IMG/VR virus record: IMGVR_UViG_3300045988_132111
DNA length: 63,965 nucleotides
DNA from: a virus
Direction: 5' to 3' (one strand)
Both the position numbers and the translations under genes were made by a program. This document shows, piece by piece, positions 1 through 63,965 of this stretch. The notes beneath the pieces were generated by a model, which saw nothing but the letters and a program-made list of their open reading frames with translations, was not told the DNA's origin and ran no database searches. Within the stretch, counting starts at the first letter, position 1, and each line of letters opens with the position of its first letter.

Positions 1-73
1 CCTTTTCACCCTTAACGCCCTGAGGACCTTGTGGACCTTGTGGACCGGTTGCTCCTCCTGCTCCATCAACGCC
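1..73 (-). repeat. collagen-like Gly-X-Y run, N-terminal end (continues at 63931..63645)
   Basis: The coding-strand frame reads [24 protein letters not shown]. nt 1-34 are identical to nt 63932-63965. Confidence 0.9.
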
Positions 74-1588
74 CATTCTGGTAGCAACATATCCAACTGA
101 AGTACTCGCATCTGAATATAAAGTGGTCTCTTTTGTCCACAGATACTGTCCTTGCGGAACATTAGGCATCGAAATAGACCATCCTCCTGTAGGGACATCT
201 GTCATATTTGTACCGATTTGATATGTATACGTTTTACCAACTATGGATTTAACATTGTTGACTTTTGTATCTATTTCGCTGATTGCACTTTCGATAGTTT
301 TTTTGCTCTTTCCGAACAAAATGTCTTCAGCACTAATTCTAAGATGAAATTCTCCATTGTCTCCCTTATAGAACTGAATATAATGATTTGTATCGCCTAT
401 ACCAACTTGTCCGTCGGAACCGAGATAGAATCCTTTTGTCGTATTAAGAGCTGATGTTTTTACCCCAGAATATATAGCACCATTTCCTATATGATTTCCA
501 GCAATATCTGCTCCAAAAGCTACCAAATCAGTCACAGCCACCTTGTCTGCTGTAATACTCTTAGCCTGAATCAAAGTACCATTAAGACTGTTGTAGTCCG
601 TCTGTTCAGAAGTAATGGTAGAACCATTCGTGTTAAGTTTGTAATAAAGTCCATCTTCTCCTTTAATAACTAACTTATCAGCTTTAATAGTATTGCCTTC
701 GATTAAATCTCCTCGAATAGTTACGCCAACCAATTCACCAGTGATGGTTTGATCACCGACCACCACATTCTTAATGAGACCCGACTCAGAATAGAATTTC
801 TCCATAGCTGCTATACCAATGTTGGAGAAATCAATGTTCGCATACTTGATATCAGCGTCTTTTGCGTTTAGTTTTTCTGCCCGCAAGGATTTAATATCGG
901 CATCATTAGCACTCAAATGCTTGTTAATGGCAACGTTATCAGCATTCAGATTCTTAATGTTACCTTCAGCAGCGTTCAATCGTCCCTTAACAGACACGTT
1001 ATCTGTTTCCAAATTGCCAACCTTAGCATCTGTAGCTTGTAACTTTTCAACAGTCGCATACTTCAGCTCTGCGTCCTTAGCGGTTAACTTCTCGGCATCC
1101 AGCTTCTTAATGCTTGCCTCATTGGCATCCAGTCGACCGGTAATCTTTGCGTTATTTGTTTTCAACTCTCCAATATCAGCTTCACTTGCGGACACGCGTC
1201 CTTTGATCACAGCATTATCGGCAACTAATTCTTCGATTCGAGCTCGTTCTGCTTCTAAATCTTTGATGGTGGCTTTATCAGCAACCACCCGCTGTACTTC
1301 TAAAACCTGTTCCCTTACAACTTCGACATCCCCAGTTCGTGCTGATGGTGAAGAAAGGTTACCGTTGATGGTGGCGGTATGATTCTTCACAAGAACGGTA
1401 ACACGCTCTCCCTCATTAGCACTTACTGTAGTATCGCAAGGGGTAAGCAAGTCTGAGCCATCCATTTTGACGTATCTCTGTCCTCCATAAATGGCTACTG
1501 TTCCATAAACCGTACTTTCAGTTTTTTCTTTATTTTTACCGTTTACTGTCTTCGCAAACTGGGATATGACATCATTAGATAAACTCAA
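1..1588 (-). CDS. tail fibre protein, N-terminal part (codons 1-529 plus the first base of codon 530); the frame leaves the window at nt 1 and resumes at nt 63931
   Basis: Own translation of the minus strand. A GGGGGTGA RBS lies 7 nt before TTG (1588-1586). The protein reads LSLSNDVISQFAKTVNGK..., then a coiled-coil-like A/D/K-rich segment, and ends ...[21 protein letters not shown] at nt 1 with no stop. It is absent from the ORF track because it has no stop inside the window. Confidence 0.8.
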   Translation of the reverse strand, partial: MSLSNDVISQFAKTVNGKNKEKTESTVYGTVAIYGGQRYVKMDGSDLLTPCDTTVSANEGERVTVLVKNHTATINGNLSSPSARTGDVEVVREQVLEVQRVVADKATIKDLEAERARIEELVADNAVIKGRVSASEADIGELKTNNAKITGRLDANEASIKKLDAEKLTAKDAELKYATVEKLQATDAKVGNLETDNVSVKGRLNAAEGNIKNLNADNVAINKHLSANDADIKSLRAEKLNAKDADIKYANIDFSNIGIAAMEKFYSESGLIKNVVVGDQTITGELVGVTIRGDLIEGNTIKADKLVIKGEDGLYYKLNTNGSTITSEQTDYNSLNGTLIQAKSITADKVAVTDLVAFGADIAGNHIGNGAIYSGVKTSALNTTKGFYLGSDGQVGIGDTNHYIQFYKGDNGEFHLRISAEDILFGKSKKTIESAISEIDTKVNNVKSIVGKTYTYQIGTNMTDVPTGGWSISMPNVPQGQYLWTKETTLYSDASTSVGYVATRMGVDGAGGATGPQGPQGPQGVKGEK

Positions 1589-1594
1589 TGATTA

Positions 1595-2653
1595 TCACCC
1601 CCACAATTTCGATGTGTATACAGCCGTTTCTGTGACCTTGCAGCCAGTCTCACAAGTGATTGACTGTTTGATTACTTTAGCTTTTACATTGTTTATCCCG
1701 GCAGCTTTATAATTTAACAGCACACAGTCCCCAAGCCGGATCGGGTAATAACCATGTGAAAAAGTGATTTTGTATTCTACAGTGGAAAGTTTTTGAAGTA
1801 GTTTGTTCGCGTACTCTTTGATTTGATAGTTAGTTGGCTCTCCGGAGAATTCCGGGTTAGAATCACGATATATAATCTCTCTGCCACGACTTACGGTTGA
1901 TGTCGGACTATTCGGATCGTCGTTTATGACTCTTACATAAAAATTCGAATTATTCTTTGAATATACAACCTCCACTACATTTGGAATACCGTACAGGTCA
2001 TACTCCTCACTGATGTCTGAGTAGAGAATAGAACTGTTACCATCGCTGAACTCAGCTACATGACGTAATGTGGCCGTATCCTGAACTGGTAAGAACAAAA
2101 CACGGCCTAATTCATCAAGTCCTAATTCAAATTTTGCATTTGCTATTAAATCTGACACAAAAGAGATCCATTTATCGTCAGTATTTGCCACGAAATCGTT
2201 ATACAACTTTTCGTTGCTTTTTGCCTGAACAACCGGAGCTCTTACATGTTCTCTTATGATCTTGTATGCTTCCTCCATGATATTAGAGCCTTTCGGAAGA
2301 AAATAACCAACAGGCGGAGGATTCTCTTTCAATTCAAGTAGTGGAGTATACGATTCCATGCTAACTGTATGAACCATACCGTCGAAGCTTGAAGATGGGG
2401 TCTGAATCAAAAATGTCCCAAGTGGGTATTTTTCTCTAACTCCATTTTGAATTGTGATGAGGTAAGCTCGGATGTAACATTCGCCGAGTCTCTCATTGAT
2501 GTTAAAAGATGCAGACCCTTTTGTTTCGGCATCCGAATCTCTTTCTATGATTGAAGATTTTACAGTGTCGATTTGATCGGCGTCTTTCCATGTACCCGGG
2601 TCAACAATATAGTATTCAAAGGACTGCTGCATGGATTTCGTCCAATCCGGCAT
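1595..2653 (-). CDS. tail-tip/baseplate-position protein (Tal position)
   Basis: 352-aa ORF with GGAGG RBS, located between the distal tail protein and the fibre. The N-terminus (FEYYIVDPGTW..PLGTFLIQTP) resembles siphovirus Gp37-like tail proteins, from memory only. Confidence 0.55.
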   Translation of the reverse strand: MPDWTKSMQQSFEYYIVDPGTWKDADQIDTVKSSIIERDSDAETKGSASFNINERLGECYIRAYLITIQNGVREKYPLGTFLIQTPSSSFDGMVHTVSMESYTPLLELKENPPPVGYFLPKGSNIMEEAYKIIREHVRAPVVQAKSNEKLYNDFVANTDDKWISFVSDLIANAKFELGLDELGRVLFLPVQDTATLRHVAEFSDGNSSILYSDISEEYDLYGIPNVVEVVYSKNNSNFYVRVINDDPNSPTSTVSRGREIIYRDSNPEFSGEPTNYQIKEYANKLLQKLSTVEYKITFSHGYYPIRLGDCVLLNYKAAGINNVKAKVIKQSITCETGCKVTETAVYTSKLWG

Positions 2654-2654
2654 G

Positions 2655-4997
2655 TTACATTCCTCCTTCTACTCTTGTAATATCAAACGTGACTGGTATA
2701 GTTAGTGCACAATGAGTTCGGCTGAACGATACTTTGACATTAGCCCAATATCCGCTTCCGGACGGCTCTCTCACGTAGACGTCACCAGTCCAAATCATGA
2801 GTCTTCTCAAAGCATATAATGTTTCGTTATCATCAGCTGGAATCTCAACTCTCCATGTCGATGATTCCCCAAGTTGCGTTCCATAATAACTCACTTGACG
2901 CTTTCTTCCTGCATACTTAACTAAAGTTACATCCGGATCTGCTTTATCTGATACATCAATGTTGTAAGGAATTCTTATTAACGATCCGGACCACGGAGGC
3001 GTGTCAACAACATCAGCTTCGTTCGCATCCGACACATCAAACGCTGACCATGCTTCACTCCATTGTATAATAACGCCGGATTCGTTGATTGGATACCCAG
3101 GTACATCGTAGTACGAAACAGCCCCAGTTGCAGTCTCTGTGGCTATAATCCTGTATCTTGCGTAGTCCAATGCAGGATGCGGGTCTATAACGTAGTGAGA
3201 CGCACTATTAGGAAGACCGCTTGCTATCTCAATAAATTCGCCATTGTATTCTCTTCTGTATACGGACAGTAATATGCCGTTTATGAGATTTCCGTCCATA
3301 TCTTCACAATAGGGTCTTATCTGACAAGTATATCTCTCAGAATCATATCCAATCTCCGCATTAGGTTCAGATATTGTCTCTTCCCAATCAACAGTAAAAG
3401 TTTTCGATGCGCTGCAGCTAAGTCCGGAATTCATGGATACTGTGACTGTTGCCGTATAAGTCATGCCATTTTCAAAATCAACATTACCAGCCGAGAATTC
3501 AACTATTAATATCGAACTGGAATTGAAATATTTGGAGTATATAGACTCACCGGCAGATATCCGAATCACGTTCCCGACCTGATCGACAGTCTCATAACCA
3601 TCGTCAGCTGTAATTTCTACATGATAACTAATAGGCTTTTGAGAAGCCGGTCCAGGAGAAGCTTTAAGATAGAACGGAAACGAGGATAATGAAGATATTA
3701 CTGCTCCATTTTGATTGGTTACAATTAAAGCAACCGTTGGGCGTGCGTATACATTCACTTCACGTAATACAGACCATTCACTGTACGCACCGGTGATGCC
3801 GGAAGTCCTTACTCGCCACTTAATAGTTGTACCTTCCGTATATTGCCCTGTATTTACCGAATAAGAACGAGCTTTATCCTGATCGTCTTCTGACGTGTTG
3901 TTATAAAATGTTTTTGTTTCGGTAGAACCATTCACCGTCAATTCAAGTTCTGCCATTTTCTCGTAAGAACCATCCTGAGAATTATGAACCCAATAAAGAT
4001 TCAATGATTCCCCAACCATAGCAGTCGTAGTGGACGACCACGTGGTAGGTGCGGATGGTTCCTTGCCGAGAACAACTGAAGCGTGCATACTCCATCCGGA
4101 ATTACCAGCACTATTAGTAGCTCTTACTCGGAAATAATATTCCTTACCAGACTCCAAACCAGTGAAAGTAGCATACGTCGCAGTGGACTCGATTGTCTTG
4201 CTGCTTACTTGATCTGGATTTGAATCGAAATATGCATCGTTGGTAGTAAACTCGATTTCGTATCCAGTGCAGTTGACAACTTCTACCCAAGTCAGTTCGA
4301 CAGACGTGGAAGACACTGCTCTGGAAATTATGAAGTGATCCGGAGTGGACGGTGCTGTAACTACTTCACTTGAATAGTCAGAATAATCTCCAAGCTGATC
4401 TTTCTTGTTATATCCTGCGCAACATGCTTTGTATGTATGTCCAGGTTCAACAATATATGAAATACTTGCTCCACGATCTTTTATCTCGACGCTTCCGATT
4501 TCATTCATGTAATCCCAGTCGTCTCTTTTTATCGCGAACTTGACTCCGACGGCAGACCAATCGTTGTCTAGGTTCGACAAGCTTATATCCAGCTGATTTT
4601 TAGTATACTCATTCAGCTTAGCATCTGGAGTAGGCGCTTTATCAGGAACTTTTTCATCAGCCTTTTGAAAAACATATGACTTACTATATGCCTGTTTTCC
4701 TGTCCAATACGCCTGTTCTTTGTCATTTACTTTATGGGTTTCGGAAATTGGTGTGACACAAATCTGTACTTTCGTTGCATTTTCCGGAGCTGTCCATACA
4801 CTTTGTTTCTGTGTTTCAGTCGTATCAGAAGCCCAAAACCATTTCCCCTGACCTGTTCCATATTTCCATATAACCCTATAGCCAGAAGTATGACTCTTAT
4901 TCCATGTCCAGGTGGCGAACATAGTGCGTTCTGTACCATTCTGAATCTGGATTTTACTTAAAGTCACCATTGAAGTATTCTTTTTGGCATCAGCCAC
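2655..4997 (-). CDS. large distal-tail protein with fibronectin-III-like repeats (Dit position)
   Basis: GTG start at 4997 after GGGAGG, immediately downstream of the tape measure. FN3-like segments are present (VELTWVEV..GYEIEF..KEYYFRVRATNSAGNSGWS; TIKWRVRTSGITGAYSEWS). Confidence 0.55.
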   Translation of the reverse strand: MADAKKNTSMVTLSKIQIQNGTERTMFATWTWNKSHTSGYRVIWKYGTGQGKWFWASDTTETQKQSVWTAPENATKVQICVTPISETHKVNDKEQAYWTGKQAYSKSYVFQKADEKVPDKAPTPDAKLNEYTKNQLDISLSNLDNDWSAVGVKFAIKRDDWDYMNEIGSVEIKDRGASISYIVEPGHTYKACCAGYNKKDQLGDYSDYSSEVVTAPSTPDHFIISRAVSSTSVELTWVEVVNCTGYEIEFTTNDAYFDSNPDQVSSKTIESTATYATFTGLESGKEYYFRVRATNSAGNSGWSMHASVVLGKEPSAPTTWSSTTTAMVGESLNLYWVHNSQDGSYEKMAELELTVNGSTETKTFYNNTSEDDQDKARSYSVNTGQYTEGTTIKWRVRTSGITGAYSEWSVLREVNVYARPTVALIVTNQNGAVISSLSSFPFYLKASPGPASQKPISYHVEITADDGYETVDQVGNVIRISAGESIYSKYFNSSSILIVEFSAGNVDFENGMTYTATVTVSMNSGLSCSASKTFTVDWEETISEPNAEIGYDSERYTCQIRPYCEDMDGNLINGILLSVYRREYNGEFIEIASGLPNSASHYVIDPHPALDYARYRIIATETATGAVSYYDVPGYPINESGVIIQWSEAWSAFDVSDANEADVVDTPPWSGSLIRIPYNIDVSDKADPDVTLVKYAGRKRQVSYYGTQLGESSTWRVEIPADDNETLYALRRLMIWTGDVYVREPSGSGYWANVKVSFSRTHCALTIPVTFDITRVEGGM

Positions 4998-4999
4998 TA

Positions 5000-7900
5000 T
5001 TATCGCCTCCCTTCTACTACCACAGCTCGTGTTAATGTCTGAATTGCGTTGCTTACACTACTTGATTCGTCATAAGTAACGCCGTCAATACTATTGTATG
5101 TGTTACCCATATTTGAAAGTTTCTTTCCGAGTCTGTTGATTGCAGCCACAACGTCAGAATTTCCATTTTGACCTCTGTTGGACATCATTACATCAACAGC
5201 TCTAAGATTAGCGTTCGTTCCAATAGATAAATCAGAGAACATGCTGTCCATACTATTGGATGCCGCTTTCACATTCGTTAAATCCACAACTGGGCTAATC
5301 ACTGGCTCGGCATCCATACTCATCTCAAAGAGATCTGAAGCTTTGGAGATCACAGATGATAAAGAACTGGTAACATTCTCGCCAAGAGATTCGCCAGCTT
5401 CATATACTTTGCTCCCCATAGAATCAACGCCGATGATGAGACCTTCGCCTACCCAGACACCTGACTGTTCTGCCAGTTTAGATGGTGAATGGGATTGCTG
5501 TCCAGCACGTTCACCCAGGATTGCTGCTTGCCCCAAACGGTAACCAGCATTGTATACTGCCTGATACTGCGAATTAAGACCATTGATGAGTCCGATTCCG
5601 ACATAAGAGCCAGATTCATGGAAACTCCCATAGAATCCTCGTATAGAATTCGCCGCATTGCTTACGGCTGAGTTTGCTGCTGATTCGGCATAGCTACTAT
5701 TTTCTCTGATGCCAGCTGCAAGCTTCAGTATAAGAGCTGTACCAGCTGCTAAAAACACAGAAGCTTTGTGCATAATTTCAGAGTTCATCTTGTCAATCAC
5801 ACCAGATGCCGCTGAAGTGGCTTCACTACTCTTACTGCTTATACCCTTGGAAAGAGACTCGACAATACTATTTCCAGCACTCGTTATGTCTCCAGAAGCA
5901 GAGCTGAACGCTTTAGCAACGTTGCTTGTATCTGTCTGACCAAGAGTCGAAACGGCTTTCTTGAAGCTGCTCACTCCGCTTGTATCGAGCCCAGAGAGAC
6001 CTTTAATGAAAGTTGCAAGCCTTGAGGCTACTGTCAATGATCCTGCAATCTGTGTGAAATCCATAGATACCACTTTTCCTGCATAATCAGATAATGACTG
6101 ACCAAGTTCTTCAACTTTGAAGTTCTTAATTCCATCGGATGAGAAGTTGCTGAGACTGGATATGAAGGACTTTAGACGATATACGGCATTGACAGATGAG
6201 GTTACCGCAGAAGTATCCACTTCATTCAAGCTCGTATAATAATTGGCTATTGCCGTTCCAACTTGTCCTACTAGATCAGGAAAATTGTTCAGCTGAGCCA
6301 TCTGCGCATCGGTAACGCTTTCTGTAAAATCACGTAACTTTTCGGCAAAAGATATGGCAGTCTCCGTTTTACCAAGATCACCTTTCTCAGCAGCATCGTT
6401 AAGCGCCCCTATTGCGGATGCAAATGAATTTATTCTTTCTGCGAACTCATCAAGATCGACTTTGGCACTAAGCCACCCCTCTTCTGGTATTGACTCTTGA
6501 AATGCGAGAAGTAACTCGCCAACATTCTTAGCTTTCGTCACAGCTTCTTCATCAATAGCATTTTCGCCACTTACTGCATCCGACGCTTTCTTGACATTCT
6601 CTGCATACGTTTTAACTTTCTCGCCGAATCCATCTAAAGTATTATTGGTAAGTATATCAAACAAATCGGTAGCGTCACCTACAGATTTCTGAAGATCCGA
6701 GAAAACCGTACCAATATCCGCGATGGTGCCAAGATTTGTTATTCCAACATCAGATAACTCTGCAACCGCCGTAGCAGCCGTATTAAGATTCGTAGCATAA
6801 GCTGAAATTTGTTCTCCAAAATCACCTAAACCATTTTCACTTAGCCAGGTAACAATACCGTCTGTTGGATCAAGTGTTGATTGCAGCTCAGAAAATGCCG
6901 TTCCTATATTGGCTATTTTCCCTAAATTGGTAAGACCATCGGTTGAAATCTGCGCCACAAAAGAAGCGGCTTGGTCGAGATTGATTGCGTACGAGCCGAT
7001 GTCCCATCCAAAATCACCAAGACTTTTCTCTGAAATCAAAGTCACCAAGCCGTCCGTCGGTTCGATCGTATTTTGTACCTTAGCAAAAGCCGTTCCGATA
7101 TCGGCTATTGTTCCAAGGTTTGTGAGTCCTGTATCAGAAATCTCAGCCACTGCTGATGATGCCTGTTTGAGATTACGTGCATAGCCTTTTATTTGGAAGC
7201 CGAAATTTCCAAGGTTATAATCAGCTATCTTCTTAATTATTCCACCAGTCGGTTTGATCGTAGACTGCAGCTCACCAAATAACTGCCCAATGTCAGCAAT
7301 AGCTTTGAGATTATCAAGACCTGGATCGGATATACCAGCAACAGCCTCTGCCGCAGTATTCATCTGATCTGCAAAATCACCTATCTGAGCACCAAAATCA
7401 CCAAGTCCATAACCCAAAAAGCTAGCGATAGCATTCTTTAAGCTTGCACTTCCGAGTGCCGACAAAGCGTTTATCAGCGAGTTAACTTTCTCAGCAGCAT
7501 TATTGTCAATTCCAGTGAACGTGTTGATGAACTCTTTCAGATTATCTGCCACTTCAGGAAGACCATCAGTAGCACCATTGAGAAATCCGTCAATGATGCT
7601 TCCAAAGAACGTTCCTAAAGCTTCGCCAAGCTTACTTAAAGTTGTAACTAACTTATCCAATGCAGATTCATCTACGAAATGGCTAACTAATGCACCAACG
7701 CCTAAAATGACAGCTGATACAATACCAAGCACACCCATAAGTTTCAATGCCCCAGAAGCAGCTGCTCCAGCCATCGGCCCAACTTTGCTAAGTATCACAC
7801 AAGATGTAGAAAGTGCCAATAATAGAGCGGACAAAGAAACAACGGCATCAAGAGGAACATTCATCATTCCATTTTGACTTAACAGCGTAATTACTGCGCC

Positions 7901-10900
7901 TAGTGCCGTAACAACAAACGCCATACCAGCTGCCGCTACTACTGCTCTTGCCGACATGTTCCCGGCTTTACTCATAACTAGCATGGATGCTGATAGGGAC
8001 AGCATCAACGCTGACAAAGCCGCAACCGTTGGTAATGTTGTTTCAACTGGAAGTTGTGCCAACATGTACACTATTCCAGCAAGTGCTCCAACAACCACTG
8101 TCATAACAACCATACTCTTGATTGAGCTTCCAGCTGCTCCTAATGCTTTGGACATCAGTGCGAACGTCGCCATAAGGGCTGATAAACAAGCAGTCGCGCC
8201 TATAAGCTTTGATGAGTCGAGTAACGATAACGCCGCCACAGATGCTGCCATAACGGCGATGGTAGCTGTCATTACAACCAGATTCTTCTTACAATCGCTT
8301 GCTCCTCTGGTAGCCCAAACCATAGCTGTCATCATACCAGACAATAAACCAACTACTGTAAGACCTTTCGCTAGACTCTTAACATCCATCAAACTCATAA
8401 GAACACAAATACCAGCTAATATACCTATTGCAGCGGTCATAGCTAATAGTGTTCCACCAATCTTTGTCGCTTCCGGTCCAGTCGCTTTAACAGTATTCAC
8501 AAGAGCTACAAGTAACGCACCAAAAGCAACGACGGCCACAGATCCTTTTATCAGTTCACCAGCCGATAGCATACTTACAAGTTTGCAGACACCAACTATC
8601 ATAGTTAAAGCCAGTGCCATGGATGTTATAACACCAGCCATTTTCAGATATTTAGCATCATCTTTTGATTTGATTGCTCTTTTCAGTGCTGCCGTAAATA
8701 TAATAAAGCCAAGCGCAAATACTGCGCCCTTGATCATCTCCTCAGCGGAAAGCATGCCGGCAAGTTTGCAGACGCCCACCATCAACGCCATTGCAATTGC
8801 CATCTTGGCCATCATGCCGCCAAGTTTGTTAACACCTTTTCCACTCAGTCTTGTAACTGCTGATAACAGACCGGTAAAAACGATGAATACTCCCATGAAC
8901 GCGATGCCCTTAACTAGGTCTTCTGCGGAAAGAAGTCCAATAAACTTAATTGCTGCAACCATTAATATCAACGCAACAGACATTTTCTTTATCATTATAC
9001 CTGCTTTATCAATATTTTTAGCCGATTCACCTTTTACACATTTACCAAATGTTTTCAATACTATGGAAATGGCAACAATGACACCAGCCAATCCGATAAA
9101 GCCTTGCATCATTTCGTCCGGTTTCATTCCACCCATGATTTTAACAACTGCAGCTAACATCAGAAGAGCGACACCTATTCCTGCAAGTCCAGTTTTCAAA
9201 CCGTCGAGTTTCAAAGCACGTCCTTCGCTATCCAACGTTACAGTTGCCTTGCTAAGCTTATTTACAACTAAGGCCAAAACAACAAGAATTCCAGAAAGAA
9301 CTGCAACAGCTGCCACCGATCTAGCGAGTGCGCCTTGGTCAAGTTGAGCTAACGCATAAATAGATGCAGCCAATATGCCAATAGCAATCGCCATACTTTT
9401 GATACCTTCGGCTCGTGTTTTGAACGCTTTAGCTTTTAAATTCTTAGAGAATGATTCTGTAATTGTCTTTATACTTTCATTTACAGTTCCAAGAATTTTT
9501 CCAAACTTTTCAAATGGTGTAGCGAATTTATCCATTACGTTAATTAACTTATTGATTGTTACAATTCCGGCGATAACAGATGCTCCTATCGACCCGATTG
9601 TGAAAATCCTACCCCAATCTAACTTTCGTGCTTCTGAAAGTAGATTGGAACCAACGTCATTCAATGCGCTTGCCGCGTCAGTTATTCCATCCTTCAGTCC
9701 ATTCACCAAGCCCGCGATTGCATTTTTTGCTATATCGTACATCTCTGTTGAAGGAGAATGAATGCCAAGTACGCCTTTAATTGCAGACAGCATACTCTGA
9801 CCAATCTCAATGAGGATGTCCGGTACAGAAGAAATACCAGCCTCTAACCCATTCTTTAAACCTTCGACGACATTGCTTCCAATCTCAGACCAGTCAATAT
9901 TCTTAAAGTTTTCAATAAACTCCTGGACTTGAGGTATATTTTCGATAGCATCGACCAAATCTGCGAACGCTTCAACAGCCATTTTGACCCCTGAGCCAAG
10001 CGCTTCGAACCCTTTATTTACCAAGTCATTGCTAAATAAAAAGTCTCTGAATGCCACAGCTGCATCGCCAATTCCTGCCGTAACGTCAAGTAAATCCAAA
10101 TCAAAAGCATTAAGAACTGCGTTCAAGCCACGAAAAGCAAGCTTAGCCGTTCCTCCAGCAACAGTAGAAATTATGTCCAATATTGCGAAAACGCCCTTGA
10201 ATGTTCTTTCAAGCTTGCCTAGAGTTTCGTCAGTTGGAATCAAAGACGCCGTAAAACTATGAAATGCTCCTATAGCATTAAACAATTTATCCCCAAGATC
10301 ATCAACTGACAGTGCTCCATGGAGATCAGTCCAAGCTTTACCAATACTGCCCACAACAGCCGAAATAGATTTTCCAATATTTACAAAAGACTGCAAAAGT
10401 AACCAACGCCCATTGATCTGATCCATGTTGTCAATGAAATCATTTAATGGAATACCAAGTTTTTCAGCAGTAGTTTTAAGCTCTTTAAAAGCGTTTATTT
10501 GATCTTCAGTATAACCTTTGGCGCGCATTTCTTCTTCAGACAAATTAGCAATCTCTTTAATGAGTTTTTTCTTTTCGTCTGTGAGCTCTGTAGTCGCCCC
10601 AGTTTCAGCTGTAGTCGTGCCAAGAGCTTCGTCCTGCGCTTTGATTTGATCCTCAGTATATCTAAATGTGCATCCAAGAGCTTCATTTACTTTGTTTTGA
10701 ACGGCGTAATAGTTTTTACCAGCTTCGGTTAAAGCATTGAATCTTTCGTCTCCGTTACCGAATTTACCTGCTAATACATCATCTACAACAGAACCAAGAT
10801 CTTCGACAGCAGCGATAGCTTTATTGACAGGCTCAGTAACACCAGTAATCTTATTGGCAAGCTCTGTGAATCCTTTACCCAATGCGCTTTTGAGAACGTC

Positions 10901-12025
10901 ATTGCGAAATTCAGATACGTTATTGATAATGTTGCTGAAGAAATCACTGACATTAGACCACATTTCTTTTGCTTCTTCGAAATCACCGATGATGAGCTGC
11001 CATGATGTAGTCCAACCAGACCCCATAGCCTCTTTTAAGGTGTCTATAAGCTGACGGAATGTCTTTACTTTTGTGGCTGCGTCATTAGCAGTTTTTGCCA
11101 TGTCAGCCATCTGAGTTGCTTCTTCTTTGGTGTATCCCTGCTCCACAAACTTTTTGACAGCTGCTTGATACTCTTCTTGTGTCTCAGCTGCCGTAGCAAA
11201 CTGATCCAAAGTCTGAGTAAGAACCTCTGTAGTCAACCACCCAGTGCTGAGAGATTCTCTGAATGAGCCATTAGCTTCTATAGCAGCCTTAGCTCCGGTC
11301 TGAAGATGTTCGGACGTTCTGGTTAAAGCGTCTTGAAAGACCTGTCCACCCATTCCGGCATTTACTACAGAGTTCCAGTCCATAAGCTTAACAGTTCCAG
11401 AAGCAAGCGCCTGAGATAACTGATACATAGCGGTTGAAGCCTGTTGAGAATTAGAGCCAGACACGGCTGCAAGGTTTGCTATACCTTTAATTGCAGATAC
11501 AGAATCGTCCAGTTTTACACCAGCTGCGGTGAAGGTACCGATATTCCTTGTCATCTCAGTGAAATTGTATATTGTTTTATCCGCGTATGTATTCAATTCA
11601 CGAAGGGCGGCATTGACTCTCTCTACATCGGTGCCCTCTTTCTGAGTATTAGCTAAGATTGTCTGTATCGCATTCATCTGAGTCTCATATTCTGTCAGAC
11701 CGTCACGAACAGGATCTATTGTGATAGCTGAAATCATCGCTTTAGCCGAATTAACCACAGAATTGGTAATATTAGCTAAAGCGGTAACTCCCATAACTTG
11801 AAGTGCGGAAAATTTAGCAGAAACAACATCGACGCTTCTACCTAAAGCATTCATGTTTACTTTCTTTGAGGCATCCCCCAGCTCTTCAAAACCCTTGGAA
11901 GCGCCTTTTAAATTCAACTTCTGTTTAAGTTTATCCAAGGTTGACATACTTGTCTTAACGTTTTGCTCAAAGTCTTTATTATTGAATCGCATTTCGACGA
12001 CTCGTTCATCAACAACTGCACTCAT
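5000..12025 (-). CDS. tape measure protein (2341 aa from the ATG at 12025)
   Basis: Largest ORF, in the canonical position after the chaperone genes. It has an alpha-helical N-terminus, a long multi-TM hydrophobic core and internal repeats. I prefer the ATG at 12025 (GGAGGTGA RBS, ATGA overlap with the upstream stop) over the track start at 12046. Confidence 0.9.
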   Translation of the reverse strand: MSAVVDERVVEMRFNNKDFEQNVKTSMSTLDKLKQKLNLKGASKGFEELGDASKKVNMNALGRSVDVVSAKFSALQVMGVTALANITNSVVNSAKAMISAITIDPVRDGLTEYETQMNAIQTILANTQKEGTDVERVNAALRELNTYADKTIYNFTEMTRNIGTFTAAGVKLDDSVSAIKGIANLAAVSGSNSQQASTAMYQLSQALASGTVKLMDWNSVVNAGMGGQVFQDALTRTSEHLQTGAKAAIEANGSFRESLSTGWLTTEVLTQTLDQFATAAETQEEYQAAVKKFVEQGYTKEEATQMADMAKTANDAATKVKTFRQLIDTLKEAMGSGWTTSWQLIIGDFEEAKEMWSNVSDFFSNIINNVSEFRNDVLKSALGKGFTELANKITGVTEPVNKAIAAVEDLGSVVDDVLAGKFGNGDERFNALTEAGKNYYAVQNKVNEALGCTFRYTEDQIKAQDEALGTTTAETGATTELTDEKKKLIKEIANLSEEEMRAKGYTEDQINAFKELKTTAEKLGIPLNDFIDNMDQINGRWLLLQSFVNIGKSISAVVGSIGKAWTDLHGALSVDDLGDKLFNAIGAFHSFTASLIPTDETLGKLERTFKGVFAILDIISTVAGGTAKLAFRGLNAVLNAFDLDLLDVTAGIGDAAVAFRDFLFSNDLVNKGFEALGSGVKMAVEAFADLVDAIENIPQVQEFIENFKNIDWSEIGSNVVEGLKNGLEAGISSVPDILIEIGQSMLSAIKGVLGIHSPSTEMYDIAKNAIAGLVNGLKDGITDAASALNDVGSNLLSEARKLDWGRIFTIGSIGASVIAGIVTINKLINVMDKFATPFEKFGKILGTVNESIKTITESFSKNLKAKAFKTRAEGIKSMAIAIGILAASIYALAQLDQGALARSVAAVAVLSGILVVLALVVNKLSKATVTLDSEGRALKLDGLKTGLAGIGVALLMLAAVVKIMGGMKPDEMMQGFIGLAGVIVAISIVLKTFGKCVKGESAKNIDKAGIMIKKMSVALILMVAAIKFIGLLSAEDLVKGIAFMGVFIVFTGLLSAVTRLSGKGVNKLGGMMAKMAIAMALMVGVCKLAGMLSAEEMIKGAVFALGFIIFTAALKRAIKSKDDAKYLKMAGVITSMALALTMIVGVCKLVSMLSAGELIKGSVAVVAFGALLVALVNTVKATGPEATKIGGTLLAMTAAIGILAGICVLMSLMDVKSLAKGLTVVGLLSGMMTAMVWATRGASDCKKNLVVMTATIAVMAASVAALSLLDSSKLIGATACLSALMATFALMSKALGAAGSSIKSMVVMTVVVGALAGIVYMLAQLPVETTLPTVAALSALMLSLSASMLVMSKAGNMSARAVVAAAGMAFVVTALGAVITLLSQNGMMNVPLDAVVSLSALLLALSTSCVILSKVGPMAGAAASGALKLMGVLGIVSAVILGVGALVSHFVDESALDKLVTTLSKLGEALGTFFGSIIDGFLNGATDGLPEVADNLKEFINTFTGIDNNAAEKVNSLINALSALGSASLKNAIASFLGYGLGDFGAQIGDFADQMNTAAEAVAGISDPGLDNLKAIADIGQLFGELQSTIKPTGGIIKKIADYNLGNFGFQIKGYARNLKQASSAVAEISDTGLTNLGTIADIGTAFAKVQNTIEPTDGLVTLISEKSLGDFGWDIGSYAINLDQAASFVAQISTDGLTNLGKIANIGTAFSELQSTLDPTDGIVTWLSENGLGDFGEQISAYATNLNTAATAVAELSDVGITNLGTIADIGTVFSDLQKSVGDATDLFDILTNNTLDGFGEKVKTYAENVKKASDAVSGENAIDEEAVTKAKNVGELLLAFQESIPEEGWLSAKVDLDEFAERINSFASAIGALNDAAEKGDLGKTETAISFAEKLRDFTESVTDAQMAQLNNFPDLVGQVGTAIANYYTSLNEVDTSAVTSSVNAVYRLKSFISSLSNFSSDGIKNFKVEELGQSLSDYAGKVVSMDFTQIAGSLTVASRLATFIKGLSGLDTSGVSSFKKAVSTLGQTDTSNVAKAFSSASGDITSAGNSIVESLSKGISSKSSEATSAASGVIDKMNSEIMHKASVFLAAGTALILKLAAGIRENSSYAESAANSAVSNAANSIRGFYGSFHESGSYVGIGLINGLNSQYQAVYNAGYRLGQAAILGERAGQQSHSPSKLAEQSGVWVGEGLIIGVDSMGSKVYEAGESLGENVTSSLSSVISKASDLFEMSMDAEPVISPVVDLTNVKAASNSMDSMFSDLSIGTNANLRAVDVMMSNRGQNGNSDVVAAINRLGKKLSNMGNTYNSIDGVTYDESSSVSNAIQTLTRAVVVEGRR
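6580..7430 (-). repeat. about 4.5 tandem 64-aa (about 192-nt) repeats inside the tape measure
   Basis: Units: ISDPGLDNLKAIADIGQLF.., ISDTGLTNLGTIADIGTAF.., ISTDGLTNLGKIANIGTAF.., LSDVGITNLGTIADIGTVF... Each is followed by ..LGDFG..Y(A)xNL..A..V(A). Boundaries are approximate. Confidence 0.75.
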
Positions 12026-12399
12026 AGATTGGTCACCTCCTTCCAAGCAGCCTCGGCGATTTTGTCAAAAATAGGCTGGATCGCAGGATTAATATAATCT
12101 CTCCCTTGAACCCAGCCTCCTGTTCCAGTCCCATGACCATTCTGTAGAATGATCGCAATAGGAACACCTTTATTGACATTTGTGTTCTTAAACACTATAG
12201 CCACCGATCCATTTTGACGTTCTATTTCATATGTCCATGATGCGGCAGTCTTACCAGTTTTTACAGGTGTAGCGGAAGCAAGAGCGGCCACGCCTTCTCG
12301 GCCGTACTTATCCAACACACCGAGTTTTGTGACTTCTCTCAGCCTCTCAAAGTATCGAGACAGTTTTTTAAAGTCGCCTTTCTGTTCGAAACTTATCAT
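12022..12399 (-). CDS. HK97 gp10-like tail/neck component
   Basis: 125 aa. The segment ATPVKTGKTAASWTYEI matches the P-x-x-TG-x-L/A pattern of the gp10 family, from memory. Confidence 0.45.
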   Translation of the reverse strand: MISFEQKGDFKKLSRYFERLREVTKLGVLDKYGREGVAALASATPVKTGKTAASWTYEIERQNGSVAIVFKNTNVNKGVPIAIILQNGHGTGTGGWVQGRDYINPAIQPIFDKIAEAAWKEVTNL

Positions 12400-12414
12400 G
12401 CTACGCTCTCCTTA

Positions 12415-12687
12415 TTAATGAATGTATTCCCAATCTTCTGCAAGGACATCCCTGATGCTTGGAACCCACATGGCATGACTTCCATCAACTGTTTTAATCT
12501 GTAAATACGGTTCGCATTTGAACAGATCACCCTCGTTCATTCCCCACGCCTTGGCAGTCTGAAGATTACAAGGAATTCCATCTGGATAGCCTTTCTGGTA
12601 AACAACGAACATCCCCTTACCGTTCCATCCATGTCTGAAAATCTTATATCCTGCTTTTACTTTTTCTAATGCCTGTCCGAAATTCAT
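12415..12687 (-). CDS. DUF2829-family protein (Tad2-like candidate Thoeris anti-defence sponge)
   Basis: 90 aa. The N-terminus MNFGQALEKVKAGYKIFRHGWNGKGMFVV and the C-terminus ..LAEDWEYI match the DUF2829 signature as I remember it. Confidence 0.65.
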   Translation of the reverse strand: MNFGQALEKVKAGYKIFRHGWNGKGMFVVYQKGYPDGIPCNLQTAKAWGMNEGDLFKCEPYLQIKTVDGSHAMWVPSIRDVLAEDWEYIH

Positions 12688-12697
12688 ATTATTCTCC

Positions 12698-13459
12698 TTA
12701 AACTCTTTTCACTTTATCAAGCGGAATCCAGCCTGCTCCAGATTTAAGCTTACCCCAGCCGGAATTAGACCCTTTTCCGGTCATTACTTCCACAATTGTA
12801 AACACGCCTTTTCCGGTACGAAGACCAGTTAATTTGTACTTGGTGCTAGGACCTTTTCGAATCTTCAGTTTATCGGTCTCGACCTTAACCTTGAAATCAC
12901 AAGGACCTATGACAACACCTGTTTTCGCTGGTTCCTGCGGCTTTGTTTCTACGATCGTCTTGTTAAGAATTCCTTCTACAATTGCTTTAGCACATTTATC
13001 AGCATTCCACACGTTCTTATCCTTTTCAGAATCTACGAAGCAACATTCTACCAGTAGTGCTGGAGCTGTTGTATGGCGGAGAACGTACAGTTTCTGTGAA
13101 TGTTTAACACCACGGTCATTAAGACCAAAAGTCTTTGCGATCTTTGCGGAAATACGAGCAGCAACGTCATTCAGCTTATCACTGTATAACCATACTTCTG
13201 GTCCTGTGCCGCCACCTGCATTAAGATGAATTGAGATATCAATATCAACCTCATGTTTATTGCATTTCTCAACAATATTTGCCAGGTTTCCTCTTTCATC
13301 GCCAACATCGTCTGTACAGTCGTATACGGCATGCCCCTCTTTTCTAAGGAGCTCAATAACTTTGTTTTTTACTTTACGGTCCTCATTAACCTCGTCAAGA
13401 AAACCAGAAGCTCCTCGACAAACTAACGAGTGACCAGCATGAACGTTATATGTTCCCAT
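12698..13459 (-). CDS. N-acetylmuramoyl-L-alanine amidase (amidase_3-like) with a C-terminal SH3-like wall-binding domain; probable endolysin
   Basis: The N-terminus YNVHAGHSL..GASG..EDR..N is amidase_3-like. The C-terminus GWGKLKSGAGWIPLDKV is SH3_3-like. AAGGAGG RBS. Confidence 0.8.
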   Translation of the reverse strand: MGTYNVHAGHSLVCRGASGFLDEVNEDRKVKNKVIELLRKEGHAVYDCTDDVGDERGNLANIVEKCNKHEVDIDISIHLNAGGGTGPEVWLYSDKLNDVAARISAKIAKTFGLNDRGVKHSQKLYVLRHTTAPALLVECCFVDSEKDKNVWNADKCAKAIVEGILNKTIVETKPQEPAKTGVVIGPCDFKVKVETDKLKIRKGPSTKYKLTGLRTGKGVFTIVEVMTGKGSNSGWGKLKSGAGWIPLDKVKRV

Positions 13460-13477
13460 GTAGCATCCTCCTTAAAT

Positions 13478-14035
13478 CTATCCTTTTGTATGCCATTGTT
13501 TCTTACGTGCTGCGTTCAGTTGAGCATTTCTCATGGCAGCTTCTCTGGCATTTATTTTTTTGGACGGCGCATTTTCTGTATTGCATACTCTAATCAAAGT
13601 CAATAATCTGTTAAGATGCCATCGCTCGCACTCGAATGGTATTCCACACGCGATCATCCAATAATAGATAAGCTCCGATGTAATACGTCGCTTTCTTCCA
13701 GATCTATCGTTACTCTTTGGAAATGTAGTGGCTGTCATCGGAGCTTCTATATAATTCATTACATCTTTCAAATTTCCCTCGCTGAGTCTATCATAGACTG
13801 AAGACTCAATGCTTTTATCAAGAGTCATAAAACGGATATAATCAACGATCTCTTCCTTAGTTTTTTCCTCCTTGGAAAGGAAAGATCTACACCATTTTGA
13901 CTCCCATTTAGAAAGAGCGATGAGTGAATGCTCCAAATGTAATACTTGGGGCTTTGTTAAAGTGTGATAAACAAACTCATCTTTTTGTTCATCCCACTCT
14001 TCCCTTTCTACACCAGGTATCACAATCTGAAGCAT
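13478..14035 (-). CDS. hypothetical protein (tail-chaperone position)
   Basis: 185-aa ORF between the putative chaperone and the lysin. No motif recognised. Confidence 0.5.
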   Translation of the reverse strand: MLQIVIPGVEREEWDEQKDEFVYHTLTKPQVLHLEHSLIALSKWESKWCRSFLSKEEKTKEEIVDYIRFMTLDKSIESSVYDRLSEGNLKDVMNYIEAPMTATTFPKSNDRSGRKRRITSELIYYWMIACGIPFECERWHLNRLLTLIRVCNTENAPSKKINAREAAMRNAQLNAARKKQWHTKG

Positions 14036-14063
14036 ATTCCATCCTCCATTGTTTTCATATTAA

Positions 14064-14474
14064 TTACGCTACCGGTGGTAAAACCGGAGTTTCAGCATTG
14101 TTGGCAGCTTTTGCAGCATTCTTTGGTACAATTCCATTTACAAACTCTGCCGCGGCATCCGCATTTGTAACCAGTTCCATGAACAGCTCAGAGTATGCTT
14201 CTGTCTGTGAAAACTGTTTTGAAAGCTCATCTGATTTGATAAACTGCTTCCCATCAGGACTCTTAACACCATAAGACCCAAGAATAATGTCTTTAAATAA
14301 CTTCATGATTGATGGACCGTCCTGAGCCTCGGTAATTTTCTTAATCATTTCGGAAAGACCACCAGCTGTAGAAAGCTCCATCTCAGCAATCTCAGCTTTG
14401 TTATAATTGAAATAGTGAGTCTCTTTTCTTTCGACACCGTTATAATCGGTATACTTAATTGTCTTTGCTAACAT
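14064..14474 (-). CDS. putative tail assembly chaperone
   Basis: The ATG at 14474 is preceded by AAAGGAGAAAATAAC. It lies directly downstream of the major tail protein, and the product is acidic and helical. The track start at 14522 lacks an RBS. Confidence 0.5.
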   Translation of the reverse strand: MLAKTIKYTDYNGVERKETHYFNYNKAEIAEMELSTAGGLSEMIKKITEAQDGPSIMKLFKDIILGSYGVKSPDGKQFIKSDELSKQFSQTEAYSELFMELVTNADAAAEFVNGIVPKNAAKAANNAETPVLPPVA

Positions 14475-14564
14475 GTTATTTTCTCCTTTCACTTTTCGGC
14501 TATAAAAAAGACCCAACCTCATTACAAGGAAGGGTCTTCAAGTTTTTTCATTTAATTATATAAA

Positions 14565-15245
14565 TCATTCTGTAACTGCCTTGAGGATTGTTACAATCTC
14601 GTCAGGAAGTGGAAGTCTTGGCTCTACGCCATCGTTCCCTGAAGCAGTCGCATCTTTACCATAAAGAATTTCCTCAATCTTTAACATCTGAGCTGCAGTC
14701 ACCTTGGTGGAATCAATTTCCAGTGTAGCTGTCGGTTCGCAGTTCTCAACCTCAACTGGAGTAGTCGAGAACTCCCAAGACAACGGATTTACATTTGGAT
14801 CTGCGTTTGCAGATTCATGTTCCTCAGAACTTGGAGAAGCAAGCGCTCCGTAAACCAGATGAATTTTATAACCATGGGATGTGCCATCGGTATCATTACC
14901 AATAAGTGTTCGATAAGCGAAGCCGAATGGCTGTCTTTTCTGCTGACCGATTGTTACGCCTTTAAGCATCTCACTTTCACCATTACATTTGGCAAATTCG
15001 TCCGGATATGTATATGCTTCAATTGTTCCTGCATACTCTTCAGTGGAAAGCAGGTTAAGGTACTTGTGATTGTTCGCATAAAGCGGTGTCGCTTCTGCTC
15101 CAGAAGGTGATTCTGATACTTTACTAAGACCGTTCCATGCAACGCCTTTTTCGTATGTTCCATTTTCCTGTACAAAAAGCACGCCGCGATCAACACCAGT
15201 CTCAAACAGACGCTCACCAATCTGATCCCATTTCAGTTTTGACAT
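14565..15245 (-). CDS. major tail protein
   Basis: 226 aa, AAGGAGG RBS, positioned after the head-tail joining genes. The N-terminus MSKLKWDQIGERLFETGVDRGVLF is typical of siphovirus tube proteins. Confidence 0.7.
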   Translation of the reverse strand: MSKLKWDQIGERLFETGVDRGVLFVQENGTYEKGVAWNGLSKVSESPSGAEATPLYANNHKYLNLLSTEEYAGTIEAYTYPDEFAKCNGESEMLKGVTIGQQKRQPFGFAYRTLIGNDTDGTSHGYKIHLVYGALASPSSEEHESANADPNVNPLSWEFSTTPVEVENCEPTATLEIDSTKVTAAQMLKIEEILYGKDATASGNDGVEPRLPLPDEIVTILKAVTE

Positions 15246-15260
15246 TTTAGGTTATCCTCC

Positions 15261-15587
15261 TTAAAAATATAGTTTTAAAGTATCGTGATGCAGATTATCC
15301 GCAATATAGTGCGTACCGTATGAACAATAAGGAAGTTCTAACAGTTTCTCTATGACTGGATGATCTGGAGTTCTGCTTATCACGATTAAGTCATATCTGT
15401 AATCTTTTTTATACACAGAGTTATTAGCTCTTTGAACATCAATCTTACTTTTAGAGTATCTGATAGCCGGGTACTCCATTTTGACCGCACAGACACCAGA
15501 GTCAGGCGGCTGATAATACACATGTCTGCACCCAAGCAATTCTTCAAGTTTCATCTGAAGATCTAGGCGTGTCCCCATGCCATTCAC
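15261..15587 (-). CDS. head-tail joining / tail completion protein
   Basis: 108-aa ORF assigned by position in the module. The start is uncertain (overlaps the upstream ORF). Confidence 0.4.
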   Translation of the reverse strand: MNGMGTRLDLQMKLEELLGCRHVYYQPPDSGVCAVKMEYPAIRYSKSKIDVQRANNSVYKKDYRYDLIVISRTPDHPVIEKLLELPYCSYGTHYIADNLHHDTLKLYF

Positions 15588-15894
15588 CTCCTACGGTAAG
15601 TATCAGACGCGGTCTCTGACTCGGATCTATCTCAGTGACTTTCCATCTTGTTCCCATAATCTCTACATAGACGATACGAGAACAGTTATCATAGGCAAAT
15701 GGATCGGCAAGAATGCTAACCACATCTGCCAGATTGAGGGAGTCATTGATCTCGCCAAAATTTTGACGTTTACGCCGGTCACTTGTGATATCACCATAAT
15801 ACTCGTGCTCCACTACTCCACTTGATTCCCATATACCTGGAGAAGTTTCTGTAGCGGGAAATTGATATCCGACTTTGCCGAACCATTTGCTCAT
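15544..15894 (-). CDS. head closure / head-tail adaptor protein
   Basis: 116-aa ORF assigned by position in the module. Confidence 0.4.
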   Translation of the reverse strand: MSKWFGKVGYQFPATETSPGIWESSGVVEHEYYGDITSDRRKRQNFGEINDSLNLADVVSILADPFAYDNCSRIVYVEIMGTRWKVTEIDPSQRPRLILTVGGEWHGDTPRSSDET

Positions 15895-15907
15895 TTTTTG
15901 ATCTCCT

Positions 15908-16207
15908 TTACTCTTTAACAGCAGGTTCTGCCTTTACAGTAGCCAGTTTGGCAGTTGTAGCAGAAGTTGTGTCAGTTGTTACGTATGTAACTGTAACTGT
16001 GTCGGAAGCATTTTTGCAGCTGATCGGACGATACATAACACCTGCTGTATCAACGACAAGCATCCCCTTGATGTATGCATCTTCAAGTTCCGCCGGAGTA
16101 GCTTTCACTTTAAGAGTTTTATCAAGATATGCTACGCCGTCAGCCTTGACGTAAATTTTTCTAGCTGCTACATTTCTGTCATCAGCGTTCATACGAATGA
16201 TTTCCAT
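15908..16207 (-). CDS. hypothetical head-associated protein
   Basis: 99 aa, immediately after the capsid gene, with a strong RBS. Confidence 0.45.
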   Translation of the reverse strand: MEIIRMNADDRNVAARKIYVKADGVAYLDKTLKVKATPAELEDAYIKGMLVVDTAGVMYRPISCKNASDTVTVTYVTTDTTSATTAKLATVKAEPAVKE

Positions 16208-16231
16208 AATATTATTTCCTCCTAAAATAAA

Positions 16232-18037
16232 TTAAGCCGCCGGCTCTTCAAGAGCGATGGCGGAATACAGTTTTGTGAGGGAACCAGAAAGTCTGGTCTC
16301 CAGCAGGTATTTATAACGGTTGAAATCAATATCGAAATCTTCAAATTTTGTAATTTCTCCGCCGTTAGTCGCGCCTAACTGATAGTCAGAAAGATTTACA
16401 AACAGACCGAGCAAATTTTTCTTTTCGCCGGTACTGGTTGTTCTCTGAAGCCCCTCGAACTGCTCAACAGTATGAATCTCGTTTACGTTGAGTGCTTTTG
16501 CCAGATCGGATTTAGAATCATAGATACGACGACCGTTGAGGTCTCTGGAAAGCAGCGTCACGTTAAGGAGATGCGGTGTACAATACAGATCTGGAGTTCC
16601 AGTTCCTTTGAATTTCTCTCTGGAATACAGAGCAGCCTCGATCATAGCCTCCGCCAGAATATAGTTCTCACTGAAGTTAGCGCCTGTGTTTGTGCCCTGG
16701 AGTTTAGTCTTAGCGGCAGCCACATCAACGTCAGCATGGATGCAATACAGTTCATCATCGTTCCAGATAGATCTAATATGATCTTCATGGATTTTATCTG
16801 CGTCACCCTCTTCGCGTCCATCGCCAACCAGGATGGCCATAGCGATCACCTCGTTGAGAACATGTCTCATCACCTTCCACTGATAATCTACAATTTTGAA
16901 ATCGGTGATATCTACGATGTCATCTCTGTTCAGCTCATCTTTGATGTAGATGGTCTGCGGGTCGGTAGACCTACCAATCAGCTTGATTTTCTCCATGTTC
17001 TCCTTGTAGTCACCTTTCTTCTGATAGCCGTTAGCTTTAAGCTCGGCGATACAGGCATCAGCATGTCTGGTACGGATGCGGCTGAATGGAGATTTATGAA
17101 CTTTAGAGATAGCTGCATCAATCCAGGACTGGTCTCTCTCAAGGGTCTCCGGCTCACCTTTCTTCAGAAGCTCATACTCTGGAAAAAGCTTCTCAACTTC
17201 TGCATCAAATACACCGTGAGCCAGCTCATCAGAATGCTCTTCGGCGAAAATTGTCATGGCCTGTTTCAGACTTCCCACGCTACTCTTCTTAGCCATATTA
17301 ATGATATCCACTTCGTCAGAGTGGCTGAGCACATTTGTCTGCTGCTGGGTATTACCCTGGTCAAAAATAGAATGTTTCATATCTTTGTTATCCTCCTTAT
17401 TATCCTCTTCGTTGTCATCTCCGACACTTCCACGAGCCAAAGCAAGTGCTGCGTATAAAGCATTCTTCTGCTCTTCTGTCATAGTGTCGACGACTTCTCC
17501 GATGGTTTTTTCTTTTTTCGATTCGTCTTTGTTTTCTTCTTTCTGCTGACTGTTAGTTTCTTTCTTTTCATCCTGTTCAGCTGAATGATGAAGCATAATA
17601 TTCTCATCATAAGAAGCAAAAAGTTCATCTTCTTCATCGACGCCATGCGCCATTACAAAATCTACATATGCTCCTGGATTGGCACCAGCCAGAACAAGAC
17701 TAAGTTCTTTAATATCCCCGTGAATAACGTCACTGCCTACCTGTTTCAGAATTTTGGCCCAGATAGAAAGAGATCTTACATCTCCGTGCTGCACCAGCAT
17801 CTTTGCACGTTTTCCCTCTTCAGTATCGTTGAATGTACCATACGCATATACACCGTCAGCACGATTCTCTAACAGAGCATGTCCGATCACTGCTTCTGGG
17901 TTCGTATGGTTATGATTCCAAACAAGCGGGACTGTACGTCCATCATTATCCGAAAATGCATTTTTTCGAATGACCCGGCCATCCCCGCAAGCAAGGTCGT
18001 TACGTGTGGCATAGCCACTGAAATCACAATTATTCAT
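16232..18037 (-). CDS. prohead protease - major capsid protein fusion
   Basis: The N-terminal ~150 aa are HK97-type prohead protease-like (VPLVWNHNH..VIGHA..DGVYAYGTF..VRSLSIWA). An E/K/D-rich linker follows (EQDEKKETNSQQKEENKDESKKEK, DDNEEDNKEDNKD). The C-terminal ~370 aa have capsid-like size and position. Confidence 0.7.
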   Translation of the reverse strand: MNNCDFSGYATRNDLACGDGRVIRKNAFSDNDGRTVPLVWNHNHTNPEAVIGHALLENRADGVYAYGTFNDTEEGKRAKMLVQHGDVRSLSIWAKILKQVGSDVIHGDIKELSLVLAGANPGAYVDFVMAHGVDEEDELFASYDENIMLHHSAEQDEKKETNSQQKEENKDESKKEKTIGEVVDTMTEEQKNALYAALALARGSVGDDNEEDNKEDNKDMKHSIFDQGNTQQQTNVLSHSDEVDIINMAKKSSVGSLKQAMTIFAEEHSDELAHGVFDAEVEKLFPEYELLKKGEPETLERDQSWIDAAISKVHKSPFSRIRTRHADACIAELKANGYQKKGDYKENMEKIKLIGRSTDPQTIYIKDELNRDDIVDITDFKIVDYQWKVMRHVLNEVIAMAILVGDGREEGDADKIHEDHIRSIWNDDELYCIHADVDVAAAKTKLQGTNTGANFSENYILAEAMIEAALYSREKFKGTGTPDLYCTPHLLNVTLLSRDLNGRRIYDSKSDLAKALNVNEIHTVEQFEGLQRTTSTGEKKNLLGLFVNLSDYQLGATNGGEITKFEDFDIDFNRYKYLLETRLSGSLTKLYSAIALEEPAA

Positions 18038-19274
18038 TTTGACCTCTGTCTCCTCCTTCTTGATTTTTATGTGTTTCTGCCAGATCTTCTTTAGCCTGGC
18101 TTATGTTGCTATTTCTGAGTTCATCTGCCTTAGGATCTTTAGACGGTTTCATACCGATAACCTGGCGGATCTCATTCGCAGTCATAATCTCGTTTCTTGT
18201 GAACTTGTCTGCAATCTCTGCCACGCTGCTGACCGGAACAAGCTTAAACGGGTCTCTGAAATACATGATCGACTGACCCTGTGTTCGAGCCGTTTCAGAC
18301 AGAAACTTACGCTTCATTTCATCTGCAATAGCAGACACAAATGGCTCCACTGTTCTGTTCATGTAATTAAGCATCGTTTTTTCATCAGCTGTACCATTCA
18401 ATACTTCCTGTGTGATACCTAACTGGGAATACAAAAGATCCTGAAGATATTCGATTTGTTTCATAAGATTATTCTCTAAAGACCTGTTTAACTGAACGAC
18501 TTTCTCTGTGGAATCAATGTACGCAACACCATATTTCGACCCGGTAAGCTGCTTTTCAATATCAGTTCGTCGGGTCTCAGCCTGATTTCTTCTTGCTTCT
18601 GACTTAATTGCATAAGGGAGCTGAATAAGTAAATCTAACTTGCCAGATGCCGTTCTTTCGTCTGTCACATCCAGCAGGCTCAATTTCCTACTCAATCGCT
18701 TAAATGTGGAGTTTTGTTCATTGATTATTGAGTACAGAGGGTTTTCGACAATACCGATCTGGCGCTTAGATAGGAGAATGTCCTCTTTCTCGCCAGTACG
18801 TTCGTTATAGACTTGAACCAGAACTTTTTCCGGATACCATTCCAAAATCTTTCCAGTTCTCATAGACAAAATATCATATGAATCCGTAAGCATGGGATCT
18901 GCCGTAGTATAAACAGGAACCATAGCAACCCCGCCTTCATCCATAGCAGACATCGTTACATCTTGGATGTACGATCGTGCGGTCTGATCAATATTTGCTT
19001 CCAGAGTTAAACAATTATTCAGCTCTGAATCCACATCTTCTATATATCGACCGTCCTTATCCAGCTTACAATGTCTGAATCCGATACTCGCTACATCCAA
19101 AGAGATTCGATTAAAAATAGCGGTGATAATAGATCTCTCATTACCGCCGCTTAAACGTGGGCGATCTGGTCTGGCAGAATACCCCGGTCCATTTGATTGG
19201 TACCCACGTGTTGGATCACGATTGGCAAATGCATTGAATGCACGTTGCAATCGTCTTGTGATATTAAATTCCAT
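18030..19274 (-). CDS. portal protein
   Basis: 414 aa, between terminase and capsid, with size and composition typical of a portal. Confidence 0.75.
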   Translation of the reverse strand: MEFNITRRLQRAFNAFANRDPTRGYQSNGPGYSARPDRPRLSGGNERSIITAIFNRISLDVASIGFRHCKLDKDGRYIEDVDSELNNCLTLEANIDQTARSYIQDVTMSAMDEGGVAMVPVYTTADPMLTDSYDILSMRTGKILEWYPEKVLVQVYNERTGEKEDILLSKRQIGIVENPLYSIINEQNSTFKRLSRKLSLLDVTDERTASGKLDLLIQLPYAIKSEARRNQAETRRTDIEKQLTGSKYGVAYIDSTEKVVQLNRSLENNLMKQIEYLQDLLYSQLGITQEVLNGTADEKTMLNYMNRTVEPFVSAIADEMKRKFLSETARTQGQSIMYFRDPFKLVPVSSVAEIADKFTRNEIMTANEIRQVIGMKPSKDPKADELRNSNISQAKEDLAETHKNQEGGDRGQNE

Positions 19275-19344
19275 TTTGATTTTTCTCCATATATATTTTC
19301 CAGGCTCAAAAAGTTAGTATATGCTAACTCTTGGGTAAAAAATT

Positions 19345-19593
19345 TTAAAGCTCAATTCCCTCAAATTCCGCACTAACTTCCAAACAACGAAGATACTCAA
19401 CCATATACCGCTGTTGCTCATAAAGGATTGCTCTTGAAGAGGATGGGGTGAAATCAAGTTTGCCAGCCTCTAATTTCACAAGCATGGCATGAAGTTTGGT
19501 ATATCTAATTTTGAGCTGATAATACTCAGCTTTGAACCGATCTTTATAATCGGAACTGTTCATAAGTTCAATTGTATCTTTCAATTCATTCAT
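19345..19593 (-). CDS. hypothetical protein
   Basis: The ATG at 19593 is preceded by TGGAGGAAGAATA. The product is small and helical (DRFKAEYYQLKIRYTKL). Confidence 0.5.
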   Translation of the reverse strand: MNELKDTIELMNSSDYKDRFKAEYYQLKIRYTKLHAMLVKLEAGKLDFTPSSSRAILYEQQRYMVEYLRCLEVSAEFEGIEL

Positions 19594-19606
19594 TATTCTT
19601 CCTCCA

Positions 19607-21370
19607 TTATTCAAATGCTTCTCTATTCAGTTTGAATGCAATAAAAGCATCCATCATAGCCGCTACGGTATCAATTTTTGCTTCGTGTCTTCTCTTCAAT
19701 AATTTCCTATTACCATTGGTGTCCTCCATAACTATGCAATTACCCATTGTAAACGTCATAAGCTGCTCGTCAAAAAGCAGCATTCTCTCTTCTGAAAGTT
19801 TCTTTAGTTCACCTAAGGGGACAGACTCGGTCTTCGAACCTTGGATTACTTTCTCAATGCCAAATGGACCATTTTCCCGCTCCCATCGTTCCACGAAATC
19901 TCTTGCATTGTATGGATCGTATCCAAAGCACCGAACATCGTAGCCTGTTTCTATGATGTGATTATCCAGATCATCATATACCTGAGTCATGTCGAGTATA
20001 TTCCCATTCATAACATGAAGACTTCCCTCTTTTATGAAATCATCATATTTTCGTCGTAACGCACCTGGTAACTTAGCAAGAGTAAGTTCGGTTATATAAT
20101 TTCTGGTCTTGACTCCAAAATCGCCATTACTCAAAGGAAACAGAAACACAAACGAACAGAAGTCATCACCCTTAGATAAGTCAGCTCCCAAAGCGCATGG
20201 CATCTGCCAGAATTCTCGTTTTCTGTGTACTTTAGTTTCTCCATACGTGAAGAAATAGGTATAACCCTCCATCGGGATGCCAAAACGTTTTGCCAGGATA
20301 TCGTTTCTTGCTGCCGGACTATTTTCTGCTTTCTCGACAGCTAGCTGATAAGTCTCATAGGACACAGTCTTTCCTAGATTAGGATTAGCTTTTATCCACA
20401 TGTCAGGCTTGCCAACTTCCTCCATGGAATCAAGCTTGTACCACCAGATTGATGTATGTGGTGCGTTATATTCTCCTTTGAGAATCTTCATTAATTCCAT
20501 TTTGACGTCATCACCAGGACCGTTACGCACAGTACCCTCAGAGCTGATGGCTATAATTAAGTAGTCATCATTCTTACCACCACTCTGCTCTTTGGCAGCA
20601 CTCTGCTCCAGTGTCTCAACAACATCCTCTCGGATATCTCCAGAAAGCCATTCATCAACCGTGGCCACCTTGACACGTAAACCCTGAAGCTTATCAATGG
20701 ACATAGGTCTGACTTCTAACAGTGAGCCAGTAAGAAAATTCTGGATTCCTTTTTTGGTGGAAGCTAATTTAACCCTGTTAGCTCTTGATCCAGTTGTATT
20801 CTGTAACGAACCCTCGGTAAGAAACTGAAATAAAGGACCTCTGGCCCTCGTTATGGCAGTTCGGATTGGTGACATTACCTCTTCCGCCTGTGCCATAGTG
20901 GGAGCTGTTGTTACTTGATGAGTGGTCGATGTATCGACGTTCAGAAAATAATTCTGAATACAAGAAGCGTACATAGATTTAGCTGCACCTCTGGCAACTA
21001 TAAGATATTGTTTCTTTATAAGCCTTTTTTTTATTCGGCGGTTCTCATAGTGCCCGGGTTGTCCATTCTCTCCTGGGACATAAATACTTCGATCGACAAA
21101 GTAATACCAACCAAATATCTGTTCAGCCCATAACTTAAATGAATCCAGTAAATGAAGATTCTCTCCATCTGTCAGTGTAAGCTCGTTCTCGCAATAACTT
21201 ACGAAACCTAGAATAGCCTGGTCGTCATACCAAATACCTGGGTTTTCGATCCAGGAATCTATTCGGTTCATCTCCATGGAGATTTCTTTACAAACTGGTA
21301 TTTCACCTCGAATCACGGCATCTCGAAAACGGCCGTAATAAATCGGGGTGGCTGTATTCGATAATGCCAT
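19607..21370 (-). CDS. terL: terminase large subunit
   Basis: 587 aa with a Walker-A-like LIVARGAAKS and a downstream nuclease-size domain. It lies next to the portal. Confidence 0.85.
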   Translation of the reverse strand: MALSNTATPIYYGRFRDAVIRGEIPVCKEISMEMNRIDSWIENPGIWYDDQAILGFVSYCENELTLTDGENLHLLDSFKLWAEQIFGWYYFVDRSIYVPGENGQPGHYENRRIKKRLIKKQYLIVARGAAKSMYASCIQNYFLNVDTSTTHQVTTAPTMAQAEEVMSPIRTAITRARGPLFQFLTEGSLQNTTGSRANRVKLASTKKGIQNFLTGSLLEVRPMSIDKLQGLRVKVATVDEWLSGDIREDVVETLEQSAAKEQSGGKNDDYLIIAISSEGTVRNGPGDDVKMELMKILKGEYNAPHTSIWWYKLDSMEEVGKPDMWIKANPNLGKTVSYETYQLAVEKAENSPAARNDILAKRFGIPMEGYTYFFTYGETKVHRKREFWQMPCALGADLSKGDDFCSFVFLFPLSNGDFGVKTRNYITELTLAKLPGALRRKYDDFIKEGSLHVMNGNILDMTQVYDDLDNHIIETGYDVRCFGYDPYNARDFVERWERENGPFGIEKVIQGSKTESVPLGELKKLSEERMLLFDEQLMTFTMGNCIVMEDTNGNRKLLKRRHEAKIDTVAAMMDAFIAFKLNREAFE

Positions 21371-21383
21371 AAATGTTCACCTG

Positions 21384-21854
21384 TTACTTCTTCTTATTGT
21401 TGGTATAGATTTTTACATCATCATCCAACTTGAATGTGTTGTTTATCGTCTTTGTCATGAAAGATTTTGACAACTGTTTACCAACATCAATTGCTGCCGG
21501 AGTAATCATATCTTTCATCACTGTCTGCGCAATCTTCTTACCCTTAGAAACTTGCTTTGGAGTTAATGAGCTCAATTCTTGTTCTAGTTTTATCCTGCTA
21601 ATCTTCTGTCGGATTTCATCATCGGACATATCTTTCACGGATTTTGATTTCGACTTCGTCTTTGAAGATTCGGAACCCTTGGCGCTCTCTGGATGACGTC
21701 TAAGATTCTTTCCGGTAAGATTTGTATACTCAGCTCTCATCTTTGAAGCTTTTTTTCTGCCAGCGGAAGTAAGCGTTCCATCTTTGTTCTGGTACCGTCT
21801 CACACCCCATTTCATACCAAGTATTCCGTGATGGGATAAGTATTCATTTTCCAT
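21384..21854 (-). CDS. basic hypothetical protein with an N-terminal EYLSHHGILGMKWGVRRY box
   Basis: 156 aa and Lys/Ser-rich. Its N-terminal box resembles residues 21-28 of the 970-aa ORF. Confidence 0.55.
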   Translation of the reverse strand: MENEYLSHHGILGMKWGVRRYQNKDGTLTSAGRKKASKMRAEYTNLTGKNLRRHPESAKGSESSKTKSKSKSVKDMSDDEIRQKISRIKLEQELSSLTPKQVSKGKKIAQTVMKDMITPAAIDVGKQLSKSFMTKTINNTFKLDDDVKIYTNNKKK

Positions 21855-21855
21855 A

Positions 21856-22206
21856 TCACACCTCCTCTCCTTTATCAGCGTTCACAACCAATCTAAATTC
21901 GAGCATGTTAATCTGTCGGTTAATAGAATCCATGAGAGTAGCATTCTGAGGTGGATCAAAGAGCAATTTCACATTCAGATGTATGTATGATTTTACACCC
22001 TCTAAATCAGATCCCTCTGGTAGATACTCGCTCCAAGTAGTTGTTTTATCAGAGATTCTGAAACCTTTAGATGGTCCAACCCCCAACTGATTAAGAATCA
22101 TGAATGTGGTATTGATATGTGTAATTATGTCTGTATCGAATTGCTCGTACTCTTCGGGTAATCCAATCATTTTCTTGATTGTCACAAGTATACTTTCATC
22201 ATCCAT
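21856..22206 (-). CDS. head-tail connector (gp6-like) protein
   Basis: 116 aa and acidic, with the helical pattern of gp6/QLRG-type connector proteins (from memory). Confidence 0.4.
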   Translation of the reverse strand: MDDESILVTIKKMIGLPEEYEQFDTDIITHINTTFMILNQLGVGPSKGFRISDKTTTWSEYLPEGSDLEGVKSYIHLNVKLLFDPPQNATLMDSINRQINMLEFRLVVNADKGEEV

Positions 22207-22213
22207 CTCAGTA

Positions 22214-22636
22214 TCACCTCCTCCATGGACATGTATCGTTTTTAGTTCTTTCTATAACAAAAACATCAGTCAGTGATTCATATGTGCCATAATGTATGGC
22301 ATCGTGCGTGCGTTTCATAGTCGAAATAAGATAATCTGGGTTTAGTAGAAACTCAGTACGCTCCAAAATATCGGCTTTGGTGATTGGGTTCATATGATGA
22401 ATGAGTATTCGGTCATTTATCTCGTATCCGTCCAAACCAAGATCACACCCATGGTCTCGAATAATCACCTGATCCCGAATTCTATTCCATTCTTTAGATT
22501 TGTAAAATATCTGATTCAAATATCGGTCAAACCCGAACGTATCTTCTCCAACGGAGCCACCTAAACGCAAATATTCATACCGCTGTTTAAATGTCGGCAA
22601 GCGCACCAGTTCGGAGTATGTTCTAATATTCGTCAT
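22214..22636 (-). CDS. HNH endonuclease (packaging-associated)
   Basis: HGCDLG..IHHMNPIT reads as an H-N-H core. It is adjacent to the terminase genes. The ATG at 22636 follows an AGGTGA RBS. Confidence 0.55.
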   Translation of the reverse strand: MTNIRTYSELVRLPTFKQRYEYLRLGGSVGEDTFGFDRYLNQIFYKSKEWNRIRDQVIIRDHGCDLGLDGYEINDRILIHHMNPITKADILERTEFLLNPDYLISTMKRTHDAIHYGTYESLTDVFVIERTKNDTCPWRR

Positions 22637-22955
22637 AGCTCTCACCTATATTTCCGTTGCCACCATAAGCACGCATGGCTTCAAGAACTTTGGCATATTC
22701 TACAGCAGATTCTTTGCTAGCTTCAATCGCACTGGTTTTAGCTTTGAGTAGTTCATTCTCTTTTGCTAGTTTCTCCCTCTCTAATCGCTCTTTCTCTGTT
22801 CCGAGTTTAAGAAAATGAGTAATCAGCTGGGAAGATGCCGTTCCATTAAGTAATTTTTCCTCAGCGCGGTCCATCGCCAAGGATATGAGCTGGTTTTCTC
22901 TTGCCTCCGGCGACAATACCGGTCGAAGGCGCTTAGATTCCTTGGCTTTTGACAT
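22623..22955 (-). CDS. putative terminase small subunit
   Basis: 110 aa and the first gene of the late operon. The motif ENQLISLA..GTASSQLITHFLKLGT is one I recall from small-terminase-annotated phage proteins. Confidence 0.4.
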   Translation of the reverse strand: MSKAKESKRLRPVLSPEARENQLISLAMDRAEEKLLNGTASSQLITHFLKLGTEKERLEREKLAKENELLKAKTSAIEASKESAVEYAKVLEAMRAYGGNGNIGESYDEY

Positions 22956-22994
22956 AGTTGTACACCTCTTTCTTGCAAATTTAATAGACTTTGT

Positions 22995-23124
22995 ACTGTG
23001 TTTAGGTGAACTTATAGAGCCATCGGAAAATGTGGATTTATCTTTTCACTGAAAGGAGAATTTTACCTATGAAAAAAATACGTAAATAGCGCGAAATAGT
23101 TCTATAAGTTCGCCTAAACACAGT
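22995..23124. promoter_or_regulatory. 24-bp inverted repeat (one mismatch) enclosing an 82-nt spacer, upstream of the late operon
   Basis: 22995-23018 actgtgtttaggtgaacttataga pairs with 23101-23124 tctataagttcgcctaaacacagt. The spacer contains promoter-like box P1. Confidence 0.8.
23068..23095 (-). promoter_or_regulatory. promoter-like box P1 (divergent member)
   Basis: Coding strand: TTCGCG-CTATTTACGTATTTTT-TTCATA, 113 nt upstream of the TerS start. The right-hand hexamer is weak. Confidence 0.35.
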
Positions 23125-23176
23125 AAATTAAGAAAATATCAGCCGGGGTTTCACCCAAATGTTTTCTGGAAAATAT

Positions 23177-23242
23177 CCCCCGGAGAATTTTCAAAGACCG
23201 GGGCGATGCAGGGAGGGGGTGTGATTTTTGAGACCCCCCCTC
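23177..23242 (-). terminator. two GC-rich hairpins after the RNAP-like operon
   Basis: 23213-23242: gaggggg..(loop)..ccccctc. 23177-23203: cccccgg..(loop)..ccgggg. Both sit in an otherwise AT-rich genome, and no clean U-tract follows the first. Confidence 0.45.
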
Positions 23243-23259
23243 TATATCTTTCGCTCCGA

Positions 23260-23532
23260 TTAAGCCACCTCTGTGGTATTTGGATCTGTATTCTTTTGAT
23301 TTCTGTACACTTTTTTGTAAATATTAAGAAAATCGTTATCAATGATTTCATCAATAACTCTTTCGTGTTCTTCATCGAACTCTTTTTCTGACATATCATC
23401 AGAATAATGGGTAAGTCTATCTATCTTTCCGCATGTATTGTAACCATTTCGGTTATCAAACAGCATCCAAAGAGCAAACTGCTCAAATGGATCATACGGA
23501 TTGTCAAATGTCGTTAATCTACAATCACTCAT
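23260..23532 (-). CDS. hypothetical protein
   Basis: 90 aa. Its ATG overlaps the stop of the upstream ORF (TAATG). Confidence 0.55.
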   Translation of the reverse strand: MSDCRLTTFDNPYDPFEQFALWMLFDNRNGYNTCGKIDRLTHYSDDMSEKEFDEEHERVIDEIIDNDFLNIYKKVYRNQKNTDPNTTEVA

Positions 23533-26444
23533 TAAGCTGTTGCTCCTTTCAAATATTTAGAAACTGTTGATGTAGAAACACCAAGTTTGTCTGCAATCTG
23601 TTGAATTGTATAAGAAGAAGACATCGCTTTGATACGATTTGCTGTAGCTGCGCTGATAGAAGCAGATGATTTAGGCATTGCTCTCTGGCGAAGTGAATCA
23701 GGATCACAGTTTTGAAGGATTGATTTCAATTTGTTCTCACTGATTGCACCTGCCTGAATGGCTTCCCATTCTTTGTCAGTTATCTGGATATTTCTCTCTT
23801 TTCTGGAGATAGAACCCACTTCTTCTCTAGCTTTACTCAACGCTCTCTGCGAATCCTTCTTAATTTCTTTAGTCTTCAATTTAACACCAGCTTCCTCAGC
23901 TTCTTTCTTTTTGGCATTGATAGTGGCTGCAGCCATACGATTGGCAGTCCTCTCACGTACCGTATTAAGTTGTGCTTTATGAAGCTTTTGCTCAAGACTA
24001 TTGACCTCTGTCTGATACTTAGCCTTAGCTTCCTTGCTATAAGCTATCTTACCGGTCTTACTAATTTCAACACGTGCCTGATTGGCAAGCGATTTCATGG
24101 TATTGGCATAGTCAGCGTAGACCAGTTCCATGGGGTGTCTATACTCAGATACTAGGGTCATGGCGTCATCGGTTTCTGCCATATTAGTGCTCTTCTGAGT
24201 ACGAACTTTCTGTACTTCAACGATTTCGCCAGTTCGTTTATCCACTTTAGTAGTGGTGTAGTCCGCGTCATCTGCTCTTCTGTACAGTAATGCACCTTCT
24301 GGTCTTGACGGATCATAATCTGGCTTGCCTTTCAGATTAACATGGGGCTGTCCCTGTCTCTTATCAACATCCACTTCTCCTTTAGCTCTGGAAATAAGAG
24401 TAGATGCTCCGCCAAATCTCAGATGGCCGGTCGAATCATAGTGTGCCTGGTATTCTTTTTTCAAAGCTGGAATATTGTTATCTATCTCACTCTGTTTATA
24501 GTCCAGATGATGTTTCTCCGCGTCGATAACAACCATTGAATGGCGAACCGCTCTTGCCATCTTATTATCATCTGCTCCAGCAAGGGTCATGTCTGTGATA
24601 AGATTACTGATTTTACCCATTTCAGTATCGGTCTTTTTCAAAAGCTGATACTCATGCCCACCACGATAGTAATGTTCTTTTCCTTCGTTATCGACTCTTT
24701 TCTCTCCACCGTACTCCATTTTGGGGTCGAATCCAACAAGCCCTTCCAAAGCAGGACGAGAAGCAATCTTCACCTTACCAGCTTTATCATGGGTAGGAAT
24801 GCACATTGCTGTATCACCATCGAAGTCTGCCCCAGATAATCGTTCGGCAACTTTGCTATTAATACCAACAGCATCAATTGAAGTTTTACCGATCATTTCG
24901 ATGGCTTCTCTATTCTTATTGTTTACGGTAAGAATAGGTATCTCAAAAGTCCCTCCGTGCGGAAAACGAATAAGCGCAAGTTTACTTCCATCCGGATACC
25001 CAGGAGCGTATACTTCTTTATCTGACATAGTAGTAAGCGGAAGTATGACATGATATTTCTGTCCAGGAAGAGCAGCCGCTTTCAAATGCACAGCCGCAGA
25101 GTCACATGACTGAGCAAACTTCTCCAAATAATACTTCTTTATAGTCGGGTTCGTGAGAGCATTAATCTCAGCAAACTCCTCTTTCTTATCTGCTTTAGCA
25201 ATACCAAGCTGCTTCTCGGCCATAGCCTTGGACTGTTTGGACAAGAACTGGGATGGTAAAGAATCTTTCCATTCGGTCCAATCACCCTCAGCTCGTGTCT
25301 TGTTAATTAAACCAAGTTTCTTTTCGCCTTTTTTATCGGTATACCAATACTGTCCACCCTGATCTTTCTCTTTGATGGCTGCGCCAAATGGGTTATCTGG
25401 ATCGTTCTTAATGTCTTTCAGAACATCAAGTTTAGAAACGCTCTTAGATTTGTTGGTGTTAAATATAACATCCACACCTGCCGGAAAGTCTTTTGGATCA
25501 CCGTAAACAGCCATTCCTTTGATGTACTTCTTTCCATCAACCATGATTCTAACCTGGGAATATCTGGATTCACCAAGAGACAAATCAGCAACACCAGGAC
25601 GGAGTTGAACTAAACCATCCCTTTCCAATCCGCCTTCTTCTGCATAGCGGATTTTCAGTCGTTTAGAATCCATACTTTCTGGGTAATGAAATTTCTTTTC
25701 GTATGTGTTTCCGCCGTCTCTTGAAATATAATCTTTAATGGTATGAATCTTGTCCAAATCATAAATGGCATTATGAGGAGTGTCTGGTTTACAGAGCACT
25801 CGTTGTGTTGTCATCTGGCCCTTGTTGGTCACCTGCGCAAAGCGACCACCGTAGACTTTGTATCCACCCTCAGCCTGTAAGATGAAGAGAGCCTGATCTA
25901 ACTTCTCTTTTGAAATGTTTAATTCGCGATCGACGCCAGTCCCGACATCAATCATACCTTTCTCATCAACATGTTTCTTTAACATCTCGGCAGTAGCTCT
26001 TGCCTGTTTCATTCTGGATTCCGAATTTGGGTTCAGGTATGATCTGACCGTAGATTCATTGACACCTAATTGTCTTCCGATTTCAGTTGCACTCACTCTT
26101 TTTTTCTTCAGAGCTTGTGCTCTTGCCACGTCATATCCACGACGCTCATCCTTGGCGATAGCGTACACAGTTCGGAAATCAGTAGAAGAATATCCAAGAG
26201 ACTTTGCAATAGCATTATCGCCAGTATATTTCTTTCCAGTCTGCGGGTCAGTATAGGTGAATCCGTTCTTTCTCATCTGTTCGACACGACCTAAGAAATC
26301 CCTACTGGACTGAAATGGCTCTTTACCAGATCCCCAAGGATATCTACCGGATCTTCTAGGCATACCGTAATGCTCCAAATATTCCTCATCGCTCATATAT
26401 CCGCAACCAAAATACGAATCTATCTCTTCAAGTATGGAACTCAT
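23532..26444 (-). CDS. candidate single-subunit two-barrel RNA polymerase (YonO/RdRP-like) with N- and C-terminal HTH modules
   Basis: Residues 540-544 are DFDGD (nt 24813-24827, GAC TTC GAT GGT GAT) in the context SGADFDGDTAMCIP. RFPHGG lies 47 residues upstream. HTH-like segments are VSATEIGRQLGVNESTVRSYL and YTIQQIADKLGVSTSTVSKYL. AGGAGGTG RBS. Confidence 0.5.
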   Translation of the reverse strand: MSSILEEIDSYFGCGYMSDEEYLEHYGMPRRSGRYPWGSGKEPFQSSRDFLGRVEQMRKNGFTYTDPQTGKKYTGDNAIAKSLGYSSTDFRTVYAIAKDERRGYDVARAQALKKKRVSATEIGRQLGVNESTVRSYLNPNSESRMKQARATAEMLKKHVDEKGMIDVGTGVDRELNISKEKLDQALFILQAEGGYKVYGGRFAQVTNKGQMTTQRVLCKPDTPHNAIYDLDKIHTIKDYISRDGGNTYEKKFHYPESMDSKRLKIRYAEEGGLERDGLVQLRPGVADLSLGESRYSQVRIMVDGKKYIKGMAVYGDPKDFPAGVDVIFNTNKSKSVSKLDVLKDIKNDPDNPFGAAIKEKDQGGQYWYTDKKGEKKLGLINKTRAEGDWTEWKDSLPSQFLSKQSKAMAEKQLGIAKADKKEEFAEINALTNPTIKKYYLEKFAQSCDSAAVHLKAAALPGQKYHVILPLTTMSDKEVYAPGYPDGSKLALIRFPHGGTFEIPILTVNNKNREAIEMIGKTSIDAVGINSKVAERLSGADFDGDTAMCIPTHDKAGKVKIASRPALEGLVGFDPKMEYGGEKRVDNEGKEHYYRGGHEYQLLKKTDTEMGKISNLITDMTLAGADDNKMARAVRHSMVVIDAEKHHLDYKQSEIDNNIPALKKEYQAHYDSTGHLRFGGASTLISRAKGEVDVDKRQGQPHVNLKGKPDYDPSRPEGALLYRRADDADYTTTKVDKRTGEIVEVQKVRTQKSTNMAETDDAMTLVSEYRHPMELVYADYANTMKSLANQARVEISKTGKIAYSKEAKAKYQTEVNSLEQKLHKAQLNTVRERTANRMAAATINAKKKEAEEAGVKLKTKEIKKDSQRALSKAREEVGSISRKERNIQITDKEWEAIQAGAISENKLKSILQNCDPDSLRQRAMPKSSASISAATANRIKAMSSSYTIQQIADKLGVSTSTVSKYLKGATA

Positions 26445-26445
26445 A

Positions 26446-27012
26446 TCACACCTCCTGCAATCTACTCTTTTCTATAAGTTCATCGAAATGAATAATAGTG
26501 TCCATAATGTAGGAAATCTTTTCTGGATCAGGATGATGTACCAGAACTTCATCCTGTTTATACAAACGGAGTTCGATATCAATCGCACTGGGCTTATATT
26601 TATACTCCAAACAGAACAGAGCTGCATATACTTCCAATTGTTCAATATGATCTTCGATTTTTCCGGATTTGCCTGTCTTTAAATCATGTATTCGCAATAT
26701 GTTATTTCTGAAGCAGATAGAATCAGCTGTTCCGAAGAAATTATTTGAATAATATAGGACAACCTCAGTATCCATCTTGAATCCGATTGCATCATTCACA
26801 TATGCGTATATTGTCTTCTTTGATCGAGGTTGCTTAATTCCTAAATCAATCGTGTCTTTAGCCCAAGCGTGAAGCTTAGTGCCGATTTCTTTAGCTTTCA
26901 GATTTTCGAATACAGTGAGTAACTTGTCGTCCGAATATCTCAGCCATGCACTTGAACTTGCAGAAAACGGTGCATGAAGTCCGCTAAGATTCGAATGCTT
27001 GATGAAGTTCAT
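26446..27012 (-). CDS. PD-(D/E)XK nuclease (DUF2800/Cas4-like)
   Basis: HAPFSASSSAWLRYS at the N-terminus, then GTADSI..LRIHDLKTGK (D..D-x-K). Confidence 0.55.
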   Translation of the reverse strand: MNFIKHSNLSGLHAPFSASSSAWLRYSDDKLLTVFENLKAKEIGTKLHAWAKDTIDLGIKQPRSKKTIYAYVNDAIGFKMDTEVVLYYSNNFFGTADSICFRNNILRIHDLKTGKSGKIEDHIEQLEVYAALFCLEYKYKPSAIDIELRLYKQDEVLVHHPDPEKISYIMDTIIHFDELIEKSRLQEV

Positions 27013-27274
27013 CTAATACTTCCTCCTTGTTCTCTGGATATATAAATTTTGAAAATGACATATTATCCATTTTTTCAACGTAATAATCCTGATTCGGTCG
27101 ATGTGAAGCTGTAGCGCTCTTTTTGACTTCAAGAGCAGCCCACTTGTCTTTATACAAAACCAATAAATCAGGAATTCCTTGAATATCAGCAGAATCCAGT
27201 TTTGTTACAATACAACCCGGAAATCTGCTTTTTAATTCTTTCTTCAAGTCAGCCTGAAATTTATTTTCTTTCAT
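26984..27274 (-). CDS. VRR-NUC domain nuclease
   Basis: IPDLLVLYKDKWAALEVKK is a PD-ExK core. The start is set at the ATG at 27274, because the track start at 27328 lies inside the tRNA gene. Confidence 0.65.
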   Translation of the reverse strand: MKENKFQADLKKELKSRFPGCIVTKLDSADIQGIPDLLVLYKDKWAALEVKKSATASHRPNQDYYVEKMDNMSFSKFIYPENKEEVLDELHQAFES

Positions 27275-27298
27275 GGCAAATCCCTTTCTTTTATAGAG

Positions 27299-27372
27299 TG
27301 GACCTTGATGGGTACGATCCATCGACATCCCGGTTATGAGCCGGACGCTCTAACCAACTGAGCTAAAGGTCC
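27299..27372 (-). tRNA. tRNA with anticodon CAT (Met elongator type or Ile2)
   Basis: Hand-folded sequence: GGACCTT-TA-GCTC-AGTTGGTTA-GAGC-G-TCCGG-CTCATAA-CCGGG-ATGTC-GATGG-ATCGTAC-CCATC-AAGGTCC-A. All four stems pair. The T-loop ATCGTAC is non-canonical. Confidence 0.8.
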
Positions 27373-27463
27373 AAGAAGACCCGGAGTCTGAAGAACATCC
27401 GAGTACGTTCCAAAATATAAAAGACAACGAACCAGCGTAAATCGCTAATCCGTCATCTTCTCT

Positions 27464-27491
27464 CTATAAAAGTGTATGTAATTTTCGCACG
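27464..27491 (-). promoter_or_regulatory. promoter-like box P2
   Basis: Coding strand: CGTGCG-AAAATTACATACACTT-TTATAG, about 90 nt upstream of the tRNA 5' end. Confidence 0.45.
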
Positions 27492-27517
27492 TAATCTTTT
27501 GGGGCACGTTCGTAACA

Positions 27518-27895
27518 TCAGGTAATTAACTTGAAATGCCTCTCTTTATACTCTCTATTATTACGAGCTGCTCTAAGCACGCTCTTATGATCACCCTCAA
27601 TATTTCTTGCACATTCTCTAGCCGATTGAAATTCTTCGCCAGATTCCAAAACTTCAATTCGCTGTCCAGGACGTCCTATAATATCTAGTGGAGGATCTGA
27701 AGAATATCGTCCTCCCGAAACGACGATATGATAACCATGACATGTGTTGAATCCTGTTTCTCCTCTAACGACTTTCCCCAACCATTTAGCATCAACATTC
27801 AGTCTGTTTGCGCATGCTTGTATAGAATTAAACTCCTCGCCAGTCTCGACGATTCGAACTGGGATGCCGTCTCTTTTTGTATCAAACTCGTTCAC
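27518..27895 (-). CDS. DNA-binding-type protein with two ETGEEF-S..CA repeats
   Basis: Internal duplication: VRIVETGEEFNSIQACANRL and RIEVLESGEEFQSARECARNI. GTG start at 27895 after AAAGGAG. The track N-terminus runs over a terminator hairpin. Confidence 0.4.
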   Translation of the reverse strand: MNEFDTKRDGIPVRIVETGEEFNSIQACANRLNVDAKWLGKVVRGETGFNTCHGYHIVVSGGRYSSDPPLDIIGRPGQRIEVLESGEEFQSARECARNIEGDHKSVLRAARNNREYKERHFKLIT

Positions 27896-27931
27896 AAGAA
27901 ATATCACTCCTTTCGTGGTATAGCCAAAAAA

Positions 27932-27956
27932 AGAGCGCCTGTAAACCAAGCGCCCT
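27932..27956 (-). terminator. intrinsic terminator
   Basis: Coding strand: AGGGCGCTTG-GTTTA-CAGGCGCTCT followed by T8. Confidence 0.7.
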
Positions 27957-27975
27957 GATTTGGAATATAAAGTTT

Positions 27976-28251
27976 TTATTTTATTCTACGAGTCACAATT
28001 TGCTCCGGATGTTCTTTCGCGATCTTTTCGAAAATCTGGTTAAGGTTTGTTCCGTGGTTCTCGTCAAAGTAGTCCATCGTGACATGGAAAGATACAGCGC
28101 CGCCATCCCTAAAACCTTTACCATATGTCATTACGTTATAAAATTTCAAAACTGCTAACGCTCCACCTATAGCACCTCCGATGATTGCTCCTTTGTGCTT
28201 TTCATAGAATCCCTTAACTTTTTCTTTAAAGTGCTTCTCCTTTGTGCTCAT
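27976..28251 (-). CDS. small membrane protein
   Basis: 91 aa with a Gly-rich TM segment (GAIIGGAIGGALAVL). AGGAGG RBS. Confidence 0.6.
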   Translation of the reverse strand: MSTKEKHFKEKVKGFYEKHKGAIIGGAIGGALAVLKFYNVMTYGKGFRDGGAVSFHVTMDYFDENHGTNLNQIFEKIAKEHPEQIVTRRIK

Positions 28252-28291
28252 TTTTTAATCCTCCTGAAATATAAATGTAAACCTTATGGTT

Positions 28292-28319
28292 CCATAATAG
28301 AGCTTGTAAATATCACGAA
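28292..28319 (-). promoter_or_regulatory. promoter-like box P3
   Basis: Coding strand: TTCGTG-ATATTTACAAGCTCTA-TTATGG. Confidence 0.5.
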
Positions 28320-28330
28320 CCACTTACGCA

Positions 28331-28573
28331 TCATTCAACCATACTGTATGTAGGAAGTAAATCAGAATACTCACACTGCAGAGCATAGCAGAGATTCATA
28401 AATGTTCTCATGTTCGGCATTCGCTGCTTATTCAAATATCTACTCAACGCAGCCTCTGTAATATGAGCTTTTTTCGCCAACTGTCTTTGACTGATTCCAA
28501 CCTCGTCCATAATATCGCTAAGGTTGTCTGCAAAAATACAAATGAACTCAACTTCGCTAATGCTGTTTCGCAT
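28331..28573 (-). CDS. XRE-family HTH regulator
   Basis: ISQRQLAKKAHITEAALSRYLNKQRMP is a classic HTH_3. The ATG at 28573 follows TGGAGGAATTTT. The 80-aa track extension is a translation of the palindrome array. Confidence 0.75.
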   Translation of the reverse strand: MRNSISEVEFICIFADNLSDIMDEVGISQRQLAKKAHITEAALSRYLNKQRMPNMRTFMNLCYALQCEYSDLLPTYSMVE

Positions 28574-28594
28574 AAAATTCCTCCATTTAGTTTT

Positions 28595-28898
28595 TGGATA
28601 TCCAATATTATCCAAGCGGTAAGGGGTGGCAAAAGTCTTTATATATTTTATTTTTTTCTCACGTAATAATAAGGGGGTTACCTTTTGGATAAGTGGATAT
28701 CCAACAATTATCCCATTTTTAGTCCAAAATAGCCCTAAAATGGTGTTTTTTGACGATTTTGACCGAGTTTTTGGATATCCAATAATTATTACTTTAGTTT
28801 TTTGGATATCCAATAATTACCAGATGTCTTCGTCTTCCTCGTCAGTTTTTGGATATCCATTAATGTCATTATCATTTTCTTCTATTTCTGGATATCCA
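28595..28898. repeat. array of six copies of the 10-bp palindrome TGGATATCCA (extended consensus TTTTGGATATCCAATAATTAT)
   Basis: Copies at 28595, 28694, 28772, 28803, 28850 and 28889. The spacing is irregular. Four are intergenic and two lie inside the 3' half of the RHH gene. Confidence 0.9.
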
Positions 28899-29071
28899 AT
28901 AATTCCATCATTTTTCGATAAATAATTGAAAATTTTCAATCCTTTTCTCAAGACTTCTGCCTTAGACAAACCTTCCTTTTCCGCTAATTTTTTTAAAATG
29001 TAATTCTCCTCCTGCGACAGTCGAAGTCGATACTGTTCACATTTACCGTTAAATCCTTTCGGTCTTCCCAC
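28817..29071 (-). CDS. ribbon-helix-helix (CopG/Arc-like) protein
   Basis: RLRLSQEENYILKKLAEKEGLSKAEVLRKGL follows the RHH pattern. GTG start. Confidence 0.5.
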   Translation of the reverse strand: MGRPKGFNGKCEQYRLRLSQEENYILKKLAEKEGLSKAEVLRKGLKIFNYLSKNDGIIGYPEIEENDNDINGYPKTDEEDEDIW

Positions 29072-29074
29072 ATT

Positions 29075-29278
29075 CTATCTCCAAACCTTTCCGTTCGTCT
29101 TATCCTGAAGCACCACACGCCCCTGGATAACAAAACCATTCATTGCACAAATATTATGCAAATCTCTCATAGTCTTTTTAAATCTACGATAATCAATCTC
29201 ACGATCAGCTCTGTTTATCGCTCCACAGGCTGTAGGATCATCAAACCCCTCACTATTTCTATTACTGTGTCTTCCCAT
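29075..29278 (-). CDS. hypothetical protein
   Basis: 67-aa ORF on the coding strand. Confidence 0.5.
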   Translation of the reverse strand: MGRHSNRNSEGFDDPTACGAINRADREIDYRRFKKTMRDLHNICAMNGFVIQGRVVLQDKTNGKVWR

Positions 29279-29385
29279 TTCTTTTCTTCCTTTCTTTTAA
29301 ATAATCCAGAGAGTCCAAAGCCCGATCACCAATAATATCCCGAATAAGATACTAATCAATAAGTCTAACATCATAATTTATTCTT

Positions 29386-29592
29386 TCATTCCCTTTCCTT
29401 TAATATATCTGTGCCAAGAAATTCTTTTATCTTTCCAAGACACTCATCACACAAATCAATTCTACTACTGTTGAAACCTTGAAGGGTCTCGAAGCGTAAC
29501 CCAATTACAGTTCCCATAACCAAGTCATATCCATATTTCTTATTCTTATCATAATACTTTCCACACCTGTCGCATTTTCTTGCTATTGCCAT
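29386..29592 (-). CDS. zinc-ribbon protein
   Basis: CDRCGK..(~40 aa)..CDEC. The ATG at 29592 follows GGAGGAGTATTTGAAA. Confidence 0.55.
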   Translation of the reverse strand: MAIARKCDRCGKYYDKNKKYGYDLVMGTVIGLRFETLQGFNSSRIDLCDECLGKIKEFLGTDILKERE

Positions 29593-29663
29593 TTTCAAAT
29601 ACTCCTCCAAATATCAATAATAATTTTAATTGTCCATGACATCAATTAAAAAATTAAACATCC

Positions 29664-30035
29664 TCACACCATCACTTTCTCAGCCTTTAACCGGACTCCG
29701 CCATATTTCCAAAGCTTATCCTTAATCTCGTCCAAGCTCAGCTTACCGTCCTGCCATGCTTCGTAATATTCGATAACCTTATCTGTGAATCCCGGTAATT
29801 TCTGTGTATAACTCTTTTTCCAATATTCATCCATCAAAACACAAAGAGGTAGTCCAAGAAATAATGCAAGCGCAGTGTTGATTGCTTCATCTGCCGCCTC
29901 TCGCTTTGCTTCAGATATCTGTTTCTGCACAAGACTATTCACCATTTGATCCAGCTGAGCCTTAGTGAGGTTATATGTGATTGTGTGCTCTTTCTCAGAT
30001 TCTCTTTTCTGTCGTCGCATTTCAGCTCTGGTCAT
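29664..30035 (-). CDS. hypothetical protein
   Basis: 123-aa ORF. Confidence 0.55.
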   Translation of the reverse strand: MTRAEMRRQKRESEKEHTITYNLTKAQLDQMVNSLVQKQISEAKREAADEAINTALALFLGLPLCVLMDEYWKKSYTQKLPGFTDKVIEYYEAWQDGKLSLDEIKDKLWKYGGVRLKAEKVMV

Positions 30036-30036
30036 A

Positions 30037-30207
30037 TTAAAAGCCTCCGTTCAACAAATAAAAGCCAATCTCGATAAGAGCCGAAATAAGCATATATCCT
30101 AAACCAGTCCTAATTCTTTCGTTCGCATCTAGCTCTATCCCTACCATAAAAATAACGGACCAAATGATTCCAGTCCAGACTAGATATAATCCAATTGCTT
30201 TTGTCAT
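30037..30207 (-). CDS. small two-TM membrane protein (56 aa, not in the track)
   Basis: Own translation: MTKAIGLYLVWTGIIWSVIFMVG..YMLISALIEIGFYLLNGGF. The start overlaps the upstream stop (TGATG). Confidence 0.45.
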   Translation of the reverse strand: MTKAIGLYLVWTGIIWSVIFMVGIELDANERIRTGLGYMLISALIEIGFYLLNGGF

Positions 30208-31199
30208 CACATTTTCCTTTCTGGTTCAAGAAATTCTGGCACTCCAAGATTAAAGAAAGTATCATCTTTATAAATCCAAAAAGTACCGGTTTTCCTACTA
30301 TATTTATATATCTTGTCAGTGAGAAAATCCTCCTCTGGTGTCGCCTCCATGATAGTTTCTTTTAAGATTCGCTCCAAATCTTCCGGAGGATATAAACTAT
30401 CCACGCCATGTATCATTGCTTCATGGATGCTTGTGAATACTACATAAAAGTCTCCATTAAGCAAATAGGCTAATCTTTGAGCTACGCCTGGTAAAAATAT
30501 TGCGACTCCTCCATTTGTTTTTCTTACGGTGCTAAGACAATTTCCAACCTCATAATTATCTATTTGAAAATCATTATTCAAATCCATAAAGCATTCACCG
30601 CTGTAATCTGGATTGGATAACATTTCTTCCCATAAGTAAATACGAGGAGGAGAAATGAAATAGGTATTCAGAAGCGCCGTATCGAATACTGTCTCTGTGC
30701 TCAGTCCCCACTCATTCAGATTCTCTCGTCGTATTTTCATACTGGCGATCCGGTTTTCCGCCTTTCCAACTTGCATATACAACACCAACGCAATTTCCCC
30801 AATCACCTTGTATACGGCTTTGGACAGTTCTTTTTCATAGAGTTTTCTATTAAGAGGGCGGATGAATAAGTCCCCTTTTATTTTCTCATAATCGTTCAGA
30901 TTCTTTGTCCTCTCAAAAAATCCAGCTGCTCTTAATTTCAACACCTCTCCCGCCACTGTGTTTGCGATTGTTTCTACTGAAACACCATCTTCGTAATCTT
31001 CAAAAAGTTCCTCCGTGTGAATTCCACAGACTTCTTTTCCTGCCGCTGAAGCTCGGACTTCTACAAACAGTCGATCCCCATTAGGAGTCATTCCGTTTTC
31101 ATCTCGCTCTTCAAAGTAGATTTGTTTCTCCCCAAGTCCAAAACACTTCATTAATTCGTCTCTCAAACAGCCTACAAATTCTTCATACTTTTTGTTCAT
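30207..31199 (-). CDS. hypothetical protein (DUF5688-like, from memory)
   Basis: The ATG at 31199 follows AAGGAGG. The track start lies inside the terminator region. Confidence 0.55.
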   Translation of the reverse strand: MNKKYEEFVGCLRDELMKCFGLGEKQIYFEERDENGMTPNGDRLFVEVRASAAGKEVCGIHTEELFEDYEDGVSVETIANTVAGEVLKLRAAGFFERTKNLNDYEKIKGDLFIRPLNRKLYEKELSKAVYKVIGEIALVLYMQVGKAENRIASMKIRRENLNEWGLSTETVFDTALLNTYFISPPRIYLWEEMLSNPDYSGECFMDLNNDFQIDNYEVGNCLSTVRKTNGGVAIFLPGVAQRLAYLLNGDFYVVFTSIHEAMIHGVDSLYPPEDLERILKETIMEATPEEDFLTDKIYKYSRKTGTFWIYKDDTFFNLGVPEFLEPERKM

Positions 31200-31234
31200 A
31201 CAAAAATCCTCCTTTTCGTGGTGTGAAATTAAAA

Positions 31235-31266
31235 ATAGAGCCACAGTATTTCTACCGTAGCCCTAT
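31235..31266 (-). terminator. intrinsic terminator with GAAA tetraloop
   Basis: Coding strand: ATAGGGCTACGGTA-GAAA-TACTGTGGCTCTAT followed by TTTTTAATTT. Confidence 0.7.
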
Positions 31267-31301
31267 TCGAGATCTGAACTTCAGTTTGGACTTTACTTCT
31301 C

Positions 31302-31937
31302 CTAACCCAACAAAGCCGTATCAATAATCTGGAAATTTGCCCGGTGGATATAAAGAGCCTTACCATCAATCATTAATTTCGTCATCTTTGGTAAGTCGTC
31401 AGGAACTTTCCAATACACTTCGTCCCCAGAATATGCAGTAATCGGCTGTCCGAGCTGTGATTTGATAACCACGACCCTTGATTTTCCGAAATAATTTTTA
31501 TATTCATTAATGATTCCGGAAACGAAGGTGTTGTCTAACAGTGCCCCATCGGTGTGACTATAAATATCACTCTGGGTGAAATCAGCGTCCGGTATCAGTC
31601 CATCCTGCTCGAATATACAGGTGTCACCACAGCTCTGAATCTGCTCTCCATCAATATTAATTGTAATTACGGATGATATATCGTAATTTGTGATAATACT
31701 ACCGCTACTGTCATAGCTCTTGGATTTAACTTTATTGCCTTTCACATTAATCTTGTCGCCCACGGTGGTCATTACTTTATTTCCGTAGTTATCATATGTA
31801 CGGATAGTGTAACCATTACCGGTAAGATTCCCCTGAATCTCATTAATTGTATCTTCTAATGCCGCGCACCCAGTAACTCCGATAGTCAGGCAGATACATA
31901 ACATAGCCGCAATAATAATTCTGAATTTTTTCTTCAT
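31302..31937 (-). CDS. lipoprotein
   Basis: MKKKFRIIIAAMLCICLTIGVTGC is a signal peptide plus lipobox. Confidence 0.75.
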   Translation of the reverse strand: MKKKFRIIIAAMLCICLTIGVTGCAALEDTINEIQGNLTGNGYTIRTYDNYGNKVMTTVGDKINVKGNKVKSKSYDSSGSIITNYDISSVITINIDGEQIQSCGDTCIFEQDGLIPDADFTQSDIYSHTDGALLDNTFVSGIINEYKNYFGKSRVVVIKSQLGQPITAYSGDEVYWKVPDDLPKMTKLMIDGKALYIHRANFQIIDTALLG

Positions 31938-31959
31938 AGTACTTCATTCCTCCATGCGA

Positions 31960-32106
31960 TCAAAAAAGTAATAATATAAACGCATATAATACAGTGAGTA
32001 AAAACACAGCCCACCACTGCCAAGTGGTTATAGCGTATCCCATACTATGTATAATAATGCTTTCTAATGCCAAAACCAAACCACCAATAACTGTTTTCAT
32101 AGTCAT
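31960..32106 (-). CDS. small membrane protein (48 aa, not in the track)
   Basis: Own translation: MTMKTVIGGLVLALESIIIHSMGYAITTWQWWAVFLLTVLYAFILLLF. Confidence 0.4.
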   Translation of the reverse strand: MTMKTVIGGLVLALESIIIHSMGYAITTWQWWAVFLLTVLYAFILLLF

Positions 32107-32179
32107 TGCTACTCCTTATCGTATCTTCTATCAGCTGGTATCGCTCGTCTTGCATCAGCCTCCATCTCCGCTATTGTTA

Positions 32180-32740
32180 TTAACTGATCTGGATGTATTT
32201 TAGCGTATTCAGCAGTGCCATGTGCTTCCAAATTTCCTTCCTGAGCTCTTCTTTTATCGCCTCACGAGAGTCTACGGTAATCAACTCATTATACGGAAGA
32301 CTCTCGATCCACTTACAAACCTCTCGCCATTCATCCAGCTTGTGATTCTTCCGCTGTCTGTAGATATTCGCTAGCACCTCATAGTTCAGCATAACGTTAC
32401 GAGTCTGGTTATAATTACTCGGAAGAAGCTGAATCATCTGCCACCAATATGTTTTATCTCTGGTTTTTAAATATAACTCACGAAACATATTTAGGTTTTT
32501 GATCGTGGTTTCCATCATATCCTTAGCAGAATATATGCGGGTTGGAATAGATTCATCTTTTCTAAAAAACGAATCTTTATCACATAAATCCCTTTGATTA
32601 TCATAACAATTCACGCATGATTCATCAGAAAAACACGTATCACTCTTCTCCCAAGAATTCATAGGATTTCTCATTCCCTGAATAATAAACTCCATCTGCT
32701 CCGGACTTGCCAGAACCACATTTTCTAATTTAATGCTCAT
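32180..32740 (-). CDS. ThyX-like protein apparently lacking the RHRxxS motif
   Basis: The N-terminus (VVLASPEQMEFIIQGMRNPMNSW) and C-terminus (LLPSNYNQTRNVMLNYEVLANIYRQR..DEWREVCKWIESLP) recall ThyX. No RHR-x-x-S is seen. Confidence 0.3.
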   Translation of the reverse strand: MSIKLENVVLASPEQMEFIIQGMRNPMNSWEKSDTCFSDESCVNCYDNQRDLCDKDSFFRKDESIPTRIYSAKDMMETTIKNLNMFRELYLKTRDKTYWWQMIQLLPSNYNQTRNVMLNYEVLANIYRQRKNHKLDEWREVCKWIESLPYNELITVDSREAIKEELRKEIWKHMALLNTLKYIQIS

Positions 32741-32961
32741 TCACAATATCCTCCCAGCTCAATTTCCACAAGTTTGTCAGCTTCGATTTCCAGAATATCC
32801 ACGTCGACATCTGATAAATTCTCAACTACAGCTCTTTTGTTACTAGATCTTTAGCCACCTCAGCAGCGTCTTTTTCTGTATAAACACCGAAGATTTTTTT
32901 CGATATGACCATAACCATAATCGTTATAATAAGTATTTCCATGAACTACATATAAGATCAC
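32737..32961 (-). pseudogene. frame-disrupted paralog of 35111..35362
   Basis: Frame 1 reads VILYVVHGNTYYNDYGYGHIEK. After the A7 run (32894-32900) the homologous IFGVYTEKDAAEVAKDLVTKE is in another frame. The tail VVENLSDVDVDILEIEADKLVEIELGGYCE* is back in frame 1. Confidence 0.5.
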
Positions 32962-33107
32962 TTCTTTTCCTCCTCTACAAGTTTTCTTATAACAATGCCT
33001 TTCTCCGCATATCTCATGCCTTCCCAGACATTCAACAAATCAAAGAAATCTTTGAGACTGATTTTTCTCTCCGCGAGTTCCTCGATGAAATCTTTATTGT
33101 TCGTCAT
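32958..33107 (-). CDS. small hypothetical protein (49 aa, not in the track)
   Basis: Own translation: MTNNKDFIEELAERKISLKDFFDLLNVWEGMRYAEKGIVIRKLVEEEKK. Confidence 0.4.
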   Translation of the reverse strand: MTNNKDFIEELAERKISLKDFFDLLNVWEGMRYAEKGIVIRKLVEEEKK

Positions 33108-33442
33108 TATTTACAAACATCCTCCACTCTTAATATCTCTACAATTTTCAGCACATCCTCTATCCTGTTAAGTTCTACTCCTCCGACCTTGGCAGCACTC
33201 ATTGTCAGCATTGCACGACAATCGTCATCTCCAGCAATCCAAAAGTCTGGTCTCAAACCTGCCAATCTATTCCAACTCCCATATTTACCGATAATAAGTA
33301 CAGGGCAGATTAGGCCGTCCGATATTTCTATCACATCTCTACGTCGTTCTTGTCTAATAGGAATCATACTAGATAAACATGAAAGTTTCGAATAAAGTTC
33401 TTCCGCCCAACAATCGTGAACGACTATTTGTATCGTTTTCAT
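33107..33442 (-). CDS. hypothetical protein, paralog of 33968..34351
   Basis: Shared pattern: ..GKYGSWNRLAGLRPDFW.. versus ..GMYGSLRQTQGLYPDFY.., and ..VLKIVEILRVED versus VVKIIDILKIVE. Confidence 0.55.
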   Translation of the reverse strand: MKTIQIVVHDCWAEELYSKLSCLSSMIPIRQERRRDVIEISDGLICPVLIIGKYGSWNRLAGLRPDFWIAGDDDCRAMLTMSAAKVGGVELNRIEDVLKIVEILRVEDVCK

Positions 33443-33590
33443 TTCCGTCACCCCTTTGAATAATATTTATAATCATTGCTGAGACATGAATAAGCAAAAA
33501 AAGCACATTCCTCTAAATTCACAAATATTACATTTTTGATTATTGGACATGGCGATTTTGATTATCTTAGATACTGATTCTTCGTCTAAT

Positions 33591-33971
33591 TTAATCATTT
33601 CTCGTCTCCTTTCTGGAAACATAATATTCCGCACTAGATGGCACTAATGTGATAGATATAGACACCAATTCAGCGGAGTCGATAACTTTTATACCGTATT
33701 CCATATGACTTTTAACCGCACGATAATATCCACCACATCCAATCTTATCGTCTTCAAGTAATTCTAAGACATCATCCATTCCGCTTTCAATTTCTGCCAA
33801 AAGTCCTTCTTCATCTTTAATAACTTTCGCAATACCAATGGGATGTGACTTATCAAAATTGAAGAGCACAAAGACTTTGCTTGGGATTTTAATAGTTGCT
33901 GATTTTGAAAATTGGACACCATTTTTATCAATAAGATTATATTTTAGAAACCGCCCAGATAACCGAATCAT
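33591..33971 (-). CDS. hypothetical protein
   Basis: 126-aa ORF with ATGA coupling to the upstream gene. Confidence 0.55.
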   Translation of the reverse strand: MIRLSGRFLKYNLIDKNGVQFSKSATIKIPSKVFVLFNFDKSHPIGIAKVIKDEEGLLAEIESGMDDVLELLEDDKIGCGGYYRAVKSHMEYGIKVIDSAELVSISITLVPSSAEYYVSRKETRND

Positions 33972-34351
33972 TCACAATACCCTCCTAAGTTAACATCCAC
34001 GGCTGTATCAGACTCATCATCATTACTTTCTACTATTTTTAAAATATCAATGATTTTTACCACGTCTGTGACATGTTTAAGACCCACACCATCAACCGCA
34101 GTTGATCTCTCGGATAAATATGTTTCTGCTTCTTGACTAGAACAGTTATAGAAATCCGGATACAAACCTTGCGTTTGCCGAAGCGAGCCATACATTCCTC
34201 TAATCATAATTGGATGAGATACCTTTTCTCGTATCTCAATCGTATGGGTTCGTCTATTGTACTTGTATGGAATCGTTAATTGCTCAGAAAGGGCTTCAAA
34301 TACAATGTGAATGTCAATTTCCTTCCGTCTATGGATTATTATGTTAATCAT
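33968..34351 (-). CDS. hypothetical protein, paralog of 33107..33442
   Basis: 127 aa. The C-terminus ..NLGGYCE* encodes the RBS for the next gene. Confidence 0.55.
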   Translation of the reverse strand: MINIIIHRRKEIDIHIVFEALSEQLTIPYKYNRRTHTIEIREKVSHPIMIRGMYGSLRQTQGLYPDFYNCSSQEAETYLSERSTAVDGVGLKHVTDVVKIIDILKIVESNDDESDTAVDVNLGGYCE

Positions 34352-34518
34352 CTCTTTTTGTTTCTCCTTTCTGGTCGGGAATTTTTGCAGTAAGCAAGTC
34401 TACAATATCCGCCCATTCCATTTCCCATGAAATCTTTTGTGGCTGGATTCCAATGACGACATTTTAAACACTTTCCGCTTGGTTGAAATAAGTTGGCAGC
34501 GATTCCAATATTACTCAT
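34348..34518 (-). CDS. small Cys-rich protein (56 aa, not in the track)
   Basis: Own translation: MSNIGIAANLFQPSGKCLKCRHWNPATKDFMGNGMGGYCRLAYCKNSRPERRNKKR (CxxC...CxxxxC). Confidence 0.5.
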   Translation of the reverse strand: MSNIGIAANLFQPSGKCLKCRHWNPATKDFMGNGMGGYCRLAYCKNSRPERRNKKR

Positions 34519-34729
34519 ATATTATTATCCCTTTCTTTCTGAGGTTGATATGCGCCTAATTAAGAGCCATGCATATCTGAACATTTCTAATAGAACGTTT
34601 CCCGTGATGCCTACGATAATTATTTGTGTCGAATATCAGACAATTTTGTTCATACATCCACTTATTGCCATTCTTTCTTAATTTATACCAGCCATGTGGC
34701 ATTTTATATTTTTTTCTTATCCTCATCAC

Positions 34730-34897
34730 TCATTTCTCTCTTCCGGATCGAGGCTCATAATCTTTACAACCCTTAACTTTCTTCTTTATGACCCTGCCGT
34801 AATTAGCATTGCACCAGATTCCATTATGATTAATGGACGATTTGGTTTTATGATCTGTGCAGTTATGGCGACAGCTATGGCATAACGATTTACTCAT
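34730..34897 (-). CDS. small Cys-rich protein
   Basis: MSKSLCHSCRHNC..IWCNANY..GCKD. The ATG at 34897 follows GGGAGAAGCAAG. Confidence 0.5.
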   Translation of the reverse strand: MSKSLCHSCRHNCTDHKTKSSINHNGIWCNANYGRVIKKKVKGCKDYEPRSGREK

Positions 34898-35114
34898 CTT
34901 GCTTCTCCCTTTCTCTTTCTCCTTTGGTTTTGAGTTGTATTTTAATTCCATCATTATTCAATGTTGATATAGATTTAACTTCAGTATCAAGTAACACTTT
35001 GTCAATGATGCCGTTTGCATCGAGTGAAGGAGAAACAATAAGAGCTGGAACGGGACCAGTCATAATATACACGTTAGATCTACAACATGATAATAAATCT
35101 TTTAATTTAATCAT
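34890..35114 (-). CDS. hypothetical protein
   Basis: 74-aa ORF with ATGA coupling. Confidence 0.5.
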   Translation of the reverse strand: MIKLKDLLSCCRSNVYIMTGPVPALIVSPSLDANGIIDKVLLDTEVKSISTLNNDGIKIQLKTKGEREREKQDE

Positions 35115-35362
35115 TCTATGTATCCTCCTAATTTTTCGTCTATACGTGTGTCTTCAGGTATCTCTACGATATAAAACTCGACTTCAGATCTATCGTTGAG
35201 TTCTGTAAACCTAGATTGTTGATCTTGTTCGAAGTATTCGTCTTCTGCCTGTTTCTTTACTTTCTCAGCCATTTTACGCGACGAAAAAACACCGAAAATA
35301 TGTATTTCTTCACCGTATCCGCCAAACCACGTATTCCCGTATACCAAATATAATTTTTTCAT
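35111..35362 (-). CDS. hypothetical protein (intact paralog of 32737..32961)
   Basis: MKKLYLVYGNTWFGGYGEEIHIFGVF...EKLGGYIE*. Confidence 0.55.
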   Translation of the reverse strand: MKKLYLVYGNTWFGGYGEEIHIFGVFSSRKMAEKVKKQAEDEYFEQDQQSRFTELNDRSEVEFYIVEIPEDTRIDEKLGGYIE

Positions 35363-35384
35363 ATGAAATCTCCTTTATTCATAC

Positions 35385-35550
35385 CTACCGATTTCTCCTT
35401 TCTGGTCGTGGGTTTTTACAGTAGTTAAATCTACACCGACCACCAGTAATAATCCCCATAAAGTTTTTTCTAGCGGACTCCCAATATCGGCATTGTAAGC
35501 ATTTTGCATTTGGTTGAAATATATTATAAAGTTATCCCAATATTACTCAC
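35385..35550 (-). pseudogene. degraded paralog of the 34348..34518 Cys-rich gene
   Basis: The nucleotide sequence is clearly similar. The GTG AGT AAT ATT GGG start is followed by TAA after 8 codons. The homologous FQPNAKCLQCRYWESARKNFMGIITGGRCRFNYCKNPRPERRNR is in another frame with no start codon. Confidence 0.35.
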
Positions 35551-35675
35551 TCACATCTCCTCCACAATATTTTTAAATATATGAACGTAATATGTTTTAT
35601 CGCCTATAAGAACAACATCCCCATCAAGATCACAACCTGATATTTTTGCGAGTTCAATGATTTCATCTTTATCCA

Positions 35676-35879
35676 TTAGCGTATAGCCCCCAATCGAATC
35701 TCCTCTCCATATTCCGGACATATGATATGATCGTGGTAATCGTTAACAAATTCGAAAGCCGTCTCATTAAATTTTTTACTAGCAGCTTTTTTCACATCTT
35801 CTTTCTCATAGCTCAACAAAGCTCCACAGTTCATGCATTCTATATTTCTACGAGACCTTGGTTTAATAACTTTAATCAT
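35676..35879 (-). CDS. zinc-ribbon protein
   Basis: CMNCGA...(~35 aa)..ICPEYG. The ATG at 35879 follows AAAGGAG. Confidence 0.5.
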   Translation of the reverse strand: MIKVIKPRSRRNIECMNCGALLSYEKEDVKKAASKKFNETAFEFVNDYHDHIICPEYGEEIRLGAIR

Positions 35880-35896
35880 CTTTTTTATTTCTCCTT

Positions 35897-36208
35897 TCAC
35901 ATTTTGGGTTCTGCCCGATAACAAAAACTGTTGTCATATGCAATGATATTACATCCCCATAAATCGCAAGGAATTGCTCTCGGAACATGATCATTATCCG
36001 ATGTGAATCCTCGACAATGTATACAATCTATGCAATAACATTTTGCTAATGGTTTCTTTTCAAATCTGTGAGTGATTTCATATTCCCGCTTCATTCTATG
36101 TTTTGTTATTCTAATGTAATCTCGGATGTCCTCGATAATAATCAATAAGAACATTCCAATGGTAATAATAATTGCAAAAAACTCCAACCACAGCAAAAAC
36201 ATTAACAA
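35897..36208 (-). CDS. membrane-anchored Cys-rich protein
   Basis: N-terminal TM segment, then CYCIDCIHC..CDLWGC. Confidence 0.5.
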   Translation of the reverse strand: MLMFLLWLEFFAIIITIGMFLLIIIEDIRDYIRITKHRMKREYEITHRFEKKPLAKCYCIDCIHCRGFTSDNDHVPRAIPCDLWGCNIIAYDNSFCYRAEPKM

Positions 36209-36217
36209 TGATATCTT

Positions 36218-36505
36218 TCATTTTGTCTCCTCTTTTCTCATCTTTTCTCTTTCGGCATCAATCTTACCATCATCATATCCAGCCACGTATCCTAATCTGA
36301 TTTTGGGGTCTTTAAAGATAATATCCGCTCCTCTGGATTTTCGGATTAACGTAATTGCATCAATCAGCTCCTGCTTATCAATTTCAATCTGGTAAACATT
36401 TGATGTAAAATCACTAATTGTCTGAAATATAAATTGTTCCTGGGTTTCTTCGAATTTCATCACAATCTCACTAATCAGTTCATCACAGTGATAATTAACA
36501 TTCAT
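36218..36505 (-). CDS. hypothetical protein
   Basis: 95-aa ORF. Confidence 0.55.
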   Translation of the reverse strand: MNVNYHCDELISEIVMKFEETQEQFIFQTISDFTSNVYQIEIDKQELIDAITLIRKSRGADIIFKDPKIRLGYVAGYDDGKIDAEREKMRKEETK

Positions 36506-36507
36506 CC

Positions 36508-36825
36508 CTACTGATTACTCCTTTCCCTAGCCAGCTTCACATCAATCGCTTTCTGCATTTCTTCCGGTGTGACATTGAAAATGGACTCAAGAAGTTTTAA
36601 CGAAATATAAACGTCCGCCATCTCTTCTAAGAGTCCATATCTATCATCATACCCTCTGATTTGCTTACTTATCTGCTGCTGAAGTTCTGCCATTTCCTCC
36701 ATGCAAATAGTAGACTTGGTCTTCCAGTGCTCACGTTCTACACTACGTTGGATAATCCTTTCTCGTTCCATAGGTGACAACACAATATGCCCGTTCATTC
36801 CGGATATAAATTTTTCTTTCTGCAT
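36508..36825 (-). CDS. MazG-like nucleotide pyrophosphohydrolase
   Basis: EEMAEL...(~25 aa)...EEMADVYISL matches the EExxE...ExxD helix pair of the MazG family. Confidence 0.55.
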   Translation of the reverse strand: MQKEKFISGMNGHIVLSPMERERIIQRSVEREHWKTKSTICMEEMAELQQQISKQIRGYDDRYGLLEEMADVYISLKLLESIFNVTPEEMQKAIDVKLARERSNQ

Positions 36826-36829
36826 TGTT

Positions 36830-37033
36830 TTATCCTCTTCTTTTATGATGTTTGATTACACTGTATATAAATAGCGGAGGTCCAATTAATATCATACTTA
36901 GCACCGTTACGATAAGAGTAAAGTTGTCAAGACCGTCGAAGTATCCATCTGATTTATCCGAATAACAAAATCCAACACCTAAAAGCGTGCCAGTTATAAC
37001 CCATAATAATACGATAATTTTGATGATCAACAT
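36830..37033 (-). CDS. small membrane protein
   Basis: 67 aa with two TM segments. Confidence 0.5.
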   Translation of the reverse strand: MLIIKIIVLLWVITGTLLGVGFCYSDKSDGYFDGLDNFTLIVTVLSMILIGPPLFIYSVIKHHKRRG

Positions 37034-37044
37034 CTTTGCTCTCC

Positions 37045-37239
37045 TTATCTCATATGATTATAAAATCCTCTGCTAACAAACAGCACGCCCTTGATAAAAG
37101 CGTCGTTTGCTTTGGGGTTCACAGACTCTAAAATCTCTTTCATATTCTTACATACTTTTGTCATCGCACAACAATATCCGCAAGCAAACGTACATCCAAA
37201 AAATAAGATGGATAATGCAATATAAACAATTGTATTCAT
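37045..37239 (-). CDS. small membrane protein
   Basis: 64 aa with an N-terminal TM segment. Confidence 0.5.
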   Translation of the reverse strand: MNTIVYIALSILFFGCTFACGYCCAMTKVCKNMKEILESVNPKANDAFIKGVLFVSRGFYNHMR

Positions 37240-37375
37240 TTTTCATTCTCCTCCAGAAATTTCTGTAACTGCTCCATAACATATTTCTTGCCAGCTTCGA
37301 AACCGGTATTATAAGCAGCTGTGACTACATCCGTGGAACTGTCTAATATTTGTAAAAGAAACTCGCCGTATGTCA

Positions 37376-37591
37376 TCACTCTATTTCCTCATCATTAATA
37401 ATTTCGTCGTGCGCCGGTAGATGTCTCCATGTTAAAATCTGAACACCGTTTACTTTATCTTGATTCATAATCTGATTACAAATAGCCTGGAGCTGTCCGG
37501 CAGCCTGAATACCTCCATCAACTTGAATAACTAGGTTCCCGATACCGTTCTCAGTCATATATAAAACATAATAAGTCATTTTCACTTTCAT
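37376..37591 (-). CDS. hypothetical protein
   Basis: 71-aa ORF. Confidence 0.5.
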   Translation of the reverse strand: MKVKMTYYVLYMTENGIGNLVIQVDGGIQAAGQLQAICNQIMNQDKVNGVQILTWRHLPAHDEIINDEEIE

Positions 37592-37715
37592 TTGTGATTC
37601 CTCCCCTTCTTCTCTAAGTTATCAAAAAAATAAGCGATTCCCATTCCCATAAACATGCAGCCAACAGTTGCTAACACGCCAAGAATTCCAACTTTAATAA
37701 CAAATATCAGTGTGC

Positions 37716-37928
37716 TCAATTGTTACCCTCCATTTTCTTTAGCATTTTTATTTTCTTTAGCATTTTTACTCTCTTAGGATCTTCTACATACTCTACTGGC
37801 TTATGGGAATATAAATTCTTCGGCTCTGCCAGACATTCGTTGCATGGATCGTCAATATCTTCCTTATCGAAGTTCTCGCAAGTTTTGCAGTATTTAGCAA
37901 AATCTACCTCTTTATAATCGTATTGCAT
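37716..37928 (-). CDS. small Cys-rich protein
   Basis: CKTCENF..DPCNEC. Confidence 0.5.
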   Translation of the reverse strand: MQYDYKEVDFAKYCKTCENFDKEDIDDPCNECLAEPKNLYSHKPVEYVEDPKRVKMLKKIKMLKKMEGNN

Positions 37929-37993
37929 AAAATCATCCTTTCCAAAACAAAAAGAAGAGACCCGATTTTCTCGAATCCCTTCCGCTGTTAAAA

Positions 37994-38248
37994 TTACTTA
38001 AAGAACTGTCGCATTACAAATTTCTGATACCTTTTAGTCACCTCATACGCCGCATACTCTGTTGTGAAGCCATTAAGGACCCGATTTGAAAAATCCGTAA
38101 ATGATACGCCAAAGTTATTTCCATCCTTTCTTTTGATTTCAACAACCAGACTGTCATTTTCGTTAACCTTTACAAATATACCGCCTTTAATGACTTCTTT
38201 AAGTTTTTCGTATAAATGGTTACTAAACAATCGTTCGTAATCTAACAT
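37994..38248 (-). CDS. hypothetical protein
   Basis: The ATG at 38248 follows GAGGAGGAACAG. Box P4 lies inside the track's N-terminal extension. Confidence 0.55.
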   Translation of the reverse strand: MLDYERLFSNHLYEKLKEVIKGGIFVKVNENDSLVVEIKRKDGNNFGVSFTDFSNRVLNGFTTEYAAYEVTKRYQKFVMRQFFK

Positions 38249-38273
38249 GCATCTGTTCCTCCTCACATTTTTC

Positions 38274-38301
38274 TCATAAGAGGAACTGTTTTCTACGCGA
38301 T
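38274..38301 (-). promoter_or_regulatory. promoter-like box P4
   Basis: Coding strand: ATCGCG-TAGAAAACAGTTCCTC-TTATGA followed by GAAAAATG. Confidence 0.5.
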
Positions 38302-38474
38302 TACTCTTCATCATAATCTTCTACCTTAAAACCAAAGCACCATTTTATCATTAGTTTCTGGAACCAGTTGAAATGGTGATCAACTATAAAATGTATTGAA
38401 CTTAAACCAGCCCCGATACTAATTTTTGCGCCATTTTTGATCTGAGGTGTTTGTGTCTCTACGTCAATTTCCAT
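38301..38474 (-). CDS. small hypothetical protein (57 aa, not in the track)
   Basis: Own translation: MEIDVETQTPQIKNGAKISIGAGLSSIHFIVDHHFNWFQKLMIKWCFGFKVEDYDEE. Confidence 0.35.
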   Translation of the reverse strand: MEIDVETQTPQIKNGAKISIGAGLSSIHFIVDHHFNWFQKLMIKWCFGFKVEDYDEE

Positions 38475-38655
38475 TCTTCTCCTCCAATGCTTTAATTGCC
38501 TTATGCAAAGCCAGACTAAATGTGAATCTAATCATAGATTTCATATCCGCCCTTGGTGCTGGTGTATTTTTTATCATATTCCGTAGAATATTAGCTGCTT
38601 CTTGATCTGTCATAGCCGTCTCGAAAAATTCAAAATCATCTTTACTTAATTCCAT
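38464..38655 (-). CDS. hypothetical protein
   Basis: 63-aa ORF that overlaps the helicase stop. Confidence 0.5.
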   Translation of the reverse strand: MELSKDDFEFFETAMTDQEAANILRNMIKNTPAPRADMKSMIRFTFSLALHKAIKALEEKNGN

Positions 38656-39881
38656 TTGGTAAATTTCCTTTCATTGAACTTCTTTTTCTTATCAAGTGCT
38701 TTGCTAATCGCCAGGTCAATGCCGCTTCTACTCTTCAGATGGTAGTAATATAAATCCTTAAACGGTGTATTCAGTCTGTCGATTCTGCCGCAAGCCTGTT
38801 TCATTACTTTGTAGCTGTAGTTTTGTGAGAAGAATATAATCGTGTCTGTTTTAATACAATTCCATCCCTCACACCCCGCAGTGTACTGAACCAAATACAC
38901 CCAATGTTTGTTATCCGGAACGGGCATGTGAGCGTGTCCTGACCATTCAGCTACCTCGAAGCCGATGTATTCATCGTCACTAAAGAGATGTAACAACATA
39001 TCACGCTCATAATCAAAATTGTAAAATATAATAGCCCTTGGAGTTTTCTCTAAAATCTCCATCAGAGCTATTACCCGAGATTCGTCCTCATTCACAATTC
39101 TTCTCAGTATGTAACATAGCTGAGATGCCTGACCAATTGGTTCATTTTTAAATGGGTCCCATCTGTTCCGGATTACGCCTTTGTATTTCGGAATATCATA
39201 CTTACAATATACGTCCAAATGGTGTGGAACAGTGCTTCGTTCTAACTTGATATCAACAAGAATACTGTCCCGTAACCGAACAAGTCTTCCCGTATTCAAA
39301 TACCGGTCTATCTGAGGGTATTTTGTGAATCTGGAATATACCACATGCTCTCTTATGAACTCCGTTTTATTTTTATAGAATCCGTTAGCGATGAATACCG
39401 GAATATAATCAGACCATGTGTCACCCGGAGTAGCTGATAGAATAATCCAATGGTTATGTTTAGCTATTTTAAGAAAAGCTTTTACCCATGCTCCAGAACC
39501 ACACACTCTATCCTCATCAAATATAAAGAACGCCCCCGTTATATCTGCGTATTTTTTGATGTTGTTCCAGGAATCCACCACAATACTCTGTCCCGGATAC
39601 AAAGTATTTAACTCCGAGTTTGTCGACATACGATAATTTGAGATCTCTGAGTCCCATTCACAACTGTCTCTTTTCATAGCAGTCGTGATGATGTATAAAT
39701 CCTGTGGTGGCTTTTTCATAGGTACAAAAGACTGATCTATAAAACTACCACCATTTTCTTTGAAATAATAATATAAACCAGTCCGTGATTTCCCTGTGCC
39801 AACACCGCCGTTGAGTATACAGCCGTTCTTCATTTTATTAACGGCATCCATCTGGCAATCACGTAGGAATTGGTTAGACAT
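38646..39881 (-). CDS. SF2 (DEAD/SNF2-like) helicase
   Basis: Walker A GVGTGKS, Walker B FIFDEDR, motif III LSATPG, motif VI QACGRIDR. Confidence 0.8.
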   Translation of the reverse strand: MSNQFLRDCQMDAVNKMKNGCILNGGVGTGKSRTGLYYYFKENGGSFIDQSFVPMKKPPQDLYIITTAMKRDSCEWDSEISNYRMSTNSELNTLYPGQSIVVDSWNNIKKYADITGAFFIFDEDRVCGSGAWVKAFLKIAKHNHWIILSATPGDTWSDYIPVFIANGFYKNKTEFIREHVVYSRFTKYPQIDRYLNTGRLVRLRDSILVDIKLERSTVPHHLDVYCKYDIPKYKGVIRNRWDPFKNEPIGQASQLCYILRRIVNEDESRVIALMEILEKTPRAIIFYNFDYERDMLLHLFSDDEYIGFEVAEWSGHAHMPVPDNKHWVYLVQYTAGCEGWNCIKTDTIIFFSQNYSYKVMKQACGRIDRLNTPFKDLYYYHLKSRSGIDLAISKALDKKKKFNERKFTKWN

Positions 39882-39961
39882 GATTTACTCCTTTTTCAGA
39901 AGTCCGCGTTCTTGTCCCAATATTATTACTATCGTTCATGGTTGGTCTCATTTTATTCCTC

Positions 39962-40132
39962 CTACATTCGGTGTCTGGCATCATGAAGAATCCTCTGACG
40001 TTTATTCGGATCTGGTTCATCCTCCAGCCGCCTTATAACTTCTTTTGGATATAAAAGTTCCTTGGCCGCTGTAACATCTTCTCTCCATGACAAAACAGCA
40101 CTTGGTTCTTTTACTTTGCCCCATTTAATCAT
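39962..40132 (-). CDS. small hypothetical protein (56 aa, not in the track)
   Basis: Own translation: MIKWGKVKEPSAVLSWREDVTAAKELLYPKEVIRRLEDEPDPNKRQRILHDARHRM. Confidence 0.4.
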   Translation of the reverse strand: MIKWGKVKEPSAVLSWREDVTAAKELLYPKEVIRRLEDEPDPNKRQRILHDARHRM

Positions 40133-40394
40133 CTTGACTTCCCTTCTTCAGTTCATACCCATCAATTTGTCCAATTGCCATTTTCTTTACGTTCTGAAGT
40201 AAGTCAATCATTCGATCAATCTCAGCAGTATCTAGAAAAACAATCGCCATTTGTTCTGGCGGCTCTGATGGATTCTTGGTAAACATGTTCAGTCTTGCCA
40301 TAGTCGCACGATAGCACTGTAATGTAGATTTTATAATGAATGTGATATCGGTTGTTTCATCTGCGTTTTTATTTCCACGAATTTTAATTTTCAT
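40125..40394 (-). CDS. hypothetical protein
   Basis: 89-aa ORF. Confidence 0.5.
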   Translation of the reverse strand: MKIKIRGNKNADETTDITFIIKSTLQCYRATMARLNMFTKNPSEPPEQMAIVFLDTAEIDRMIDLLQNVKKMAIGQIDGYELKKGSQDD

Positions 40395-40707
40395 CTTCTA
40401 TTTCCTCCAATATAAATCCATCTTCAACTTCCGCAATATATTTTTTATCAGGGAATTCATTAACAGTCATCTTAGGACCACATGCAAGAAACAACATAGC
40501 AACGGTCAATTCTGAATCATTGAACCTTTGCTTATAAAATTCTTTGATTTTTTGATAAGCAGAAGGCGTTATGCAAATTTTTCGGCAGTCAAAGGTGTGT
40601 TTTTCATCATCATACGGTACATCATAACCGAGATGTTTCGCTACGTTTGCATAGAACTTATCCAGTGGACAGTAGCATTCTTCCTCTTTTAAAAATATAG
40701 TCTGCAT
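40384..40707 (-). CDS. hypothetical protein
   Basis: The ATG at 40707 overlaps the RadC stop (TAATG). Confidence 0.5.
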   Translation of the reverse strand: MQTIFLKEEECYCPLDKFYANVAKHLGYDVPYDDEKHTFDCRKICITPSAYQKIKEFYKQRFNDSELTVAMLFLACGPKMTVNEFPDKKYIAEVEDGFILEEIEDEN

Positions 40708-41174
40708 TATAAAATTCCTTCCTCCGCAAAACTTTTGTATACCCAATCGCCAAGAATGATAGAGTCGACAAAAGGAATACCTAACAATTCGCCAAGTTTC
40801 TTTAATTCATTACTCACATTTAGGTCTTCTTTACTTGGCGTAGGATCGCCAGATGGATGATTATGAACCATTATCATTTTAGCGGCATTGGACAGCAAAA
40901 TTTTTTGTGCTATACCACGCCGGTCTACGAGACATGTATCGTTGTTCCCAATACCAATTTCAAAAAAGGCTTTTAATCTAAATTTCATGTTAAAACTCAA
41001 TAAAAATACATGTTCTTCAGAATATGTATCCCATTCCATAGTACGGCATAATTGATATACTTTTTCACTATTGGTAAAGCTATTTTCTATTTCTGGGATA
41101 TACTTTGAGAACACCAGATCCAAAGTAACGAATCCATTTCCATTGAGCCTCGTTTCGTATTTTCTTATATTCAT
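40707..41174 (-). CDS. radC: RadC-like JAB/MPN domain protein
   Basis: MVHNHPSGDPTPSKEDL is a JAMM motif. The ATG at 41174 is used because the track extension translates a terminator repeat. Confidence 0.85.
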   Translation of the reverse strand: MNIRKYETRLNGNGFVTLDLVFSKYIPEIENSFTNSEKVYQLCRTMEWDTYSEEHVFLLSFNMKFRLKAFFEIGIGNNDTCLVDRRGIAQKILLSNAAKMIMVHNHPSGDPTPSKEDLNVSNELKKLGELLGIPFVDSIILGDWVYKSFAEEGIL

Positions 41175-41197
41175 TATCGCCCTTTCATTAGAAATTA

Positions 41198-41226
41198 AAA
41201 GAGCCTCAGCTATTTCTAGCCAAAGC
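41198..41226 (-). terminator. 29-bp repeat copy 1 (GAAA-tetraloop hairpin)
   Basis: aaagagcctcagctatttctagccaaagc. The coding strand folds as GCTTTGGCTA-GAAA-TAGCTGAGGC followed by TCTTT. Confidence 0.6.
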
Positions 41227-41285
41227 CCTTTTACGGTAAACAATTCTACAATTATGAATCTTCAGAGACTTGTTTTTATCGCGTA

Positions 41286-41765
41286 TTACTCTTCGGGACT
41301 TTCTTCCTCAGCATATCTCGCGGCAAAACGATCAATATTCTGAGTTACCTCCATAGCTGATAAATATGCCGCACGACCGTTCTTTCCGCCAAACTCCCAA
41401 TCATATGGACGAATATCCATGTTCACACTCTGAATATCAATCTCGTCGAGCATAGCAATCATCTCCTCGTCGATAAGATTATGAGCCTCCCCTGTGAGAA
41501 GATAAACTTTCGGACCACGAGCATTGAATTTCACTTTGATTGGAAGATACATGAATGGACCTTCTTCCTCGTCTCTTGGAGGATTGACTTTTACATTCCA
41601 CCCTTCGGCAGTCAGTCTCTCAGCAGTCTCCTCGTCTGGAATAACCATAGCGAAATTTCTATCACCCTCTCTGTTATACTGAGACGGAGCGCCTGCAAAG
41701 TTTCTAAAGATGATTCTTGCACCATCTACTTGAATGTTACCATTGTTTAAAAATCTTAATTCCAT
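41286..41765 (-). CDS. candidate ssDNA-binding protein (gp2.5-like)
   Basis: Acidic C-terminal tail (YAEEESPEE). The segment ..IRPYDWEFGGKNGRAAYLSAMEV recalls the T7 gp2.5 C-terminal strand pattern. It lies next to the replication genes. Confidence 0.4.
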   Translation of the reverse strand: MELRFLNNGNIQVDGARIIFRNFAGAPSQYNREGDRNFAMVIPDEETAERLTAEGWNVKVNPPRDEEEGPFMYLPIKVKFNARGPKVYLLTGEAHNLIDEEMIAMLDEIDIQSVNMDIRPYDWEFGGKNGRAAYLSAMEVTQNIDRFAARYAEEESPEE

Positions 41766-41935
41766 TGTTTCTATCTCCTTCTGATATAATATTTTCTTAT
41801 ATATTTCTTTTGATAATGAATACCGTCATCTGTATCCAAGTAATCGCCAACGATGCGATAATCAATAAGTCTTCTAAAACCTAACTTGTATAGTAATCCA
41901 AGCAACTATTCCTTCCTCCTGAATAAATATAAAAG

Positions 41936-41964
41936 AAAGAGCCTCAGCTATTTCTAGCCAAAGC
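41936..41964 (-). terminator. 29-bp repeat copy 2
   Basis: Identical 29-mer to copy 1. Confidence 0.6.
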
Positions 41965-41975
41965 CTTTCTGTGAG

Positions 41976-42167
41976 TTATTTTCTTAGGAAATAATTCATT
42001 GTCACAACATACACAGTAATACCAACCCCTGCCTGCGCCGTTTTTCTTATTGCCGTGGCTGTAGTGTCTGTATCTTCGATATTGTTAATCGTGTTTAAAG
42101 CACCATAGCCTCCCAATACGCCACCTACCCAAAGTATAGCGTTAGCTACCATTTCTGTTTTTCTCAT
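41976..42167 (-). CDS. small membrane protein
   Basis: 63 aa. AAGGAGGAAAT RBS. Confidence 0.55.
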   Translation of the reverse strand: MRKTEMVANAILWVGGVLGGYGALNTINNIEDTDTTATAIRKTAQAGVGITVYVVTMNYFLRK

Positions 42168-42194
42168 ATAAATTTCCTCCTTGAAATATTTTTC

Positions 42195-42222
42195 TCATAA
42201 CAGAGACTGTATTTTGCGCGAA
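42195..42222 (-). promoter_or_regulatory. promoter-like box P5
   Basis: Coding strand: TTCGCG-CAAAATACAGTCTCTG-TTATGA followed by GAAAAATATTTCAAGGAGG. Confidence 0.55.
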
Positions 42223-42239
42223 TATTGGATAAACGAAAG

Positions 42240-42268
42240 AAAGAGCCTCAGCTATTTCTAGCCAAAGC
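42240..42268 (-). terminator. 29-bp repeat copy 3
   Basis: Identical 29-mer. A 12-bp stem is possible here (GAGCTTTGGCTA/TAGCTGAGGCTC). Confidence 0.65.
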
Positions 42269-42278
42269 TCCACTTCTT

Positions 42279-42560
42279 TTAAAACAGTGGTATCAAACCC
42301 TCGAATATAATTTTGATATCATGTTCGTTAATTGGAATTAGTGTAAATGATATGTTCTTTTTCTTCCATACAAACCTCTGTCCTTCAATAGTTCTTGGAA
42401 AACCCAACCCGTCAAAAGCATCGTTCAATGACACCCATGAGCTATGTTCCAATCTACTTTTTAGATTGTTTTCTACGATTTGAATAAACATTACATTTGC
42501 TTCCCGGCTGTTTGTCCAATATGGAACATCTTTGTCATATACCCTTTCTATTCGTTTCAT
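42279..42560 (-). CDS. stand-alone copy of the LxDxYDxLG..GW C-terminal module
   Basis: VSLNDAFDGLGFPRTIEGQRFVWKK. The ATG at 42560 lies downstream of box P6. Confidence 0.55.
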   Translation of the reverse strand: MKRIERVYDKDVPYWTNSREANVMFIQIVENNLKSRLEHSSWVSLNDAFDGLGFPRTIEGQRFVWKKKNISFTLIPINEHDIKIIFEGLIPLF

Positions 42561-42578
42561 AAAAATATCACTCCTTTC

Positions 42579-42606
42579 TCGTAATAGAGACTGTATTTTA
42601 CGCGAA
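42579..42606 (-). promoter_or_regulatory. promoter-like box P6
   Basis: Coding strand: TTCGCG-TAAAATACAGTCTCTA-TTACGA. It overlaps the polymerase stop codon. Confidence 0.5.
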
Positions 42607-45600
42607 CGGAATTTCTTCTGGCGCATCTTCTGGAATGTTCATAAAATCCTCAAGTCTCGGTGGTGAGGTATAGGGGTCATCAGATACGAACCATTCAAAG
42701 TCACCGTACTTGGATATGGCTTCTACCGCATCATCCACAAGTTTATCATAGAATGAACGGTCAATAAACTCGTCATTTCCGCCGTTAAACATGACATCGG
42801 ACTCCAACCAACGGTACCCAGTGGTTCCAGTTGCTGCGTAGTATTTACCTTCTTGTTCTCTTACAAGAACTCCGCCACCTTTACCAGTTTTAACCGGACA
42901 GAACTCCCCAACCTTTCCCACAAAGTGATAATCATGACCTTCTGCTATTTTTTCAGCAAGCTCTGTAGCTTCGGGTTCGAATAGTGTATCAGACAATTTG
43001 CCTTTTTTGTAATCGTTCTCGATCTTCTCCAAACGCTTCTCATATCCAGATACATCTGGAAGTTTCTCATTCATATCCAAATATAAAGCTGATTTTACAG
43101 AGAATGTTTCGCACATATCCCGAATGTCGACAGGTTCTTTGCTAAATAATGTCTTAAATACATATGGTACCGCAAACTGCTTACCTGTAGCTGTCCATGG
43201 GTCTTTAATGTGATCCGCATTGTCTCCTGGAATATATCCATATAACTGCTCGCATTCTTCTGGCTTTTTGTATTTGGCAATATAAACCGCGTTATTCACA
43301 AGGCACATACGGTCATAGGTCGCCTCGTGTTCGAATGTATATCCATATCTCTTACCAAAGTCCATAACAAATTTGATAATCTCTGGTGTGGCATCTGGAA
43401 TCTTGATTGAGTCTGTCTTAATATGTGCAACAGTAAAACCTCGTTTCTGAACCTCATTCTTCAGATCTACCATGAACAGTGCGCCTCGTTTAGCCACAAT
43501 GTTGTCCTTATTACGAATATCACGGAACGCATTGTCGAATTTGGCTGAAGTTAGGCCGTATACAGAGTTAATTGCTGTCTTTAGTGCATTAGCCAAATCC
43601 TTAGCTGTCATTTCACCATCAATTACCTTCTGGATATAAGGCGTCAACTTCCCGTCAAGCATATGATTGACCTCGTCCCAGGCTTTATGTTTTATACTCA
43701 CACGACCCTCAACGATGTCACGGAACGCCTTGGTATATCTCACTCCAAATAAGACTTCAGCAATCGTACTGTGAGGATGCATGGAAGCAATGTCCAGCAA
43801 CGCGACATTTCCATACGTACCAGGCTCTGCATATACATACCCACCTTCTCCGACTTCTTCTCCTCGATAGATTGAGACTCCGTTTTCGTATCTATATCCC
43901 GGAAAATACGGAAGTAATGACCCCGCCTCCCCATGGGTTTGACTCATCATTTCAGGACACGCTTCAGCAAGGAATTGATATGTATCCTCATCCAAGTCGA
44001 GCACTGGTTCTGCAAGATTCCGATAATGGAACTCATTCTGAGGGTTCTTATTATTTCCAAATATAAATTTTGTTGTGAGCGTATTTGTGGTGTCATTCAC
44101 ACTCATCCCTGCGAGATCTGCCAGAATCTGTCTTGCTGTCCAATCTGATTTCAAATAATAAAAGCCCGCCTCAGTAGCAATAACATCGTCATCGCAATAC
44201 TCAGCAACCTCTTGCCATCTTGATTCTGGAACTGGCTGATCCCACGGAAGTCCAAGCTCATGATGTTTAATGCCTTTCAGCATCTCTCTTAGATCATCGT
44301 CCATCTTAGATTTTGGATCGTTTGCAACATTACTCATCTCAATCTCAAGTTTTTTCAGACTCTTTTTATTACCAGCTGAGGCGAAGTCGTAGACATCCGT
44401 ATAAGAAAGATTGTATGCCTCGCCGAATGTGTACTTTTTTTTTTCGCCTTTTTTTGTGTTGATGATATGCTGGGAAAGTTCATATATCTGCTGATTGTCA
44501 TAACCGAGCATGCAAGCATAAAGCATGTGATTATCGTACTGTCTGCAGTTAAATCCAATCAGCCTGTATTTTATAAGCTCTGCGATATCTGTTGGTCTTG
44601 GATTGATAAGTCTGACAATAGGTTTATCTTTTCCTTGAAATTTCCAATTTACAAGAAATAGATTAGGAAATACCTCACAATCAAAAAATATAATAGGCTT
44701 TTCTACATCGCCTGTGGTATTGGGAGCAGCTTCTTCAGACTTGAATTTCATTTTAGACACAAGCTTGATACAAAGGTCAGACTGATTTGAACTTTGGGCT
44801 GCGAAAGCGTACACAGCGTTCTTCATATCGGATACATCATAGCTCATGCCGCTGTTGTAAGCATCTTCAAGTACTTTATAAATGAAGTCCACGTTCGGTT
44901 TAGTCCCCTGGGGATGAACTTCTTTTGCTAAGCACTTCTTTATAGTTGTTCTCAGTCCCTTTTCAGACTGAATAATATCTGTACTTATCATTTTTTCCTC
45001 CTTCATTGGTAAACCTGAACTGATTGTTGCTATCAACAAAGAATTACATAAAGTAAGTTTTCTTCTGAGTGAGCTGTTGCCAGTAAACACTTTGATCTCA
45101 ATGTCTTTGTCGTATATTCTGGAAAGCTTAGATACGTCCCCTTTGTAAATATAATGAAGATGTAATCCAGCACCACCCTTACTTACCTCAGCATACGTAG
45201 CAGGCCATTTGCTGGCGGCTTCCAAATTCTTCTCAAGAGATTTGTTTCCATCCTCGTCTTTGAGATCGAAGTCGATTACGATCAACCATTCTGGAACTTT
45301 GACATAATGAAGCTTAGAAACATCCAGATCTTTGAGTTTGGTCTTGACTTTCGTCCATCCCTTTCTTGGGGTTTCGTCCGAGTTAGCGTACTGAGCGGGA
45401 GCGTCGCTACAGAGATCCTCGAAAGGTCCAATTTTTCCAACTTCAGATTTCTCAAGTTTGATCCATGAAGCTCTTCTGCTTTTATCATCATCTCTTACCT
45501 CTTTTACTTTTTTCTCAAAAATATCACTGCGAAAACCGCTATACACGTTCCTTGAACCGGCGCCATCATTAAAGGTCTCTGTGAACTCCCGAAAATAGTT

Positions 45601-46809
45601 CTTCAACTCCTCTTTAAATGTTCTTTGAGAAAATGGATACGGAACTCTTGCATCCTCGCAATAAACCTTATACATCTCCCACGCAGCTTTAAGAGTTGTT
45701 CTATCGTCCTTTTTGAACACGCGAAAAGAATCCACCACAAAGTTATAGAAGTCGTTAGATGCCCCCAACATTGCTATTGGTGTATAGTTGTCAAATGCGC
45801 CTGGATTCTCCAAATATACTTCCTTGCAATGGTATGCTATTCCTCCAAGTTCGAATGTCACCTGATCCATCGCTTCCTTATATTCTCTCGGATTGAGCTT
45901 GTTGCCAGATGGCGATACGTCAATAAGTCTTCGGATCAGACCAGACTTTCCATCTGTAATCTTTACCGGCTTATTAGTTCCCATAAATAGAAAAGCATTA
46001 AACCGGTTAGAATATGCAGATTTGAATTTCTCATTAACTGTCATGAGCTCGTGAGAAACAAGACTGTTTAATCGGGTGTTGTCTTCAATTCTTGATAGGT
46101 CGCCGTCATGCTGAATAGCGACCAGTGGATTGGTTTTGAATGCCTCTAACGCAAAAGAGTTATTACTCGATCCCAACGCCTTAGCATCAAATACCGAATA
46201 ATAACCCTCAAACAAAGCTTGTATGATATTTAAGATTGTAGATTTACCTGTTCCTGCGGCACCGTAAAGTACCATAAATTTCTGAATATATTTTGAATCA
46301 CCTGCAACTATAGATCCGATGGCCCACTCAATTTTTCTTCTCTCTTCTTCAGAGTATAAAGTAGAGATTAATTTGTTGTAAGCAGATATATTTCCCTGTT
46401 CCAGTGGATATGGAAGCTTTTTACTGGCATAATCAGTTTTTTTAGTCTCCATATTGGAAAATATCAATTCCTCATCAAGTGGATGATAATTGTCTCTAAG
46501 CTGTTTTTGACAGTATTTATGCCAATCGTCGATCATTCCAGAAGTAGCATCCCACATATACAAAGTATGTACCGATTCGTTTCCGGAATTTTCTTTGTAT
46601 TTTATTGTGAAATTTTTAAGCTCTCTGTCAATCATATCAATGACGTCCTGCTCATCGGTTGACCATAGACCATTTTCTTCGACCCAGACGGCATAGAAAT
46701 CTCCACCTCGAATCATGAGATCAGATGATTTTTTCATTACAAAGTTTGGATAGATTTCAACAACACCCTGCTTTTTAGAACGCGTGGAAATCCTTACAAA
46801 ATCAAGCAT
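42598..46809 (-). CDS. SF3 helicase (D5/P4-type NTPase) + AEP primase-polymerase + family-B DNA polymerase fusion
   Basis: Walker A LYGAAGTGKST (res 181-191). AEP motifs VIDFDLKD and GGAGLHLHY (res 511-554). Exo I FFDCEVF (710-712), Exo II FNCRQYDNHM, Exo III YCDDDV. Pol A LLDIASMHPHS (1006), Pol B KTAINSVYG (1077), Pol C HIKTDS (1131). Confidence 0.8.
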   Translation of the reverse strand: MLDFVRISTRSKKQGVVEIYPNFVMKKSSDLMIRGGDFYAVWVEENGLWSTDEQDVIDMIDRELKNFTIKYKENSGNESVHTLYMWDATSGMIDDWHKYCQKQLRDNYHPLDEELIFSNMETKKTDYASKKLPYPLEQGNISAYNKLISTLYSEEERRKIEWAIGSIVAGDSKYIQKFMVLYGAAGTGKSTILNIIQALFEGYYSVFDAKALGSSNNSFALEAFKTNPLVAIQHDGDLSRIEDNTRLNSLVSHELMTVNEKFKSAYSNRFNAFLFMGTNKPVKITDGKSGLIRRLIDVSPSGNKLNPREYKEAMDQVTFELGGIAYHCKEVYLENPGAFDNYTPIAMLGASNDFYNFVVDSFRVFKKDDRTTLKAAWEMYKVYCEDARVPYPFSQRTFKEELKNYFREFTETFNDGAGSRNVYSGFRSDIFEKKVKEVRDDDKSRRASWIKLEKSEVGKIGPFEDLCSDAPAQYANSDETPRKGWTKVKTKLKDLDVSKLHYVKVPEWLIVIDFDLKDEDGNKSLEKNLEAASKWPATYAEVSKGGAGLHLHYIYKGDVSKLSRIYDKDIEIKVFTGNSSLRRKLTLCNSLLIATISSGLPMKEEKMISTDIIQSEKGLRTTIKKCLAKEVHPQGTKPNVDFIYKVLEDAYNSGMSYDVSDMKNAVYAFAAQSSNQSDLCIKLVSKMKFKSEEAAPNTTGDVEKPIIFFDCEVFPNLFLVNWKFQGKDKPIVRLINPRPTDIAELIKYRLIGFNCRQYDNHMLYACMLGYDNQQIYELSQHIINTKKGEKKKYTFGEAYNLSYTDVYDFASAGNKKSLKKLEIEMSNVANDPKSKMDDDLREMLKGIKHHELGLPWDQPVPESRWQEVAEYCDDDVIATEAGFYYLKSDWTARQILADLAGMSVNDTTNTLTTKFIFGNNKNPQNEFHYRNLAEPVLDLDEDTYQFLAEACPEMMSQTHGEAGSLLPYFPGYRYENGVSIYRGEEVGEGGYVYAEPGTYGNVALLDIASMHPHSTIAEVLFGVRYTKAFRDIVEGRVSIKHKAWDEVNHMLDGKLTPYIQKVIDGEMTAKDLANALKTAINSVYGLTSAKFDNAFRDIRNKDNIVAKRGALFMVDLKNEVQKRGFTVAHIKTDSIKIPDATPEIIKFVMDFGKRYGYTFEHEATYDRMCLVNNAVYIAKYKKPEECEQLYGYIPGDNADHIKDPWTATGKQFAVPYVFKTLFSKEPVDIRDMCETFSVKSALYLDMNEKLPDVSGYEKRLEKIENDYKKGKLSDTLFEPEATELAEKIAEGHDYHFVGKVGEFCPVKTGKGGGVLVREQEGKYYAATGTTGYRWLESDVMFNGGNDEFIDRSFYDKLVDDAVEAISKYGDFEWFVSDDPYTSPPRLEDFMNIPEDAPEEIPFA

Positions 46810-46837
46810 TACATTAGTGTTTCTCCTTTCCTAAATA

Positions 46838-47392
46838 TCAAGAAAAATTGTCCAGATACCAACACAGCTGTTGCCAAATTGGTACCTCACGCAGGTCTTT
46901 TCGACAGTTGCGGATTACGAATAAACCGCCCTGTCCATTTGGTTCATATTCGCGATCAAGGAATTTTTCTATAACAATATTAACAATTTTCTTATCAAAC
47001 TTATTGTTATACATCGTGGAAAGACCAAGATTAGTGATCATTTTCCAGAACCACTGCCCTGTACGATTACCATAATTTGGGTCATCCATGATATTTTCCT
47101 CACACTTGACAGCAAGAGCAACCAACATTTCGAGCACTGTACACGGACCAGCAAGACATTCGCTTATTTCTTCGTAGTATCTCTCTCTCCCAGTCTCCTG
47201 CGCAAATCTCCATCTCATGCTTACGCCGTCATTAGCTCGGTTTGAATCGTCTTTAATGGTCCACCGGAACTCTATTGTATGAAGGTGCATAAGCAGTCTT
47301 CGATACGTCACGTTCTTTCCGAAACGGTCATCAGACACGACACCTGCGAGAAATTCAAAATAATTATTTACTGTTTTTTCTTTATCCATCAT
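46838..47392 (-). CDS. hypothetical protein
   Basis: 184-aa ORF. Confidence 0.6.
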   Translation of the reverse strand: MMDKEKTVNNYFEFLAGVVSDDRFGKNVTYRRLLMHLHTIEFRWTIKDDSNRANDGVSMRWRFAQETGRERYYEEISECLAGPCTVLEMLVALAVKCEENIMDDPNYGNRTGQWFWKMITNLGLSTMYNNKFDKKIVNIVIEKFLDREYEPNGQGGLFVIRNCRKDLREVPIWQQLCWYLDNFS

Positions 47393-47401
47393 GCCTCCGG
47401 A

Positions 47402-47962
47402 TTAATCGTCAGTGTCTCCGTAAACGTCGTGATAATTTCGCCCATCGAGCAGAATCTCATAGTCGGTCTGCTCTTCATCGTTTCTTACAAATACGGAGTC
47501 ATCCTCGTATTCTCCAAAATGACCAAGTGCATCATCTCCGATATGCTCCTCATAATCTTCCACGATGTTGTCCTCATTGTCAGTTACTATTCCGTCTTCC
47601 CAATATGTAAGAGTTTTTGTGTTATAGCCAAGCTCGTTAAAATCGTCCGGCGAAATGACATAAGGCTCATTCATACTCTCTTTTTCCTCCTCTTCACTAT
47701 TTGAATAATCTCTATACCCATTTGTCTGGATTGTCTTTGTCAAAGTTGCAAGGTCGTCTTTTGTCGGGGTATAAGGCTTCTCTTCTTCTGGCTTTTCTTC
47801 TTTCTTGTAGAGTCTACCAAAAGATTCTTTCACGGAATCAACATCCTCTTTAAGCCGTCTGTCATACTCATCCTTCAAATATAACCAAGTTGCTGCGGAG
47901 CCAATGATAGCCCCAACAGCAAATAATACGAAATCACGGTTAATCTTTAAATTTCTTCCCAT
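47402..47962 (-). CDS. membrane-anchored acidic protein
   Basis: N-terminal TM segment (FAVGAIIGSAATWLY), then a very acidic C-terminal half. Confidence 0.6.
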   Translation of the reverse strand: MGRNLKINRDFVLFAVGAIIGSAATWLYLKDEYDRRLKEDVDSVKESFGRLYKKEEKPEEEKPYTPTKDDLATLTKTIQTNGYRDYSNSEEEEKESMNEPYVISPDDFNELGYNTKTLTYWEDGIVTDNEDNIVEDYEEHIGDDALGHFGEYEDDSVFVRNDEEQTDYEILLDGRNYHDVYGDTDD

Positions 47963-48201
47963 CGTTTAACCTCCTCGTATTTTTTATTCTTTAAAATATA
48001 AATACATCCGCCATGTCTAACAAAATCAAGGAAATTCCGCGCACACCATGCTTTTATTGTCGCTACCCCAACGCCACAATCAGCTGCAGCTCTGTCTTCT
48101 CGTATAAAAATACATCCCTCTAAATCCTCTCCAGGATTGAAGATATTTTCGTTTTCGAGATTGTTTTCCAAAATATAAACAATCAATTCACGTCCCGTCA
48201 T
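47947..48201 (-). CDS. putative HTH DNA-binding protein
   Basis: The ATG at 48201 follows AGGAGAAGGAG. AADCGVGVATIKAWCARNFL is an excisionase/MerR-like HTH. Confidence 0.45.
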   Translation of the reverse strand: MTGRELIVYILENNLENENIFNPGEDLEGCIFIREDRAAADCGVGVATIKAWCARNFLDFVRHGGCIYILKNKKYEEVKRWEEI

Positions 48202-48272
48202 GACTATTCTCCTTCTCCTAATATACAATCCATCATATCTCGTAACGGGTCTCCTGTACCCATTCCAAACGT

Positions 48273-49181
48273 TCACATGAGATCGTAGATATTGCCGTCT
48301 ACATTGAAATCAAGAAGAATAGTACGTTCGTAACCGTTTACAAAATCTCTGTTCGAAGCTCTATTGGTATCGTAAATACCAAAATCAACGAAATTATCTC
48401 CAACTGGATGTTTTTCATCGTACACCCAACCAATGACCATTCCGTCTTTTGTGCGAGGAATTCCAAGCATATCGTACACGTCATTCAGTAACAACCAACC
48501 CTGCTGTTTCAGGCGCTTTGTAGCTGCATCCTGCTGCATACGAAGAAACATGAGATTAGCTTCTGAGTCCTTAGTCCAACCGGAACATCCATCATCATAA
48601 AATTTTGCATACGGAGAATATGTATTTGGGTCAGCAAGTTCGATTGTTTTCTTTTCTACAACCTCAGTACCGTCCTCACTTACGACAGTTTCCTCTACTT
48701 CTTTAGCTTTGATGTTATATTTGAGTTCGCGATCAAGCTCCTTACCGAATCTCTCGATTACACGTCCACGATATTCTTTAAAGCTTTTGTCAACTGCTGT
48801 GTATGCTGCTGCGAGAGCAATATTCCTCTTTCTAAGGATGTTATTTGATGTAAGAATAGCAGTGATAGATAATCCTCCAAGCACTACAGATGGACCATAC
48901 AGCTTAGCAATATCAAGGGCTGCCTTACTGTAAATTAAAGTCAGAGTTTTCTTTCCTTCTTCCTCTGTGTAGTTCGCTTCATCTGCATGGAAATCCTCTA
49001 CTTTTTCTTTTGTGTCAGTCAGCGTGTCATTGAGCTTCATAGTAGCTTTACAAGCCATGACCGCGCTTGTTACAACTCCAACTACACCTGCTACAATCAG
49101 GATTTCCGGACTGTGTTTTTTTAACTTGAAACCAGCTTTATTGATTGCTCTGGTTACATTTGCCATGTTAAATTTTTTCAT
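48273..49181 (-). CDS. TM-anchored protein, paralog family member 1
   Basis: N-terminus KKHSPEILIVAGVVGVVTSAVMACKAT. C-terminus LLLNDVYDMLGIPRTKDGMVIGW. Confidence 0.65.
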   Translation of the reverse strand: MKKFNMANVTRAINKAGFKLKKHSPEILIVAGVVGVVTSAVMACKATMKLNDTLTDTKEKVEDFHADEANYTEEEGKKTLTLIYSKAALDIAKLYGPSVVLGGLSITAILTSNNILRKRNIALAAAYTAVDKSFKEYRGRVIERFGKELDRELKYNIKAKEVEETVVSEDGTEVVEKKTIELADPNTYSPYAKFYDDGCSGWTKDSEANLMFLRMQQDAATKRLKQQGWLLLNDVYDMLGIPRTKDGMVIGWVYDEKHPVGDNFVDFGIYDTNRASNRDFVNGYERTILLDFNVDGNIYDLM

Positions 49182-49211
49182 TTTGTTAATTCTCCTTTTC
49201 TAAAATATCAA

Positions 49212-49805
49212 TCAAAGTGGTTTTGCTTTGGGCAGTTTAAGGAAATATTCTCCTCCTCTGCCTCTGATTGTTTCAGCAGTTCTAATGCTTGTCCATCCCC
49301 ATCTATAAGCGGTGAATGGAGCCGTTTTCCCAATCATGTCGTATAAATCCCCAACCGATACAGAATCGTATTCATTAAGAATATCTGTCATTCCATCCAG
49401 GACAGCTTCCGCATCACCGCGATTATCAAAACTAATTTCATCCAGATCGAATGACGTAGATGATCTGCTCGAATATGGTCGGTCGCTCTTTGAATAATCT
49501 CTGTATGATACCTGGTCATAAGAAGATCGTTTCTTTCCTCGTACTTCCCCATAAAGCATCATATCAACGCCATTTGTCACAGTTTCAAATATGGCTTTTT
49601 TGATGGCAGGGATGATTACATCAATGAATAGATACGATTTCACGCTATTCACATCTTCAGCGAATATAGTGTCTTTGAATTTACTCATTTCAGATTTTTT
49701 TCTTGTTTTCACATTTCCGCTAACAATTTTCTGGACTTTCTTCTCAGAAGCTTTAGCCTGCTCTGCCTTATATCGGTGAGAGTTTGGTGTAGCTTTAATA
49801 TCCAT
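49212..49805 (-). CDS. hypothetical protein carrying the same C-terminal module
   Basis: VSVGDLYDMIGKTAPFTAYRWGW. Confidence 0.6.
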   Translation of the reverse strand: MDIKATPNSHRYKAEQAKASEKKVQKIVSGNVKTRKKSEMSKFKDTIFAEDVNSVKSYLFIDVIIPAIKKAIFETVTNGVDMMLYGEVRGKKRSSYDQVSYRDYSKSDRPYSSRSSTSFDLDEISFDNRGDAEAVLDGMTDILNEYDSVSVGDLYDMIGKTAPFTAYRWGWTSIRTAETIRGRGGEYFLKLPKAKPL

Positions 49806-49816
49806 TTATATCCTCC

Positions 49817-50008
49817 TTAACTAACCATACGAAGCTTACCCGGAAGAGTAATCTTTGAGTTTGGTAATCTATTATTATTTTTCTTGAACTGATACTGGAG
49901 ATTACTAATAGCTTTACGTTTAGTCGGCGCCAATGTTTCAGCTCTCCATTTATCTGTCAGAAGATGCTCGAACTCCAGAACAGGACCCTCATATACATAC
50001 TTAGGCAT
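49817..50008 (-). CDS. small basic protein
   Basis: 63-aa ORF. Confidence 0.5.
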   Translation of the reverse strand: MPKYVYEGPVLEFEHLLTDKWRAETLAPTKRKAISNLQYQFKKNNNRLPNSKITLPGKLRMVS

Positions 50009-50073
50009 TCATCCTCCTGCGAAAAAAAAAGAGAAACACCGTGTTATAGGTGCTCCTCCTTTCTCATAGAATC

Positions 50074-50364
50074 TCATTCTTCAGTTTCTTCTGTGGAATC
50101 AGAATCATCACTTTCAGTTTCTTCACAAGTGCTGTCAATAATGTCATCTTCGTCACCATCGTTAGACCTTGCCCCAAAAGCAAATCCAATAGCTCCAGTA
50201 ACCAGAAGCGCTCCTGTTGCCAGGATTTTCTTCTTGTTACTCTTCACAAATCTTTTTGCCTTATTAAACAAAGATTCCTTCTCAATGACTTCCTCAAGAA
50301 CTTCATCGTTGTTTTCACACTCGTTTTCTCGATTCTCCATTGTGATAACTTTCTTTTCTTCCAT
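50074..50364 (-). CDS. acidic protein with one TM segment
   Basis: 96 aa with C-terminal EETESDDSDSTEETEE. Box P7 lies upstream, and a long hairpin plus T9 lies downstream. Confidence 0.55.
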   Translation of the reverse strand: MEEKKVITMENRENECENNDEVLEEVIEKESLFNKAKRFVKSNKKKILATGALLVTGAIGFAFGARSNDGDEDDIIDSTCEETESDDSDSTEETEE

Positions 50365-50398
50365 TTTAATTTTCCTCCTAAAAATAAGTTTTCATTTC

Positions 50399-50426
50399 CC
50401 ATTAAAGTGGTTGCTTTTTTCGCGAG
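50399..50426 (-). promoter_or_regulatory. promoter-like box P7
   Basis: Coding strand: CTCGCG-AAAAAAGCAACCACTT-TAATGG. Confidence 0.45.
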
Positions 50427-51242
50427 TTACATTAATTTTGAGAAATCGTATTTTGGCGCGACATGATATTCCAAGGTGATGCACGGTCGGTTATCTTTTG
50501 CTATCATAGTGCCATAACTAATCTCGACCAAACCATCATCCAAATTCCACCCAAGCTCATCACTTATATCAGTATGTTCGAGATCCAGTTCGTCATAAAA
50601 TTCGCTTAATGAGACATACATGTCGTAATTTAAAGAACGGTTTATCTTATTCACAGCAGTCTCAATTTCCTGTATACTAGATTCAAAATATCGTCCAGAT
50701 ACACCATCATAGCAAAGCTGTTTACCGTTTCCAGTGATGATAACCTGACTGTCATTTACAGGATTATTATCGAGCTGTTTTTGTGCCACCCTATCTTTGA
50801 TTGCCTTGGCTTTTTCTTTTCCTACTTCTTCAATGGTAGCTTCCTTATATTCTGTGAGTGCTTTTTCAGATAACTTATAGGCTGTTGCTATAGCTGCATT
50901 ACGTTTTGAATGTACAGTATTAGCTCCAACGATGCATGCGATAGATGTCGCACCAGATATAGCCGCCGGAATATAACATTTCCAGGTTGCTTTGACTACT
51001 TCAGGTTTGGTTAGTTTAAACATGGTATCTAACTCAGAATATCTATGGTCGCGATCGAATTCCTCTTTCTTATTCTTTTCAACTTCTTTGATTTTTTCCA
51101 TGGCCTTAGGTGTAGCTTTTACTGCCAGTACAGTAGTTGTAATCATTCCGGCAATACCAAAAGCAATAAGAATCTCTGGACTTTTTTTTTCGACTGCTTT
51201 TTTTACTGTGTTGAATATTTTCATTACGTTTGGTTTCTTCAT
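50427..51242 (-). CDS. TM-anchored protein, paralog family member 2
   Basis: N-terminus EKKSPEILIAFGIAGMITTTVLAVKATPKA. C-terminus VSLSEFYDELDLEHTDISDELGW. Confidence 0.65.
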   Translation of the reverse strand: MKKPNVMKIFNTVKKAVEKKSPEILIAFGIAGMITTTVLAVKATPKAMEKIKEVEKNKKEEFDRDHRYSELDTMFKLTKPEVVKATWKCYIPAAISGATSIACIVGANTVHSKRNAAIATAYKLSEKALTEYKEATIEEVGKEKAKAIKDRVAQKQLDNNPVNDSQVIITGNGKQLCYDGVSGRYFESSIQEIETAVNKINRSLNYDMYVSLSEFYDELDLEHTDISDELGWNLDDGLVEISYGTMIAKDNRPCITLEYHVAPKYDFSKLM

Positions 51243-51278
51243 GATATCCTCCTAAAAAATAAAATTGAGAAGCCCTTG

Positions 51279-51437
51279 TTAGGACTCCTCTTTTTGTGAA
51301 ATATACTCTTTGACAGATTTTTCTGTCTGTTCCTGTTGCTGCTTATCGCTAGCCCAACTCGCCATAAGACCTCCTACGGCTACGGCAATCCAGCCAGCAA
51401 TTTTGACAAGATTAGTAACATCCAGTTTATTCTTCAT
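51279..51437 (-). CDS. small membrane protein (52 aa, not in the track)
   Basis: Own translation: MKNKLDVTNLVKIAGWIAVAVGGLMASWASDKQQQEQTEKSVKEYISQKEES. Confidence 0.45.
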   Translation of the reverse strand: MKNKLDVTNLVKIAGWIAVAVGGLMASWASDKQQQEQTEKSVKEYISQKEES

Positions 51438-51456
51438 TTATGTATACCTCCTTTCA

Positions 51457-52287
51457 TTAAAGCATCTGTAATTTTGGCGAATTTGGATTGTTGGCATAAT
51501 ACTCCTCTTCGCTTTCATAATAGTCATCATAGTTTACCCGCGGCTCAAATGGCATCTCGATGATATAAAACTCAGTACCGTCTTTGAGTTTTGCCCTACG
51601 ATGATTAAATTCAATCCAATATTCTCCTTCATCAGTTGGCGCCCAGCCAAGAACCTCTCCAAAGTCGGTAGAGGATAAACCAAGAAAAGAATATAATTCA
51701 TTTAGAATAACACTTCCGCCCAATGCGTAGTTTCGGTTTAAATGGTATTCGGCATTTTGTACTTGTTCCACCGTAGCTCTAAAGAATCGCTTCGAATATT
51801 CTTCGTAGAATAATACCGGTCTTCCAACCGATTTATCTGAAGATATGTCACAATCACTGCATAAATAAGACGCTTGAATGTGCACTTTTTCAGCCTTTTC
51901 TACAGCAATAGCCTCAATTATCCTCTGATCCGCTTCCTCTCCATATAATTCTTTCAACTTTCTACGATAATCTTTGTAAGACTGATCTAGCAAGGCGTAT
52001 GCACTCGCCATAGATGCTTGCTGGTGCTGGTTAAGAATTTGTGCTCCGCAGATGCAGAATATAGTCGCCGAACCGGTCAATATCACAGGCAAATATGTAA
52101 GAGCCACTGTCTCGGTTTTCTCTAGTACAGTAAGCTCCTCACCTTTCTCCAACTCAGCGTTAGCTAGCAGCCGCTTTGCTTTTGGTGCTGCTTTGGCAGA
52201 TAACACTGCAGTTGCCACAACATCAGCGCATCCAAGTACAGTCAGTATGGTGGATGAGTTTCTCTTGAAAAATAACTTTGGCTTCAT
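51457..52287 (-). CDS. TM-anchored protein, paralog family member 3
   Basis: N-terminus RNSSTILTVLGCADVVATAVLSAKAAPKA. C-terminus VILNELYSFLGLSSTDFGEVLGW. Confidence 0.65.
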   Translation of the reverse strand: MKPKLFFKRNSSTILTVLGCADVVATAVLSAKAAPKAKRLLANAELEKGEELTVLEKTETVALTYLPVILTGSATIFCICGAQILNQHQQASMASAYALLDQSYKDYRRKLKELYGEEADQRIIEAIAVEKAEKVHIQASYLCSDCDISSDKSVGRPVLFYEEYSKRFFRATVEQVQNAEYHLNRNYALGGSVILNELYSFLGLSSTDFGEVLGWAPTDEGEYWIEFNHRRAKLKDGTEFYIIEMPFEPRVNYDDYYESEEEYYANNPNSPKLQML

Positions 52288-52308
52288 AGGCGTCTCCTTT
52301 CTAATCTG

Positions 52309-53106
52309 TTATTTCTTTAATCGGAAAGCCGGACGAACCCCAGAAGAGCCCGAAGCGTTGAGGTAAACCGCACCGCCGCCGTTGACCACAAGGGCAAAGG
52401 AAGCCGAAGAATATTCTTTCTTTATTGCATTTCGCAGCCAGCCCCATTCACATTCATTATTAAAATATGCCACTCTATTTTTTCTCAGTTTCATAAGAGG
52501 AAGCTGTTCATCGTCATCGGCTTCAAAATGCTCTTTATTCCATTCGTTCTCCCATCCAACAACCTGTCCAACAGAAGGAATGGTGAGTTCAACGATACGC
52601 TTTCTCAATTCTAATGGGAACAAACTATATAAATAGGTATCAATCCATTTCTTCAAATCGGATTTTTCATATCCGCCTTTGTTCGTAGGTCTTTCATTCA
52701 TAGGACGCTCTGCAATATAATCATCAAAGATGAAAAGAACGTTGTTATCCGTCACTTCATGAGCAGTAGCTTTGAATTTCCCCAATTCTTTCAAGTCGAC
52801 TGTAATCTTGTCGCCTACTTTAGTTTTGGAAAAATCGTATTCGTGCTTTGGTACGCCATGGTTTAAGTTGAGCAGTTCTTTTGCAGATGTATCGCTGGAG
52901 CCAAGCCATGAAAAACTAGGCGGGTACTTTTTCGCAAGTTCTTTAATTCCGTTTTTCTCAGCAACATCATAAAGATTAACCGTCATTTCATCGTATACGG
53001 CTGCGGTTACCATGTAATCAGCAACCTTTTTCAATTCTTCCAGCGATGCGCCATTGTTCACCATTCTTTCCATAAGTTTTGATACAGCTAAAGTTTCTAA
53101 TCTCAT
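52309..53106 (-). CDS. hypothetical protein with a DUF6273-like C-terminus
   Basis: The C-terminus WGWLRNA..SSGVRPAFRL matches the family from memory. The ATG at 53106 follows AAAGGAG. Confidence 0.55.
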   Translation of the reverse strand: MRLETLAVSKLMERMVNNGASLEELKKVADYMVTAAVYDEMTVNLYDVAEKNGIKELAKKYPPSFSWLGSSDTSAKELLNLNHGVPKHEYDFSKTKVGDKITVDLKELGKFKATAHEVTDNNVLFIFDDYIAERPMNERPTNKGGYEKSDLKKWIDTYLYSLFPLELRKRIVELTIPSVGQVVGWENEWNKEHFEADDDEQLPLMKLRKNRVAYFNNECEWGWLRNAIKKEYSSASFALVVNGGGAVYLNASGSSGVRPAFRLKK

Positions 53107-53146
53107 AGTTTTTCTCCTTTTCATATGAAGTGGTTAAAAGCTAAAA

Positions 53147-53215
53147 GAAACAGTGTGGGGCTCGAACCCACGACCCTTCGCTTGTGGAATGCTCTCCCAA
53201 CTGAGCTAACTGTTT
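53147..53215 (-). tRNA. tRNA-like gene (69 nt) with a truncated anticodon arm
   Basis: Sequence: AAACAGT-TA-GCTC-AGTTGGGA-GAGC-A-TTC-CACAAGC-GAA-GGGTC-GTGGG-TTCGAGC-CCCAC-ACTGTTT-C. The acceptor, D and T arms are canonical. Only 19 nt lie between the D and T arms, where 22-23 are expected. No U33. Confidence 0.45.
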
Positions 53216-53217
53216 CT

Positions 53218-53245
53218 CCATTAAAGGAATTGAAAATATCGCGAA
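53218..53245 (-). promoter_or_regulatory. promoter-like box P8 (drives the tRNA-like gene)
   Basis: Coding strand: TTCGCG-ATATTTTCAATTCCTT-TAATGG. It ends 2 nt before the tRNA-like 5' end. Confidence 0.5.
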
Positions 53246-53256
53246 AATAAAAGAAA

Positions 53257-53274
53257 GAGGCCATCGCTGACCTC
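53257..53274 (-). terminator. GCGA-tetraloop hairpin
   Basis: Coding strand: GAGGTCA-GCGA-TGGCCTC followed by TTTCTTTTATTTT. Confidence 0.6.
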
Positions 53275-53291
53275 GATCGTTTTGTTCCGAC

Positions 53292-53360
53292 TTATTTCTC
53301 AATATACTTCAATACTGTGTATATGAGAAGTCCGGCCAAAATTGCGATTAATCCCGCCAA
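53292..53360 (-). CDS. 22-aa hydrophobic micro-ORF (TTG start)
   Basis: An AGGAGG RBS lies 8 nt upstream. The ORF reads (M)AGLIAILAGLLIYTVLKYIEK. It has its own box P9 and a terminator. Confidence 0.3.
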   Translation of the reverse strand: MAGLIAILAGLLIYTVLKYIEK

Positions 53361-53386
53361 TCTTTGATACCTCCTTTGATTTTTTC

Positions 53387-53414
53387 TCACTAAAGAAAGT
53401 GTAAATATCGCGAA
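53387..53414 (-). promoter_or_regulatory. promoter-like box P9
   Basis: Coding strand: TTCGCG-ATATTTACACTTTCTT-TAGTGA. Confidence 0.5.
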
Positions 53415-53420
53415 AGAGAA

Positions 53421-53446
53421 AGAGCCTTAGATTTCTCCAAGACTCT
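53421..53446 (-). terminator. hairpin terminator
   Basis: Coding strand: AGAGTCTT-GGAGAAATCT-AAGGCTCT followed by TTCTCTTT. Confidence 0.6.
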
Positions 53447-53453
53447 AATCTTC

Positions 53454-53777
53454 TTATAAAATAGTTCCGTGAATACTTCCGTCCTTATGAATAAGCATTA
53501 CTATATCTACATTGTCCATTGGGTCATAGAACTCCCTTGAATTTTCCTCTTTATATTTCTTATATTCTTCGTGCAGATATCTTAATTGCTCAGAAATACT
53601 GCTAATAGTTATAGATACCGATATTAATTGTATCTCTAAGTCCATACACTCGGTCAACATAACAACGCCCTTCCGATCGTTAAGATTTTCTCTTTGACGA
53701 CATAACTTGCTATATATCTTTTTATTTCTTTCAAGTTCCTTCTCCAATTCTCTAATTTTAGAATAATAATTTTTCAT
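53454..53777 (-). CDS. hypothetical coiled-coil protein
   Basis: 107-aa ORF. Confidence 0.55.
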   Translation of the reverse strand: MKNYYSKIRELEKELERNKKIYSKLCRQRENLNDRKGVVMLTECMDLEIQLISVSITISSISEQLRYLHEEYKKYKEENSREFYDPMDNVDIVMLIHKDGSIHGTIL

Positions 53778-53805
53778 GACTTTGTTCCTCCTTAGAATTA
53801 TTTAG

Positions 53806-53833
53806 TCATAATAGAAAGTGTTATCTCCGCGAA
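53806..53833 (-). promoter_or_regulatory. promoter-like box P10
   Basis: Coding strand: TTCGCG-GAGATAACACTTTCTA-TTATGA. Confidence 0.55.
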
Positions 53834-53865
53834 AGAGCAAGAGCCGTTGCCAGCTCCGCTCGTAG

Positions 53866-54027
53866 TTATTTCTTGGCTATGCATCTGATAATCCAAGCAA
53901 TTATTAACACTGCCACGATGATGTCACCAAATATCACAAACCCAACGCTGCCAACTACGACAACGCTAATAATTGTGAATACGATTAACGCCAATCCAAG
54001 TAATAATAAAATTGCTAATGTAATCAT
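53866..54027 (-). CDS. small membrane protein (53 aa, not in the track)
   Basis: Own translation: MITLAILLLLGLALIVFTIISVVVVGSVGFVIFGDIIVAVLIIAWIIRCIAKK. GGGAGG RBS, with box P11 upstream. Confidence 0.5.
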   Translation of the reverse strand: MITLAILLLLGLALIVFTIISVVVVGSVGFVIFGDIIVAVLIIAWIIRCIAKK

Positions 54028-54054
54028 CTCTGATTCCTCCCTTGAAATATTTTG

Positions 54055-54082
54055 TCATAATAGAAATTGTAAAATTGGCGAA
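54055..54082 (-). promoter_or_regulatory. promoter-like box P11
   Basis: Coding strand: TTCGCC-AATTTTACAATTTCTA-TTATGA. Confidence 0.55.
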
Positions 54083-54085
54083 AAG

Positions 54086-54110
54086 AAAGAGCCCTTGTTA
54101 AGAGCCCTCT
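54086..54110 (-). terminator. hairpin terminator
   Basis: Coding strand: AGAGGGCTCTT-AAC-AAGGGCTCTTT, an 11-bp stem with G-U pairs, followed by a T-rich tract. Confidence 0.55.
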
Positions 54111-54379
54111 CTTAATTCTTTAATTTTAGCAACAAATATCTCCGCCTCTTGAATAGTTAGCGCCATAGGCATTTGATTCGTATGTCCTAACCAATCTTTT
54201 ACTCTTGTTATTGTTTGCGAAAATATTTTACAACATTCAACAGGCGTATCATCATCTTCCCATTCGATGATCACCTCCTGGTCCTGTTTTTTATTTTCAT
54301 ATACAATATAACAACAAGATAAATCAGATACACGAATCTCATATCCTAAAGATTCTATTTGTTTATCAATATCGGTCAT
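54098..54379 (-). CDS. hypothetical protein
   Basis: The ATG at 54379 follows TAGGAGGG. The track start at 54409 lies inside box P12. Confidence 0.55.
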   Translation of the reverse strand: MTDIDKQIESLGYEIRVSDLSCCYIVYENKKQDQEVIIEWEDDDTPVECCKIFSQTITRVKDWLGHTNQMPMALTIQEAEIFVAKIKELREGS

Positions 54380-54405
54380 AGATACCCTCCTAAAATATTT
54401 TTTTT

Positions 54406-54433
54406 TCATAACACCCCATGTAATTTTCGCTAA
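54406..54433 (-). promoter_or_regulatory. promoter-like box P12
   Basis: Coding strand: TTAGCG-AAAATTACATGGGGTG-TTATGA. Confidence 0.5.
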
Positions 54434-54789
54434 AATCCAGTCTTATCGAAATATGTTTCCCAGCGTTCCCGGACCATGGGTTTCATCCTTAGATTCCACA
54501 TTAATTGTCGGACCGTCATTGTTGGATATAATCCATTCGTAGGTGTACTGGCGTATTTATCAAAGACTGATTTAAATTTGGAATGTAAATATAGAGCATC
54601 CGTCAAACACCGGTCGATCTCAGACCACCAGGTGCATTTTGATTTTTTGTCGTATCTTTGTTGGATAACCGCCAGCCCTTTGTCTCCAATCAAATATAAA
54701 GTACAGTGGTTGTACGCTGGATGATTACATTCGTAGAGCTGCCCATACATTGATGAATATTCTGCTGGCTTTGTGTAATGGTATTTCAT
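54430..54789 (-). CDS. hypothetical protein
   Basis: 119-aa ORF. Confidence 0.55.
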   Translation of the reverse strand: MKYHYTKPAEYSSMYGQLYECNHPAYNHCTLYLIGDKGLAVIQQRYDKKSKCTWWSEIDRCLTDALYLHSKFKSVFDKYASTPTNGLYPTMTVRQLMWNLRMKPMVRERWETYFDKTGF

Positions 54790-54840
54790 TTGTTACTCCT
54801 TCTAAGCAAAAAGAAAGAGCCCCGGTTAGGACTCTGACTT

Positions 54841-55092
54841 TTAGAATTTTATTACTTTTGCCTTTCTGTAAGATACTTCGCATGGATATGCTTCTGCCAT
54901 TCCAGTCATTAAGATATCCAATGCCAATAAATCAACAACCAACAAATAAGACACGCCTTTCGAAAATTTCCTTTTTCCGATCATAAGACCGCCTGACTCA
55001 TTTATCAGTTCTTGAATTATGGCATCATTATCTGGTTCTACGCCATGAACAGTCATTTGAAATACCCATGCGTTTTTACTCATTTTTCGCAT
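54841..55092 (-). CDS. hypothetical protein
   Basis: 83-aa ORF. AAAGGAGG RBS. Confidence 0.55.
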   Translation of the reverse strand: MRKMSKNAWVFQMTVHGVEPDNDAIIQELINESGGLMIGKRKFSKGVSYLLVVDLLALDILMTGMAEAYPCEVSYRKAKVIKF

Positions 55093-55107
55093 AAAAGATT
55101 CCTCCTT

Positions 55108-55135
55108 TCATTATAGGAGCTGTAAAAATAGCGAA
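55108..55135 (-). promoter_or_regulatory. promoter-like box P13
   Basis: Coding strand: TTCGCT-ATTTTTACAGCTCCTA-TAATGA. Confidence 0.5.
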
Positions 55136-55140
55136 AAAAT

Positions 55141-55171
55141 AAGAGCCTACGTAGAATTTACGTAAGCCCTT
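55141..55171 (-). terminator. hairpin terminator
   Basis: Coding strand: AAGGGCTTACGTA-AATTC-TACGTAGGCTCTT followed by ATTTTTT. Confidence 0.65.
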
Positions 55172-55183
55172 ATGTGGTGTTAT

Positions 55184-55597
55184 TTAATCGTGATCATCTG
55201 GTGTTGCTAACAGTGAAAACATCATACCTAATAATATAGCGAACACGCCAACCATAAGGAATAAACCTTCTTTTGTAATGTACGAAAGAAATAAACAAAA
55301 AATAGCCAAAATAAACGAAGAAATACCCATGGTCATCATGAATTTTCTCGTTCTATTTCTTGTCCTTTCTTCATTCCGAAGTTTCATTTGTTCAATCTCA
55401 AGCTCTTTAAGTCTGATCGCTTTGTCAACTTCAGCTTCTTTGATTCTAGCCTCGTCGATTTTTCGATAGGTACGAGTGGAAGAATTATCATTAATCAGTA
55501 TCCTTGTTCCGCAATATTGACAATAACACATTTTTCTTCCTTCTTCGATATTCAAATCAGCCTTACACTCCGGACATTTTAACGAGATCAACTTCAT
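55184..55597 (-). CDS. zinc-ribbon membrane protein
   Basis: CPECKA..(14 aa)..CQYCG, then a coiled coil and two TM segments. Confidence 0.6.
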   Translation of the reverse strand: MKLISLKCPECKADLNIEEGRKMCYCQYCGTRILINDNSSTRTYRKIDEARIKEAEVDKAIRLKELEIEQMKLRNEERTRNRTRKFMMTMGISSFILAIFCLFLSYITKEGLFLMVGVFAILLGMMFSLLATPDDHD

Positions 55598-55598
55598 G

Positions 55599-56039
55599 TT
55601 AATTCTCCGCCATCCATGAAGCAGAAATCTCTTCTACCACAAGAGATCCCCATGTCACATCTAAATATTCTCCGTCATCAATGTTCATCATTTCAGAGTC
55701 CCCGTCTTCATAACTAACAGAACCCTGAACTGCATTTCCCTTAGCATCATGATCTTCTTTGGATGAATATACGTTGAAGCACGATGAATCATATCCCTTG
55801 CAGCCAAACACTTTATACTGTCCCGCTTTGATATCTTTTCCAACTTCATATGTTCCCTGTGGTAAAACATTATCCCCGCCACGATCGGCAATTTGAGCAT
55901 TAATCTCATCTCTCAATGCAACCAATTCTTCAGTGCTCATAGAATCATAGTCAATTGTACTCTGCTCAGATGCCATTACAGGAGAAGCAATTAACCCAAT
56001 AGCCAAAATCATAGAAGTAATAATAGTTTTTTTCATCAT
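55599..56039 (-). CDS. secreted protein
   Basis: N-terminal signal peptide MMKKTIITSMILAIGLIASPVMASE. Confidence 0.6.
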   Translation of the reverse strand: MMKKTIITSMILAIGLIASPVMASEQSTIDYDSMSTEELVALRDEINAQIADRGGDNVLPQGTYEVGKDIKAGQYKVFGCKGYDSSCFNVYSSKEDHDAKGNAVQGSVSYEDGDSEMMNIDDGEYLDVTWGSLVVEEISASWMAEN

Positions 56040-56096
56040 AAGTGGACCCTCCGTTTTTTTTTTAATAATTTTCTAACAAAAATATTATCACATTTA

Positions 56097-56105
56097 CCCC
56101 CCCCC
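56097..56105. repeat. C9 (coding strand G9) homopolymer in a promoter spacer
   Basis: Counted directly in the sequence. It lies between a TAGACG (-35-like) element and TGTGATAAT (extended -10, 56084-56092). Confidence 0.9.
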
Positions 56106-56131
56106 GTCTATATTTTTCACATAAAAAGATA

Positions 56132-56158
56132 AAGACGCCAAGTTTCCTCAGCGCCTTG
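56132..56158 (-). terminator. GAAA-tetraloop terminator (repeat family B, copy 1)
   Basis: Coding strand: AAGGCGCTGAG-GAAA-CTTGGCGTCTT followed by TATCTTTTT. Confidence 0.65.
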
Positions 56159-56166
56159 TTCCAATA

Positions 56167-56550
56167 TTACTTTCTCTTGAAGAGATTATTAATGAAATTT
56201 CTACCTGCCATTGTGGTGACTGTACCGACCTCTTCAAACTTCAATGTCTTGAGTGTCCCCCAGATGGTTACAACAGTTCCGACGCCAGATATAACTACTG
56301 TTATGACATTTTTAACCTTCCGATCTCTAATCTCAGCCTCAATCTGTCTGTACTTCAGTTCCAAATCTTCATTTCGATTCGCCTGTCGTTCGTCTTGATC
56401 TCTGTTGATCTTATCCATCTCGATTGCTTTGTCCATCAGTTTCACGATTCCATCTGTTGTCACTTTGTACTTGTCTGAGCCAAGCTCAAGTGTACTAAGC
56501 CCTTGGAGCTCATCCTTGATCTCATCCTGCAATAACTGTTCGATTTCCAT
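56167..56550 (-). CDS. coiled-coil protein with a C-terminal TM segment
   Basis: 127-aa ORF. Confidence 0.55.
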   Translation of the reverse strand: MEIEQLLQDEIKDELQGLSTLELGSDKYKVTTDGIVKLMDKAIEMDKINRDQDERQANRNEDLELKYRQIEAEIRDRKVKNVITVVISGVGTVVTIWGTLKTLKFEEVGTVTTMAGRNFINNLFKRK

Positions 56551-56577
56551 TTTGAAATCCTCCTTTATGTAATATTC

Positions 56578-56605
56578 TCATAAGACGCCATGTTATTTTT
56601 GCGAA
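56578..56605 (-). promoter_or_regulatory. promoter-like box P14
   Basis: Coding strand: TTCGCA-AAAATAACATGGCGTC-TTATGA. Confidence 0.5.
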
Positions 56606-56814
56606 GACTGTTCTTCTTTATATATGATAATTCTTTTCTTTTTAGAAAGGTCGCCTTGAGTTGGTATACGAACATTTATGTTGTAAAATCCAGTATCTTC
56701 ATCATCATCATATGGTACTACTGTGAAATATCCGTATCCCGATTTGTGATAAAAAAATAAAAGCGTTAATACCACTCCCAAAGCAACTCCAATAAGTAAA
56801 ATAAGATAGTTCAT
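56593..56814 (-). CDS. small membrane protein
   Basis: The ATG at 56814 follows GGAGGAAAAGAAA. MNYLILLIGVALGVVLTLLFF. Confidence 0.55.
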   Translation of the reverse strand: MNYLILLIGVALGVVLTLLFFYHKSGYGYFTVVPYDDDEDTGFYNINVRIPTQGDLSKKKRIIIYKEEQSSQK

Positions 56815-56963
56815 TTTCTTTTCCTCCATTGTGAATATTTTAATAATAAGGTATCTATTTCGCTTATAACAAGTTAATTCACCCCCCTCTTTTTTTTACA
56901 TGATATAAATATAAACCGTAATATTGTTGCCTCAGTACGGTTTTTATCCTAGAAAAAAGTAAA

Positions 56964-56984
56964 ACGCCAAGTTTCCTCAGCGCT
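56964..56984 (-). terminator. GAAA-tetraloop terminator (repeat family B, copy 2)
   Basis: Coding strand: GCGCTGAG-GAAA-CTTGGCGT followed by TTTACTTTTTT. The core gcgctgaggaaacttggcgt is shared with 56132..56158. Confidence 0.65.
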
Positions 56985-57216
56985 TCACCATGAAATCGAA
57001 TAACTTTAATTCAACTTTCCGTTCTTCTGATTTATTTTCCACGGTAATGTCATGCAACTTTGCGATCAAATCCATTTCATCCTTGTATATGCTATGAATC
57101 ATATTCAGATTTCTATTCAAATCATCCTCTGTTTTAGCTTTATACATGGAATCAACAAGCTTTGTGTATTTTTCGTTTGCTGTTGCCACCATTGCGTTAA
57201 AATTTACAGAATCCAT
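56977..57216 (-). CDS. hypothetical protein
   Basis: 79-aa ORF. AAGGAGG RBS. Confidence 0.55.
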   Translation of the reverse strand: MDSVNFNAMVATANEKYTKLVDSMYKAKTEDDLNRNLNMIHSIYKDEMDLIAKLHDITVENKSEERKVELKLFDFMVKR

Positions 57217-57249
57217 TTAAAAAATCCTCCTTAAAATTTTATCTATTCC

Positions 57250-57277
57250 CTATAAAAGAGAAAGATAAAATCGCGAA
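57250..57277 (-). promoter_or_regulatory. promoter-like box P15
   Basis: Coding strand: TTCGCG-ATTTTATCTTTCTCTT-TTATAG. Confidence 0.4.
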
Positions 57278-57306
57278 TAATTTTACTGGCAAAAAATTTT
57301 CATATA

Positions 57307-57315
57307 TGCTAGAAT
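57307..57315 (+). promoter_or_regulatory. extended -10 (TGCTAGAAT) for the plus-strand pair
   Basis: TGnTAGAAT lies 30 nt upstream of the ATG at 57345. Only a weak -35 is present (TGGCAA). Confidence 0.45.
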
Positions 57316-57344
57316 AGCCGTACTACAAAAAGGATGGTTTTGTT

Positions 57345-57608
57345 ATGACAACTGAAGAAATCAATGCAATTCATGATTACGGTGGTGGTATCTGTCCAGA
57401 ATGCGAAGTGGAAATGGATCAGATAGAAGAAGGTGGGCTTTTAAAATTTGTCTGCCCGGAATGCGGTTACACTGTAGACTGCTCGGAATATGAATACGAA
57501 AGCGATTCTCGCGAACCATCAGACGACGAAATTCCTGGTGGATGTGTTGCTTGCGGTTGTCCAGCATATCCTGACTGTATGACAGCTTGTAGCAGATTTG
57601 ACGATTAA
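57345..57608 (+). CDS. double zinc-ribbon protein
   Basis: CPECEV..(15 aa)..CPECGY, plus a C-terminal CVACGCPAYPDCMTAC. Confidence 0.6.
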   Translation: MTTEEINAIHDYGGGICPECEVEMDQIEEGGLLKFVCPECGYTVDCSEYEYESDSREPSDDEIPGGCVACGCPAYPDCMTACSRFDD

Positions 57609-57633
57609 ACTAGAAAAGAAAGGATATAATAAA

Positions 57634-57807
57634 ATGACAGAAACAGAAATTCAGATGTTTATTGAAACTATGGAAGATCTCGGAGACGAGTGGACACCAG
57701 AGCAGGTAAAAACGATGTACGGCGATTACACCTACGAAGCTGCAGTCAAAGAACGCAAACAACACATAGATATGCAATTAAATAACTTAGCGGCGCTCGT
57801 TAAATAA
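57634..57807 (+). CDS. small acidic hypothetical protein
   Basis: I prefer the ATG at 57634 to the TTG at 57598. Confidence 0.5.
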   Translation: MTETEIQMFIETMEDLGDEWTPEQVKTMYGDYTYEAAVKERKQHIDMQLNNLAALVK

Positions 57808-57828
57808 GTCCAGGCAAAAAAAGATAAA

Positions 57829-57849
57829 GGAGCTGTAATATGCAGCCCC
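57829..57849. terminator. bidirectional terminator between convergent genes
   Basis: GGAGCTG-taatatg-CAGCCCC has one mismatch. It is flanked by A7 upstream and T6 downstream. Confidence 0.6.
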
Positions 57850-57858
57850 TTTTTTCTT

Positions 57859-58152
57859 TTACCAATGTGTAATAATCATCATGGAGTCATCCTCGGGTTC
57901 TCTAATAACGTCAATGTCAATCTTTTTACTTTCGAGCTCAATTTCTACGATAGTCCATGGCTCGTTAGGTTTTGCATTCAATTTACCCGTAATTTTTCCA
58001 TTAGGTAAAATCACTACAAATCCCCAACGTCCCAAATGAGTGCGTTCAATAAATTGTAACTCGATTATAACATCGTTCTTGTCGTCACCATTGAGATCCA
58101 ACTGGAACTCTACAAATTTTGTATCTTTTGGTACCGAAATTGTTTGTCGCAT
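57859..58152 (-). CDS. hypothetical protein
   Basis: 97-aa ORF. Confidence 0.55.
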   Translation of the reverse strand: MRQTISVPKDTKFVEFQLDLNGDDKNDVIIELQFIERTHLGRWGFVVILPNGKITGKLNAKPNEPWTIVEIELESKKIDIDVIREPEDDSMMIITHW

Positions 58153-58177
58153 ATGTATATGCCTCCTTTATCTTTTC

Positions 58178-58205
58178 TCACAATAGCAAATGCGATTTTC
58201 ACGAA
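58178..58205 (-). promoter_or_regulatory. promoter-like box P16
   Basis: Coding strand: TTCGTG-AAAATCGCATTTGCTA-TTGTGA. Confidence 0.45.
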
Positions 58206-58625
58206 TTATTCCCGCGCTTTGTTCAGCAGCCAGAAGAACCTCCGGTAGGCTGTATAGTACACGTCTTTGCAGCAAGGGATATTCATTCTAGCTTTCAAAA
58301 TATCATAGCTCCATCCTTCTGTAACGCCTTTTAATATGTACTCTGCCAGCTCCGGATCAGTTTCTTTTGCTACTTTCTCAATCATCTCCATACGGATAGA
58401 ATAATAATGCTTGAGTATAGCAATTCGCTCAGTAGGGTTTGATACATGACGCGCCTTCCCAAATGCGTTCAATGCCTCACGTCTACTTAACATCCCATTC
58501 AGAGAAGAATACGCCTTCTTCCAGATTGGGTATTGCAGACAAAAATGTTTCAATTCGTAATGTCGATGTTTCTCGATCCAGTATGGATTCTTCTCCGATA
58601 CCTCTGCTCTTATAATATTTCCCAT
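58206..58625 (-). CDS. putative transcriptional activator (sigma-70 region-4 / ArpU-RinA-like)
   Basis: 139 aa from the ATG at 58625 (AAAGGAGG RBS). The C-terminal GWSYDILKARMNIPCCKDVYYTAYRRFFWLL is HTH-like. Size and context fit phage late activators. Confidence 0.4.
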   Translation of the reverse strand: MGNIIRAEVSEKNPYWIEKHRHYELKHFCLQYPIWKKAYSSLNGMLSRREALNAFGKARHVSNPTERIAILKHYYSIRMEMIEKVAKETDPELAEYILKGVTEGWSYDILKARMNIPCCKDVYYTAYRRFFWLLNKARE

Positions 58626-58706
58626 TAGAACATCGCCTCCTTTCAACACTAATTCTAGGTTAAAAGGTCGAAATTGTTAAAACAAAGTCAGTGGAAAAAT
58701 TTACCA

Positions 58707-59021
58707 TTACAATCTCGGTTTAATGCACTGCTTCTTCCAACGTTTCATTGTTTCCTCGCAAGGGAAATCTTCATAGCCTAAAGTATCTGGACCGATAAGT
58801 CCTTCCACTACTCCATCTATGATATCTGCTTCATAATGCTTGAAAGGATATACATATTCTGAGAGATCTCGATGAATAGTCTTGCACTTAGGACATTTAT
58901 AGCGCTCTATAGCAACAAGCTTCTTTGAATGATTCTTACCTCTTACGATTCGTTTCACAGTATCGTATCGCTTCAATTTTTCTTTACAGTTAGGGCAGTA
59001 TTTGTCTATGGTGTTCGCCAA
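58707..59021 (-). CDS. zinc-ribbon protein
   Basis: CPNCKE..(~25 aa)..CPKCKT. TTG start. Confidence 0.5.
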   Translation of the reverse strand: MANTIDKYCPNCKEKLKRYDTVKRIVRGKNHSKKLVAIERYKCPKCKTIHRDLSEYVYPFKHYEADIIDGVVEGLIGPDTLGYEDFPCEETMKRWKKQCIKPRL

Positions 59022-59140
59022 CCTTTCATATAATCCGTACTATAACCATATCATTTACCGCCAAAGGAGCACATATACATAAAAAGAGCACCGGTAGATT
59101 TTTCCACTAATGCTCTTATAAGTTCAATTCGATTTTCCTT

Positions 59141-59363
59141 TTTACTACACCATTTACTACACCATTTTTACACCAAAATACGATATTTTGCGATACTTTA
59201 CGATAGGCATAAAAGCCCGCAAACCCGCATAAATACTGGATTTTTAGGAATTTTTAAACTGCAATGTATATTCTTAACTTTTTCTTAAAGATTAGTTCCA
59301 AAAAGCCAGTAAAATCAAGGGTTTTCAGACTATAGGTCTTTTTACTACACCACTTTTACACCA
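59141..59363. other. candidate attP region with arm-type repeats
   Basis: TTTACTACACCA occurs at 59141, 59153 and 59341. TTTTACACCA occurs at 59166 and 59354. CGATA occurs at 59181, 59191 and 59201, exactly 10-bp phased. Confidence 0.5.
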
Positions 59364-60493
59364 TTTTGATTTTCCATCTTTTTCATCTCATCAAATAAAG
59401 TCTCATCTGAAACATGACAGTATAAATCCATTGTCATCTGTAATGAGCTGTGACCTAATATTTTTTGAAGTGTTTTAGGATTCATCCCATTTTCTATAGC
59501 TCTTGTTGCGAAAGTATGTCTAAATGCATGTGGAGTGAATTTTTTTATACAAATTCCATCAGCTTCCATTTTATTTAGTATCTCGTTTATTGCGTCAATT
59601 GCTGACACCTCCTGAAAAGGTTTGCCACTGCTTGTAGGGAATACCAGGTCTTTGAAATCCCAACATTTGCGTTTTTTAATTCTAGTTTCGTTTAATAGCT
59701 TTTGACGTATAAGCGCATCAATACATACATTTGTAAGTGGAATTAATCGTTTTCCATTAAATGTTTTCGGATCATGAGCTTCGAAATAGTAGCCATTTTC
59801 TCCATGTATATGACACATCGTTCTTCTTACGTACAGTGCTCGTTTTTCGAAATCTATATCACTCCAGTACAGCCCTTTTAGTTCCCCGATGCGCATTCCA
59901 GTTTCAAGAGCTACAACGAATAAATTATAGTATCTATGGCCTTTAGCGTATGTAAGGAATAATTTAGTTTCTTCAATTCCAAGAACTCGTCGCTCTTTTG
60001 GTGTCTCTTTATCAATTTTAGTTATAAGATCTTTTGCAAAATTCCGCGGTACCAAACCATTTCTTTTCGCTTCCATAAATAAACCATTCAAAACTACTTT
60101 GACCCTGACTCTCTGGTGATTGCTTTTCAGTTTATTCAACTCCGATTGCAATATCACAGGGTTTAGCTTCTGTATTTTTTCACGACCGATTCTCTCTTTT
60201 ATAGATTTATACGCTATATCGTAGGCGCTTAATGTTGTATTTCTACAATTTCCTTTACATGTGGTTATCCAAACCTTATACCATTCGTCTAATGTCATGT
60301 TACTTTTTACCAGATTTACTCCATTGTCATCAGCAGTCTGGGCTTTTCGCATTTGGGTTCTGAGATTGTTTAGGTTCTTATCATATAAAGTTTCCCTTTT
60401 TCCAAAGCGATTTGTGAATCTAGCTTGATATAAGCCGTCTTGTCTTTGAGTGATACCGATACCCAGTTCTTTTCCTTTTAGTGATTTTCCCAT
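59345..60493 (-). CDS. int: tyrosine integrase
   Basis: HAFRHTFATRAI and LGHSSLQMTMDLYCH form the R..HxxR..Y catalytic signature. The N-terminus is SAM-like. Confidence 0.9.
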   Translation of the reverse strand: MGKSLKGKELGIGITQRQDGLYQARFTNRFGKRETLYDKNLNNLRTQMRKAQTADDNGVNLVKSNMTLDEWYKVWITTCKGNCRNTTLSAYDIAYKSIKERIGREKIQKLNPVILQSELNKLKSNHQRVRVKVVLNGLFMEAKRNGLVPRNFAKDLITKIDKETPKERRVLGIEETKLFLTYAKGHRYYNLFVVALETGMRIGELKGLYWSDIDFEKRALYVRRTMCHIHGENGYYFEAHDPKTFNGKRLIPLTNVCIDALIRQKLLNETRIKKRKCWDFKDLVFPTSSGKPFQEVSAIDAINEILNKMEADGICIKKFTPHAFRHTFATRAIENGMNPKTLQKILGHSSLQMTMDLYCHVSDETLFDEMKKMENQNGVKVV

Positions 60494-60551
60494 ATGTACT
60501 CCTTTCCGTAATGGGGAAAATCCAAATTGAACTTACCCCAAATATACCATT

Positions 60552-60737
60552 TTAAAAGATATTTCGCAATAACCAAGCATCGACTTTATCCCTGTGAGCA
60601 TATAATCGGTTTCCTATTCGAACAGTAAAACCATTATCAGGATTATGCAACAACTCTCTCGCTTTGGTTTCTCCTATACTCAAATATGCACACAAGTCTT
60701 TCACAGTAAGTAACTTCTTTTCTTCTTTATTTTCCAT
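60552..60737 (-). CDS. excisionase-type HTH protein
   Basis: LLTVKDLCAYLSIGETKARELL. The ATG at 60737 follows TGGAGG. Confidence 0.55.
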   Translation of the reverse strand: MENKEEKKLLTVKDLCAYLSIGETKARELLHNPDNGFTVRIGNRLYAHRDKVDAWLLRNIF

Positions 60738-60813
60738 TTTGACTACCTCCATTCTAGTTTTGATAGTACCAACGGAGACCGTCGCCTGCGTACGGAAAAT
60801 TAAAAGAAAAAGT

Positions 60814-60833
60814 GAGAGTCATTGCTGACCCTC
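60814..60833 (-). terminator. GCAA-tetraloop hairpin
   Basis: Coding strand: GAGGGTCA-GCAA-TGACTCTC followed by ACTTTTTCTTTT. Confidence 0.6.
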
Positions 60834-61010
60834 ATCTTTCTCTTCACACACACTGAAACAGAAACCAAATACCAAGAATGCAACCATAAAGAACATTACA
60901 CCAGCATAGGCTGACCCAAGCATCACCAACACGAACGTAACTATATACGTCATTATGACAGCTTCCAACCACACTAATTCTTTTATAATTTTTTCATTCT
61001 TTTTATTCAT
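60819..61010 (-). CDS. small membrane protein
   Basis: 63 aa with two TM segments. It has its own box P17 and a terminator. Confidence 0.55.
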   Translation of the reverse strand: MNKKNEKIIKELVWLEAVIMTYIVTFVLVMLGSAYAGVMFFMVAFLVFGFCFSVCEEKDEGQQ

Positions 61011-61042
61011 AATCTAATCCTCCTTCAATAGGTATGTTTTTC

Positions 61043-61070
61043 TCATAAAGGAGCATGTGCTTTTCGCGAA
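61043..61070 (-). promoter_or_regulatory. promoter-like box P17
   Basis: Coding strand: TTCGCG-AAAAGCACATGCTCCT-TTATGA. The left element is part of the perfect 14-bp palindrome CTTTTCGCGAAAAG. Confidence 0.55.
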
Positions 61071-61075
61071 AAGAA

Positions 61076-61104
61076 AGAGGCCATGTAAAATATACGCAGC
61101 CTCT
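61076..61104 (-). terminator. hairpin terminator ending the late operon
   Basis: Coding strand: AGAGGCTG-(13 nt)-TGGCCTCT followed by TTCTTTT. Confidence 0.55.
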
Positions 61105-61118
61105 TTCTTCATTACTTA

Positions 61119-61427
61119 TCAATTATTAATCAGAAAATCTTGCAGAACATCTCTTGTCTCTTTCATTTTCTCGATTCCGTTACCGGTTATCGCATGATTG
61201 ATGAGATCTAGCATACATCTGAGAATCAACTGGTTTGATTCCTCGATTTTATGTATACGCTTATTATCGTTATCCAGGAGCCGTTCGTGTTTTTCCACCT
61301 TATCTCTCAAATCATCAGATGGCTTACGAAGTTCTTTGATAATTTTGTAGACTCCCCAAACAGCCGCGACAAATCCGCAGAGGTAGATGATCTGCTCTGA
61401 TGTGATTAGAAAACCTGCTTCCGGCAT
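61119..61427 (-). CDS. holin-associated protein (N-terminal TM plus coiled coil, BhlA/UviB-like architecture)
   Basis: IIYLCGFVAAVWGVYKII is followed by a charged coiled coil. It overlaps the holin stop. Confidence 0.4.
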   Translation of the reverse strand: MPEAGFLITSEQIIYLCGFVAAVWGVYKIIKELRKPSDDLRDKVEKHERLLDNDNKRIHKIEESNQLILRCMLDLINHAITGNGIEKMKETRDVLQDFLINN

Positions 61428-61729
61428 TATTTGTCCCCCTCAATTGTATCTGTGCTTCTCTTACCTTCCACAAATGCCTTGAACGCCTGATGCGCACCTG
61501 TAGACGCCAATCCCATAAAAGCTCCCCACACAACCGTTTCCACAGACGGTCCTGATACTACTGCGTTAAGAATGCCTCCGAATACAGCAAGAATGGCTGG
61601 AATATCATCATTTGGCACTTTTTTGAAAATGGTTGTGTTCTTGATAATATATCCCACGATTAATGAAGCCGCAAAGATCACCACTACAAAATGATCGGTT
61701 AATAATGAAGTTAAAGTTGAAATATCCAT
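61427..61729 (-). CDS. holin
   Basis: 100 aa with three hydrophobic segments and a charged C-terminus (EGKRSTDTIEGDK). It lies downstream of the tail fibre. Confidence 0.6.
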   Translation of the reverse strand: MDISTLTSLLTDHFVVVIFAASLIVGYIIKNTTIFKKVPNDDIPAILAVFGGILNAVVSGPSVETVVWGAFMGLASTGAHQAFKAFVEGKRSTDTIEGDK

Positions 61730-61732
61730 GTT

Positions 61733-61987
61733 TTAGTCCTCCTTTGCTGTTGCCACTTTAGAAATTATTTCATCCTGGATACTGTAAGCAAGTTCCTCAA
61801 ATTCGTCTCTGTCTTTGCGACACTGGGCTCGATTCGCCTTGCGCATCTCATGGTTTACAGTAGACTGGTTGATATACATGCTCTCTGGATTTGTTTCACT
61901 TACAGACGCATTGTATGTTTCTACTGTTATTCCATTTATTATAGACTGACCTGATAAACTAATACTTCTTGATGTTGTTAATGCCAT
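61733..61987 (-). CDS. hypothetical protein
   Basis: 84-aa ORF between the fibre and the holin. Confidence 0.5.
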   Translation of the reverse strand: MALTTSRSISLSGQSIINGITVETYNASVSETNPESMYINQSTVNHEMRKANRAQCRKDRDEFEELAYSIQDEIISKVATAKED

Positions 61988-62000
61988 AATGTTAATCCTC

Positions 62001-63965
62001 CTAGTTTAAGTTAAGTTTTCTTTTGAGTTTTTCGTTTTCTTTTTCTAATTCACTTACTCTTTGATTGAGTTCTTGCATTGACTTCACAACATATGCGAGC
62101 ATCTGCAAGTTGTTGACAGATTTATAATATGGGTGTCCATCAACTTCTCCGCCACCATCGACAAGGTTAGGATCAAGCTGTTCGAGTTCGTCTGCTATAA
62201 AGCCAATCTTGTATTTCTTATGAGAATCTTTTCGCTCGAAAGAATGAATTTTCATTGATTCTATAACTTTGGTGGCATTTTCTACTTCAGTGTCTCTTAT
62301 GTTACCTTTTAGTCGAATGTCGGAAAGAGCTGTGCTACATACCCTTCCGAGACTAAACCATTTCCACGATCCATCAAGTCTGGTTTGAATCCATATTGAT
62401 CCAGCGTACGAATCTCCGTGGTAAATAAAAGCTCTATTTCCAGCCACTTGAGCGCCAAGATAAATCCCTACAGCAGTCTTCGAACCTGAACCTCCCACAT
62501 TGAACCCAACGTAAATGTTTCCGAAATTTCCGTCAATTGCCAGTGGGATTATTCTATTGTTGGCGTCAAAAAAGCCAAAGAAGTTTTCATCGCCTGTACC
62601 CGTTGCCGCACCAAAGCGCCAATCTACTGATCCTCTATTGGACTGATATTCGAAGGTTGTATTTATTATGTTATTACTCTGAATATAACCGCCAATGAAC
62701 ATGTTACCATTGGTTGTTATACCTTTTCCGTTATATGCCCGAATCCAATCGGCATCCGTCATATACCAGCCACCACCATAATCCTCGCTATACCATCCTG
62801 TAGTACCGCGCGATCTAAACCAATTAGATGCATATATGGTATTAGTATTCATGTCTACAGTCGCAGTTATTGTTTTTCCCTGAACTTTGCCAGTAGTTGT
62901 AATGTCGCCGCTGTATAGATTCAGACTACCATACATAGTGATTGTTTTATCAAAGAACTCGAATCCAGCCCCACTTTGTGCACCGGCAGCATTGAGTAAT
63001 TTTCCAACTCGTACAGAAGTTCCATCGTAATAAAGAACCCTTTCGACATCATCAGTGTTTTTACATGACAACGAGATTTCTTTTGTAGCGATGATTCTTT
63101 TAGCAACAACGTCTGCACTCGTTAATGTCAAACCGCTAATAGTTCCTGTTGCCGTAATGTTTTGCGCAAATAAATCGGCAACATCAATCTTGGCGGCTGT
63201 AACAGACAATGCAGCTATTTTCTCTGAGGTTACAGCAGCGGCTCCTATTTTGTCAGCAGTAACTGAATCAGCTGCAAGCTGAGTTGCTGTAACAGTTCCG
63301 GCATATAATCGTCCTCCGTTGATATAGGTACGATCATTGTTGTAACACCAGTTGGCTATTCCCATGTCAGCAGAACTTGCAAGGGAATAGGCATCGTTCC
63401 AATTACCCCATGTCGTATTATTAATGCCGACTCGCCACAACTCACGATTCTCTATCTTTGCCGTCTGTTTAGGATATCCTCCAGAACTATCTTTCCATGG
63501 AACATATGTTGTTAATAAACAATAACTTTCACCAGATAGACCAAGTGAACTAGCCAATTTTAGCTCATTCACTGTTGTCATCGGATAATTCTGTATATAC
63601 CAGATTGGAGATTGGTTGGTGTTTCTGGTATCTTTAACATCAAGACCATCCCCCTTTGGACCTTGAACACCCTTAACACCCTGAACGCCCTGAGGACCTT
63701 GTGGACCGGTTGCTCCCTTTTCACCCTTAACGCCCTGAGGACCTTGCAGACCTTGTGGACCGGTTGCTCCCTTTTCACCCTTAACGCCCTGAGGACCTTG
63801 CAGACCTTGTGGACCGGTTGCTCCCTTTTCACCCTTAACGCCCTGAGGACCTTGCAGACCTTGTGGACCGGTTGCTCCCTTTTCACCCTTAACGCCCTGA
63901 GGACCTTGTGGACCTTGTGGACCGGTTGCTCCCTTTTCACCCTTAACGCCCTGAGGACCTTGTGG
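62001..63965 (-). CDS. tail fibre protein, C-terminal part: collagen-like region, receptor-binding region and S74 intramolecular-chaperone domain
   Basis: The Gly-X-Y frame from 63931 reads without a stop through ..[27 protein letters not shown] into the track ORF 62001..63581 (MTTVNELK..). The C-terminus is [45 protein letters not shown]. With 1..1588 the protein totals 1172 aa. Confidence 0.8.
63645..63965 (-). repeat. collagen-like Gly-X-Y run built from near-identical 54-nt tandem units
   Basis: The unit encodes GATGPQG(L/P)[10 protein letters not shown]. Full units lie at 63716-63769, 63770-63823, 63824-63877 and 63878-63931, plus 1-54. In total there are 40 Gly-X-Y triplets (63645..63931 plus 1..73). 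Confidence 0.9.

Follow-up and report, generated by a model that had tools for sequence, protein, structure and literature searches.

Two-barrel RNA polymerases normally require separate initiation factors. Cell-encoded members include the RNA-dependent RNA polymerases (RdRPs) QDE-1 (Neurospora/Thielavia) and plant RDR2, which make dsRNA for silencing. Among bacterial viruses, the only characterised minimal example is YonO from the Bacillus prophage SPbeta, a single-chain enzyme and proven DNA-dependent RNA polymerase that transcribes the SPbeta late genes as one operon (PMC5467207); the YonO literature consulted describes no helix-turn-helix (HTH) module. The virion polymerases gp66 of crAss-like phage phi14:2 and gp96 of Thermus phage P23-45, together with P23-45 gp64, are single-subunit two-barrel enzymes in the major clade of QDE-1 and transcribe early genes from phage-specific promoters. 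A further family (PHROG 4291) is represented by the 'HTH domain protein' of Lactococcus phage 1706, Faecalibacterium phage Oengus and an actinobacteriophage supercluster. This family was assigned to the YonO-like proteins in 2010 (PMC2919709), and its RdRP similarity and terminal HTHs were described in 2021 (Koert et al., bioRxiv 10.1101/842583); both papers are computational, the prediction of a polymerase is accordingly not new, and in the literature searched we found no biochemical study of the family.

Here we describe a new gut-phage member of this family, encoded by a 970-aa ORF with an ATG start (23532..26444 in the ORF listing) in a 63,965-nt stretch of viral DNA (IMG/VR record IMGVR_UViG_3300045988_132111), referred to as the window; the gene and all features located below lie on its minus strand. 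The protein resembles its phage 1706, Oengus and actinobacteriophage counterparts over the full length (37-58% identity), with HTH modules at both ends and the same DxDGD motif, and is found in the same gene order of VRR-Nuc, Cas4/RecB exonuclease, polymerase, small ORF and genome end. The PHROG 4291 profile ("RNA-dependent RNA polymerase") matches residues 17-967 over positions 6-907 of 909 (E=0, 1203 bits), and this full-length match, together with a gene neighbourhood kept at the right genome end, places the protein in the family as a single-subunit two-barrel RNA polymerase homologue. More broadly, it belongs to the clade of eukaryotic QDE-1/RDR enzymes and phage YonO-like and crAss-like polymerases. 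The best match is 57.7% identical among the collected phage records and 98% identical among metagenome assemblies. The family itself numbers over 8000 clusters of homologues at 90% identity, along with 251 phage records, cultured or deposited. Top matches in BFVD are phage proteins named RNA-dependent RNA polymerase. The original prediction, made from the sequence of the window, had taken the gene product for a two-barrel polymerase of the single-subunit RdRP/YonO type, carrying an HTH at each terminus. The family profile, the fold and the invariance of the catalytic residues all support this reading; the terminal HTHs, which it called an unusual arrangement, are a described property of the whole family.

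Catalytic residues and predicted fold of the core

Twelve residues (R299, K309, G310, R493, P495, H496, G498, D540, F541, D542, G543 and D544) are invariant in an alignment of 54 homologues with 38-87% identity to the query, so the motifs that they form are not due to chance. The predicted catalytic barrel, which is beta-prime-like (residues ~485-552, 24789..24992), is assigned from its invariant residues and their spacing, the Pfam RdRP match and the strand pattern of the model, and holds R493-x-P495-H496 and the metal loop D540-F-D-G-D544, all invariant in the 54 sequences. A motif-placing script returned the originally reported positions of DFDGD (residues 540-544, nt 24813-24827), whose quoted context AVGINSKVAERLSGADFDGDTAMCIP is present in the ORF translation, and of RFPHGG (residues 493-498). 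The distance from R493 to D540 is 47 residues, as had been claimed, compared with 45 in QDE-1 and 43 in YonO, a spacing that fits the superfamily and agrees with R962, P964 and D1007-1011 of QDE-1. The predicted partner barrel, which is beta-like (residues ~260-335, 25440..25667), carries invariant D276-G277, R299 and K309-G310; its one acidic and two basic residues correspond to D709, R738 and K743 of QDE-1, for which the Rpb2 equivalents are D837, K979 and K987. This region is beta-rich in the model (pLDDT 84-97), aligns to ...TDG...MVRLPWVKG of YonO, and includes the previously noted segment RIMVDGKKYIKGMAVYGD at residues 299-316, with RIMVDGKKYIKG beginning at residue 299. The eight residues universal to two-barrel polymerases, as listed for QDE-1, all have invariant counterparts at similar spacing in the 54 homologues. 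Past the catalytic barrel, alignments define a conserved helical segment (residues 605-665, 24450..24632; MGxxSNLITDMT...ARAVRHSMVVIDAEKH) that is nearly invariant across clades, falls inside the sub-threshold Pfam RdRP matches and aligns to IGEYSNNITKIW of YonO.

The Pfam RdRP profile (PF05183) matches the DFDGD region in seven of ten proteins (the window core and six homologues), always covering profile positions 426 onward, with scores of 12.9-20.2 bits that do not reach the gathering threshold of 23.8 (12.9 for the window core, 20.2 for the best of the ten). For their own alignment, Koert et al. report 95.7% by HHpred. PDB sequence searches, run with the protein alone and with the profile of 54 sequences, returned only HTH matches and no polymerase, and no NCBIfam model was found for the polymerase core. 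Two AlphaFold models, one of the full-length protein (pLDDT 76.8; Foldseek 7y7s_A, E 2.2e-7) and one of the core (pLDDT 82.2; 5fsw_B, E 7.4e-7, TMq 0.43), were compared with the PDB using Foldseek. All eight matches with E<=0.001 were QDE-1 or RDR2 (probability 1.00), the best and only significant structural matches, at modest TM-scores of 0.34-0.43. No Toprim, primase or recombinase fold, the competing assignments originally named for the DFDGD segment, appeared among the matches. The HMM, AlphaFold and Foldseek analyses proposed with the original prediction thus support a two-barrel fold through QDE-1 and RDR2, and the assignment of the two predicted barrels is supported by motifs, residue order, secondary structure and Foldseek. 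QDE-1 and RDR2 share with the present protein a bipartite catalytic domain and the same eight key residues, but differ in overall sequence (about 11-13% identity), in having no HTH and in their N- and C-terminal regions.

YonO is of similar size and colinear in its TDG, R..KG, RxPH, DxDGD and SNxIT motifs, but its profile similarity is not significant (hhalign probability 1.6%, pairwise E 0.031, for the 34-sequence YonO alignment and 0.7% for YonO as a single sequence), and on both comparisons we rejected membership in the YonO family proper. Of the likeness to YonO and RdRPs that was first proposed, the RdRP part therefore stands, with QDE-1 and RDR2 nearest by fold, whereas the YonO part is reduced to colinear motifs. 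The crAss-like gp66 matches the present model weakly (Foldseek E=0.88), and the sizes and fusions of the two proteins differ greatly.

These features make it very likely that the protein is an active two-barrel nucleotide polymerase. Its naming by GenBank and JGI would imply a large HTH transcription regulator with a catalytically dead polymerase-like core, in keeping with the wording of most of the 251 phage records ('helix-turn-helix DNA-binding domain protein') and with the fact that only HTH Pfam models exceed their thresholds. However, the metal- and substrate-binding residues are all invariant in 54 sequences down to 38% identity, which is the signature of a maintained active site, and no other part of the protein is as well conserved or as well modelled as the core, so that a dead regulator is hardly credible.

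Terminal modules and gene neighbourhood

An HTH at each terminus, as predicted, is confirmed by Pfam HTH matches and by AlphaFold helix pairs (119-126/130-136 and 947-954/958-966). The C-terminal module (residues 945-966, 23547..23612; recognition helix STSTVSKYL) matches HTH_23 above the curated cut-off (5e-9) and is sigma-70 region-4-like, with Sigma70_r4_2 at 28.8 bits (cut-off 25.7), Sigma70_r4 at 25.3 bits (cut-off 24.1) and a sub-threshold match to NCBIfam sigma70-ECF region 4. Since many generic HTH models score equally well or better, the sigma-70 match indicates the type of HTH and not a sigma function. Its GVSTST sequence is kept in all clades. The N-terminal module (residues 111-136, 26037..26114) forms helices in the model and matches HTH_28 (2.8e-4) and HTH_AsnC below cut-off; its recognition helix NESTVRSYL fits the clade consensus NESSVRxLL, which is common to the gut and actinophage clades and different in the Lactococcus clade. 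Nearer the N-terminus, the peptide HYGxxRxSGRYPWGSG (residues 25-40, 26325..26372), whose columns H25-G40 are invariant or nearly so, is predicted to be disordered (pLDDT below 50). It bears a weak likeness to the N-terminal DUF7211 motif of head-module proteins (hhalign P=0.0019, 12 columns); Pfam gave no DUF7211 match in the peptide, DUF7211 literature searches found nothing, and we keep a possible relationship as a lead alone.

Directly upstream of the polymerase gene are co-oriented genes (26446..27372), identified by PHROG and ARAGORN and found in the same order in relatives, which encode a Cas4/RecB-like exonuclease (26446-27012), a VRR-Nuc endonuclease (about 26984-27290; PHROG matches 3953 and 93 cover both nucleases) and a tRNA-Met (27298-27372, ARAGORN). 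In the other direction, the polymerase gene precedes a 90-aa ORF, a spacer of 300 nt, a phrog_4259 ORF, an HNH gene, TerL and portal, an order which, with the PHROG matches, agrees with the earlier description of the polymerase ORF as the last large gene ahead of the packaging and structural genes. A G/C hairpin block 3' of the 90-aa ORF (23176..23243), recognised from its sequence and strongly conserved in relatives, probably represents the cos/genome-end region and/or a terminator; many related contigs stop 100-450 nt past the polymerase gene, and linear phage records end at the hairpin block.

A conserved promoter-like element upstream of the polymerase gene

The coding strand carries copies of a roughly 33-nt element, TCGCG-N7-ACA-N4-CT-N-TWATGAGA, which we term the P box, exclusively upstream of the polymerase gene. 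The element is new in the present analysis, a literature search that included the motif sequence having found no earlier description. Fourteen strong copies (TTCGCGAAAATnACAnnnnCTnTTATGAGAAAA), recovered as repeat family D3 and with a PWM, span 38266..61074 (61035-61074, 58170-58209, 56570-56609, 55100-55139, 54398-54437, 54047-54086, 53798-53837, 53379-53418, 53210-53249, 51446-51485, 50391-50430, 42571-42610, 42187-42226 and 38266-38305). Two variants complete the set in the window, again on the coding strand: a weaker copy at 28284-28323, and ACGTGCGAAAATTACATACACTTTTATAGAGAGAAGA at 27464..27492, identified by sequence and by its equivalent in relatives, at the head of the cassette of tRNA-Met, VRR-Nuc, Cas4-like exonuclease, polymerase and 90-aa ORF. 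P boxes score 19-44 bits against a maximum of about 13 in shuffles, the plus strand has none, and every copy ends 0-26 nt ahead of an RBS.

The P box is kept in phages of Clostridia, Lactococcus, Arthrobacter and Streptomyces that encode the polymerase. In 80 IMG/VR loci encoding the family, a core regular expression gave 113 matches on the coding strand versus 4 on the opposite strand (2-11 in shuffles), every one of the 113 upstream of the polymerase gene and none in the late operon, while 476 kb of YonO-type loci used as a control gave 0 and 2. Nearly all matches are flanked by a CGCG-A-rich element that is not part of the expression. Of 67 related loci, 53 have a site heading the cassette (consensus CGCGaaAAAaACATgccCTTTTATGAagaGAgaag) 700-1500 nt ahead of the polymerase start. 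Lactococcus phage P162 carries the same cassette variant (46511-46543) among 11-12 P-box copies in all, and core copies number 8 in Arthrobacter phage GantcherGoblin and 6 in Streptomyces phage TieDye. The repeat search of MT835495 gave no P-box family, but two copies close to the polymerase gene were recovered by the PWM. An oral [Eubacterium] sulci phage had no core match within the 10 kb ahead of its polymerase gene; its early region lies further off.

Proposed transcription from P boxes and its alternatives

We propose, with a probability of about 0.7, that the two-barrel polymerase is a DNA-templated transcriptase of its own phage genome. Its HTH modules would recognise P boxes with no need of a sigma factor, each box constituting a bipartite promoter-like element, with TCGCG about 20 bp upstream of ACA-N4-CT-N-TWATGAGA, and the boxes would head about 15 early/middle transcription units and the polymerase-containing cassette. 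Initiation would probably fall within the conserved ATGAGA block or at its end: with the RBS directly adjoining TAATGA at 51454 and 55108, transcription there must start within the block. Of the genes that Koert et al. (bioRxiv 10.1101/842583) list as conserved in both phyla, the polymerase gene alone encodes a DNA-binding protein. Box and enzyme also co-vary across three clades: TCGCG is absent from the Lactococcus clade, in which the recognition helix of the N-terminal HTH is different, and both features are common to the gut and actinophage clades. The more specific claim that the P box is the promoter of this particular polymerase is one that we favour by a small degree. The polymerase gene itself lies behind a P-box variant, and exclusive reading by the phage enzyme consequently needs a seeding mechanism; the first enzyme might come from weak host transcription of the TATAAT-like core, from read-through or from virion delivery.

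The spacing of P boxes to the RBS, and a position equivalent to -11A that is unconstrained in the gut clade, are not sigma-70 geometry. In Arthrobacter, Streptomyces and Lactococcus phages the P boxes contain a perfect TATAAT core, which host sigma-A could read. This core, present in three clades, would suit a division of labour as in SPbeta, in which host RNA polymerase, with or without a phage factor, uses the P boxes for the early/middle genes, the polymerase gene among them, and the phage enzyme transcribes the late structural and lysis operon past cos, via an unrecognised promoter or run-through of cos. Such a scheme accords with the known role of YonO and with the place of the polymerase as the last large gene before the late operon, all genes being co-oriented, and a P-box promoter for the polymerase gene is simplest to explain if the host reads P boxes. 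We nevertheless consider it unlikely: the interval from cos to the first late gene yielded no conserved promoter-like element, its sole shared 9-mer being the RBS of an opposite-strand mini-gene; host sigma factors do not account for the conservation of the TCGCG, ACA and GAGA flanks in phages of three bacterial classes; gut-clade boxes have no -11A and an RBS spacing unfit for sigma-70; and the region at 21.5-39 kb, scanned for sigma-70 consensus sites and terminators, was not enriched in promoter-like sites (60 found vs 58 expected). A P-box look-alike in the spacer between cos and the first late gene (about 23050-23085) fell below the PWM threshold, is not conserved and was rejected as a late promoter, as was the conserved TTCTCCTTTC beside it, which is the reverse complement of the RBS of the small opposite-strand gene, intact in relatives and a 6-codon remnant here. 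The P boxes belong to early/middle genes, unlike the late genes that YonO transcribes, and the late-gene role first suggested for the polymerase is left unsupported, the conserved promoter-like motif occurring only in the early/middle region and upstream of the polymerase's own cassette.

The nearest folds belong to RNA-silencing RdRPs, and a role other than transcription may also be considered, either as an RNA-dependent RNA polymerase making regulatory or anti-defence RNA, or as a polymerase that primes replication or forms R-loops with the neighbouring nucleases. QDE-1 works on RNA and DNA templates (PMC9508822), the role of the family was left open by Ruprich-Robert and Thuriaux (PMC2919709), and some homologues bear a C-terminal 2'-5' RNA ligase domain. 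However, two HTH modules of dsDNA type are kept throughout the family, the phage already encodes a 1403-aa primase-polymerase, and the co-occurring motif has the anatomy of a promoter (coding strand, just ahead of an RBS) and not of an origin, which makes such roles quite improbable. QDE-1 and RDR2 also differ in setting from the present protein, which occurs in a dsDNA phage beside promoter-like boxes.

Returning to transcription from P boxes by the phage enzyme, we tentatively suggest, with less than even confidence, that it is a self-sufficient, sigma-independent transcriptase, whose N- and C-terminal HTH modules might read the two halves of the box, TCGCG and ACA-N4-CT-N-TWATGAGA, in a code kept across phages of Actinobacteria, Bacilli and Clostridia. 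Boxes stand ahead of the first right-arm genes and of the polymerase's own cassette, and, given also the invariant disordered peptide with its faint likeness to DUF7211, the enzyme may be packaged in the virion and injected for early transcription. If so, siphoviruses would have their own equivalent of the virion polymerases of N4, crAss-like phages and P23-45. The family combines DNA-binding modules fused to a catalytic core with a sharply defined, cross-phyla promoter-like motif, and it is practical to work with, being very large and found in easily grown SEA-PHAGES and dairy phages; it thereby offers a direct test of how a minimal two-barrel enzyme finds its promoters. Were the proposal true, it would yield a compact polymerase-promoter pair, orthogonal and suited to use in Gram-positive hosts, and thousands of genes that at present carry the name "HTH DNA-binding protein" would have their annotation corrected.

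The 90-aa ORF next to the polymerase gene (phrog_4303, 23260..23532) is a conserved hypothetical protein listed by Koert et al. (bioRxiv 10.1101/842583) and is a possible cofactor of the polymerase. Its ATG overlaps the polymerase stop codon (TAATG), and its position, taken here from the ORF listing, is kept in every relative examined (P162, GantcherGoblin, TieDye and metagenomic relatives), where it adjoins the polymerase gene.

A predicted two-barrel polymerase of a known phage family

The 970-aa ORF on the minus strand of the window (23532-26444, ATG start) is supported by family profile, fold matches and invariant catalytic residues as a two-barrel polymerase of the RdRP/YonO type with helix-turn-helix (HTH) modules at its termini, as the original prediction had proposed. 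The coordinates of that prediction were all reproduced by script, including the placement of DFDGD at residues 540-544 (nt 24813-24827), of RFPHGG 47 residues before it at residues 493-498, and of RIMVDGKKYIKGMAVYGD at residues 299-316. The profile of PHROG 4291, which bears the annotation "RNA-dependent RNA polymerase", covers residues 17-967 (E=0). By tblastn, 251 phage records contain a full-length relative at 37-58% identity; their hosts include Arthrobacter, Gordonia, Streptomyces, Microbacterium, Curtobacterium, Rhodococcus, Lactococcus (1706-like) and Faecalibacterium, and in most of them the gene is annotated simply as "helix-turn-helix DNA-binding domain protein". In a large protein collection clustered at 90% identity, the family accounts for more than 8000 clusters.

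The two-barrel reading is a correct rediscovery of what the literature had already predicted. The phage 1706 protein was listed as one of five "YonO-like" families (Ruprich-Robert and Thuriaux, 2010), and its gene has been recognised as a signature of a supercluster that unites actinophages with phages of Firmicutes, with an HHpred match of 95.7% to Pfam RdRP, a DxDGD motif and HTH at both ends (Koert et al., bioRxiv 10.1101/842583); the ORF is thus a further member of a known but uncharacterised family. "RNA-dependent RNA polymerase" is already the name of some members in NCBI and PHROGs, and the literature searched held no biochemical or structural study of the family.

Conservation within the family is extensive. 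Across 54 aligned members, which are 38-87% identical to the query, approximately 130 columns are invariant, among them D276, G277, R299, K309, G310, R493, P495, H496, G498 and D540-D544. Ruprich-Robert and Thuriaux defined eight universally invariant residues of two-barrel polymerases, represented in QDE-1, a cell-encoded RdRP of RNA silencing, by D709, R738, K743, R962, P964, D1007, D1009 and D1011; all eight have counterparts in the PHROG 4291 family, in the same order and with similar spacing.

Searching the PDB by sequence alone returned HTH proteins only and no polymerase, while the Pfam RdRP model PF05183 gave sub-threshold matches (12.9-20.2 bits against a cut-off of 23.8) in seven of ten proteins tested, namely the window core and six of the nine homologues. 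The profile from position 425/426 onward falls each time on the DFDGD segment and the helices that follow, which suggests, as weaker sequence evidence, a relationship to RdRPs. AlphaFold2 models were obtained for the whole protein (pLDDT 76.8, pTM 0.63) and for residues 190-770 separately (pLDDT 82.2), and for both models every Foldseek match in the PDB with E<=0.001 was QDE-1 or RDR2, a second RNA-silencing RdRP (best matches 7y7s_A, 2.2e-7, and 5fsw_B, 7.4e-7; TMq 0.43). Pol II Rpb1, the vaccinia polymerase, the double-psi-barrel protein VAT-N and crAss gp66 came next with non-significant E values, and in a viral structure library the top matches were phage proteins named RNA-dependent RNA polymerase. 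The matches thus point to a double-psi barrel for the DFDGD segment, and no Toprim, primase or recombinase fold appeared among them.

With regard to the termini, the HTH at residues 945-966 passes the curated cut-offs of several Pfam models, including Sigma70_r4 and Sigma70_r4_2, and that at residues 111-136 falls below the Pfam cut-offs. Some actinophage-type homologues (P0272, P0281 and P0341) exceed the others by about 150 aa and end in a 2'-5' RNA ligase domain (PF13563), a hint that the polymerase may be coupled to the processing of RNA ends.

YonO, the SPbeta prophage RNA polymerase, shares the catalytic design of the window polymerase, and four motifs are colinear in a low-stringency hhalign alignment: RDG ... 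QVRI..YIKG with TDG ... MVRLPWVKG of YonO, RFPH with RSPH, ADFDGD with FDNDGD, and SNLITDM with SNNITKI. However, aligning 34 non-redundant YonO sequences from IMG/VR loci with the 54-sequence polymerase family gave a probability of only 1.6%, and membership of the YonO family proper was therefore rejected. By fold, QDE-1 and RDR2 are nearer to the window polymerase than YonO is.

A promoter-like motif conserved across phyla

A repeat search of the window revealed a motif of approximately 33 nt, TTCGCGAAAATnACAnnnnCTnTTATGAGAAAA, termed here the P box, with the pattern TCGCG-N7-ACA-N4-CT-N-TWATGAGA. Fourteen strong copies lie between 38.2 and 61.1 kb (38266-61074), all on the coding (minus) strand, with position weight matrix scores of 19-44 bits against a maximum of about 13 in shuffled sequence; the same matrix found no copy on the opposite strand of the window. 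Each copy ends 0-26 nt before a ribosome-binding site (RBS), and one directly precedes a tRNA-Leu gene (CAA; 53146-53216, coding strand). Variants occur at 28284-28323 and at 27464-27492, the latter heading a cassette of tRNA-Met, VRR-Nuc, Cas4-like exonuclease, polymerase and 90-aa ORF. The tRNA-Met gene (CAT; 27298-27372, coding strand) lies directly 3' of this variant and is overlapped by the VRR-Nuc ORF call (26984-27328), so that the true VRR-Nuc start is probably further in.

The motif is also found in close relatives of the window phage and, more broadly, is shared by phages of Clostridia, Lactococcus, Arthrobacter and Streptomyces that encode the polymerase, as in Lactococcus phage P162 (GTTTTACATACCCTATAATGAAAGGA, 11-12 copies), Arthrobacter phage GantcherGoblin (TTTCGCAGAAAATACATGGCCTATAATGAGA, 8 copies) and Streptomyces phage TieDye (CTCGCAAGAATTACAYGCCCTATAATGAGACCCC, 6 copies). 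In 1.14 Mb of IMG/VR sequence from 80 family-encoding loci, the core expression ACA-N4-YT-N-TWATGR gave 113 matches on the coding strand against 4 on the opposite strand and 2-11 in shuffles. Nearly all matches in these loci are accompanied by a CGCG-A-rich flank that lies outside the expression. All 113 are upstream of the polymerase gene, with zero matches inside it or in the downstream late genes of these loci, and 53 of the 67 loci with enough upstream DNA have a core match 0.7-1.5 kb before the polymerase gene (consensus CGCGaaAAAaACATgccCTTTTATGAagaGAgaag). As a control, 476 kb of YonO-type loci yielded 0 and 2 matches. No description of the P box was found in the searchable literature; its presence across phyla is what our analysis adds, and makes the function of the polymerase simple to address in vitro.

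Proposed reading of the P box by the polymerase

On the coding strand, intergenic, directly before the RBS and often behind a hairpin, the P box has the anatomy of a promoter. That it is an ordinary promoter of the host sigma-A is unlikely, since phages of three bacterial classes have kept its flanks, the gut clade to which the window phage belongs shows no constraint at the position equivalent to -11A, and the RBS AAGGAGG directly abuts TAATGA at 51454 and 55108, which means that the transcript must begin within the conserved block. Promoters of single-subunit phage polymerases likewise start inside their conserved block.

Among the genes that Koert et al. (bioRxiv 10.1101/842583) found conserved in both phyla, the sole DNA-binding protein is the PHROG 4291 polymerase, and its N-terminal HTH varies together with the motif across three clades. 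The recognition helix NESSVRxLL of this HTH occurs together with the TCGCG half-site in gut and actinophage members, whereas the Lactococcus clade has another N-terminal helix (SPGSVTNYA and similar) and no TCGCG; the ACA..TWATGA core is common to all three clades, as is the C-terminal HTH (GVSTST). Together with the promoter anatomy and the misfit to sigma-A, these observations lead us to favour, at a probability of roughly 0.55, a model in which the P box is the promoter of the window polymerase and is recognised through the enzyme's own HTH modules.

What most complicates this model is that the polymerase cassette is itself headed by a P-box variant, so that some seeding of the first enzyme would be needed. 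A TATAAT-like core might be weakly used by the host, transcripts might read through from upstream, or the polymerase might be delivered along with the virion, for which crAss-like gp66 and P23-45 gp96 provide precedents in the same polymerase clade. Delivery with the virion is hinted at by an invariant, disordered, faintly DUF7211-like N-terminal peptide, as a lead and not a result.

This peptide, HYGxxRxSGRYPWGSG (residues 25-40; window 26325-26372), is invariant in the family and predicted to be disordered, and the N-terminal motif EYLSHHGILGMKWGVRRYQ of a DUF7211 head-module protein (window ORF 21384-21854) faintly resembles it; both may serve as one common signal for targeting or docking. 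In relatives, as many as four DUF7211 proteins adjoin TerL.

Gene neighbourhood and the late genes

Every window gene is on the minus strand. The 90-aa ORF (23260-23532, minus strand; phrog_4303), whose ATG overlaps the polymerase stop (TAATG), keeps its place beside the polymerase in all relatives inspected, which makes its product a candidate accessory subunit. It is followed by a 300-nt spacer with G/C hairpins and then by a phrog_4259 ORF, an HNH endonuclease, a virion structural protein, a DUF7211 protein, TerL, portal and a protease-capsid gene, an order in which no large gene separates the polymerase ORF from the genes for packaging and structure, as noted in the original prediction. 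Directly past the 90-aa ORF, a G/C-rich double-hairpin block (23176-23243) is better preserved in relatives than the spacer around it, and many related contigs, as well as the linear phage records, terminate close to it; it is a probable cos site and/or terminator.

This gene position, together with the transcription of SPbeta late genes by YonO, invites an analogy with late transcription, a role that the original prediction had raised as an inference and that our computations did not support: the stretch from cos to the first late gene contained neither a P box nor any other conserved promoter-like element. What is conserved there is the G/C hairpin block and the RBS for a small opposite-strand gene, of which TTCTCCTTTC (window ~23040-23075, plus strand) is the conserved reverse complement; the gene is present in relatives (locus L088, 13134-13364) and reduced to a 6-codon remnant in the window. 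The window polymerase might still transcribe the late genes, for instance by starting at the cassette promoter and running on through cos when the DNA is circular or concatemeric.

Collagen-like (GXY) tail-fibre repeats occur at both ends of the window (1-74 and 63614-63962), with 1-74 and 63878-63951 being 91% identical, so that the window probably represents an entire phage genome of ~64 kb, circularly permuted and broken inside the repeat. Five to six close-set copies of TTTTTGGATATCCAATAAT, with the palindromic core GGATATCC, lie at 28574-28915 in an array that resembles iterons or operator sites and is possibly an origin or regulator-binding array. A further 33-nt sequence, AAAGAAAGAGCCTCAGCTATTTCTAGCCAAAGC, is present in three near- or fully identical copies (41194-41226, 41932-41964 and 42236-42268) close to the start of the gene for a 1403-aa primase-polymerase.

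Follow-up and report, generated by a model that had tools for sequence, protein, structure and literature searches.

Promoters of the T7, T3 and SP6 type consist of one long (~25-30 bp), conserved and strictly oriented sequence per transcription unit, which extends past the start site, comprises a T/A-rich melting segment and a purine start, is paired with terminators, and is read by the phage enzyme, which needs no separate sigma factor; the SP6 promoter, for instance, has the sequence ACACTATAGAAG. Among two-barrel phage polymerases, the multisubunit nvRNAP of phiKZ has a late promoter, (-3)TATG(+1), that overlaps the start site (PMC7618050), i.e., a consensus of 4-5 bp without upstream elements. 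The Thermus phage P23-45 has two single-chain two-barrel polymerases, gp96 (virion) and gp64 (non-virion), each with its own motif (AT-rich, GC-rich) upstream of the starts, and motif presence tracks these polymerases among relatives. Finally, YonO of the Bacillus prophage SPbeta is a single-polypeptide two-barrel DNA-dependent RNA polymerase of a temperate Firmicutes phage, whose gene lies just upstream of the late genes that it transcribes from one late-operon promoter.

The stretch of DNA analysed here (63,965 nucleotides; hereafter, the window) represents the genome of a temperate phage in circularly permuted form. In this virus of gut bacteria, a signal of ~30 bases stands before almost all transcription units. 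The initial annotation had described a 17-copy family of boxes (TTCGCG-N16-TTATGA) on the coding (minus) strand, and a PWM scan of the whole window on both strands returned exactly that number: 17 boxes scoring 25-44, all on the minus strand, with the next-best site on either strand at 5.6, i.e., a bimodal score distribution. The PWM was trained on the clear copies, with box 50399..50426 left out of the training. The set extends over 27464..61070, exactly as given in the initial annotation, and the first bases of the boxes on the minus strand are 27491, 28319, 38301, 42222, 42606, 50426, 51481, 53245, 53414, 53833, 54082, 54433, 55135, 56605, 57277, 58205 and 61070. The boxes and associated features are as follows.

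27464..27491, minus strand: box P1 (CGTGCGAAAATTACATACACTTTTATAG), PWM score 26.7, heading the leader hairpin, tRNA-Met, nuclease genes, RNA polymerase gene and ~30-kb late operon
27410..27461, minus strand: P1 leader hairpin and U-tract (-23.9 kcal/mol, z = -6.3), its 5' arm being the purine tract right after the box
28292..28319, minus strand: box before the 91-aa gene 27976..28251, PWM score 31.1, start codon at 40 nt
38274..38301, minus strand: box heading a ~9-kb multigene unit starting at 38248, PWM score 34.2
42195..42222, minus strand: box, exact match, heading the 411-aa helicase unit, preceded by hairpin 42236..42276
42579..42606, minus strand: box over the final codons of the 1403-aa primase/polymerase gene and before a 93-aa gene, PWM score 36.3, Shine-Dalgarno from position 31
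50399..50426, minus strand: box heading the replication unit (DUF6353 genes, 1403-aa D5-like primase/polymerase), PWM score 25.1 though untrained
51454..51481, minus strand: box (PWM) over the stop codon of the upstream ORF, Shine-Dalgarno from position 29
53218..53245, minus strand: box (PWM) directly before tRNA-Leu and after a terminator hairpin, the tRNA starting at position 30
53387..53414, minus strand: box after a terminator and before a ~23-aa hydrophobic mini-ORF, top PWM score (43.7)
53806..53833, minus strand: box (PWM), exact match, after a terminator and before a 107-aa gene
54055..54082, minus strand: box (PWM) abutting hairpin 54083..54113, before a 53-aa membrane ORF
54406..54433, minus strand: box (PWM) before a 93-aa gene
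55108..55135, minus strand: box (PWM) after terminator 55139..55173, Shine-Dalgarno from position 29
56578..56605, minus strand: box (PWM) before a 127-aa gene
57250..57277, minus strand: box (PWM), TTATAG variant and sole copy without C14-A15, before a 79-aa gene
58178..58205, minus strand: box (PWM) right behind the 147-aa gene's stop codon and before a 97-aa gene, an arrangement identical in FP_oengus
61043..61070, minus strand: box P17, exact match, fused to the late-operon terminator hairpin 61070..61110, before a 63-aa gene
23532..26444, minus strand: two-barrel RNA polymerase, 970 aa, single polypeptide (phrog_4291, GADFDGD, Foldseek)
23260..23532, minus strand: acidic 90-aa protein directly after the polymerase gene (phrog_4303, 2.6e-30)
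58206..58649, minus strand: 147-aa ORF, the "sigma/ArpU-like" candidate (phrog_11237, function unknown)
53146..53216, minus strand: tRNA-Leu(CAA)
27298..27372, minus strand: tRNA-Met(CAT)

The exact sequence TTCGCG-N16-TTATGA occurs three times in the window vs. 0.01 copies expected, and allowing up to two mismatches yields 20 matches (18 of them on the minus strand) vs. 5.9 ± 2.5 expected. The fixed 16-nt spacer reported in the initial annotation holds as well, with spacing invariant among the 17 boxes and no indels, and the palindrome noted at P17 (CTTTTCGCGAAAAG) is genuine; the conserved CA of the spacer also stands, although its count does not (C14-A15 is present in 16 of the 17 copies, not 15). 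The shared architecture reads CGCG, N7, ACA, N4, CT, N, T[T/A]ATG, purines. Among 126 distinct boxes, C14, A25 and T26 are conserved at 99-100% and positions 28-32 are at least 96% purine, while position 22 is A in only 35%. The motif resembles a T7-type promoter in its length, high conservation, strict orientation, pairing with terminators, T/A-rich segment ahead of a purine and extension past the putative start, but is made of four short blocks with free spacers rather than being continuous.

It is conceivable that the motif acts within the transcript, be it as a processing site, 5'-UTR stabiliser or translation signal, or that it is a repeat spread by recombination, and its strand specificity and proximity to ribosome-binding sites would fit action on RNA. 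We consider this extremely improbable: constant blocks next to positions 16-19 and 22 and flanks that are free to vary among the distinct boxes are the signature of a protein-read DNA motif rather than of recent duplication, there is no conserved pairing in the motif, it precedes tRNAs too, and it often stands directly after terminators and would therefore seldom be transcribed from upstream.

The boxes are intergenic or reach no further than the final few codons of the preceding ORF, and are followed either by a Shine-Dalgarno sequence and a start codon at 15-40 nt or directly by a tRNA. Seven are preceded by a stable hairpin with a T-tract (-15 to -22 kcal/mol), where at least six had been counted before, and two stand before RNA genes, as had been claimed: tRNA-Leu starts at position 30 of box 53218..53245, and box 27464..27491 ends 92 nt ahead of tRNA-Met. 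By the PWM scan there is no box inside the ~30-kb late operon (27.4 kb to 1, wrapping to 63965..61119), in agreement with the earlier statement that the operon lacks boxes apart from P1. P1 itself, previously called divergent, turned out to be the best-conserved member across relatives and heads the operon. The promoter-terminator punctuation of monocistronic units suggested in the initial annotation is backed by position, strand bias, comparative genomics and the absence of the invariant sigma-70 A(-11), which argue for a promoter function of the boxes.

Transcription probably starts inside the box. Counted along the box, the first tRNA nucleotide is number 30 in the window and number 28 in Faecalibacterium phage FP_oengus, three units have Shine-Dalgarno sequences that begin at positions 29-31, and the P1 leader hairpins of the window and its relatives use nucleotides from positions 27-31. 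Taken together, these positions would place the start at about G27/A28, inside TTATGA, with the G of TATG as the approximate +1; a start 5-10 nt past TTATGA, as first proposed, is therefore unlikely. Similar to phiKZ, a TATG consensus accompanies a two-barrel phage polymerase, the invariant T.ATG falling at the putative +1, but the blocks here reach out to -24 and the polymerase is one chain carrying fused HTH modules, as opposed to a multisubunit enzyme.

Like sigma-70 (sigma-A) promoters, the box holds one TTTACA-like and one TATAAT-like hexamer, and the polymerase ends in an HTH similar to sigma region 4. However, the TTTACA-like and TATTAT-like hexamers are 5 bp apart vs. 17 ± 1 bp, TTCGCG lies at 14-16 bp from them, and box position 22, the would-be -11 A that is essential in a -10 element, is unconstrained here, which upholds the non-sigma70 geometry claimed earlier; the putative start also lies about 1 nt past the hexamer vs. 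about 7. Sigma-70-like sites are not enriched (71 found vs. 60 ± 7 expected). Alternatively, the boxes might be host sigma-A promoters that use the -10-like TATTAT/TATAAT, with CGCG...ACA serving as the operator for a regulator of the phage; the 970-aa protein, acting as a transcription factor through its HTH domains, could be that regulator. Actinobacterial promoters frequently require just a -10 element, the actinophage versions of the box contain a perfect TATAAT, and annotation of the 970-aa protein as a CsgD-family regulator would fit this alternative too. Nevertheless, we regard it as quite improbable: the Firmicutes versions do not keep the would-be -11 A (position 22 is A in 35% of boxes overall and T in FP_oengus), a sigma-70 promoter would need neither G27 nor the purine tract and yet both are conserved, a start 6-8 nt past position 26 would fall inside the tRNAs and truncate Shine-Dalgarno sequences, and the 970-aa protein has the conservation expected of an active enzyme.

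Specifically, the 970-aa ORF is a YonO/QDE-1-like two-barrel RNA polymerase homologue. It matches phrog_4291 with E = 0 and carries the catalytic loop GADFDGD, of which DFDGD does not vary across 10 distant homologues with identities as low as 41%, and neither do many core residues; this invariance suggests an active enzyme rather than a mere DNA binder. The top Foldseek match of the predicted structure, a moderate model (mean pLDDT 69; Foldseek TM about 0.2), is QDE-1 (E = 4.8e-4, probability 1.0), with RDR2, Pol II Rpb1, archaeal RNAP and bacterial beta' as further matches, and an independent HHpred result reported elsewhere also supports the polymerase identity (bioRxiv 10.1101/842583). Pfam matches (Sigma70_r4/r4_2 and HTH) mark HTH modules at the N terminus (~105-160) and, sigma-region-4-like, at the C terminus (~935-969); a TIGR02937 match is below threshold. 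Other sources label the protein a CsgD-family regulator. The two-barrel polymerase is unrelated to the Pol I-like fold of T7, and the HTH fusions set it apart from the P23-45 enzymes and from YonO, in which none are detectable. Profile comparison (hhalign), based on sequence alone, of the 970-aa family with YonO, its one characterised relative, gave a probability of 0.3%, which is not significant, and no similar box was found in the YonO promoter region of SPbeta, near yonK. The neighbouring acidic 90-aa protein is kept in six of six phages compared (11 invariant residues in alignment A3) and may be a partner of the polymerase.

Box and polymerase occur together well beyond this genome. Across 160 related loci, 339 boxes lie on the gene strand vs. 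one on the opposite strand (160 vs. 0 in 80 IMG/VR loci, counted relative to the polymerase strand, and 179 vs. 1 in 80 genome loci). The genome loci include prophages of [Ruminococcus] torques, Hungatella, Blautia, Cuneatibacter, Enterocloster and Lachnospira. Blind dyad counting recovered the same architecture in Lactococcus 1706, Streptomyces DrGrey, Arthrobacter Dynamite and Gordonia Gravy (10-12 boxes per genome, exclusively on the gene strand), and the PWM scan found about 14 boxes in FP_oengus; the GC content of box-bearing cultured phage genomes ranges from 34% to 59%. The 1706 box (ACACTATAGTAG) resembles the SP6 promoter, and the actinophage box, with its perfect TATAAT, could be usable by the host polymerase. 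In nearly all relatives a box lies ~0.9-1 kb upstream of the RNAP gene, i.e., in the position of P1. As in P23-45, single-chain two-barrel polymerases would be associated with a motif of their own, although with a different one, and with starts that were mapped by experiment there and deduced from sequence here.

The polymerase is the sole transcription-related protein common to all box-carrying phages, and proteins found throughout the supercluster are structural and replication proteins, the HTH/RNAP protein and one small hypothetical protein (Koert et al.). All supercluster members have the polymerase, so there is no natural test case of a box-bearing phage lacking it. The RNAP-like ORF with HTH modules, one of the readers suggested in the initial annotation, is the one we favor: the boxes are probably the cognate promoters of the phage's own 970-aa two-barrel polymerase. 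The boxes recur in hundreds of related viruses, with Streptomyces and Lactococcus phages among them, and all of these viruses have this unusual single-protein polymerase. No description of the boxes was found in the searched literature; if this reading is true, they represent a promoter of that enzyme not described so far.

The other suggested reader, the 139/147-aa "sigma/ArpU-like" ORF, fared less well, having no sigma or ArpU match, no Pfam or NCBIfam match at all, and no detectable homologue in the box-bearing 1706, DrGrey, Dynamite and Gravy, which makes it an unlikely candidate. Its homologues are confined to close gut relatives plus MT835477, a phage without the RNAP and without boxes. 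A broader version of this idea is that host RNAP, redirected by a small phage sigma-like or activator protein (the 147-aa ORF or a non-homologous equivalent), reads the boxes; the phage polymerase would then transcribe something else, e.g., the late operon alone. The best sigma-70-like site of the region (TTAACA-N17-TAGAAT, 58652..58680) precedes the 147-aa gene and a box directly follows it, likewise in FP_oengus; such a scheme would solve the bootstrapping problem and suit terminators of bacterial type, and the related YonO of SPbeta serves late genes only (PMC5467207). We still regard it as unlikely, since, besides the lack of a sigma or ArpU match, the missing homologues in distant box-bearing phages and the out-of-group homologue in a box-free phage, a 30-bp motif constant from Streptomyces to Lachnospiraceae would call for a reader that is conserved as well, whereas these phages have no small protein of this kind in common. 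Further, no second late-operon promoter motif was seen, and P1 itself is a box.

Under the favored reading, that is, recognition by the phage polymerase, the conserved G of TTATG would be +1, with CGCG at -24 to -21, ACA at -14 to -12, CT at -7/-6, then T(-4), A(-2), T(-1) and G(+1), followed by an all-purine initial transcribed tract (+2 to +6). The N-terminal and C-terminal HTH modules would read the upstream blocks, one helical turn apart, and melting of the T-A-T stretch and initiation at G/A would fall to the catalytic core, possibly assisted by the 90-aa protein and, as for T7-type enzymes, with no separate sigma factor required. Sixteen boxes would drive short early/middle units ending at hairpin and U-tract terminators, and P1 would drive everything from the leader hairpin and the tRNA, through two nuclease genes and the polymerase gene, to the ~30-kb late operon; its location ahead of the polymerase gene would create positive feedback on polymerase production. 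The few units that have sigma-70-like sites, namely those of the integrase, the 147-aa gene and two moron-like genes, would stay with the host polymerase, and the first polymerase molecules, given a gene behind P1, could come from read-through, a weak host promoter or virion delivery. Points against this reading are the location of the polymerase gene itself behind a box, the classical hairpin and U-tract terminators of the units, typical of bacterial RNAP, the TATAAT of the actinophage box, the non-significant comparison with YonO and the moderate structure model. Finally, the P1 leader hairpin looks like a terminator or attenuator, and the P1 leaders of relatives form hairpins of equivalent structure and different sequence.

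The exact form of the box, TTCGCG-N16-TTATGA, was found three times in the window against 0.01 occurrences expected, and allowing up to two mismatches gave 20 matches (5.9 +/- 2.5 expected), 18 of them on the minus strand. A weight matrix trained on the clear copies of the box and scanned over both strands returned 17 sites with scores of 25-44, the next best score anywhere in the window being 5.6, and recovered the copy at 50399..50426, which had been left out of the training. The initial annotation had claimed a family of at least 17 boxes at 27464..61070, and the matrix scan gave 17 with exactly that span; all 17 sites are on the minus (coding) strand and none on the plus strand. In the window they share the consensus TTCGCGAAAATTACAnnnnCTnTTATGAGAAAA and a fixed spacing. 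Within 15-40 nt of each box come a Shine-Dalgarno sequence and start codon, except for one box that precedes a 23-codon mini-ORF and two that precede tRNAs, in agreement with the earlier proposal that two boxes drive RNA genes. Similarly, at least six boxes had been described as lying right behind T-tract hairpins, and we counted seven behind a stable hairpin plus T-tract. Terminator-like sites are over-represented in the box region (26 vs. 11.6 +/- 3.1 expected), and sigma-70-like sites are not enriched there (71 vs. 60 +/- 7 expected). We consider it very likely that the boxes are promoters. Features of the window that recur below are:

27464..27491 (-), box P1, the first of the family
27410..27461 (-), leader hairpin behind P1
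61043..61070 (-), box P17, fused to the late-operon terminator hairpin
23532..26444 (-), 970-aa ORF, predicted two-barrel RNA polymerase
23260..23532 (-), 90-aa protein, directly after the polymerase gene
58206..58649 (-), 147-aa ORF

Promoters read by sigma-70/sigma-A consist of TTGACA (-35) and TATAAT (-10) hexamers 17 +/- 1 bp apart, with a near-invariant A at -11, which is flipped out by sigma region 2, a near-invariant T at -7, and a start about 6-8 nt past the -10 hexamer. The geometry of the box is of a different kind, as had been proposed: its TTTACA-like element is only 5 bp from the TATTAT-like element, and TTCGCG, which agrees with TTGACA at TT only, is separated from TATTAT by 14 bp and from TTATGA by 16 bp. 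Among 126 distinct boxes (positions numbered from the first base of the box), conservation is at least 94% for C3, G4 and C5, 99-100% for C14, A25 and T26, and 85-98% for A15, C20, T21, T23 and G27, with a purine at positions 28-32 in at least 96%. Position 22, which would correspond to the -11 A, holds an A in 35% of these boxes and a T in 48%; it is A in 6 of the 17 window boxes and T in all boxes of the Faecalibacterium phage FP_oengus. That is, the box departs from a sigma-70 promoter in both hexamer spacing and the -11 A. Sigma-70 promoters in other registers (a -35 at TTTACA paired with a -10 further downstream, or a -35 at TTCGCG) were also considered, by eye and by scan, and were rejected as giving no consistent hexamer.

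Several positions constrain where transcription would begin. The 5' end of tRNA-Leu coincides with box position 30 in the window, the tRNA of FP_oengus begins at position 28, and the Shine-Dalgarno sequence starts at positions 29-31 in three window units as well as in many relatives, all of these starts being 2-5 nt past the -10-like hexamer. Further, the 5' arm of the leader hairpins behind P1-type boxes is built from box positions 27-31. The tRNA, Shine-Dalgarno and leader-hairpin constraints combined would place +1 at about G27/A28, in which case the conserved T.ATG would occupy -4..+1. The tRNA and Shine-Dalgarno positions thus indirectly suggest a start closer to the -10-like hexamer than sigma-70 would give. 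The late promoter of the phiKZ non-virion RNAP, (-3)TATG(+1) (PMC7618050), likewise places TATG over +1, as T.ATG of the box would be under the predicted start.

The box accompanies the polymerase well beyond the window. In 80 polymerase-centred IMG/VR loci (54-100% identity, 1.10 Mb), the window matrix detected 160 boxes on the polymerase strand and none on the opposite strand, and the comparison with shuffled sequence that the initial annotation had called for gave no box in the shuffled control of these loci. Another 80 loci from species-representative genomes (1.44 Mb) contained 179 boxes vs. one on the other strand, with at least one box in 77 of the 80, which brings the pooled count to 339 boxes vs. 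one on the opposite strand in 160 related loci (2.5 Mb). We also analyzed cultured phages, four of them, with polymerases 37-47% identical to that of the window, by a blind count of over-represented gapped dyads, and FP_oengus with the window matrix; automatic per-genome motif refinement gave a false motif in FP_oengus, and the matrix scan is the valid result for that phage.

Boxes in cultured phages (phage; number of boxes; consensus; method)
Faecalibacterium FP_oengus; ~14; gACGCGAAAAAtaCAGnnTnCTTTATGGA; window PWM scan
Lactococcus 1706; 12; CACAtgTTTTACAnnnnCTATAGTAGAAAG; blind dyad count
Streptomyces DrGrey; 11; cTCGCAnattTTACAcGnCCTATAaTGAGACCCcTA; blind dyad count
Arthrobacter Dynamite; 10; tCGCGTAAATTACAaGGGcTATAATGA; blind dyad count
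Gordonia Gravy; 11; tCGCAgaaAaTACACGtCCTATAATGAGACCCC; blind dyad count

In the cultured phages, the boxes are found on the gene strand only and before small genes, and the register of their blocks is identical across GC contents of 34%-59%. The same box architecture was present in all six cultured/reference phages examined that encode a polymerase homologue (6/6), spanning two bacterial phyla, and no box cluster was found in MT835477 or in the SPbeta segment, both of which are without this polymerase. Such an identical register across hosts requires a conserved reader. The supercluster described by Koert et al., which unites Arthrobacter, Gordonia, Rhodococcus, Microbacterium and Streptomyces phages with Lactococcus 1706-like phages and FP_oengus, shares, besides structural and replication proteins, only an HTH/RNAP protein and a small hypothetical protein; the former, of the 970-aa type, was flagged as a putative RNAP and supercluster signature, and promoters were not addressed (bioRxiv 10.1101/842583). 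The co-occurrence of box and polymerase is to be read within this scope, that is, every supercluster member carries the polymerase and no box-bearing phage without it is available as a control. The pair MT835485 (boxes and a 147-aa homologue, no polymerase) and MT835495 (polymerase, few boxes) was considered as a natural experiment and rejected, since the two are halves of one phage type and hence uninformative on the separation of box and polymerase. Like the promoters of phage RNA polymerases (T7, N4, phiKZ and P23-45 class), the box is an oriented motif that co-occurs with a polymerase, and we find it reasonably likely, from these sequence comparisons, that the phage polymerase reads the boxes.

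In a separate observation, some actinophage boxes (e.g., 26157..26192 in DrGrey, locus L091) contain CCCTATAGTGAG, oriented away from genes, which is the exact reverse complement of the T7 promoter core (CTCACTATAGGG). This match is probably convergence on the TATA melting segment.

The 970-aa ORF aligns along its entire length with phrog_4291 ("RNA-dependent RNA polymerase", E = 0) and carries the DxDGD metal-binding loop as GADFDGD at residues 538-544. D540, F541, D542, G543 and D544 do not vary among 10 homologues, the most distant at 41% identity, or among 39 closer ones. Its AlphaFold model is of moderate quality (mean pLDDT 69); the top Foldseek match was QDE-1 (E = 4.8e-4, probability 1.0), followed by RDR2 (probability 0.95-0.99), Pol II Rpb1, archaeal RNAP and bacterial beta'. 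The TM-scores are low (~0.2), and the match to solved two-barrel polymerases is supportive, not conclusive. Two HTH modules are located at ~105-160 and ~935-969, the C-terminal one being sigma-70 region 4-like, and phmmer and hmmsearch against PDB sequences gave only HTH matches. Judging from the model and the metal-binding loop, the ORF is best assigned to the superfamily of two-barrel (double-psi beta-barrel) RNA polymerases, where it would probably fall on the branch with YonO. When the 970-aa family was aligned to SPbeta YonO with hhalign, the PH..F...D.DGD region was aligned, with a probability of 0.3% and a single-sequence template. YonO is the only characterised bacterial-virus member of the clade, and its promoter sequence and cofactor need were left unresolved (PMC5467207). 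No similar box was found in the SPbeta yonN-yonK gap, the site of the YonO start, or in 25 kb around it (best gene-strand score 1.9); YonO is too distant to inform the 970-aa family. Residues 25-40 of the polymerase read HYG..R.SGRYPWGSG, invariant in all homologues of both phyla, in a part of the model with low confidence.

The acidic 90-aa protein (~85-90 aa in the family, phrog_4303) is invariably encoded right behind the polymerase, in gut Firmicutes phages and as far away as Streptomyces phages, and is kept in all six phages compared, with the motif LTT.DNPYNPF...W...D...GY. The equivalents in related loci are L081:31391-31660, L089:5175-5435, L092:5649-5897, L094:37535-37792 and L095:37128-37376. 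It is the small hypothetical protein shared by the supercluster, and it may be a cofactor of the polymerase.

An alternative reader put forward earlier was the 147-aa ORF, as a sigma/ArpU-like regulator. This assignment did not hold: no Pfam or NCBIfam family matched at E <= 1, and an ArpU/RinA-type activator or sigma factor was rejected with no sigma-70 region 4, ArpU or RinA profile match. Its sole PHROG match is phrog_11237, of unknown function, and jackhmmer found it only in the window, a near relative, FP_oengus and MT835477, the last of which has the homologue and neither the polymerase nor boxes. The ORF itself is preceded by the best sigma-70-like site of the region (TTAACA-N17-TAGAAT), and the integrase has no box and TTGCGA-N17-TATATT with an upstream TG. 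Two near-identical terminators, GCGCTGAGGAAACTTGGCG, lie at:

56132..56157 (-), terminator
56958..56989 (-), terminator

In the ~100 nt behind each, inspection by eye revealed a G-run and a TGnTATAAT-like extended -10 and no box. The genes that come next are a lipoprotein-like one (55599..56039) and one for a small membrane protein; these two units look like morons that would be expressed by the host polymerase. The boxless sigma-70-like units would fit a division of labour between host and phage polymerases, for which consensus matches are weak evidence. The plus-strand island at 57345..57810, the only one in a window with genes otherwise on the minus strand, contains two ORFs, one zinc-ribbon-like and Cys-rich (87 aa) and one of ~60 aa, and is flanked by a bidirectional terminator (57826..57852) and a box (57250..57277); a sigma-70-like site with an upstream TG is at 57286..57315. 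A DUF6431 zinc-ribbon protein (58707..59021 (-), E = 6e-24) is encoded between the integrase and the 147-aa gene, with no box of its own.

Several points weigh against the phage polymerase as the reader: its gene itself lies behind a box, which raises the question of where the first enzyme molecules come from; the terminators are of bacterial type; actinophage boxes hold a perfect TATAAT; and the sequence similarity to YonO is not significant, with SPbeta boxless. The fuller model, to which we give about even chances, is that one polypeptide, a two-barrel core with built-in sigma-like HTH modules, would alone read a ~30-bp promoter of the form CGCG-N7-ACA-N4-CT-N-TWATG-purines and start at the final G of TATG, the pair being nearly unchanged from Actinobacteria to Firmicutes and running nearly the whole transcription programme of the phage, beyond the late genes alone. 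Such a system would be self-contained and orthogonal like that of T7, here built on a cellular-type fold. We found no description of the motif in the open-access literature (motif strings included), and the surveys of Arthrobacter (PMC5513430) and Rhodococcus (PMC13313380) phages mention no promoters or polymerase for these clusters. Polymerase-specific promoters as such are known; what would be new is a phage-polymerase promoter class for an HTH-fused, uncharacterised branch of the two-barrel polymerases. The model bears on how single-chain two-barrel RNA polymerases find promoters; the fused HTH modules could stand in for sigma. It provides a precise, testable consensus and predicted start for a branch much larger than the characterised case of YonO. 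The prediction is directly testable because cultured members exist, namely FP_oengus, Lactococcus 1706-like phages and >200 teaching-collection actinophages. The polymerase-bearing lineage is abundant in the human gut (>8000 protein clusters). If true, the model would explain the gene-expression layout of a supercluster very common in gut Lachnospiraceae, make it possible to annotate the transcription units of thousands of genomes, and supply Gram-positive bacteria with a compact pair of polymerase and promoter for orthogonal expression.

The genome also encodes a tyrosine integrase, a D5-like primase/polymerase, a helicase and two tRNAs. It is closely related to prophages in Lachnospiraceae and further Clostridia, among them Anaerobutyricum hallii, [Ruminococcus] torques, Hungatella hathewayi and Blautia faecis, and megablast of 20 kb against cultured phages gave no match. 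Bases 1..55 continue a 54-nt tandem repeat of the far end (63666..63965), and the sharing of this repeat by both ends indicates that the window is a complete, circularly permuted genome whose break falls within a tail gene that contains repeats. No family matched the plus-strand ORFs at 152..1382, which are probably not genes. The late operon, with tail fibre and holin genes, runs from ~27.4 kb down to 1 and then from 63965 to 61119, ending at the hairpin fused to P17. P1 had been described as a divergent box; it stands as a box and not as a divergent one, since the P1-type box is the best conserved across relatives, in nearly all of which the polymerase gene follows it at a distance of ~0.9-1 kb. 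In Arthrobacter phage Dynamite, a box is found just upstream of the endonuclease gene. P1 is followed, in order, by the leader hairpin, tRNA-Met, a VRR-NUC-like endonuclease, a Cas4-like exonuclease, the polymerase and the late genes. The leader hairpin (-23.9 kcal/mol, z = -6.3) is terminator-like with a U-tract after it, and its 5' arm is the purine tract of the box 3' end; in seven related loci (L003, L010, L030, L039, L068, L076 and L081) its shape is kept and its sequence varies. From its terminator-like form, it would act as a promoter-proximal terminator/attenuator before the polymerase and late operon.

Among the relatives, the 10 kb downstream of the polymerase gene are free of boxes, with one exception, a Lachnospira hominis prophage (L110), which has four boxes there (14732..17527), two of them nearly identical, an arrangement that suggests that box-driven cassettes were inserted into the late region. 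The tail-fibre gene of the window (62001..63581 (-)) contains a Shufflon_N-like segment and a C-terminal Peptidase_S74 intramolecular chaperone domain. Finally, the palindrome TTGGATATCCAA, often as TTTTTGGATATCCAATAAT, is present in at least seven copies at 28576..28915. The copies lie in and around a small RHH-like gene (28817..29071), and an XRE-type HTH gene is downstream of them; they could serve as an array of operators or as a replication origin.

Follow-up and report, generated by a model that had tools for sequence, protein, structure and literature searches.

A single reading frame in the window (the whole stretch of 63,965 nt analysed here) encodes a protein of 1403 aa. The protein is very probably an ortholog of GP55 of Lactococcus phage 1706 and serves a temperate Blautia siphophage as its replicase. 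Its domain order is D5_N-like, SF3 helicase, PriS-like AEP, aHD, 3'-5' exonuclease and PolB polymerase (Table 1). The initial annotation was unsure whether such an order was already known; the order has been published twice, as the SF3+AEP+PolB fusion described computationally in gp55 of phage 1706 (Kazlauskas et al., NAR 2016; PMC4889955), and as the GP55 “four-in-one replicase”, for which helicase, primase, polymerase and exonuclease activities were shown (Zhang et al., NAR 2025; PMC12205980). Judged from its sequence, the 1403-aa protein is a new family member of the GP55-like replicases and its architecture is not new, and the role of the Lys in polymerase motif C is the sole detail left of interest in an otherwise ordinary family member.

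Table 1. Features of the 1403-aa ORF, with positions in the protein and in the window.
Feature	Protein (aa)	Window	Strand	Basis
Whole ORF, GP55-like helicase-primase-polymerase/exonuclease replicase	1-1403	42598..46809	-	ORF listing, PHROG 4210, collinearity with 1706 gp55
N-terminal beta-rich domain, ahead of the ATPase core	1-130	46420..46809	-	AF2 pLDDT about 85-93; Foldseek
SF3/D5-type helicase core and C-terminal helical region	131-440	45490..46419	-	Pfam, TIGR, profile, Foldseek
LYGAAGTGKST	181-191
PriS-like AEP primase catalytic domain	455-605	44995..45447	-	invariant columns, weak profiles, GP55 mapping, AF2 pLDDT 86-93
VIDFDLKD	511-518
GGAGLHLHY	545-553
Alpha-helix domain (aHD), primase accessory domain defined in GP55	606-690	44740..44994	-	AF2, residue mapping, GP55 mutagenesis
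3'-5' proofreading exonuclease subdomain of PolB	700-900	44110..44712	-	invariant columns, GP55 mapping, Foldseek PolB matches
FFDCEVF	708-714
FNCRQYDNHM	753-762
YCDDDV	871-876
PolB polymerase subdomain (palm, fingers, thumb, C-terminal region)	901-1403	42601..44109	-	profile alignment, Foldseek PDB, BFVD, GP55 mapping
LLDIASMHPHS	1004-1014
KTAINSVYG	1077-1085
HIKTDS	1129-1134
Motif C, KTDS	1131-1134	43408..43419	-	alignment on Pol II DTDS

Integrity of the open reading frame

The ORF opens with ATG and contains no internal stops in the ORF listing, which bears out the initial annotation of one polypeptide of 1403 aa; the strand, which is the minus strand, was absent from that annotation. The start is preceded, 13 nt upstream, by an AGGAG Shine-Dalgarno sequence and is backed by the invariance of D3 and F4 among homologs. 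The protein matches PHROG 4210 from end to end (aa 2-1382; E=0, 1902 bits), and this match, together with an open frame of 1403 codons in DNA of 40% GC, is far more than chance would give.

An assembly or sequencing artefact could in principle have fused separate helicase-primase and polymerase genes into one long frame, an explanation to which we assign practically no probability. Dozens of independent assemblies from four sources carry the same protein: in 44 clusters (90% identity) from NCBI, ENA, JGI and Logan assemblies, a Blautia glucerasea genome included, the proteins are 98-100% identical and every one is 1403 aa long. In addition, a collinear full-length homolog is encoded in 252 deposited phage genomes, the best 150 representatives (50% clustering) are nearly all 1240-1450 aa long, and GP55 could be produced and purified as a single chain (PMC12205980). 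A fusion by artefact is thus effectively refuted.

All nine motifs on which the initial annotation had based its reading occur exactly once in the ORF, in the order that it gave (Table 1). The AF2 models of the protein are confident (pLDDT 82.8 and 87.6), and their low-confidence linkers, at aa 433-447 and 606-612, coincide with GP55 domain boundaries. The motif positions, the AF2 boundaries and linkers, the fold matches of each half and the GP55 construct boundaries (439 and 689) all place helicase, PriS-like AEP, aHD, Exo and PolB, in this order, in one chain. The catalytic residues of all three modules are invariant in 13, 36 and 47 homologs.

Relation to GP55 of Lactococcus phage 1706

By tblastn, the ORF is collinear with the 1706 gp55 CDS over aa 6-1370 (38% identity, E=0, 798 bits), that is, over 97% of its length, with the same order of SF3 helicase, PriS-like AEP, aHD, 3'-5' exonuclease and PolB. 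The seven GP55 residues that were mutated in PMC12205980 and proved essential (K189, D509, Y655, F667, D712, E714 and D949) are all identical here, as K189, D515, Y657, F669, D710, E712 and D1006. The two proteins also have in common a motif C that reads KTDS and a replication-module context, with an SSAP and a second helicase downstream. They differ in that identity, 38% overall, ranges from 60% in the AEP domain and about 50% in Exo/Pol to 32% in the helicase and 22-28% at the N- and C-termini, that the protein described here is 86 aa longer, and that it comes from a temperate Blautia gut phage whereas GP55 comes from a virulent lactococcal phage. Moreover, the GP55 activities were seen in purified protein, while the 1403-aa protein is known here from sequence and models. 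The proposal of the initial annotation that helicase, primase and polymerase reside in a single chain is supported by sequence, by models and by the biochemistry of GP55.

N-terminal domain and helicase

Several lines of evidence agree with the SF3/D5-type helicase proposed in the initial annotation. Pfam DUF5906 matches at aa 181-294 (4e-13; 50.4 bits against a cutoff of 27.6) and is found in 36/36 representatives; TIGR01613 also matches (3e-15), yet under its curated cutoff, and Pox_D5 gives a weak Pfam match at aa 354-416. The helicase region further matches a profile of 7OLA (SaPI5) at 1.2e-9. The Foldseek neighbours of the N-terminal half are D5-type primase-helicases (7OLA, 8IQI, 9ILZ, 8APL and 6K9C; E from 5e-11 to 1e-8), namely those of SaPI5, ASFV (PrimPol), MPXV (E5), VACV (D5) and NrS-1. 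In the 7OLA alignment (about 415 columns, TMt 0.59), aa 1-130 fall on the D5_N-like region of the SaPI5 enzyme. The helicase residues comprise Walker A (G186/G188/K189/T191), Walker B (D235, with D237), the sensor-1 N279 (SF3 motif C) and the arginines R293/R294; Walker A, D235, N279 and the arginine finger R293/R294 are invariant in 13, 36 and 47 homologs. The N-terminal part is thus predicted, from sequence and models, to be a D5/SF3-type helicase.

AEP primase domain and aHD

The AEP domain is characterized by its catalytic motifs rather than by strong profile matches. Motif I (DxD) is D513-x-D515 and motif II (sGxGxH) is S543..G546-x-G548-x-H550; downstream lie the invariant E571/K573 and R582/R583, the former providing the acidic motif III. 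D513, D515, S543, G546, G548, H550 and E571 are invariant.

It could be argued that aa 455-605 form no true AEP domain and that its DxD and GxGxH strings resemble AEP motifs by chance. The AEP profile tests run here all stayed below threshold, Pfam Prim-Pol reaching E=0.037 and 14.9 bits against a cutoff of 22.8; hhalign aligned the region with NrS-1 over 17 columns at a probability of 32% and with a BFK20-type Prim-Pol profile at 3%; and no AEP relatives were found in the PDB with the AEP-domain profile. In the Foldseek search the AEP domain was included within the N-terminal half, for which helicase matches filled the list. Against chance, however, no Pfam family scores better on this region than Prim-Pol in 10/13 members (best 0.003, though below threshold) and in 6/36 representatives, AEP-TOTE turns up in 3/13 members, and phrog_3022, ‘DNA primase’, matches aa 480-575 at 1e-4. 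The motifs are invariant across all clades, and profile alignment places motifs I and II on the AEP domain of 7OLA, and motif II on NrS-1. Finally, the domain is 60% identical to that of GP55, in which D509A (D515 here) abolishes RNA primer synthesis and whose authors superpose the AEP domain on NrS-1 PrimPol (PDB 6A9W; PMC12205980). We therefore regard a chance resemblance as very improbable; the invariant DxD and SxxGxGxH, the recurrent Prim-Pol matches, though below threshold, and the loss of priming in GP55 D509A argue for the AEP module named in the initial annotation.

For the accessory part of the primase (PriL, HBD or PriCT in other AEPs), PriCT and HBD domains gave no Pfam match in the 1403-aa protein (NrS-1 gives HBD and Javan70 gives PriCT_1). 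This agrees with GP55, where aHD takes the place of HBD. The AF2 model of aHD has four helices (616-627, 636-652, 660-671 and 677-685), and residue mapping puts the GP55 positions Y655 and F667 at Y657 and F669 within it; a search of the PDB for sequence relatives of aHD gave none of significance.

Exonuclease and PolB polymerase

All the exonuclease residues are invariant: D710/E712 in Exo I (DxE), Y758/D759 in Exo II (Nx2-3F/YD) and Y871/D875 in Exo III (Yx3D). Mutation of the GP55 counterparts of the first pair, D712/E714, abolishes exonuclease activity (PMC12205980). In the polymerase, motif A (DxxSLYPS) reads D1006-IAS-M-H-P-H-S, with His instead of Tyr and with D, S, H, P and S invariant, and motif B (Kx3NSxYG) has the invariant K1077, N1081, Y1084 and G1085; both align to Pol II, KOD and Pol alpha in profiles. 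D1006 is the equivalent of D949, a residue that GP55 cannot do without as a polymerase (PMC12205980).

A family profile of the module matches E. coli Pol II at 5e-7, as well as archaeal PolB and Pol alpha. The AF2 model (pLDDT 87.6, pTM 0.80) shows a PolB fold with exonuclease, palm, fingers and thumb, and the best 50 Foldseek matches of the C-terminal half in the PDB are all PolBs of the RNA/DNA-primed kind (archaeal PolB, Pol alpha and Pol II; E from 4e-13 to 8e-11, probability 1.0), while those in BFVD are phage and eukaryotic-virus PolBs, compact phage PolBs among them. The C-terminal half is thus predicted, on the Pol II profile and the fold matches, to be a family-B polymerase with a 3'-5' exonuclease, as the initial annotation had it.

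We also considered that this PolB might be protein-primed (phi29-like) or primer-independent (piPolB-like), with the AEP-like domain not being a replicative primase. Like phi29 polymerase, the module has the exonuclease domain at its very start and lacks the N-terminal domain found in RB69-type and archaeal enzymes, and the GP55 authors align their PolB with phi29 and report phi29-like strand displacement (PMC12205980). Yet the stretch from motif A to motif C aligns without a break with E. coli Pol II and archaeal PolB, and the spacings, 71 aa from A to B and 54 aa from B to C, leave no space for the TPR1/TPR2 insertions of phi29-like protein-primed PolBs. In addition, phi29-type polymerases are absent among the best 50 Foldseek matches in the PDB or BFVD. 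GP55, moreover, cannot synthesise de novo without NTPs and without D509 of its AEP domain, and it owes its strand displacement to the helicase domain (PMC12205980). A phi29-like or piPolB-like enzyme is accordingly very unlikely, and a PolB served by its own AEP primase is preferred.

The KTDS variant of motif C

Profile alignment sets KTDS on the DTDS of E. coli Pol II, with K1131 in place of the first Asp and the catalytic D1133 kept; the initial annotation was correct that the first of the two Asp is a Lys. All 13 diverse phages compared have KTDS; of 124 long representatives, nearly all show H-x-K-TDS (S/A occurs in a few, D never); and GP55 itself has HVKTDS at 1076.

The missing first Asp might suggest that the PolB is impaired or inactive, with the AEP PrimPol domain or a host polymerase synthesising the DNA instead. 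Such a reading could draw on Pfam DNA_pol_B, which goes undetected here and is found in just 12/36 relatives, and weakly, and on polinton-like viruses, in which inactivated PolB-helicase fusions exist (PMC5499653). We nonetheless give it a very small chance. In PolBs the metals are contacted by just two Asp, that of motif A and the second of motif C (PMC4142720), and the Asp replaced here is neither of them. GP55, with KTDS too, polymerises DNA efficiently and extends primers when present at 1.25 nM; this activity is lost by D949A or by deletion of PolB and does not require the AEP domain (PMC12205980). Furthermore, D1006, D1133, the motif B residues K/N/Y/G and all Exo residues are invariant family-wide, which would not be expected of a decaying domain. 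Because the Lys replaces a motif-C Asp that does not contact metals and is conserved in the family, KTDS would not inactivate the polymerase; by sequence and by analogy to GP55, it is best seen as a family-wide trait compatible with activity and not peculiar to this gene.

Proposed function

By analogy to GP55, the SF3 helicase would unwind the duplex and lend the polymerase strand displacement, and AEP with aHD would synthesise short RNA primers de novo on ssDNA. The PolB active site, with D1006 (motif A) and D1133 (motif C) as metal ligands, would then extend these primers, with proofreading by the D710/E712 exonuclease during extension. A dimer is probable, in which one subunit could prime and the other extend. 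The GP55 helicase is fuelled by UTP/dTTP and not ATP, its priming prefers a GTP start, and a GP55 dimer has been reported (PMC12205980). Since the 1403-aa protein is no more than 38% identical to GP55 as a whole, and 32% across the helicase, such traits as UTP/dTTP dependence, GTP-initiated priming and dimerisation may not carry over to it.

Comparison with other known systems

Full-length orthologs with 43-56% identity are found among actinobacteriophage proteins annotated ‘DNA primase/polymerase’ (Arthrobacter, Gordonia and Streptomyces BI/BK clusters) and in Faecalibacterium phage FP_oengus (‘helicase/polymerase’), annotations that name only some of the activities. These phages belong to the same supercluster, which shares a YonO/RdRP-like RNA polymerase gene.

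More distant are the D5/P4-alpha-type primase-helicases (vaccinia D5/MPXV E5, ASFV C962R PrimPol, SaPI5 7OLA and NrS-1), which likewise combine a D5_N-like domain, an SF3 (DUF5906) helicase of the same fold and an AEP in one chain. In these, however, the AEP is N-terminal to the helicase, its helper domain is PriL/HBD/PriCT and there is no PolB, whereas in the 1403-aa protein the AEP follows the helicase, uses aHD and has PolB appended. Outside the family, the PolB module is structurally nearest to compact stand-alone siphovirus PolBs of about 600-760 aa, such as the putative DNA polymerase of Lactococcus phage P087 (TM about 0.5-0.6, E down to 3e-21 in BFVD); they have the same exonuclease-plus-polymerase layout but an identity of 13-16% and no fused helicase or primase. 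The other known helicase-primase-polymerase in a single polypeptide is Pas55 of Actinoplanes phage phiAsp2 (SF3 helicase, DnaG primase and PolA); with its DnaG-type primase and family A polymerase, it is an analogous but independent fusion.

The genomic neighbourhood also speaks for a replicase: the ORF lies in a phage replication module that includes an SSAP, an additional helicase and a RadC-like protein and is syntenic with those of 1706 and FP_oengus.

Integrity of the replicase open reading frame

The initial annotation had proposed that helicase, primase and family-B DNA polymerase (PolB) modules are fused in a single 1403-aa polypeptide, which we refer to as the replicase. The ORF listing confirms an open frame throughout and adds the strand: the ORF runs on the minus strand from an ATG at 46809 to 42598, comprises 1403 codons with 0 internal stops, has an AGGAG ribosome-binding site 13 nt upstream, and shares its orientation with almost every other gene in the window. 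All nine motif strings quoted for the protein were found once each within it, in the order claimed (see the feature table). That the single long ORF was produced by an assembly artefact is a practically negligible prospect, considering that dozens of independent assemblies yield the same 1403-aa product. Indeed, the replicase is 100% identical to an NCBI entry named 'DUF5906 domain-containing protein [Blautia glucerasea]', and 44 further 90%-identity clusters from independent ENA, Logan and JGI assemblies, every one 1403 aa long, are 98-100% identical to it. An artefact is likewise at odds with deposited phages: a tblastn search of 50,697 phage records matched 263, and 252 of these cover at least 80% of the replicase in one collinear piece.

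The replicase is an intact ortholog of GP55

The nearest characterised homolog is GP55, the gp55 product of Lactococcus phage 1706, which was purified and described as a "four-in-one replicase" by Zhang, Lu, Zhu and Huang (NAR 2025; PMC12205980). GP55 is a dimer with 4 activities, each abolished by mutation: DNA polymerase (D949A), 3'-5' exonuclease (D712A/E714A), a UTP/dTTP-dependent helicase that powers strand displacement (K189A), and RNA primer synthesis with a preference for GTP initiation (D509A). For priming, GP55 also needs a new alpha-helix domain (aHD) and, within it, Y655 and F667 (PMC12205980). Between aa 6 and 1370 our ORF aligns with the gp55 CDS (38% identity, E=0), and in the family alignment all 7 residues mutated in GP55 are identical in our protein (K189, D515, Y657, F669, D710, E712 and D1006). 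Identity is highest in the domain of archaeo-eukaryotic primase (AEP) type (60%), followed by the exonuclease and polymerase (50% each) and the aHD (46%), with lower values for the helicase (32%) and for the two termini, N and C (22-28%). Two low-confidence linkers in our AlphaFold2 (AF2) models, at aa 433-447 and 606-612, coincide with GP55 construct or domain boundaries. The replicase is thus an intact ortholog, collinear with a biochemically active enzyme, with all catalytic residues and with SF3 helicase and PolB folds, which bears out the proposed presence of helicase, primase and polymerase in one chain.

Whether this exact domain order had been described was initially left open. It is already in the literature: Kazlauskas, Krupovic and Venclovas (NAR 2016) called the one-polypeptide fusion an "ultimate testament" to helicase-primase-polymerase coupling (PMC4889955), and the biochemistry followed in 2025 (PMC12205980). 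The architecture is therefore not new, and our protein is an under-annotated additional member of the known GP55 family.

By analogy with GP55, the helicase would open the duplex and confer strand displacement, possibly using dTTP or UTP, while the AEP domain and aHD would make short RNA primers that the PolB domain would extend and the exonuclease proofread; a dimer would permit priming and extension in trans. From the gene context, the replicase may cooperate with the adjoining single-strand annealing protein (SSAP), RadC-like protein and second helicase. Helicase nucleotide preference and priming specificity could differ from those of GP55 in this 38%-identical gut-phage ortholog.

Helicase and polymerase modules

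When the single protein was compared to Pfam, only DUF5906 (aa 181-294, 4e-13, over its cutoff) and a weak Pox_D5 match (aa 354-416) were found, and neither a PolB nor an AEP model was detected; TIGR01613, which describes the C-terminal region of P4-family primases, scored 3e-15, below its curated cutoff. A single-sequence phmmer search against the PDB was insufficient, returning spurious armadillo-repeat matches only, and a family profile of 13 sequences was required to find structural relatives. Positions 135-439 of this profile matched 7OLA, the SaPI5 primase-helicase, at 1.2e-9. Foldseek searches with an AF2 model of aa 1-700 (mean pLDDT 82.8) returned the SaPI5 primase-helicase, ASFV PrimPol, MPXV E5 / vaccinia D5, the NrS-1 C-terminal region and PriRep1, all with E-values of 5e-11 to 1e-8. 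Together with the DUF5906 match, these D5-type relatives support the proposed SF3/D5 helicase. Its invariant residues among homologs are Walker A G186/G188/K189/T191, Walker B D235, sensor-1 N279 and R293/R294.

For the C-terminal half, the Pfam DNA_pol_B model was weakly matched in 12 of 36 relatives, and the family profile matched E. coli Pol II (4.9e-7), archaeal PolBs and Pol alpha over motifs A to C. The AF2 model of aa 690-1403 (pLDDT 87.6, pTM 0.80) had only family-B polymerases among its top 50 Foldseek matches in the PDB (E 4e-13 to 8e-11), including KOD/9N/Tgo, Pol alpha, Pol II and the ASFV polymerase. Residues of the exonuclease (Exo I D710/E712, Exo II Y758/D759, Exo III Y871/D875) and of the polymerase (motif A D1006; motif B K1077/N1081/Y1084/G1085) are invariant in 13 diverse phages, and the assignment as a PolB with 3'-5' exonuclease holds. 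Apart from family members, the closest structures in a viral structure library were stand-alone siphovirus PolBs of compact size (~600-760 aa), among them the Lactococcus phage P087 polymerase, and no phi29-type enzyme was among the top 50 matches to the PolB-module model. It is very improbable that the replicase is a phi29-like or piPolB-type enzyme in which the AEP domain is not the primase, as it has neither insertions of TPR size nor, among the top 50 structural matches, fold neighbours of that kind.

Primase module

The AEP residues that are invariant comprise D513/D515 of motif I, S543/G546/G548/H550 of motif II, and E571, K573, R582 and R583. Among 13 members, Pfam Prim-Pol ranked first for this region in 10, yet with sub-threshold signal (best E 0.003); our own region scored 14.9 bits (E 0.037) against a cutoff of 22.8, and 6 of 36 representatives were matched. 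The 'DNA primase' profile phrog_3022 matched the replicase at 1e-4. With shallow profiles (Neff about 2), hhalign aligned motif II alone to NrS-1 PrimPol (N300; probability 32%) and gave 3% against a 9-sequence BFK20-type Prim-Pol profile. No homologs were retrieved when the BFK20 Prim-Pol domain served as query, and the 'DNA primase' of the Javan70 satellite, containing D5_N and helicase only, could not be used to seed an AEP comparison. The Foldseek list for the N-terminal half was taken up by helicase matches. Our own computation, through the invariant catalytic motifs and the recurrent Prim-Pol signal, tentatively suggests an AEP; of the AEP primase initially proposed, the motifs stand, the profile matches stay below threshold, and decisive support comes from the GP55 literature. 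That the central region is not a true AEP is hardly credible in view of these motifs, the recurrent signal and the loss of primers in GP55 D509A.

A profile of the AEP domain plus aHD found no AEP in the PDB. Its top match, and the best PDB match of the aHD, was the four-helix-bundle Lactococcin-A immunity protein (E=0.029), a resemblance that probably reflects helical composition rather than homology.

A lysine in polymerase motif C

Motif C had been noted to read KTDS, with Lys in place of the first Asp of the canonical DTDS. Indeed, the family profile aligns KTDS exactly on the DTDS of Pol II, archaeal PolBs and Pol alpha. K1131, T1132, D1133 and S1134 are invariant in 13 diverse phages, nearly all of 124 long representatives have H-x-K-TDS (S or A replaces K in a few, D in none), and GP55 has HVKTDS at residue 1076. 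Judging from these alignments, the lysine is a family-wide trait and not peculiar to our gene. KTDS could be taken as the mark of an inactivated PolB, but such a loss is most improbable: GP55 is active despite KTDS, extending primers at 1.25 nM enzyme (PMC12205980). A review of PolB structures places one catalytic aspartate in motif A and the other in motif C. For Pol delta, the metal contacts are D608 and D764; D762, which opens DTDS, is conserved without being one of these two ligands (PMC4142720). The Lys thus substitutes a non-ligand Asp, leaving D1006 and D1133 as the catalytic pair.

The text of the GP55 paper makes no mention of motif C, KTDS or DTDS (PMC12205980), and we found no mechanistic study in the literature of any PolB with Lys at this position. 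We consider it rather unlikely that the invariant K1131 is a functional adaptation of the family instead of a neutral substitution. If it were, K1131 might, for example, position the 3' end of the RNA primer passed on from the AEP site, or might offset the charge of the missing carboxylate near metal A, altering metal or sugar selectivity.

Distribution of the family

Phages among the tblastn-matched records include those of Arthrobacter, Gordonia, Streptomyces, Microbacterium, Curtobacterium, Lactococcus and Faecalibacterium; a megablast of 40-50 kb of the window found no near-identical genome among deposited phages. With the polymerase module alone as query, 1184 representatives were found at 50% clustering (398 with E <= 1e-30). 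Nearly all of the best 150 of these measure 1240-1450 aa, which makes fusion the rule in the family. The full protein matches >8000 clusters at 90% identity, and >1000 GP55 homologs, mostly from human-associated phages, have been reported (PMC12205980). The abundance of the family in human-gut phages makes a self-contained replicase a common replication strategy there. Deposited relatives go under the names 'DNA primase/polymerase', 'helicase/polymerase' or 'DNA polymerase'; they and our protein can now be named GP55-like helicase-primase-polymerase replicases, a gain mainly for annotation, and enzymes of this kind are candidate tools for isothermal, primer-free amplification of DNA.

For the homolog in Streptomyces phage Bing, an intein or intron was considered and rejected: besides the full-length replicase gp64, the second piece is a separate 151-aa ORF, gp60, that matches the replicase N-terminus and may be a duplicated fragment.

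Genome context

The window is a siphophage genome with terminase, portal, protease/capsid protein, tape measure, tail proteins, endolysin, tail fibre and integrase. The gene arrangement just downstream of the replicase is shared with phage 1706 (gp66, gp67) and FP_oengus. Two features, the integrase and the occurrence of the identical replicase on a 273.9-kb contig of Blautia glucerasea, point to a temperate phage or prophage; phage 1706, in contrast, is virulent.

Coordinates of features in the replicase (aa), the window (nt) and the Bing stretch (nt)
Feature	Position	Strand	Remark
Replicase ORF	42598-46809	-	
Walker A LYGAAGTGKST	aa 181-191		motif string search
AEP motif I VIDFDLKD	aa 511-518		motif string search
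AEP motif II GGAGLHLHY	aa 545-553		motif string search
Exo I FFDCEVF	aa 708-714		motif string search
Exo II FNCRQYDNHM	aa 753-762		motif string search
Exo III YCDDDV	aa 871-876		motif string search
Polymerase motif A LLDIASMHPHS	aa 1004-1014		motif string search
Polymerase motif B KTAINSVYG	aa 1077-1085		motif string search
Polymerase motif C HIKTDS	aa 1129-1134		motif string search
aHD	44740-44994	-	aa 606-690
SSAP	41286-41765	-	just downstream of replicase
RadC-like JAB-domain 'DNA repair protein'	40707-41243	-	just downstream of replicase
Second helicase (phrog_62)	38646-39881	-	just downstream of replicase
Tape measure protein	5000-12046	-	2348 aa
970-aa protein	23532-26444	-	phrog_4291
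115-aa ORF	42279-42626	-	29-nt overlap with replicase 3' end
phrog_2152 paralog	48273-49181	-	upstream of replicase
phrog_2152 paralog	50427-51242	-	upstream of replicase
phrog_2152 paralog	51457-52287	-	upstream of replicase
Tyrosine integrase	59345-60493	-	phrog_1, 1e-66
Window ends	1-60 and 63870-63965	-	collagen-like Gly-X-Y repeat coding region
Bing replicase-related ORFs (gp60, gp64)	283-738 and 3006-7058		Bing stretch

The 970-aa protein, by its end-to-end match to phrog_4291 ('RNA-dependent RNA polymerase'-like, E=0), is a predicted YonO/RdRP-like single-subunit RNA polymerase, with HTH-type matches at both ends. A YonO-like RNA polymerase gene has been proposed as the signature of a supercluster of actinobacteriophages and Lactococcus/Faecalibacterium phages (bioRxiv 10.1101/842583). 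The very long tape measure protein contains an endolysin-like stretch (aa 354-458). All three phrog_2152 paralogs (unknown function) are full-length, and the 115-aa ORF resembles the C-terminal third of that family. The window opens and closes with the same 34 nt, and its repeat units are found again at 63872, 63878 and 63926; the window is probably a circular assembly broken within the tail-fibre collagen repeat, which is indistinguishable from a true terminal repeat. GC content steps from ~41-44% in the structural half (1-27000) to ~36-40% in the early/replication half (28000-63965).
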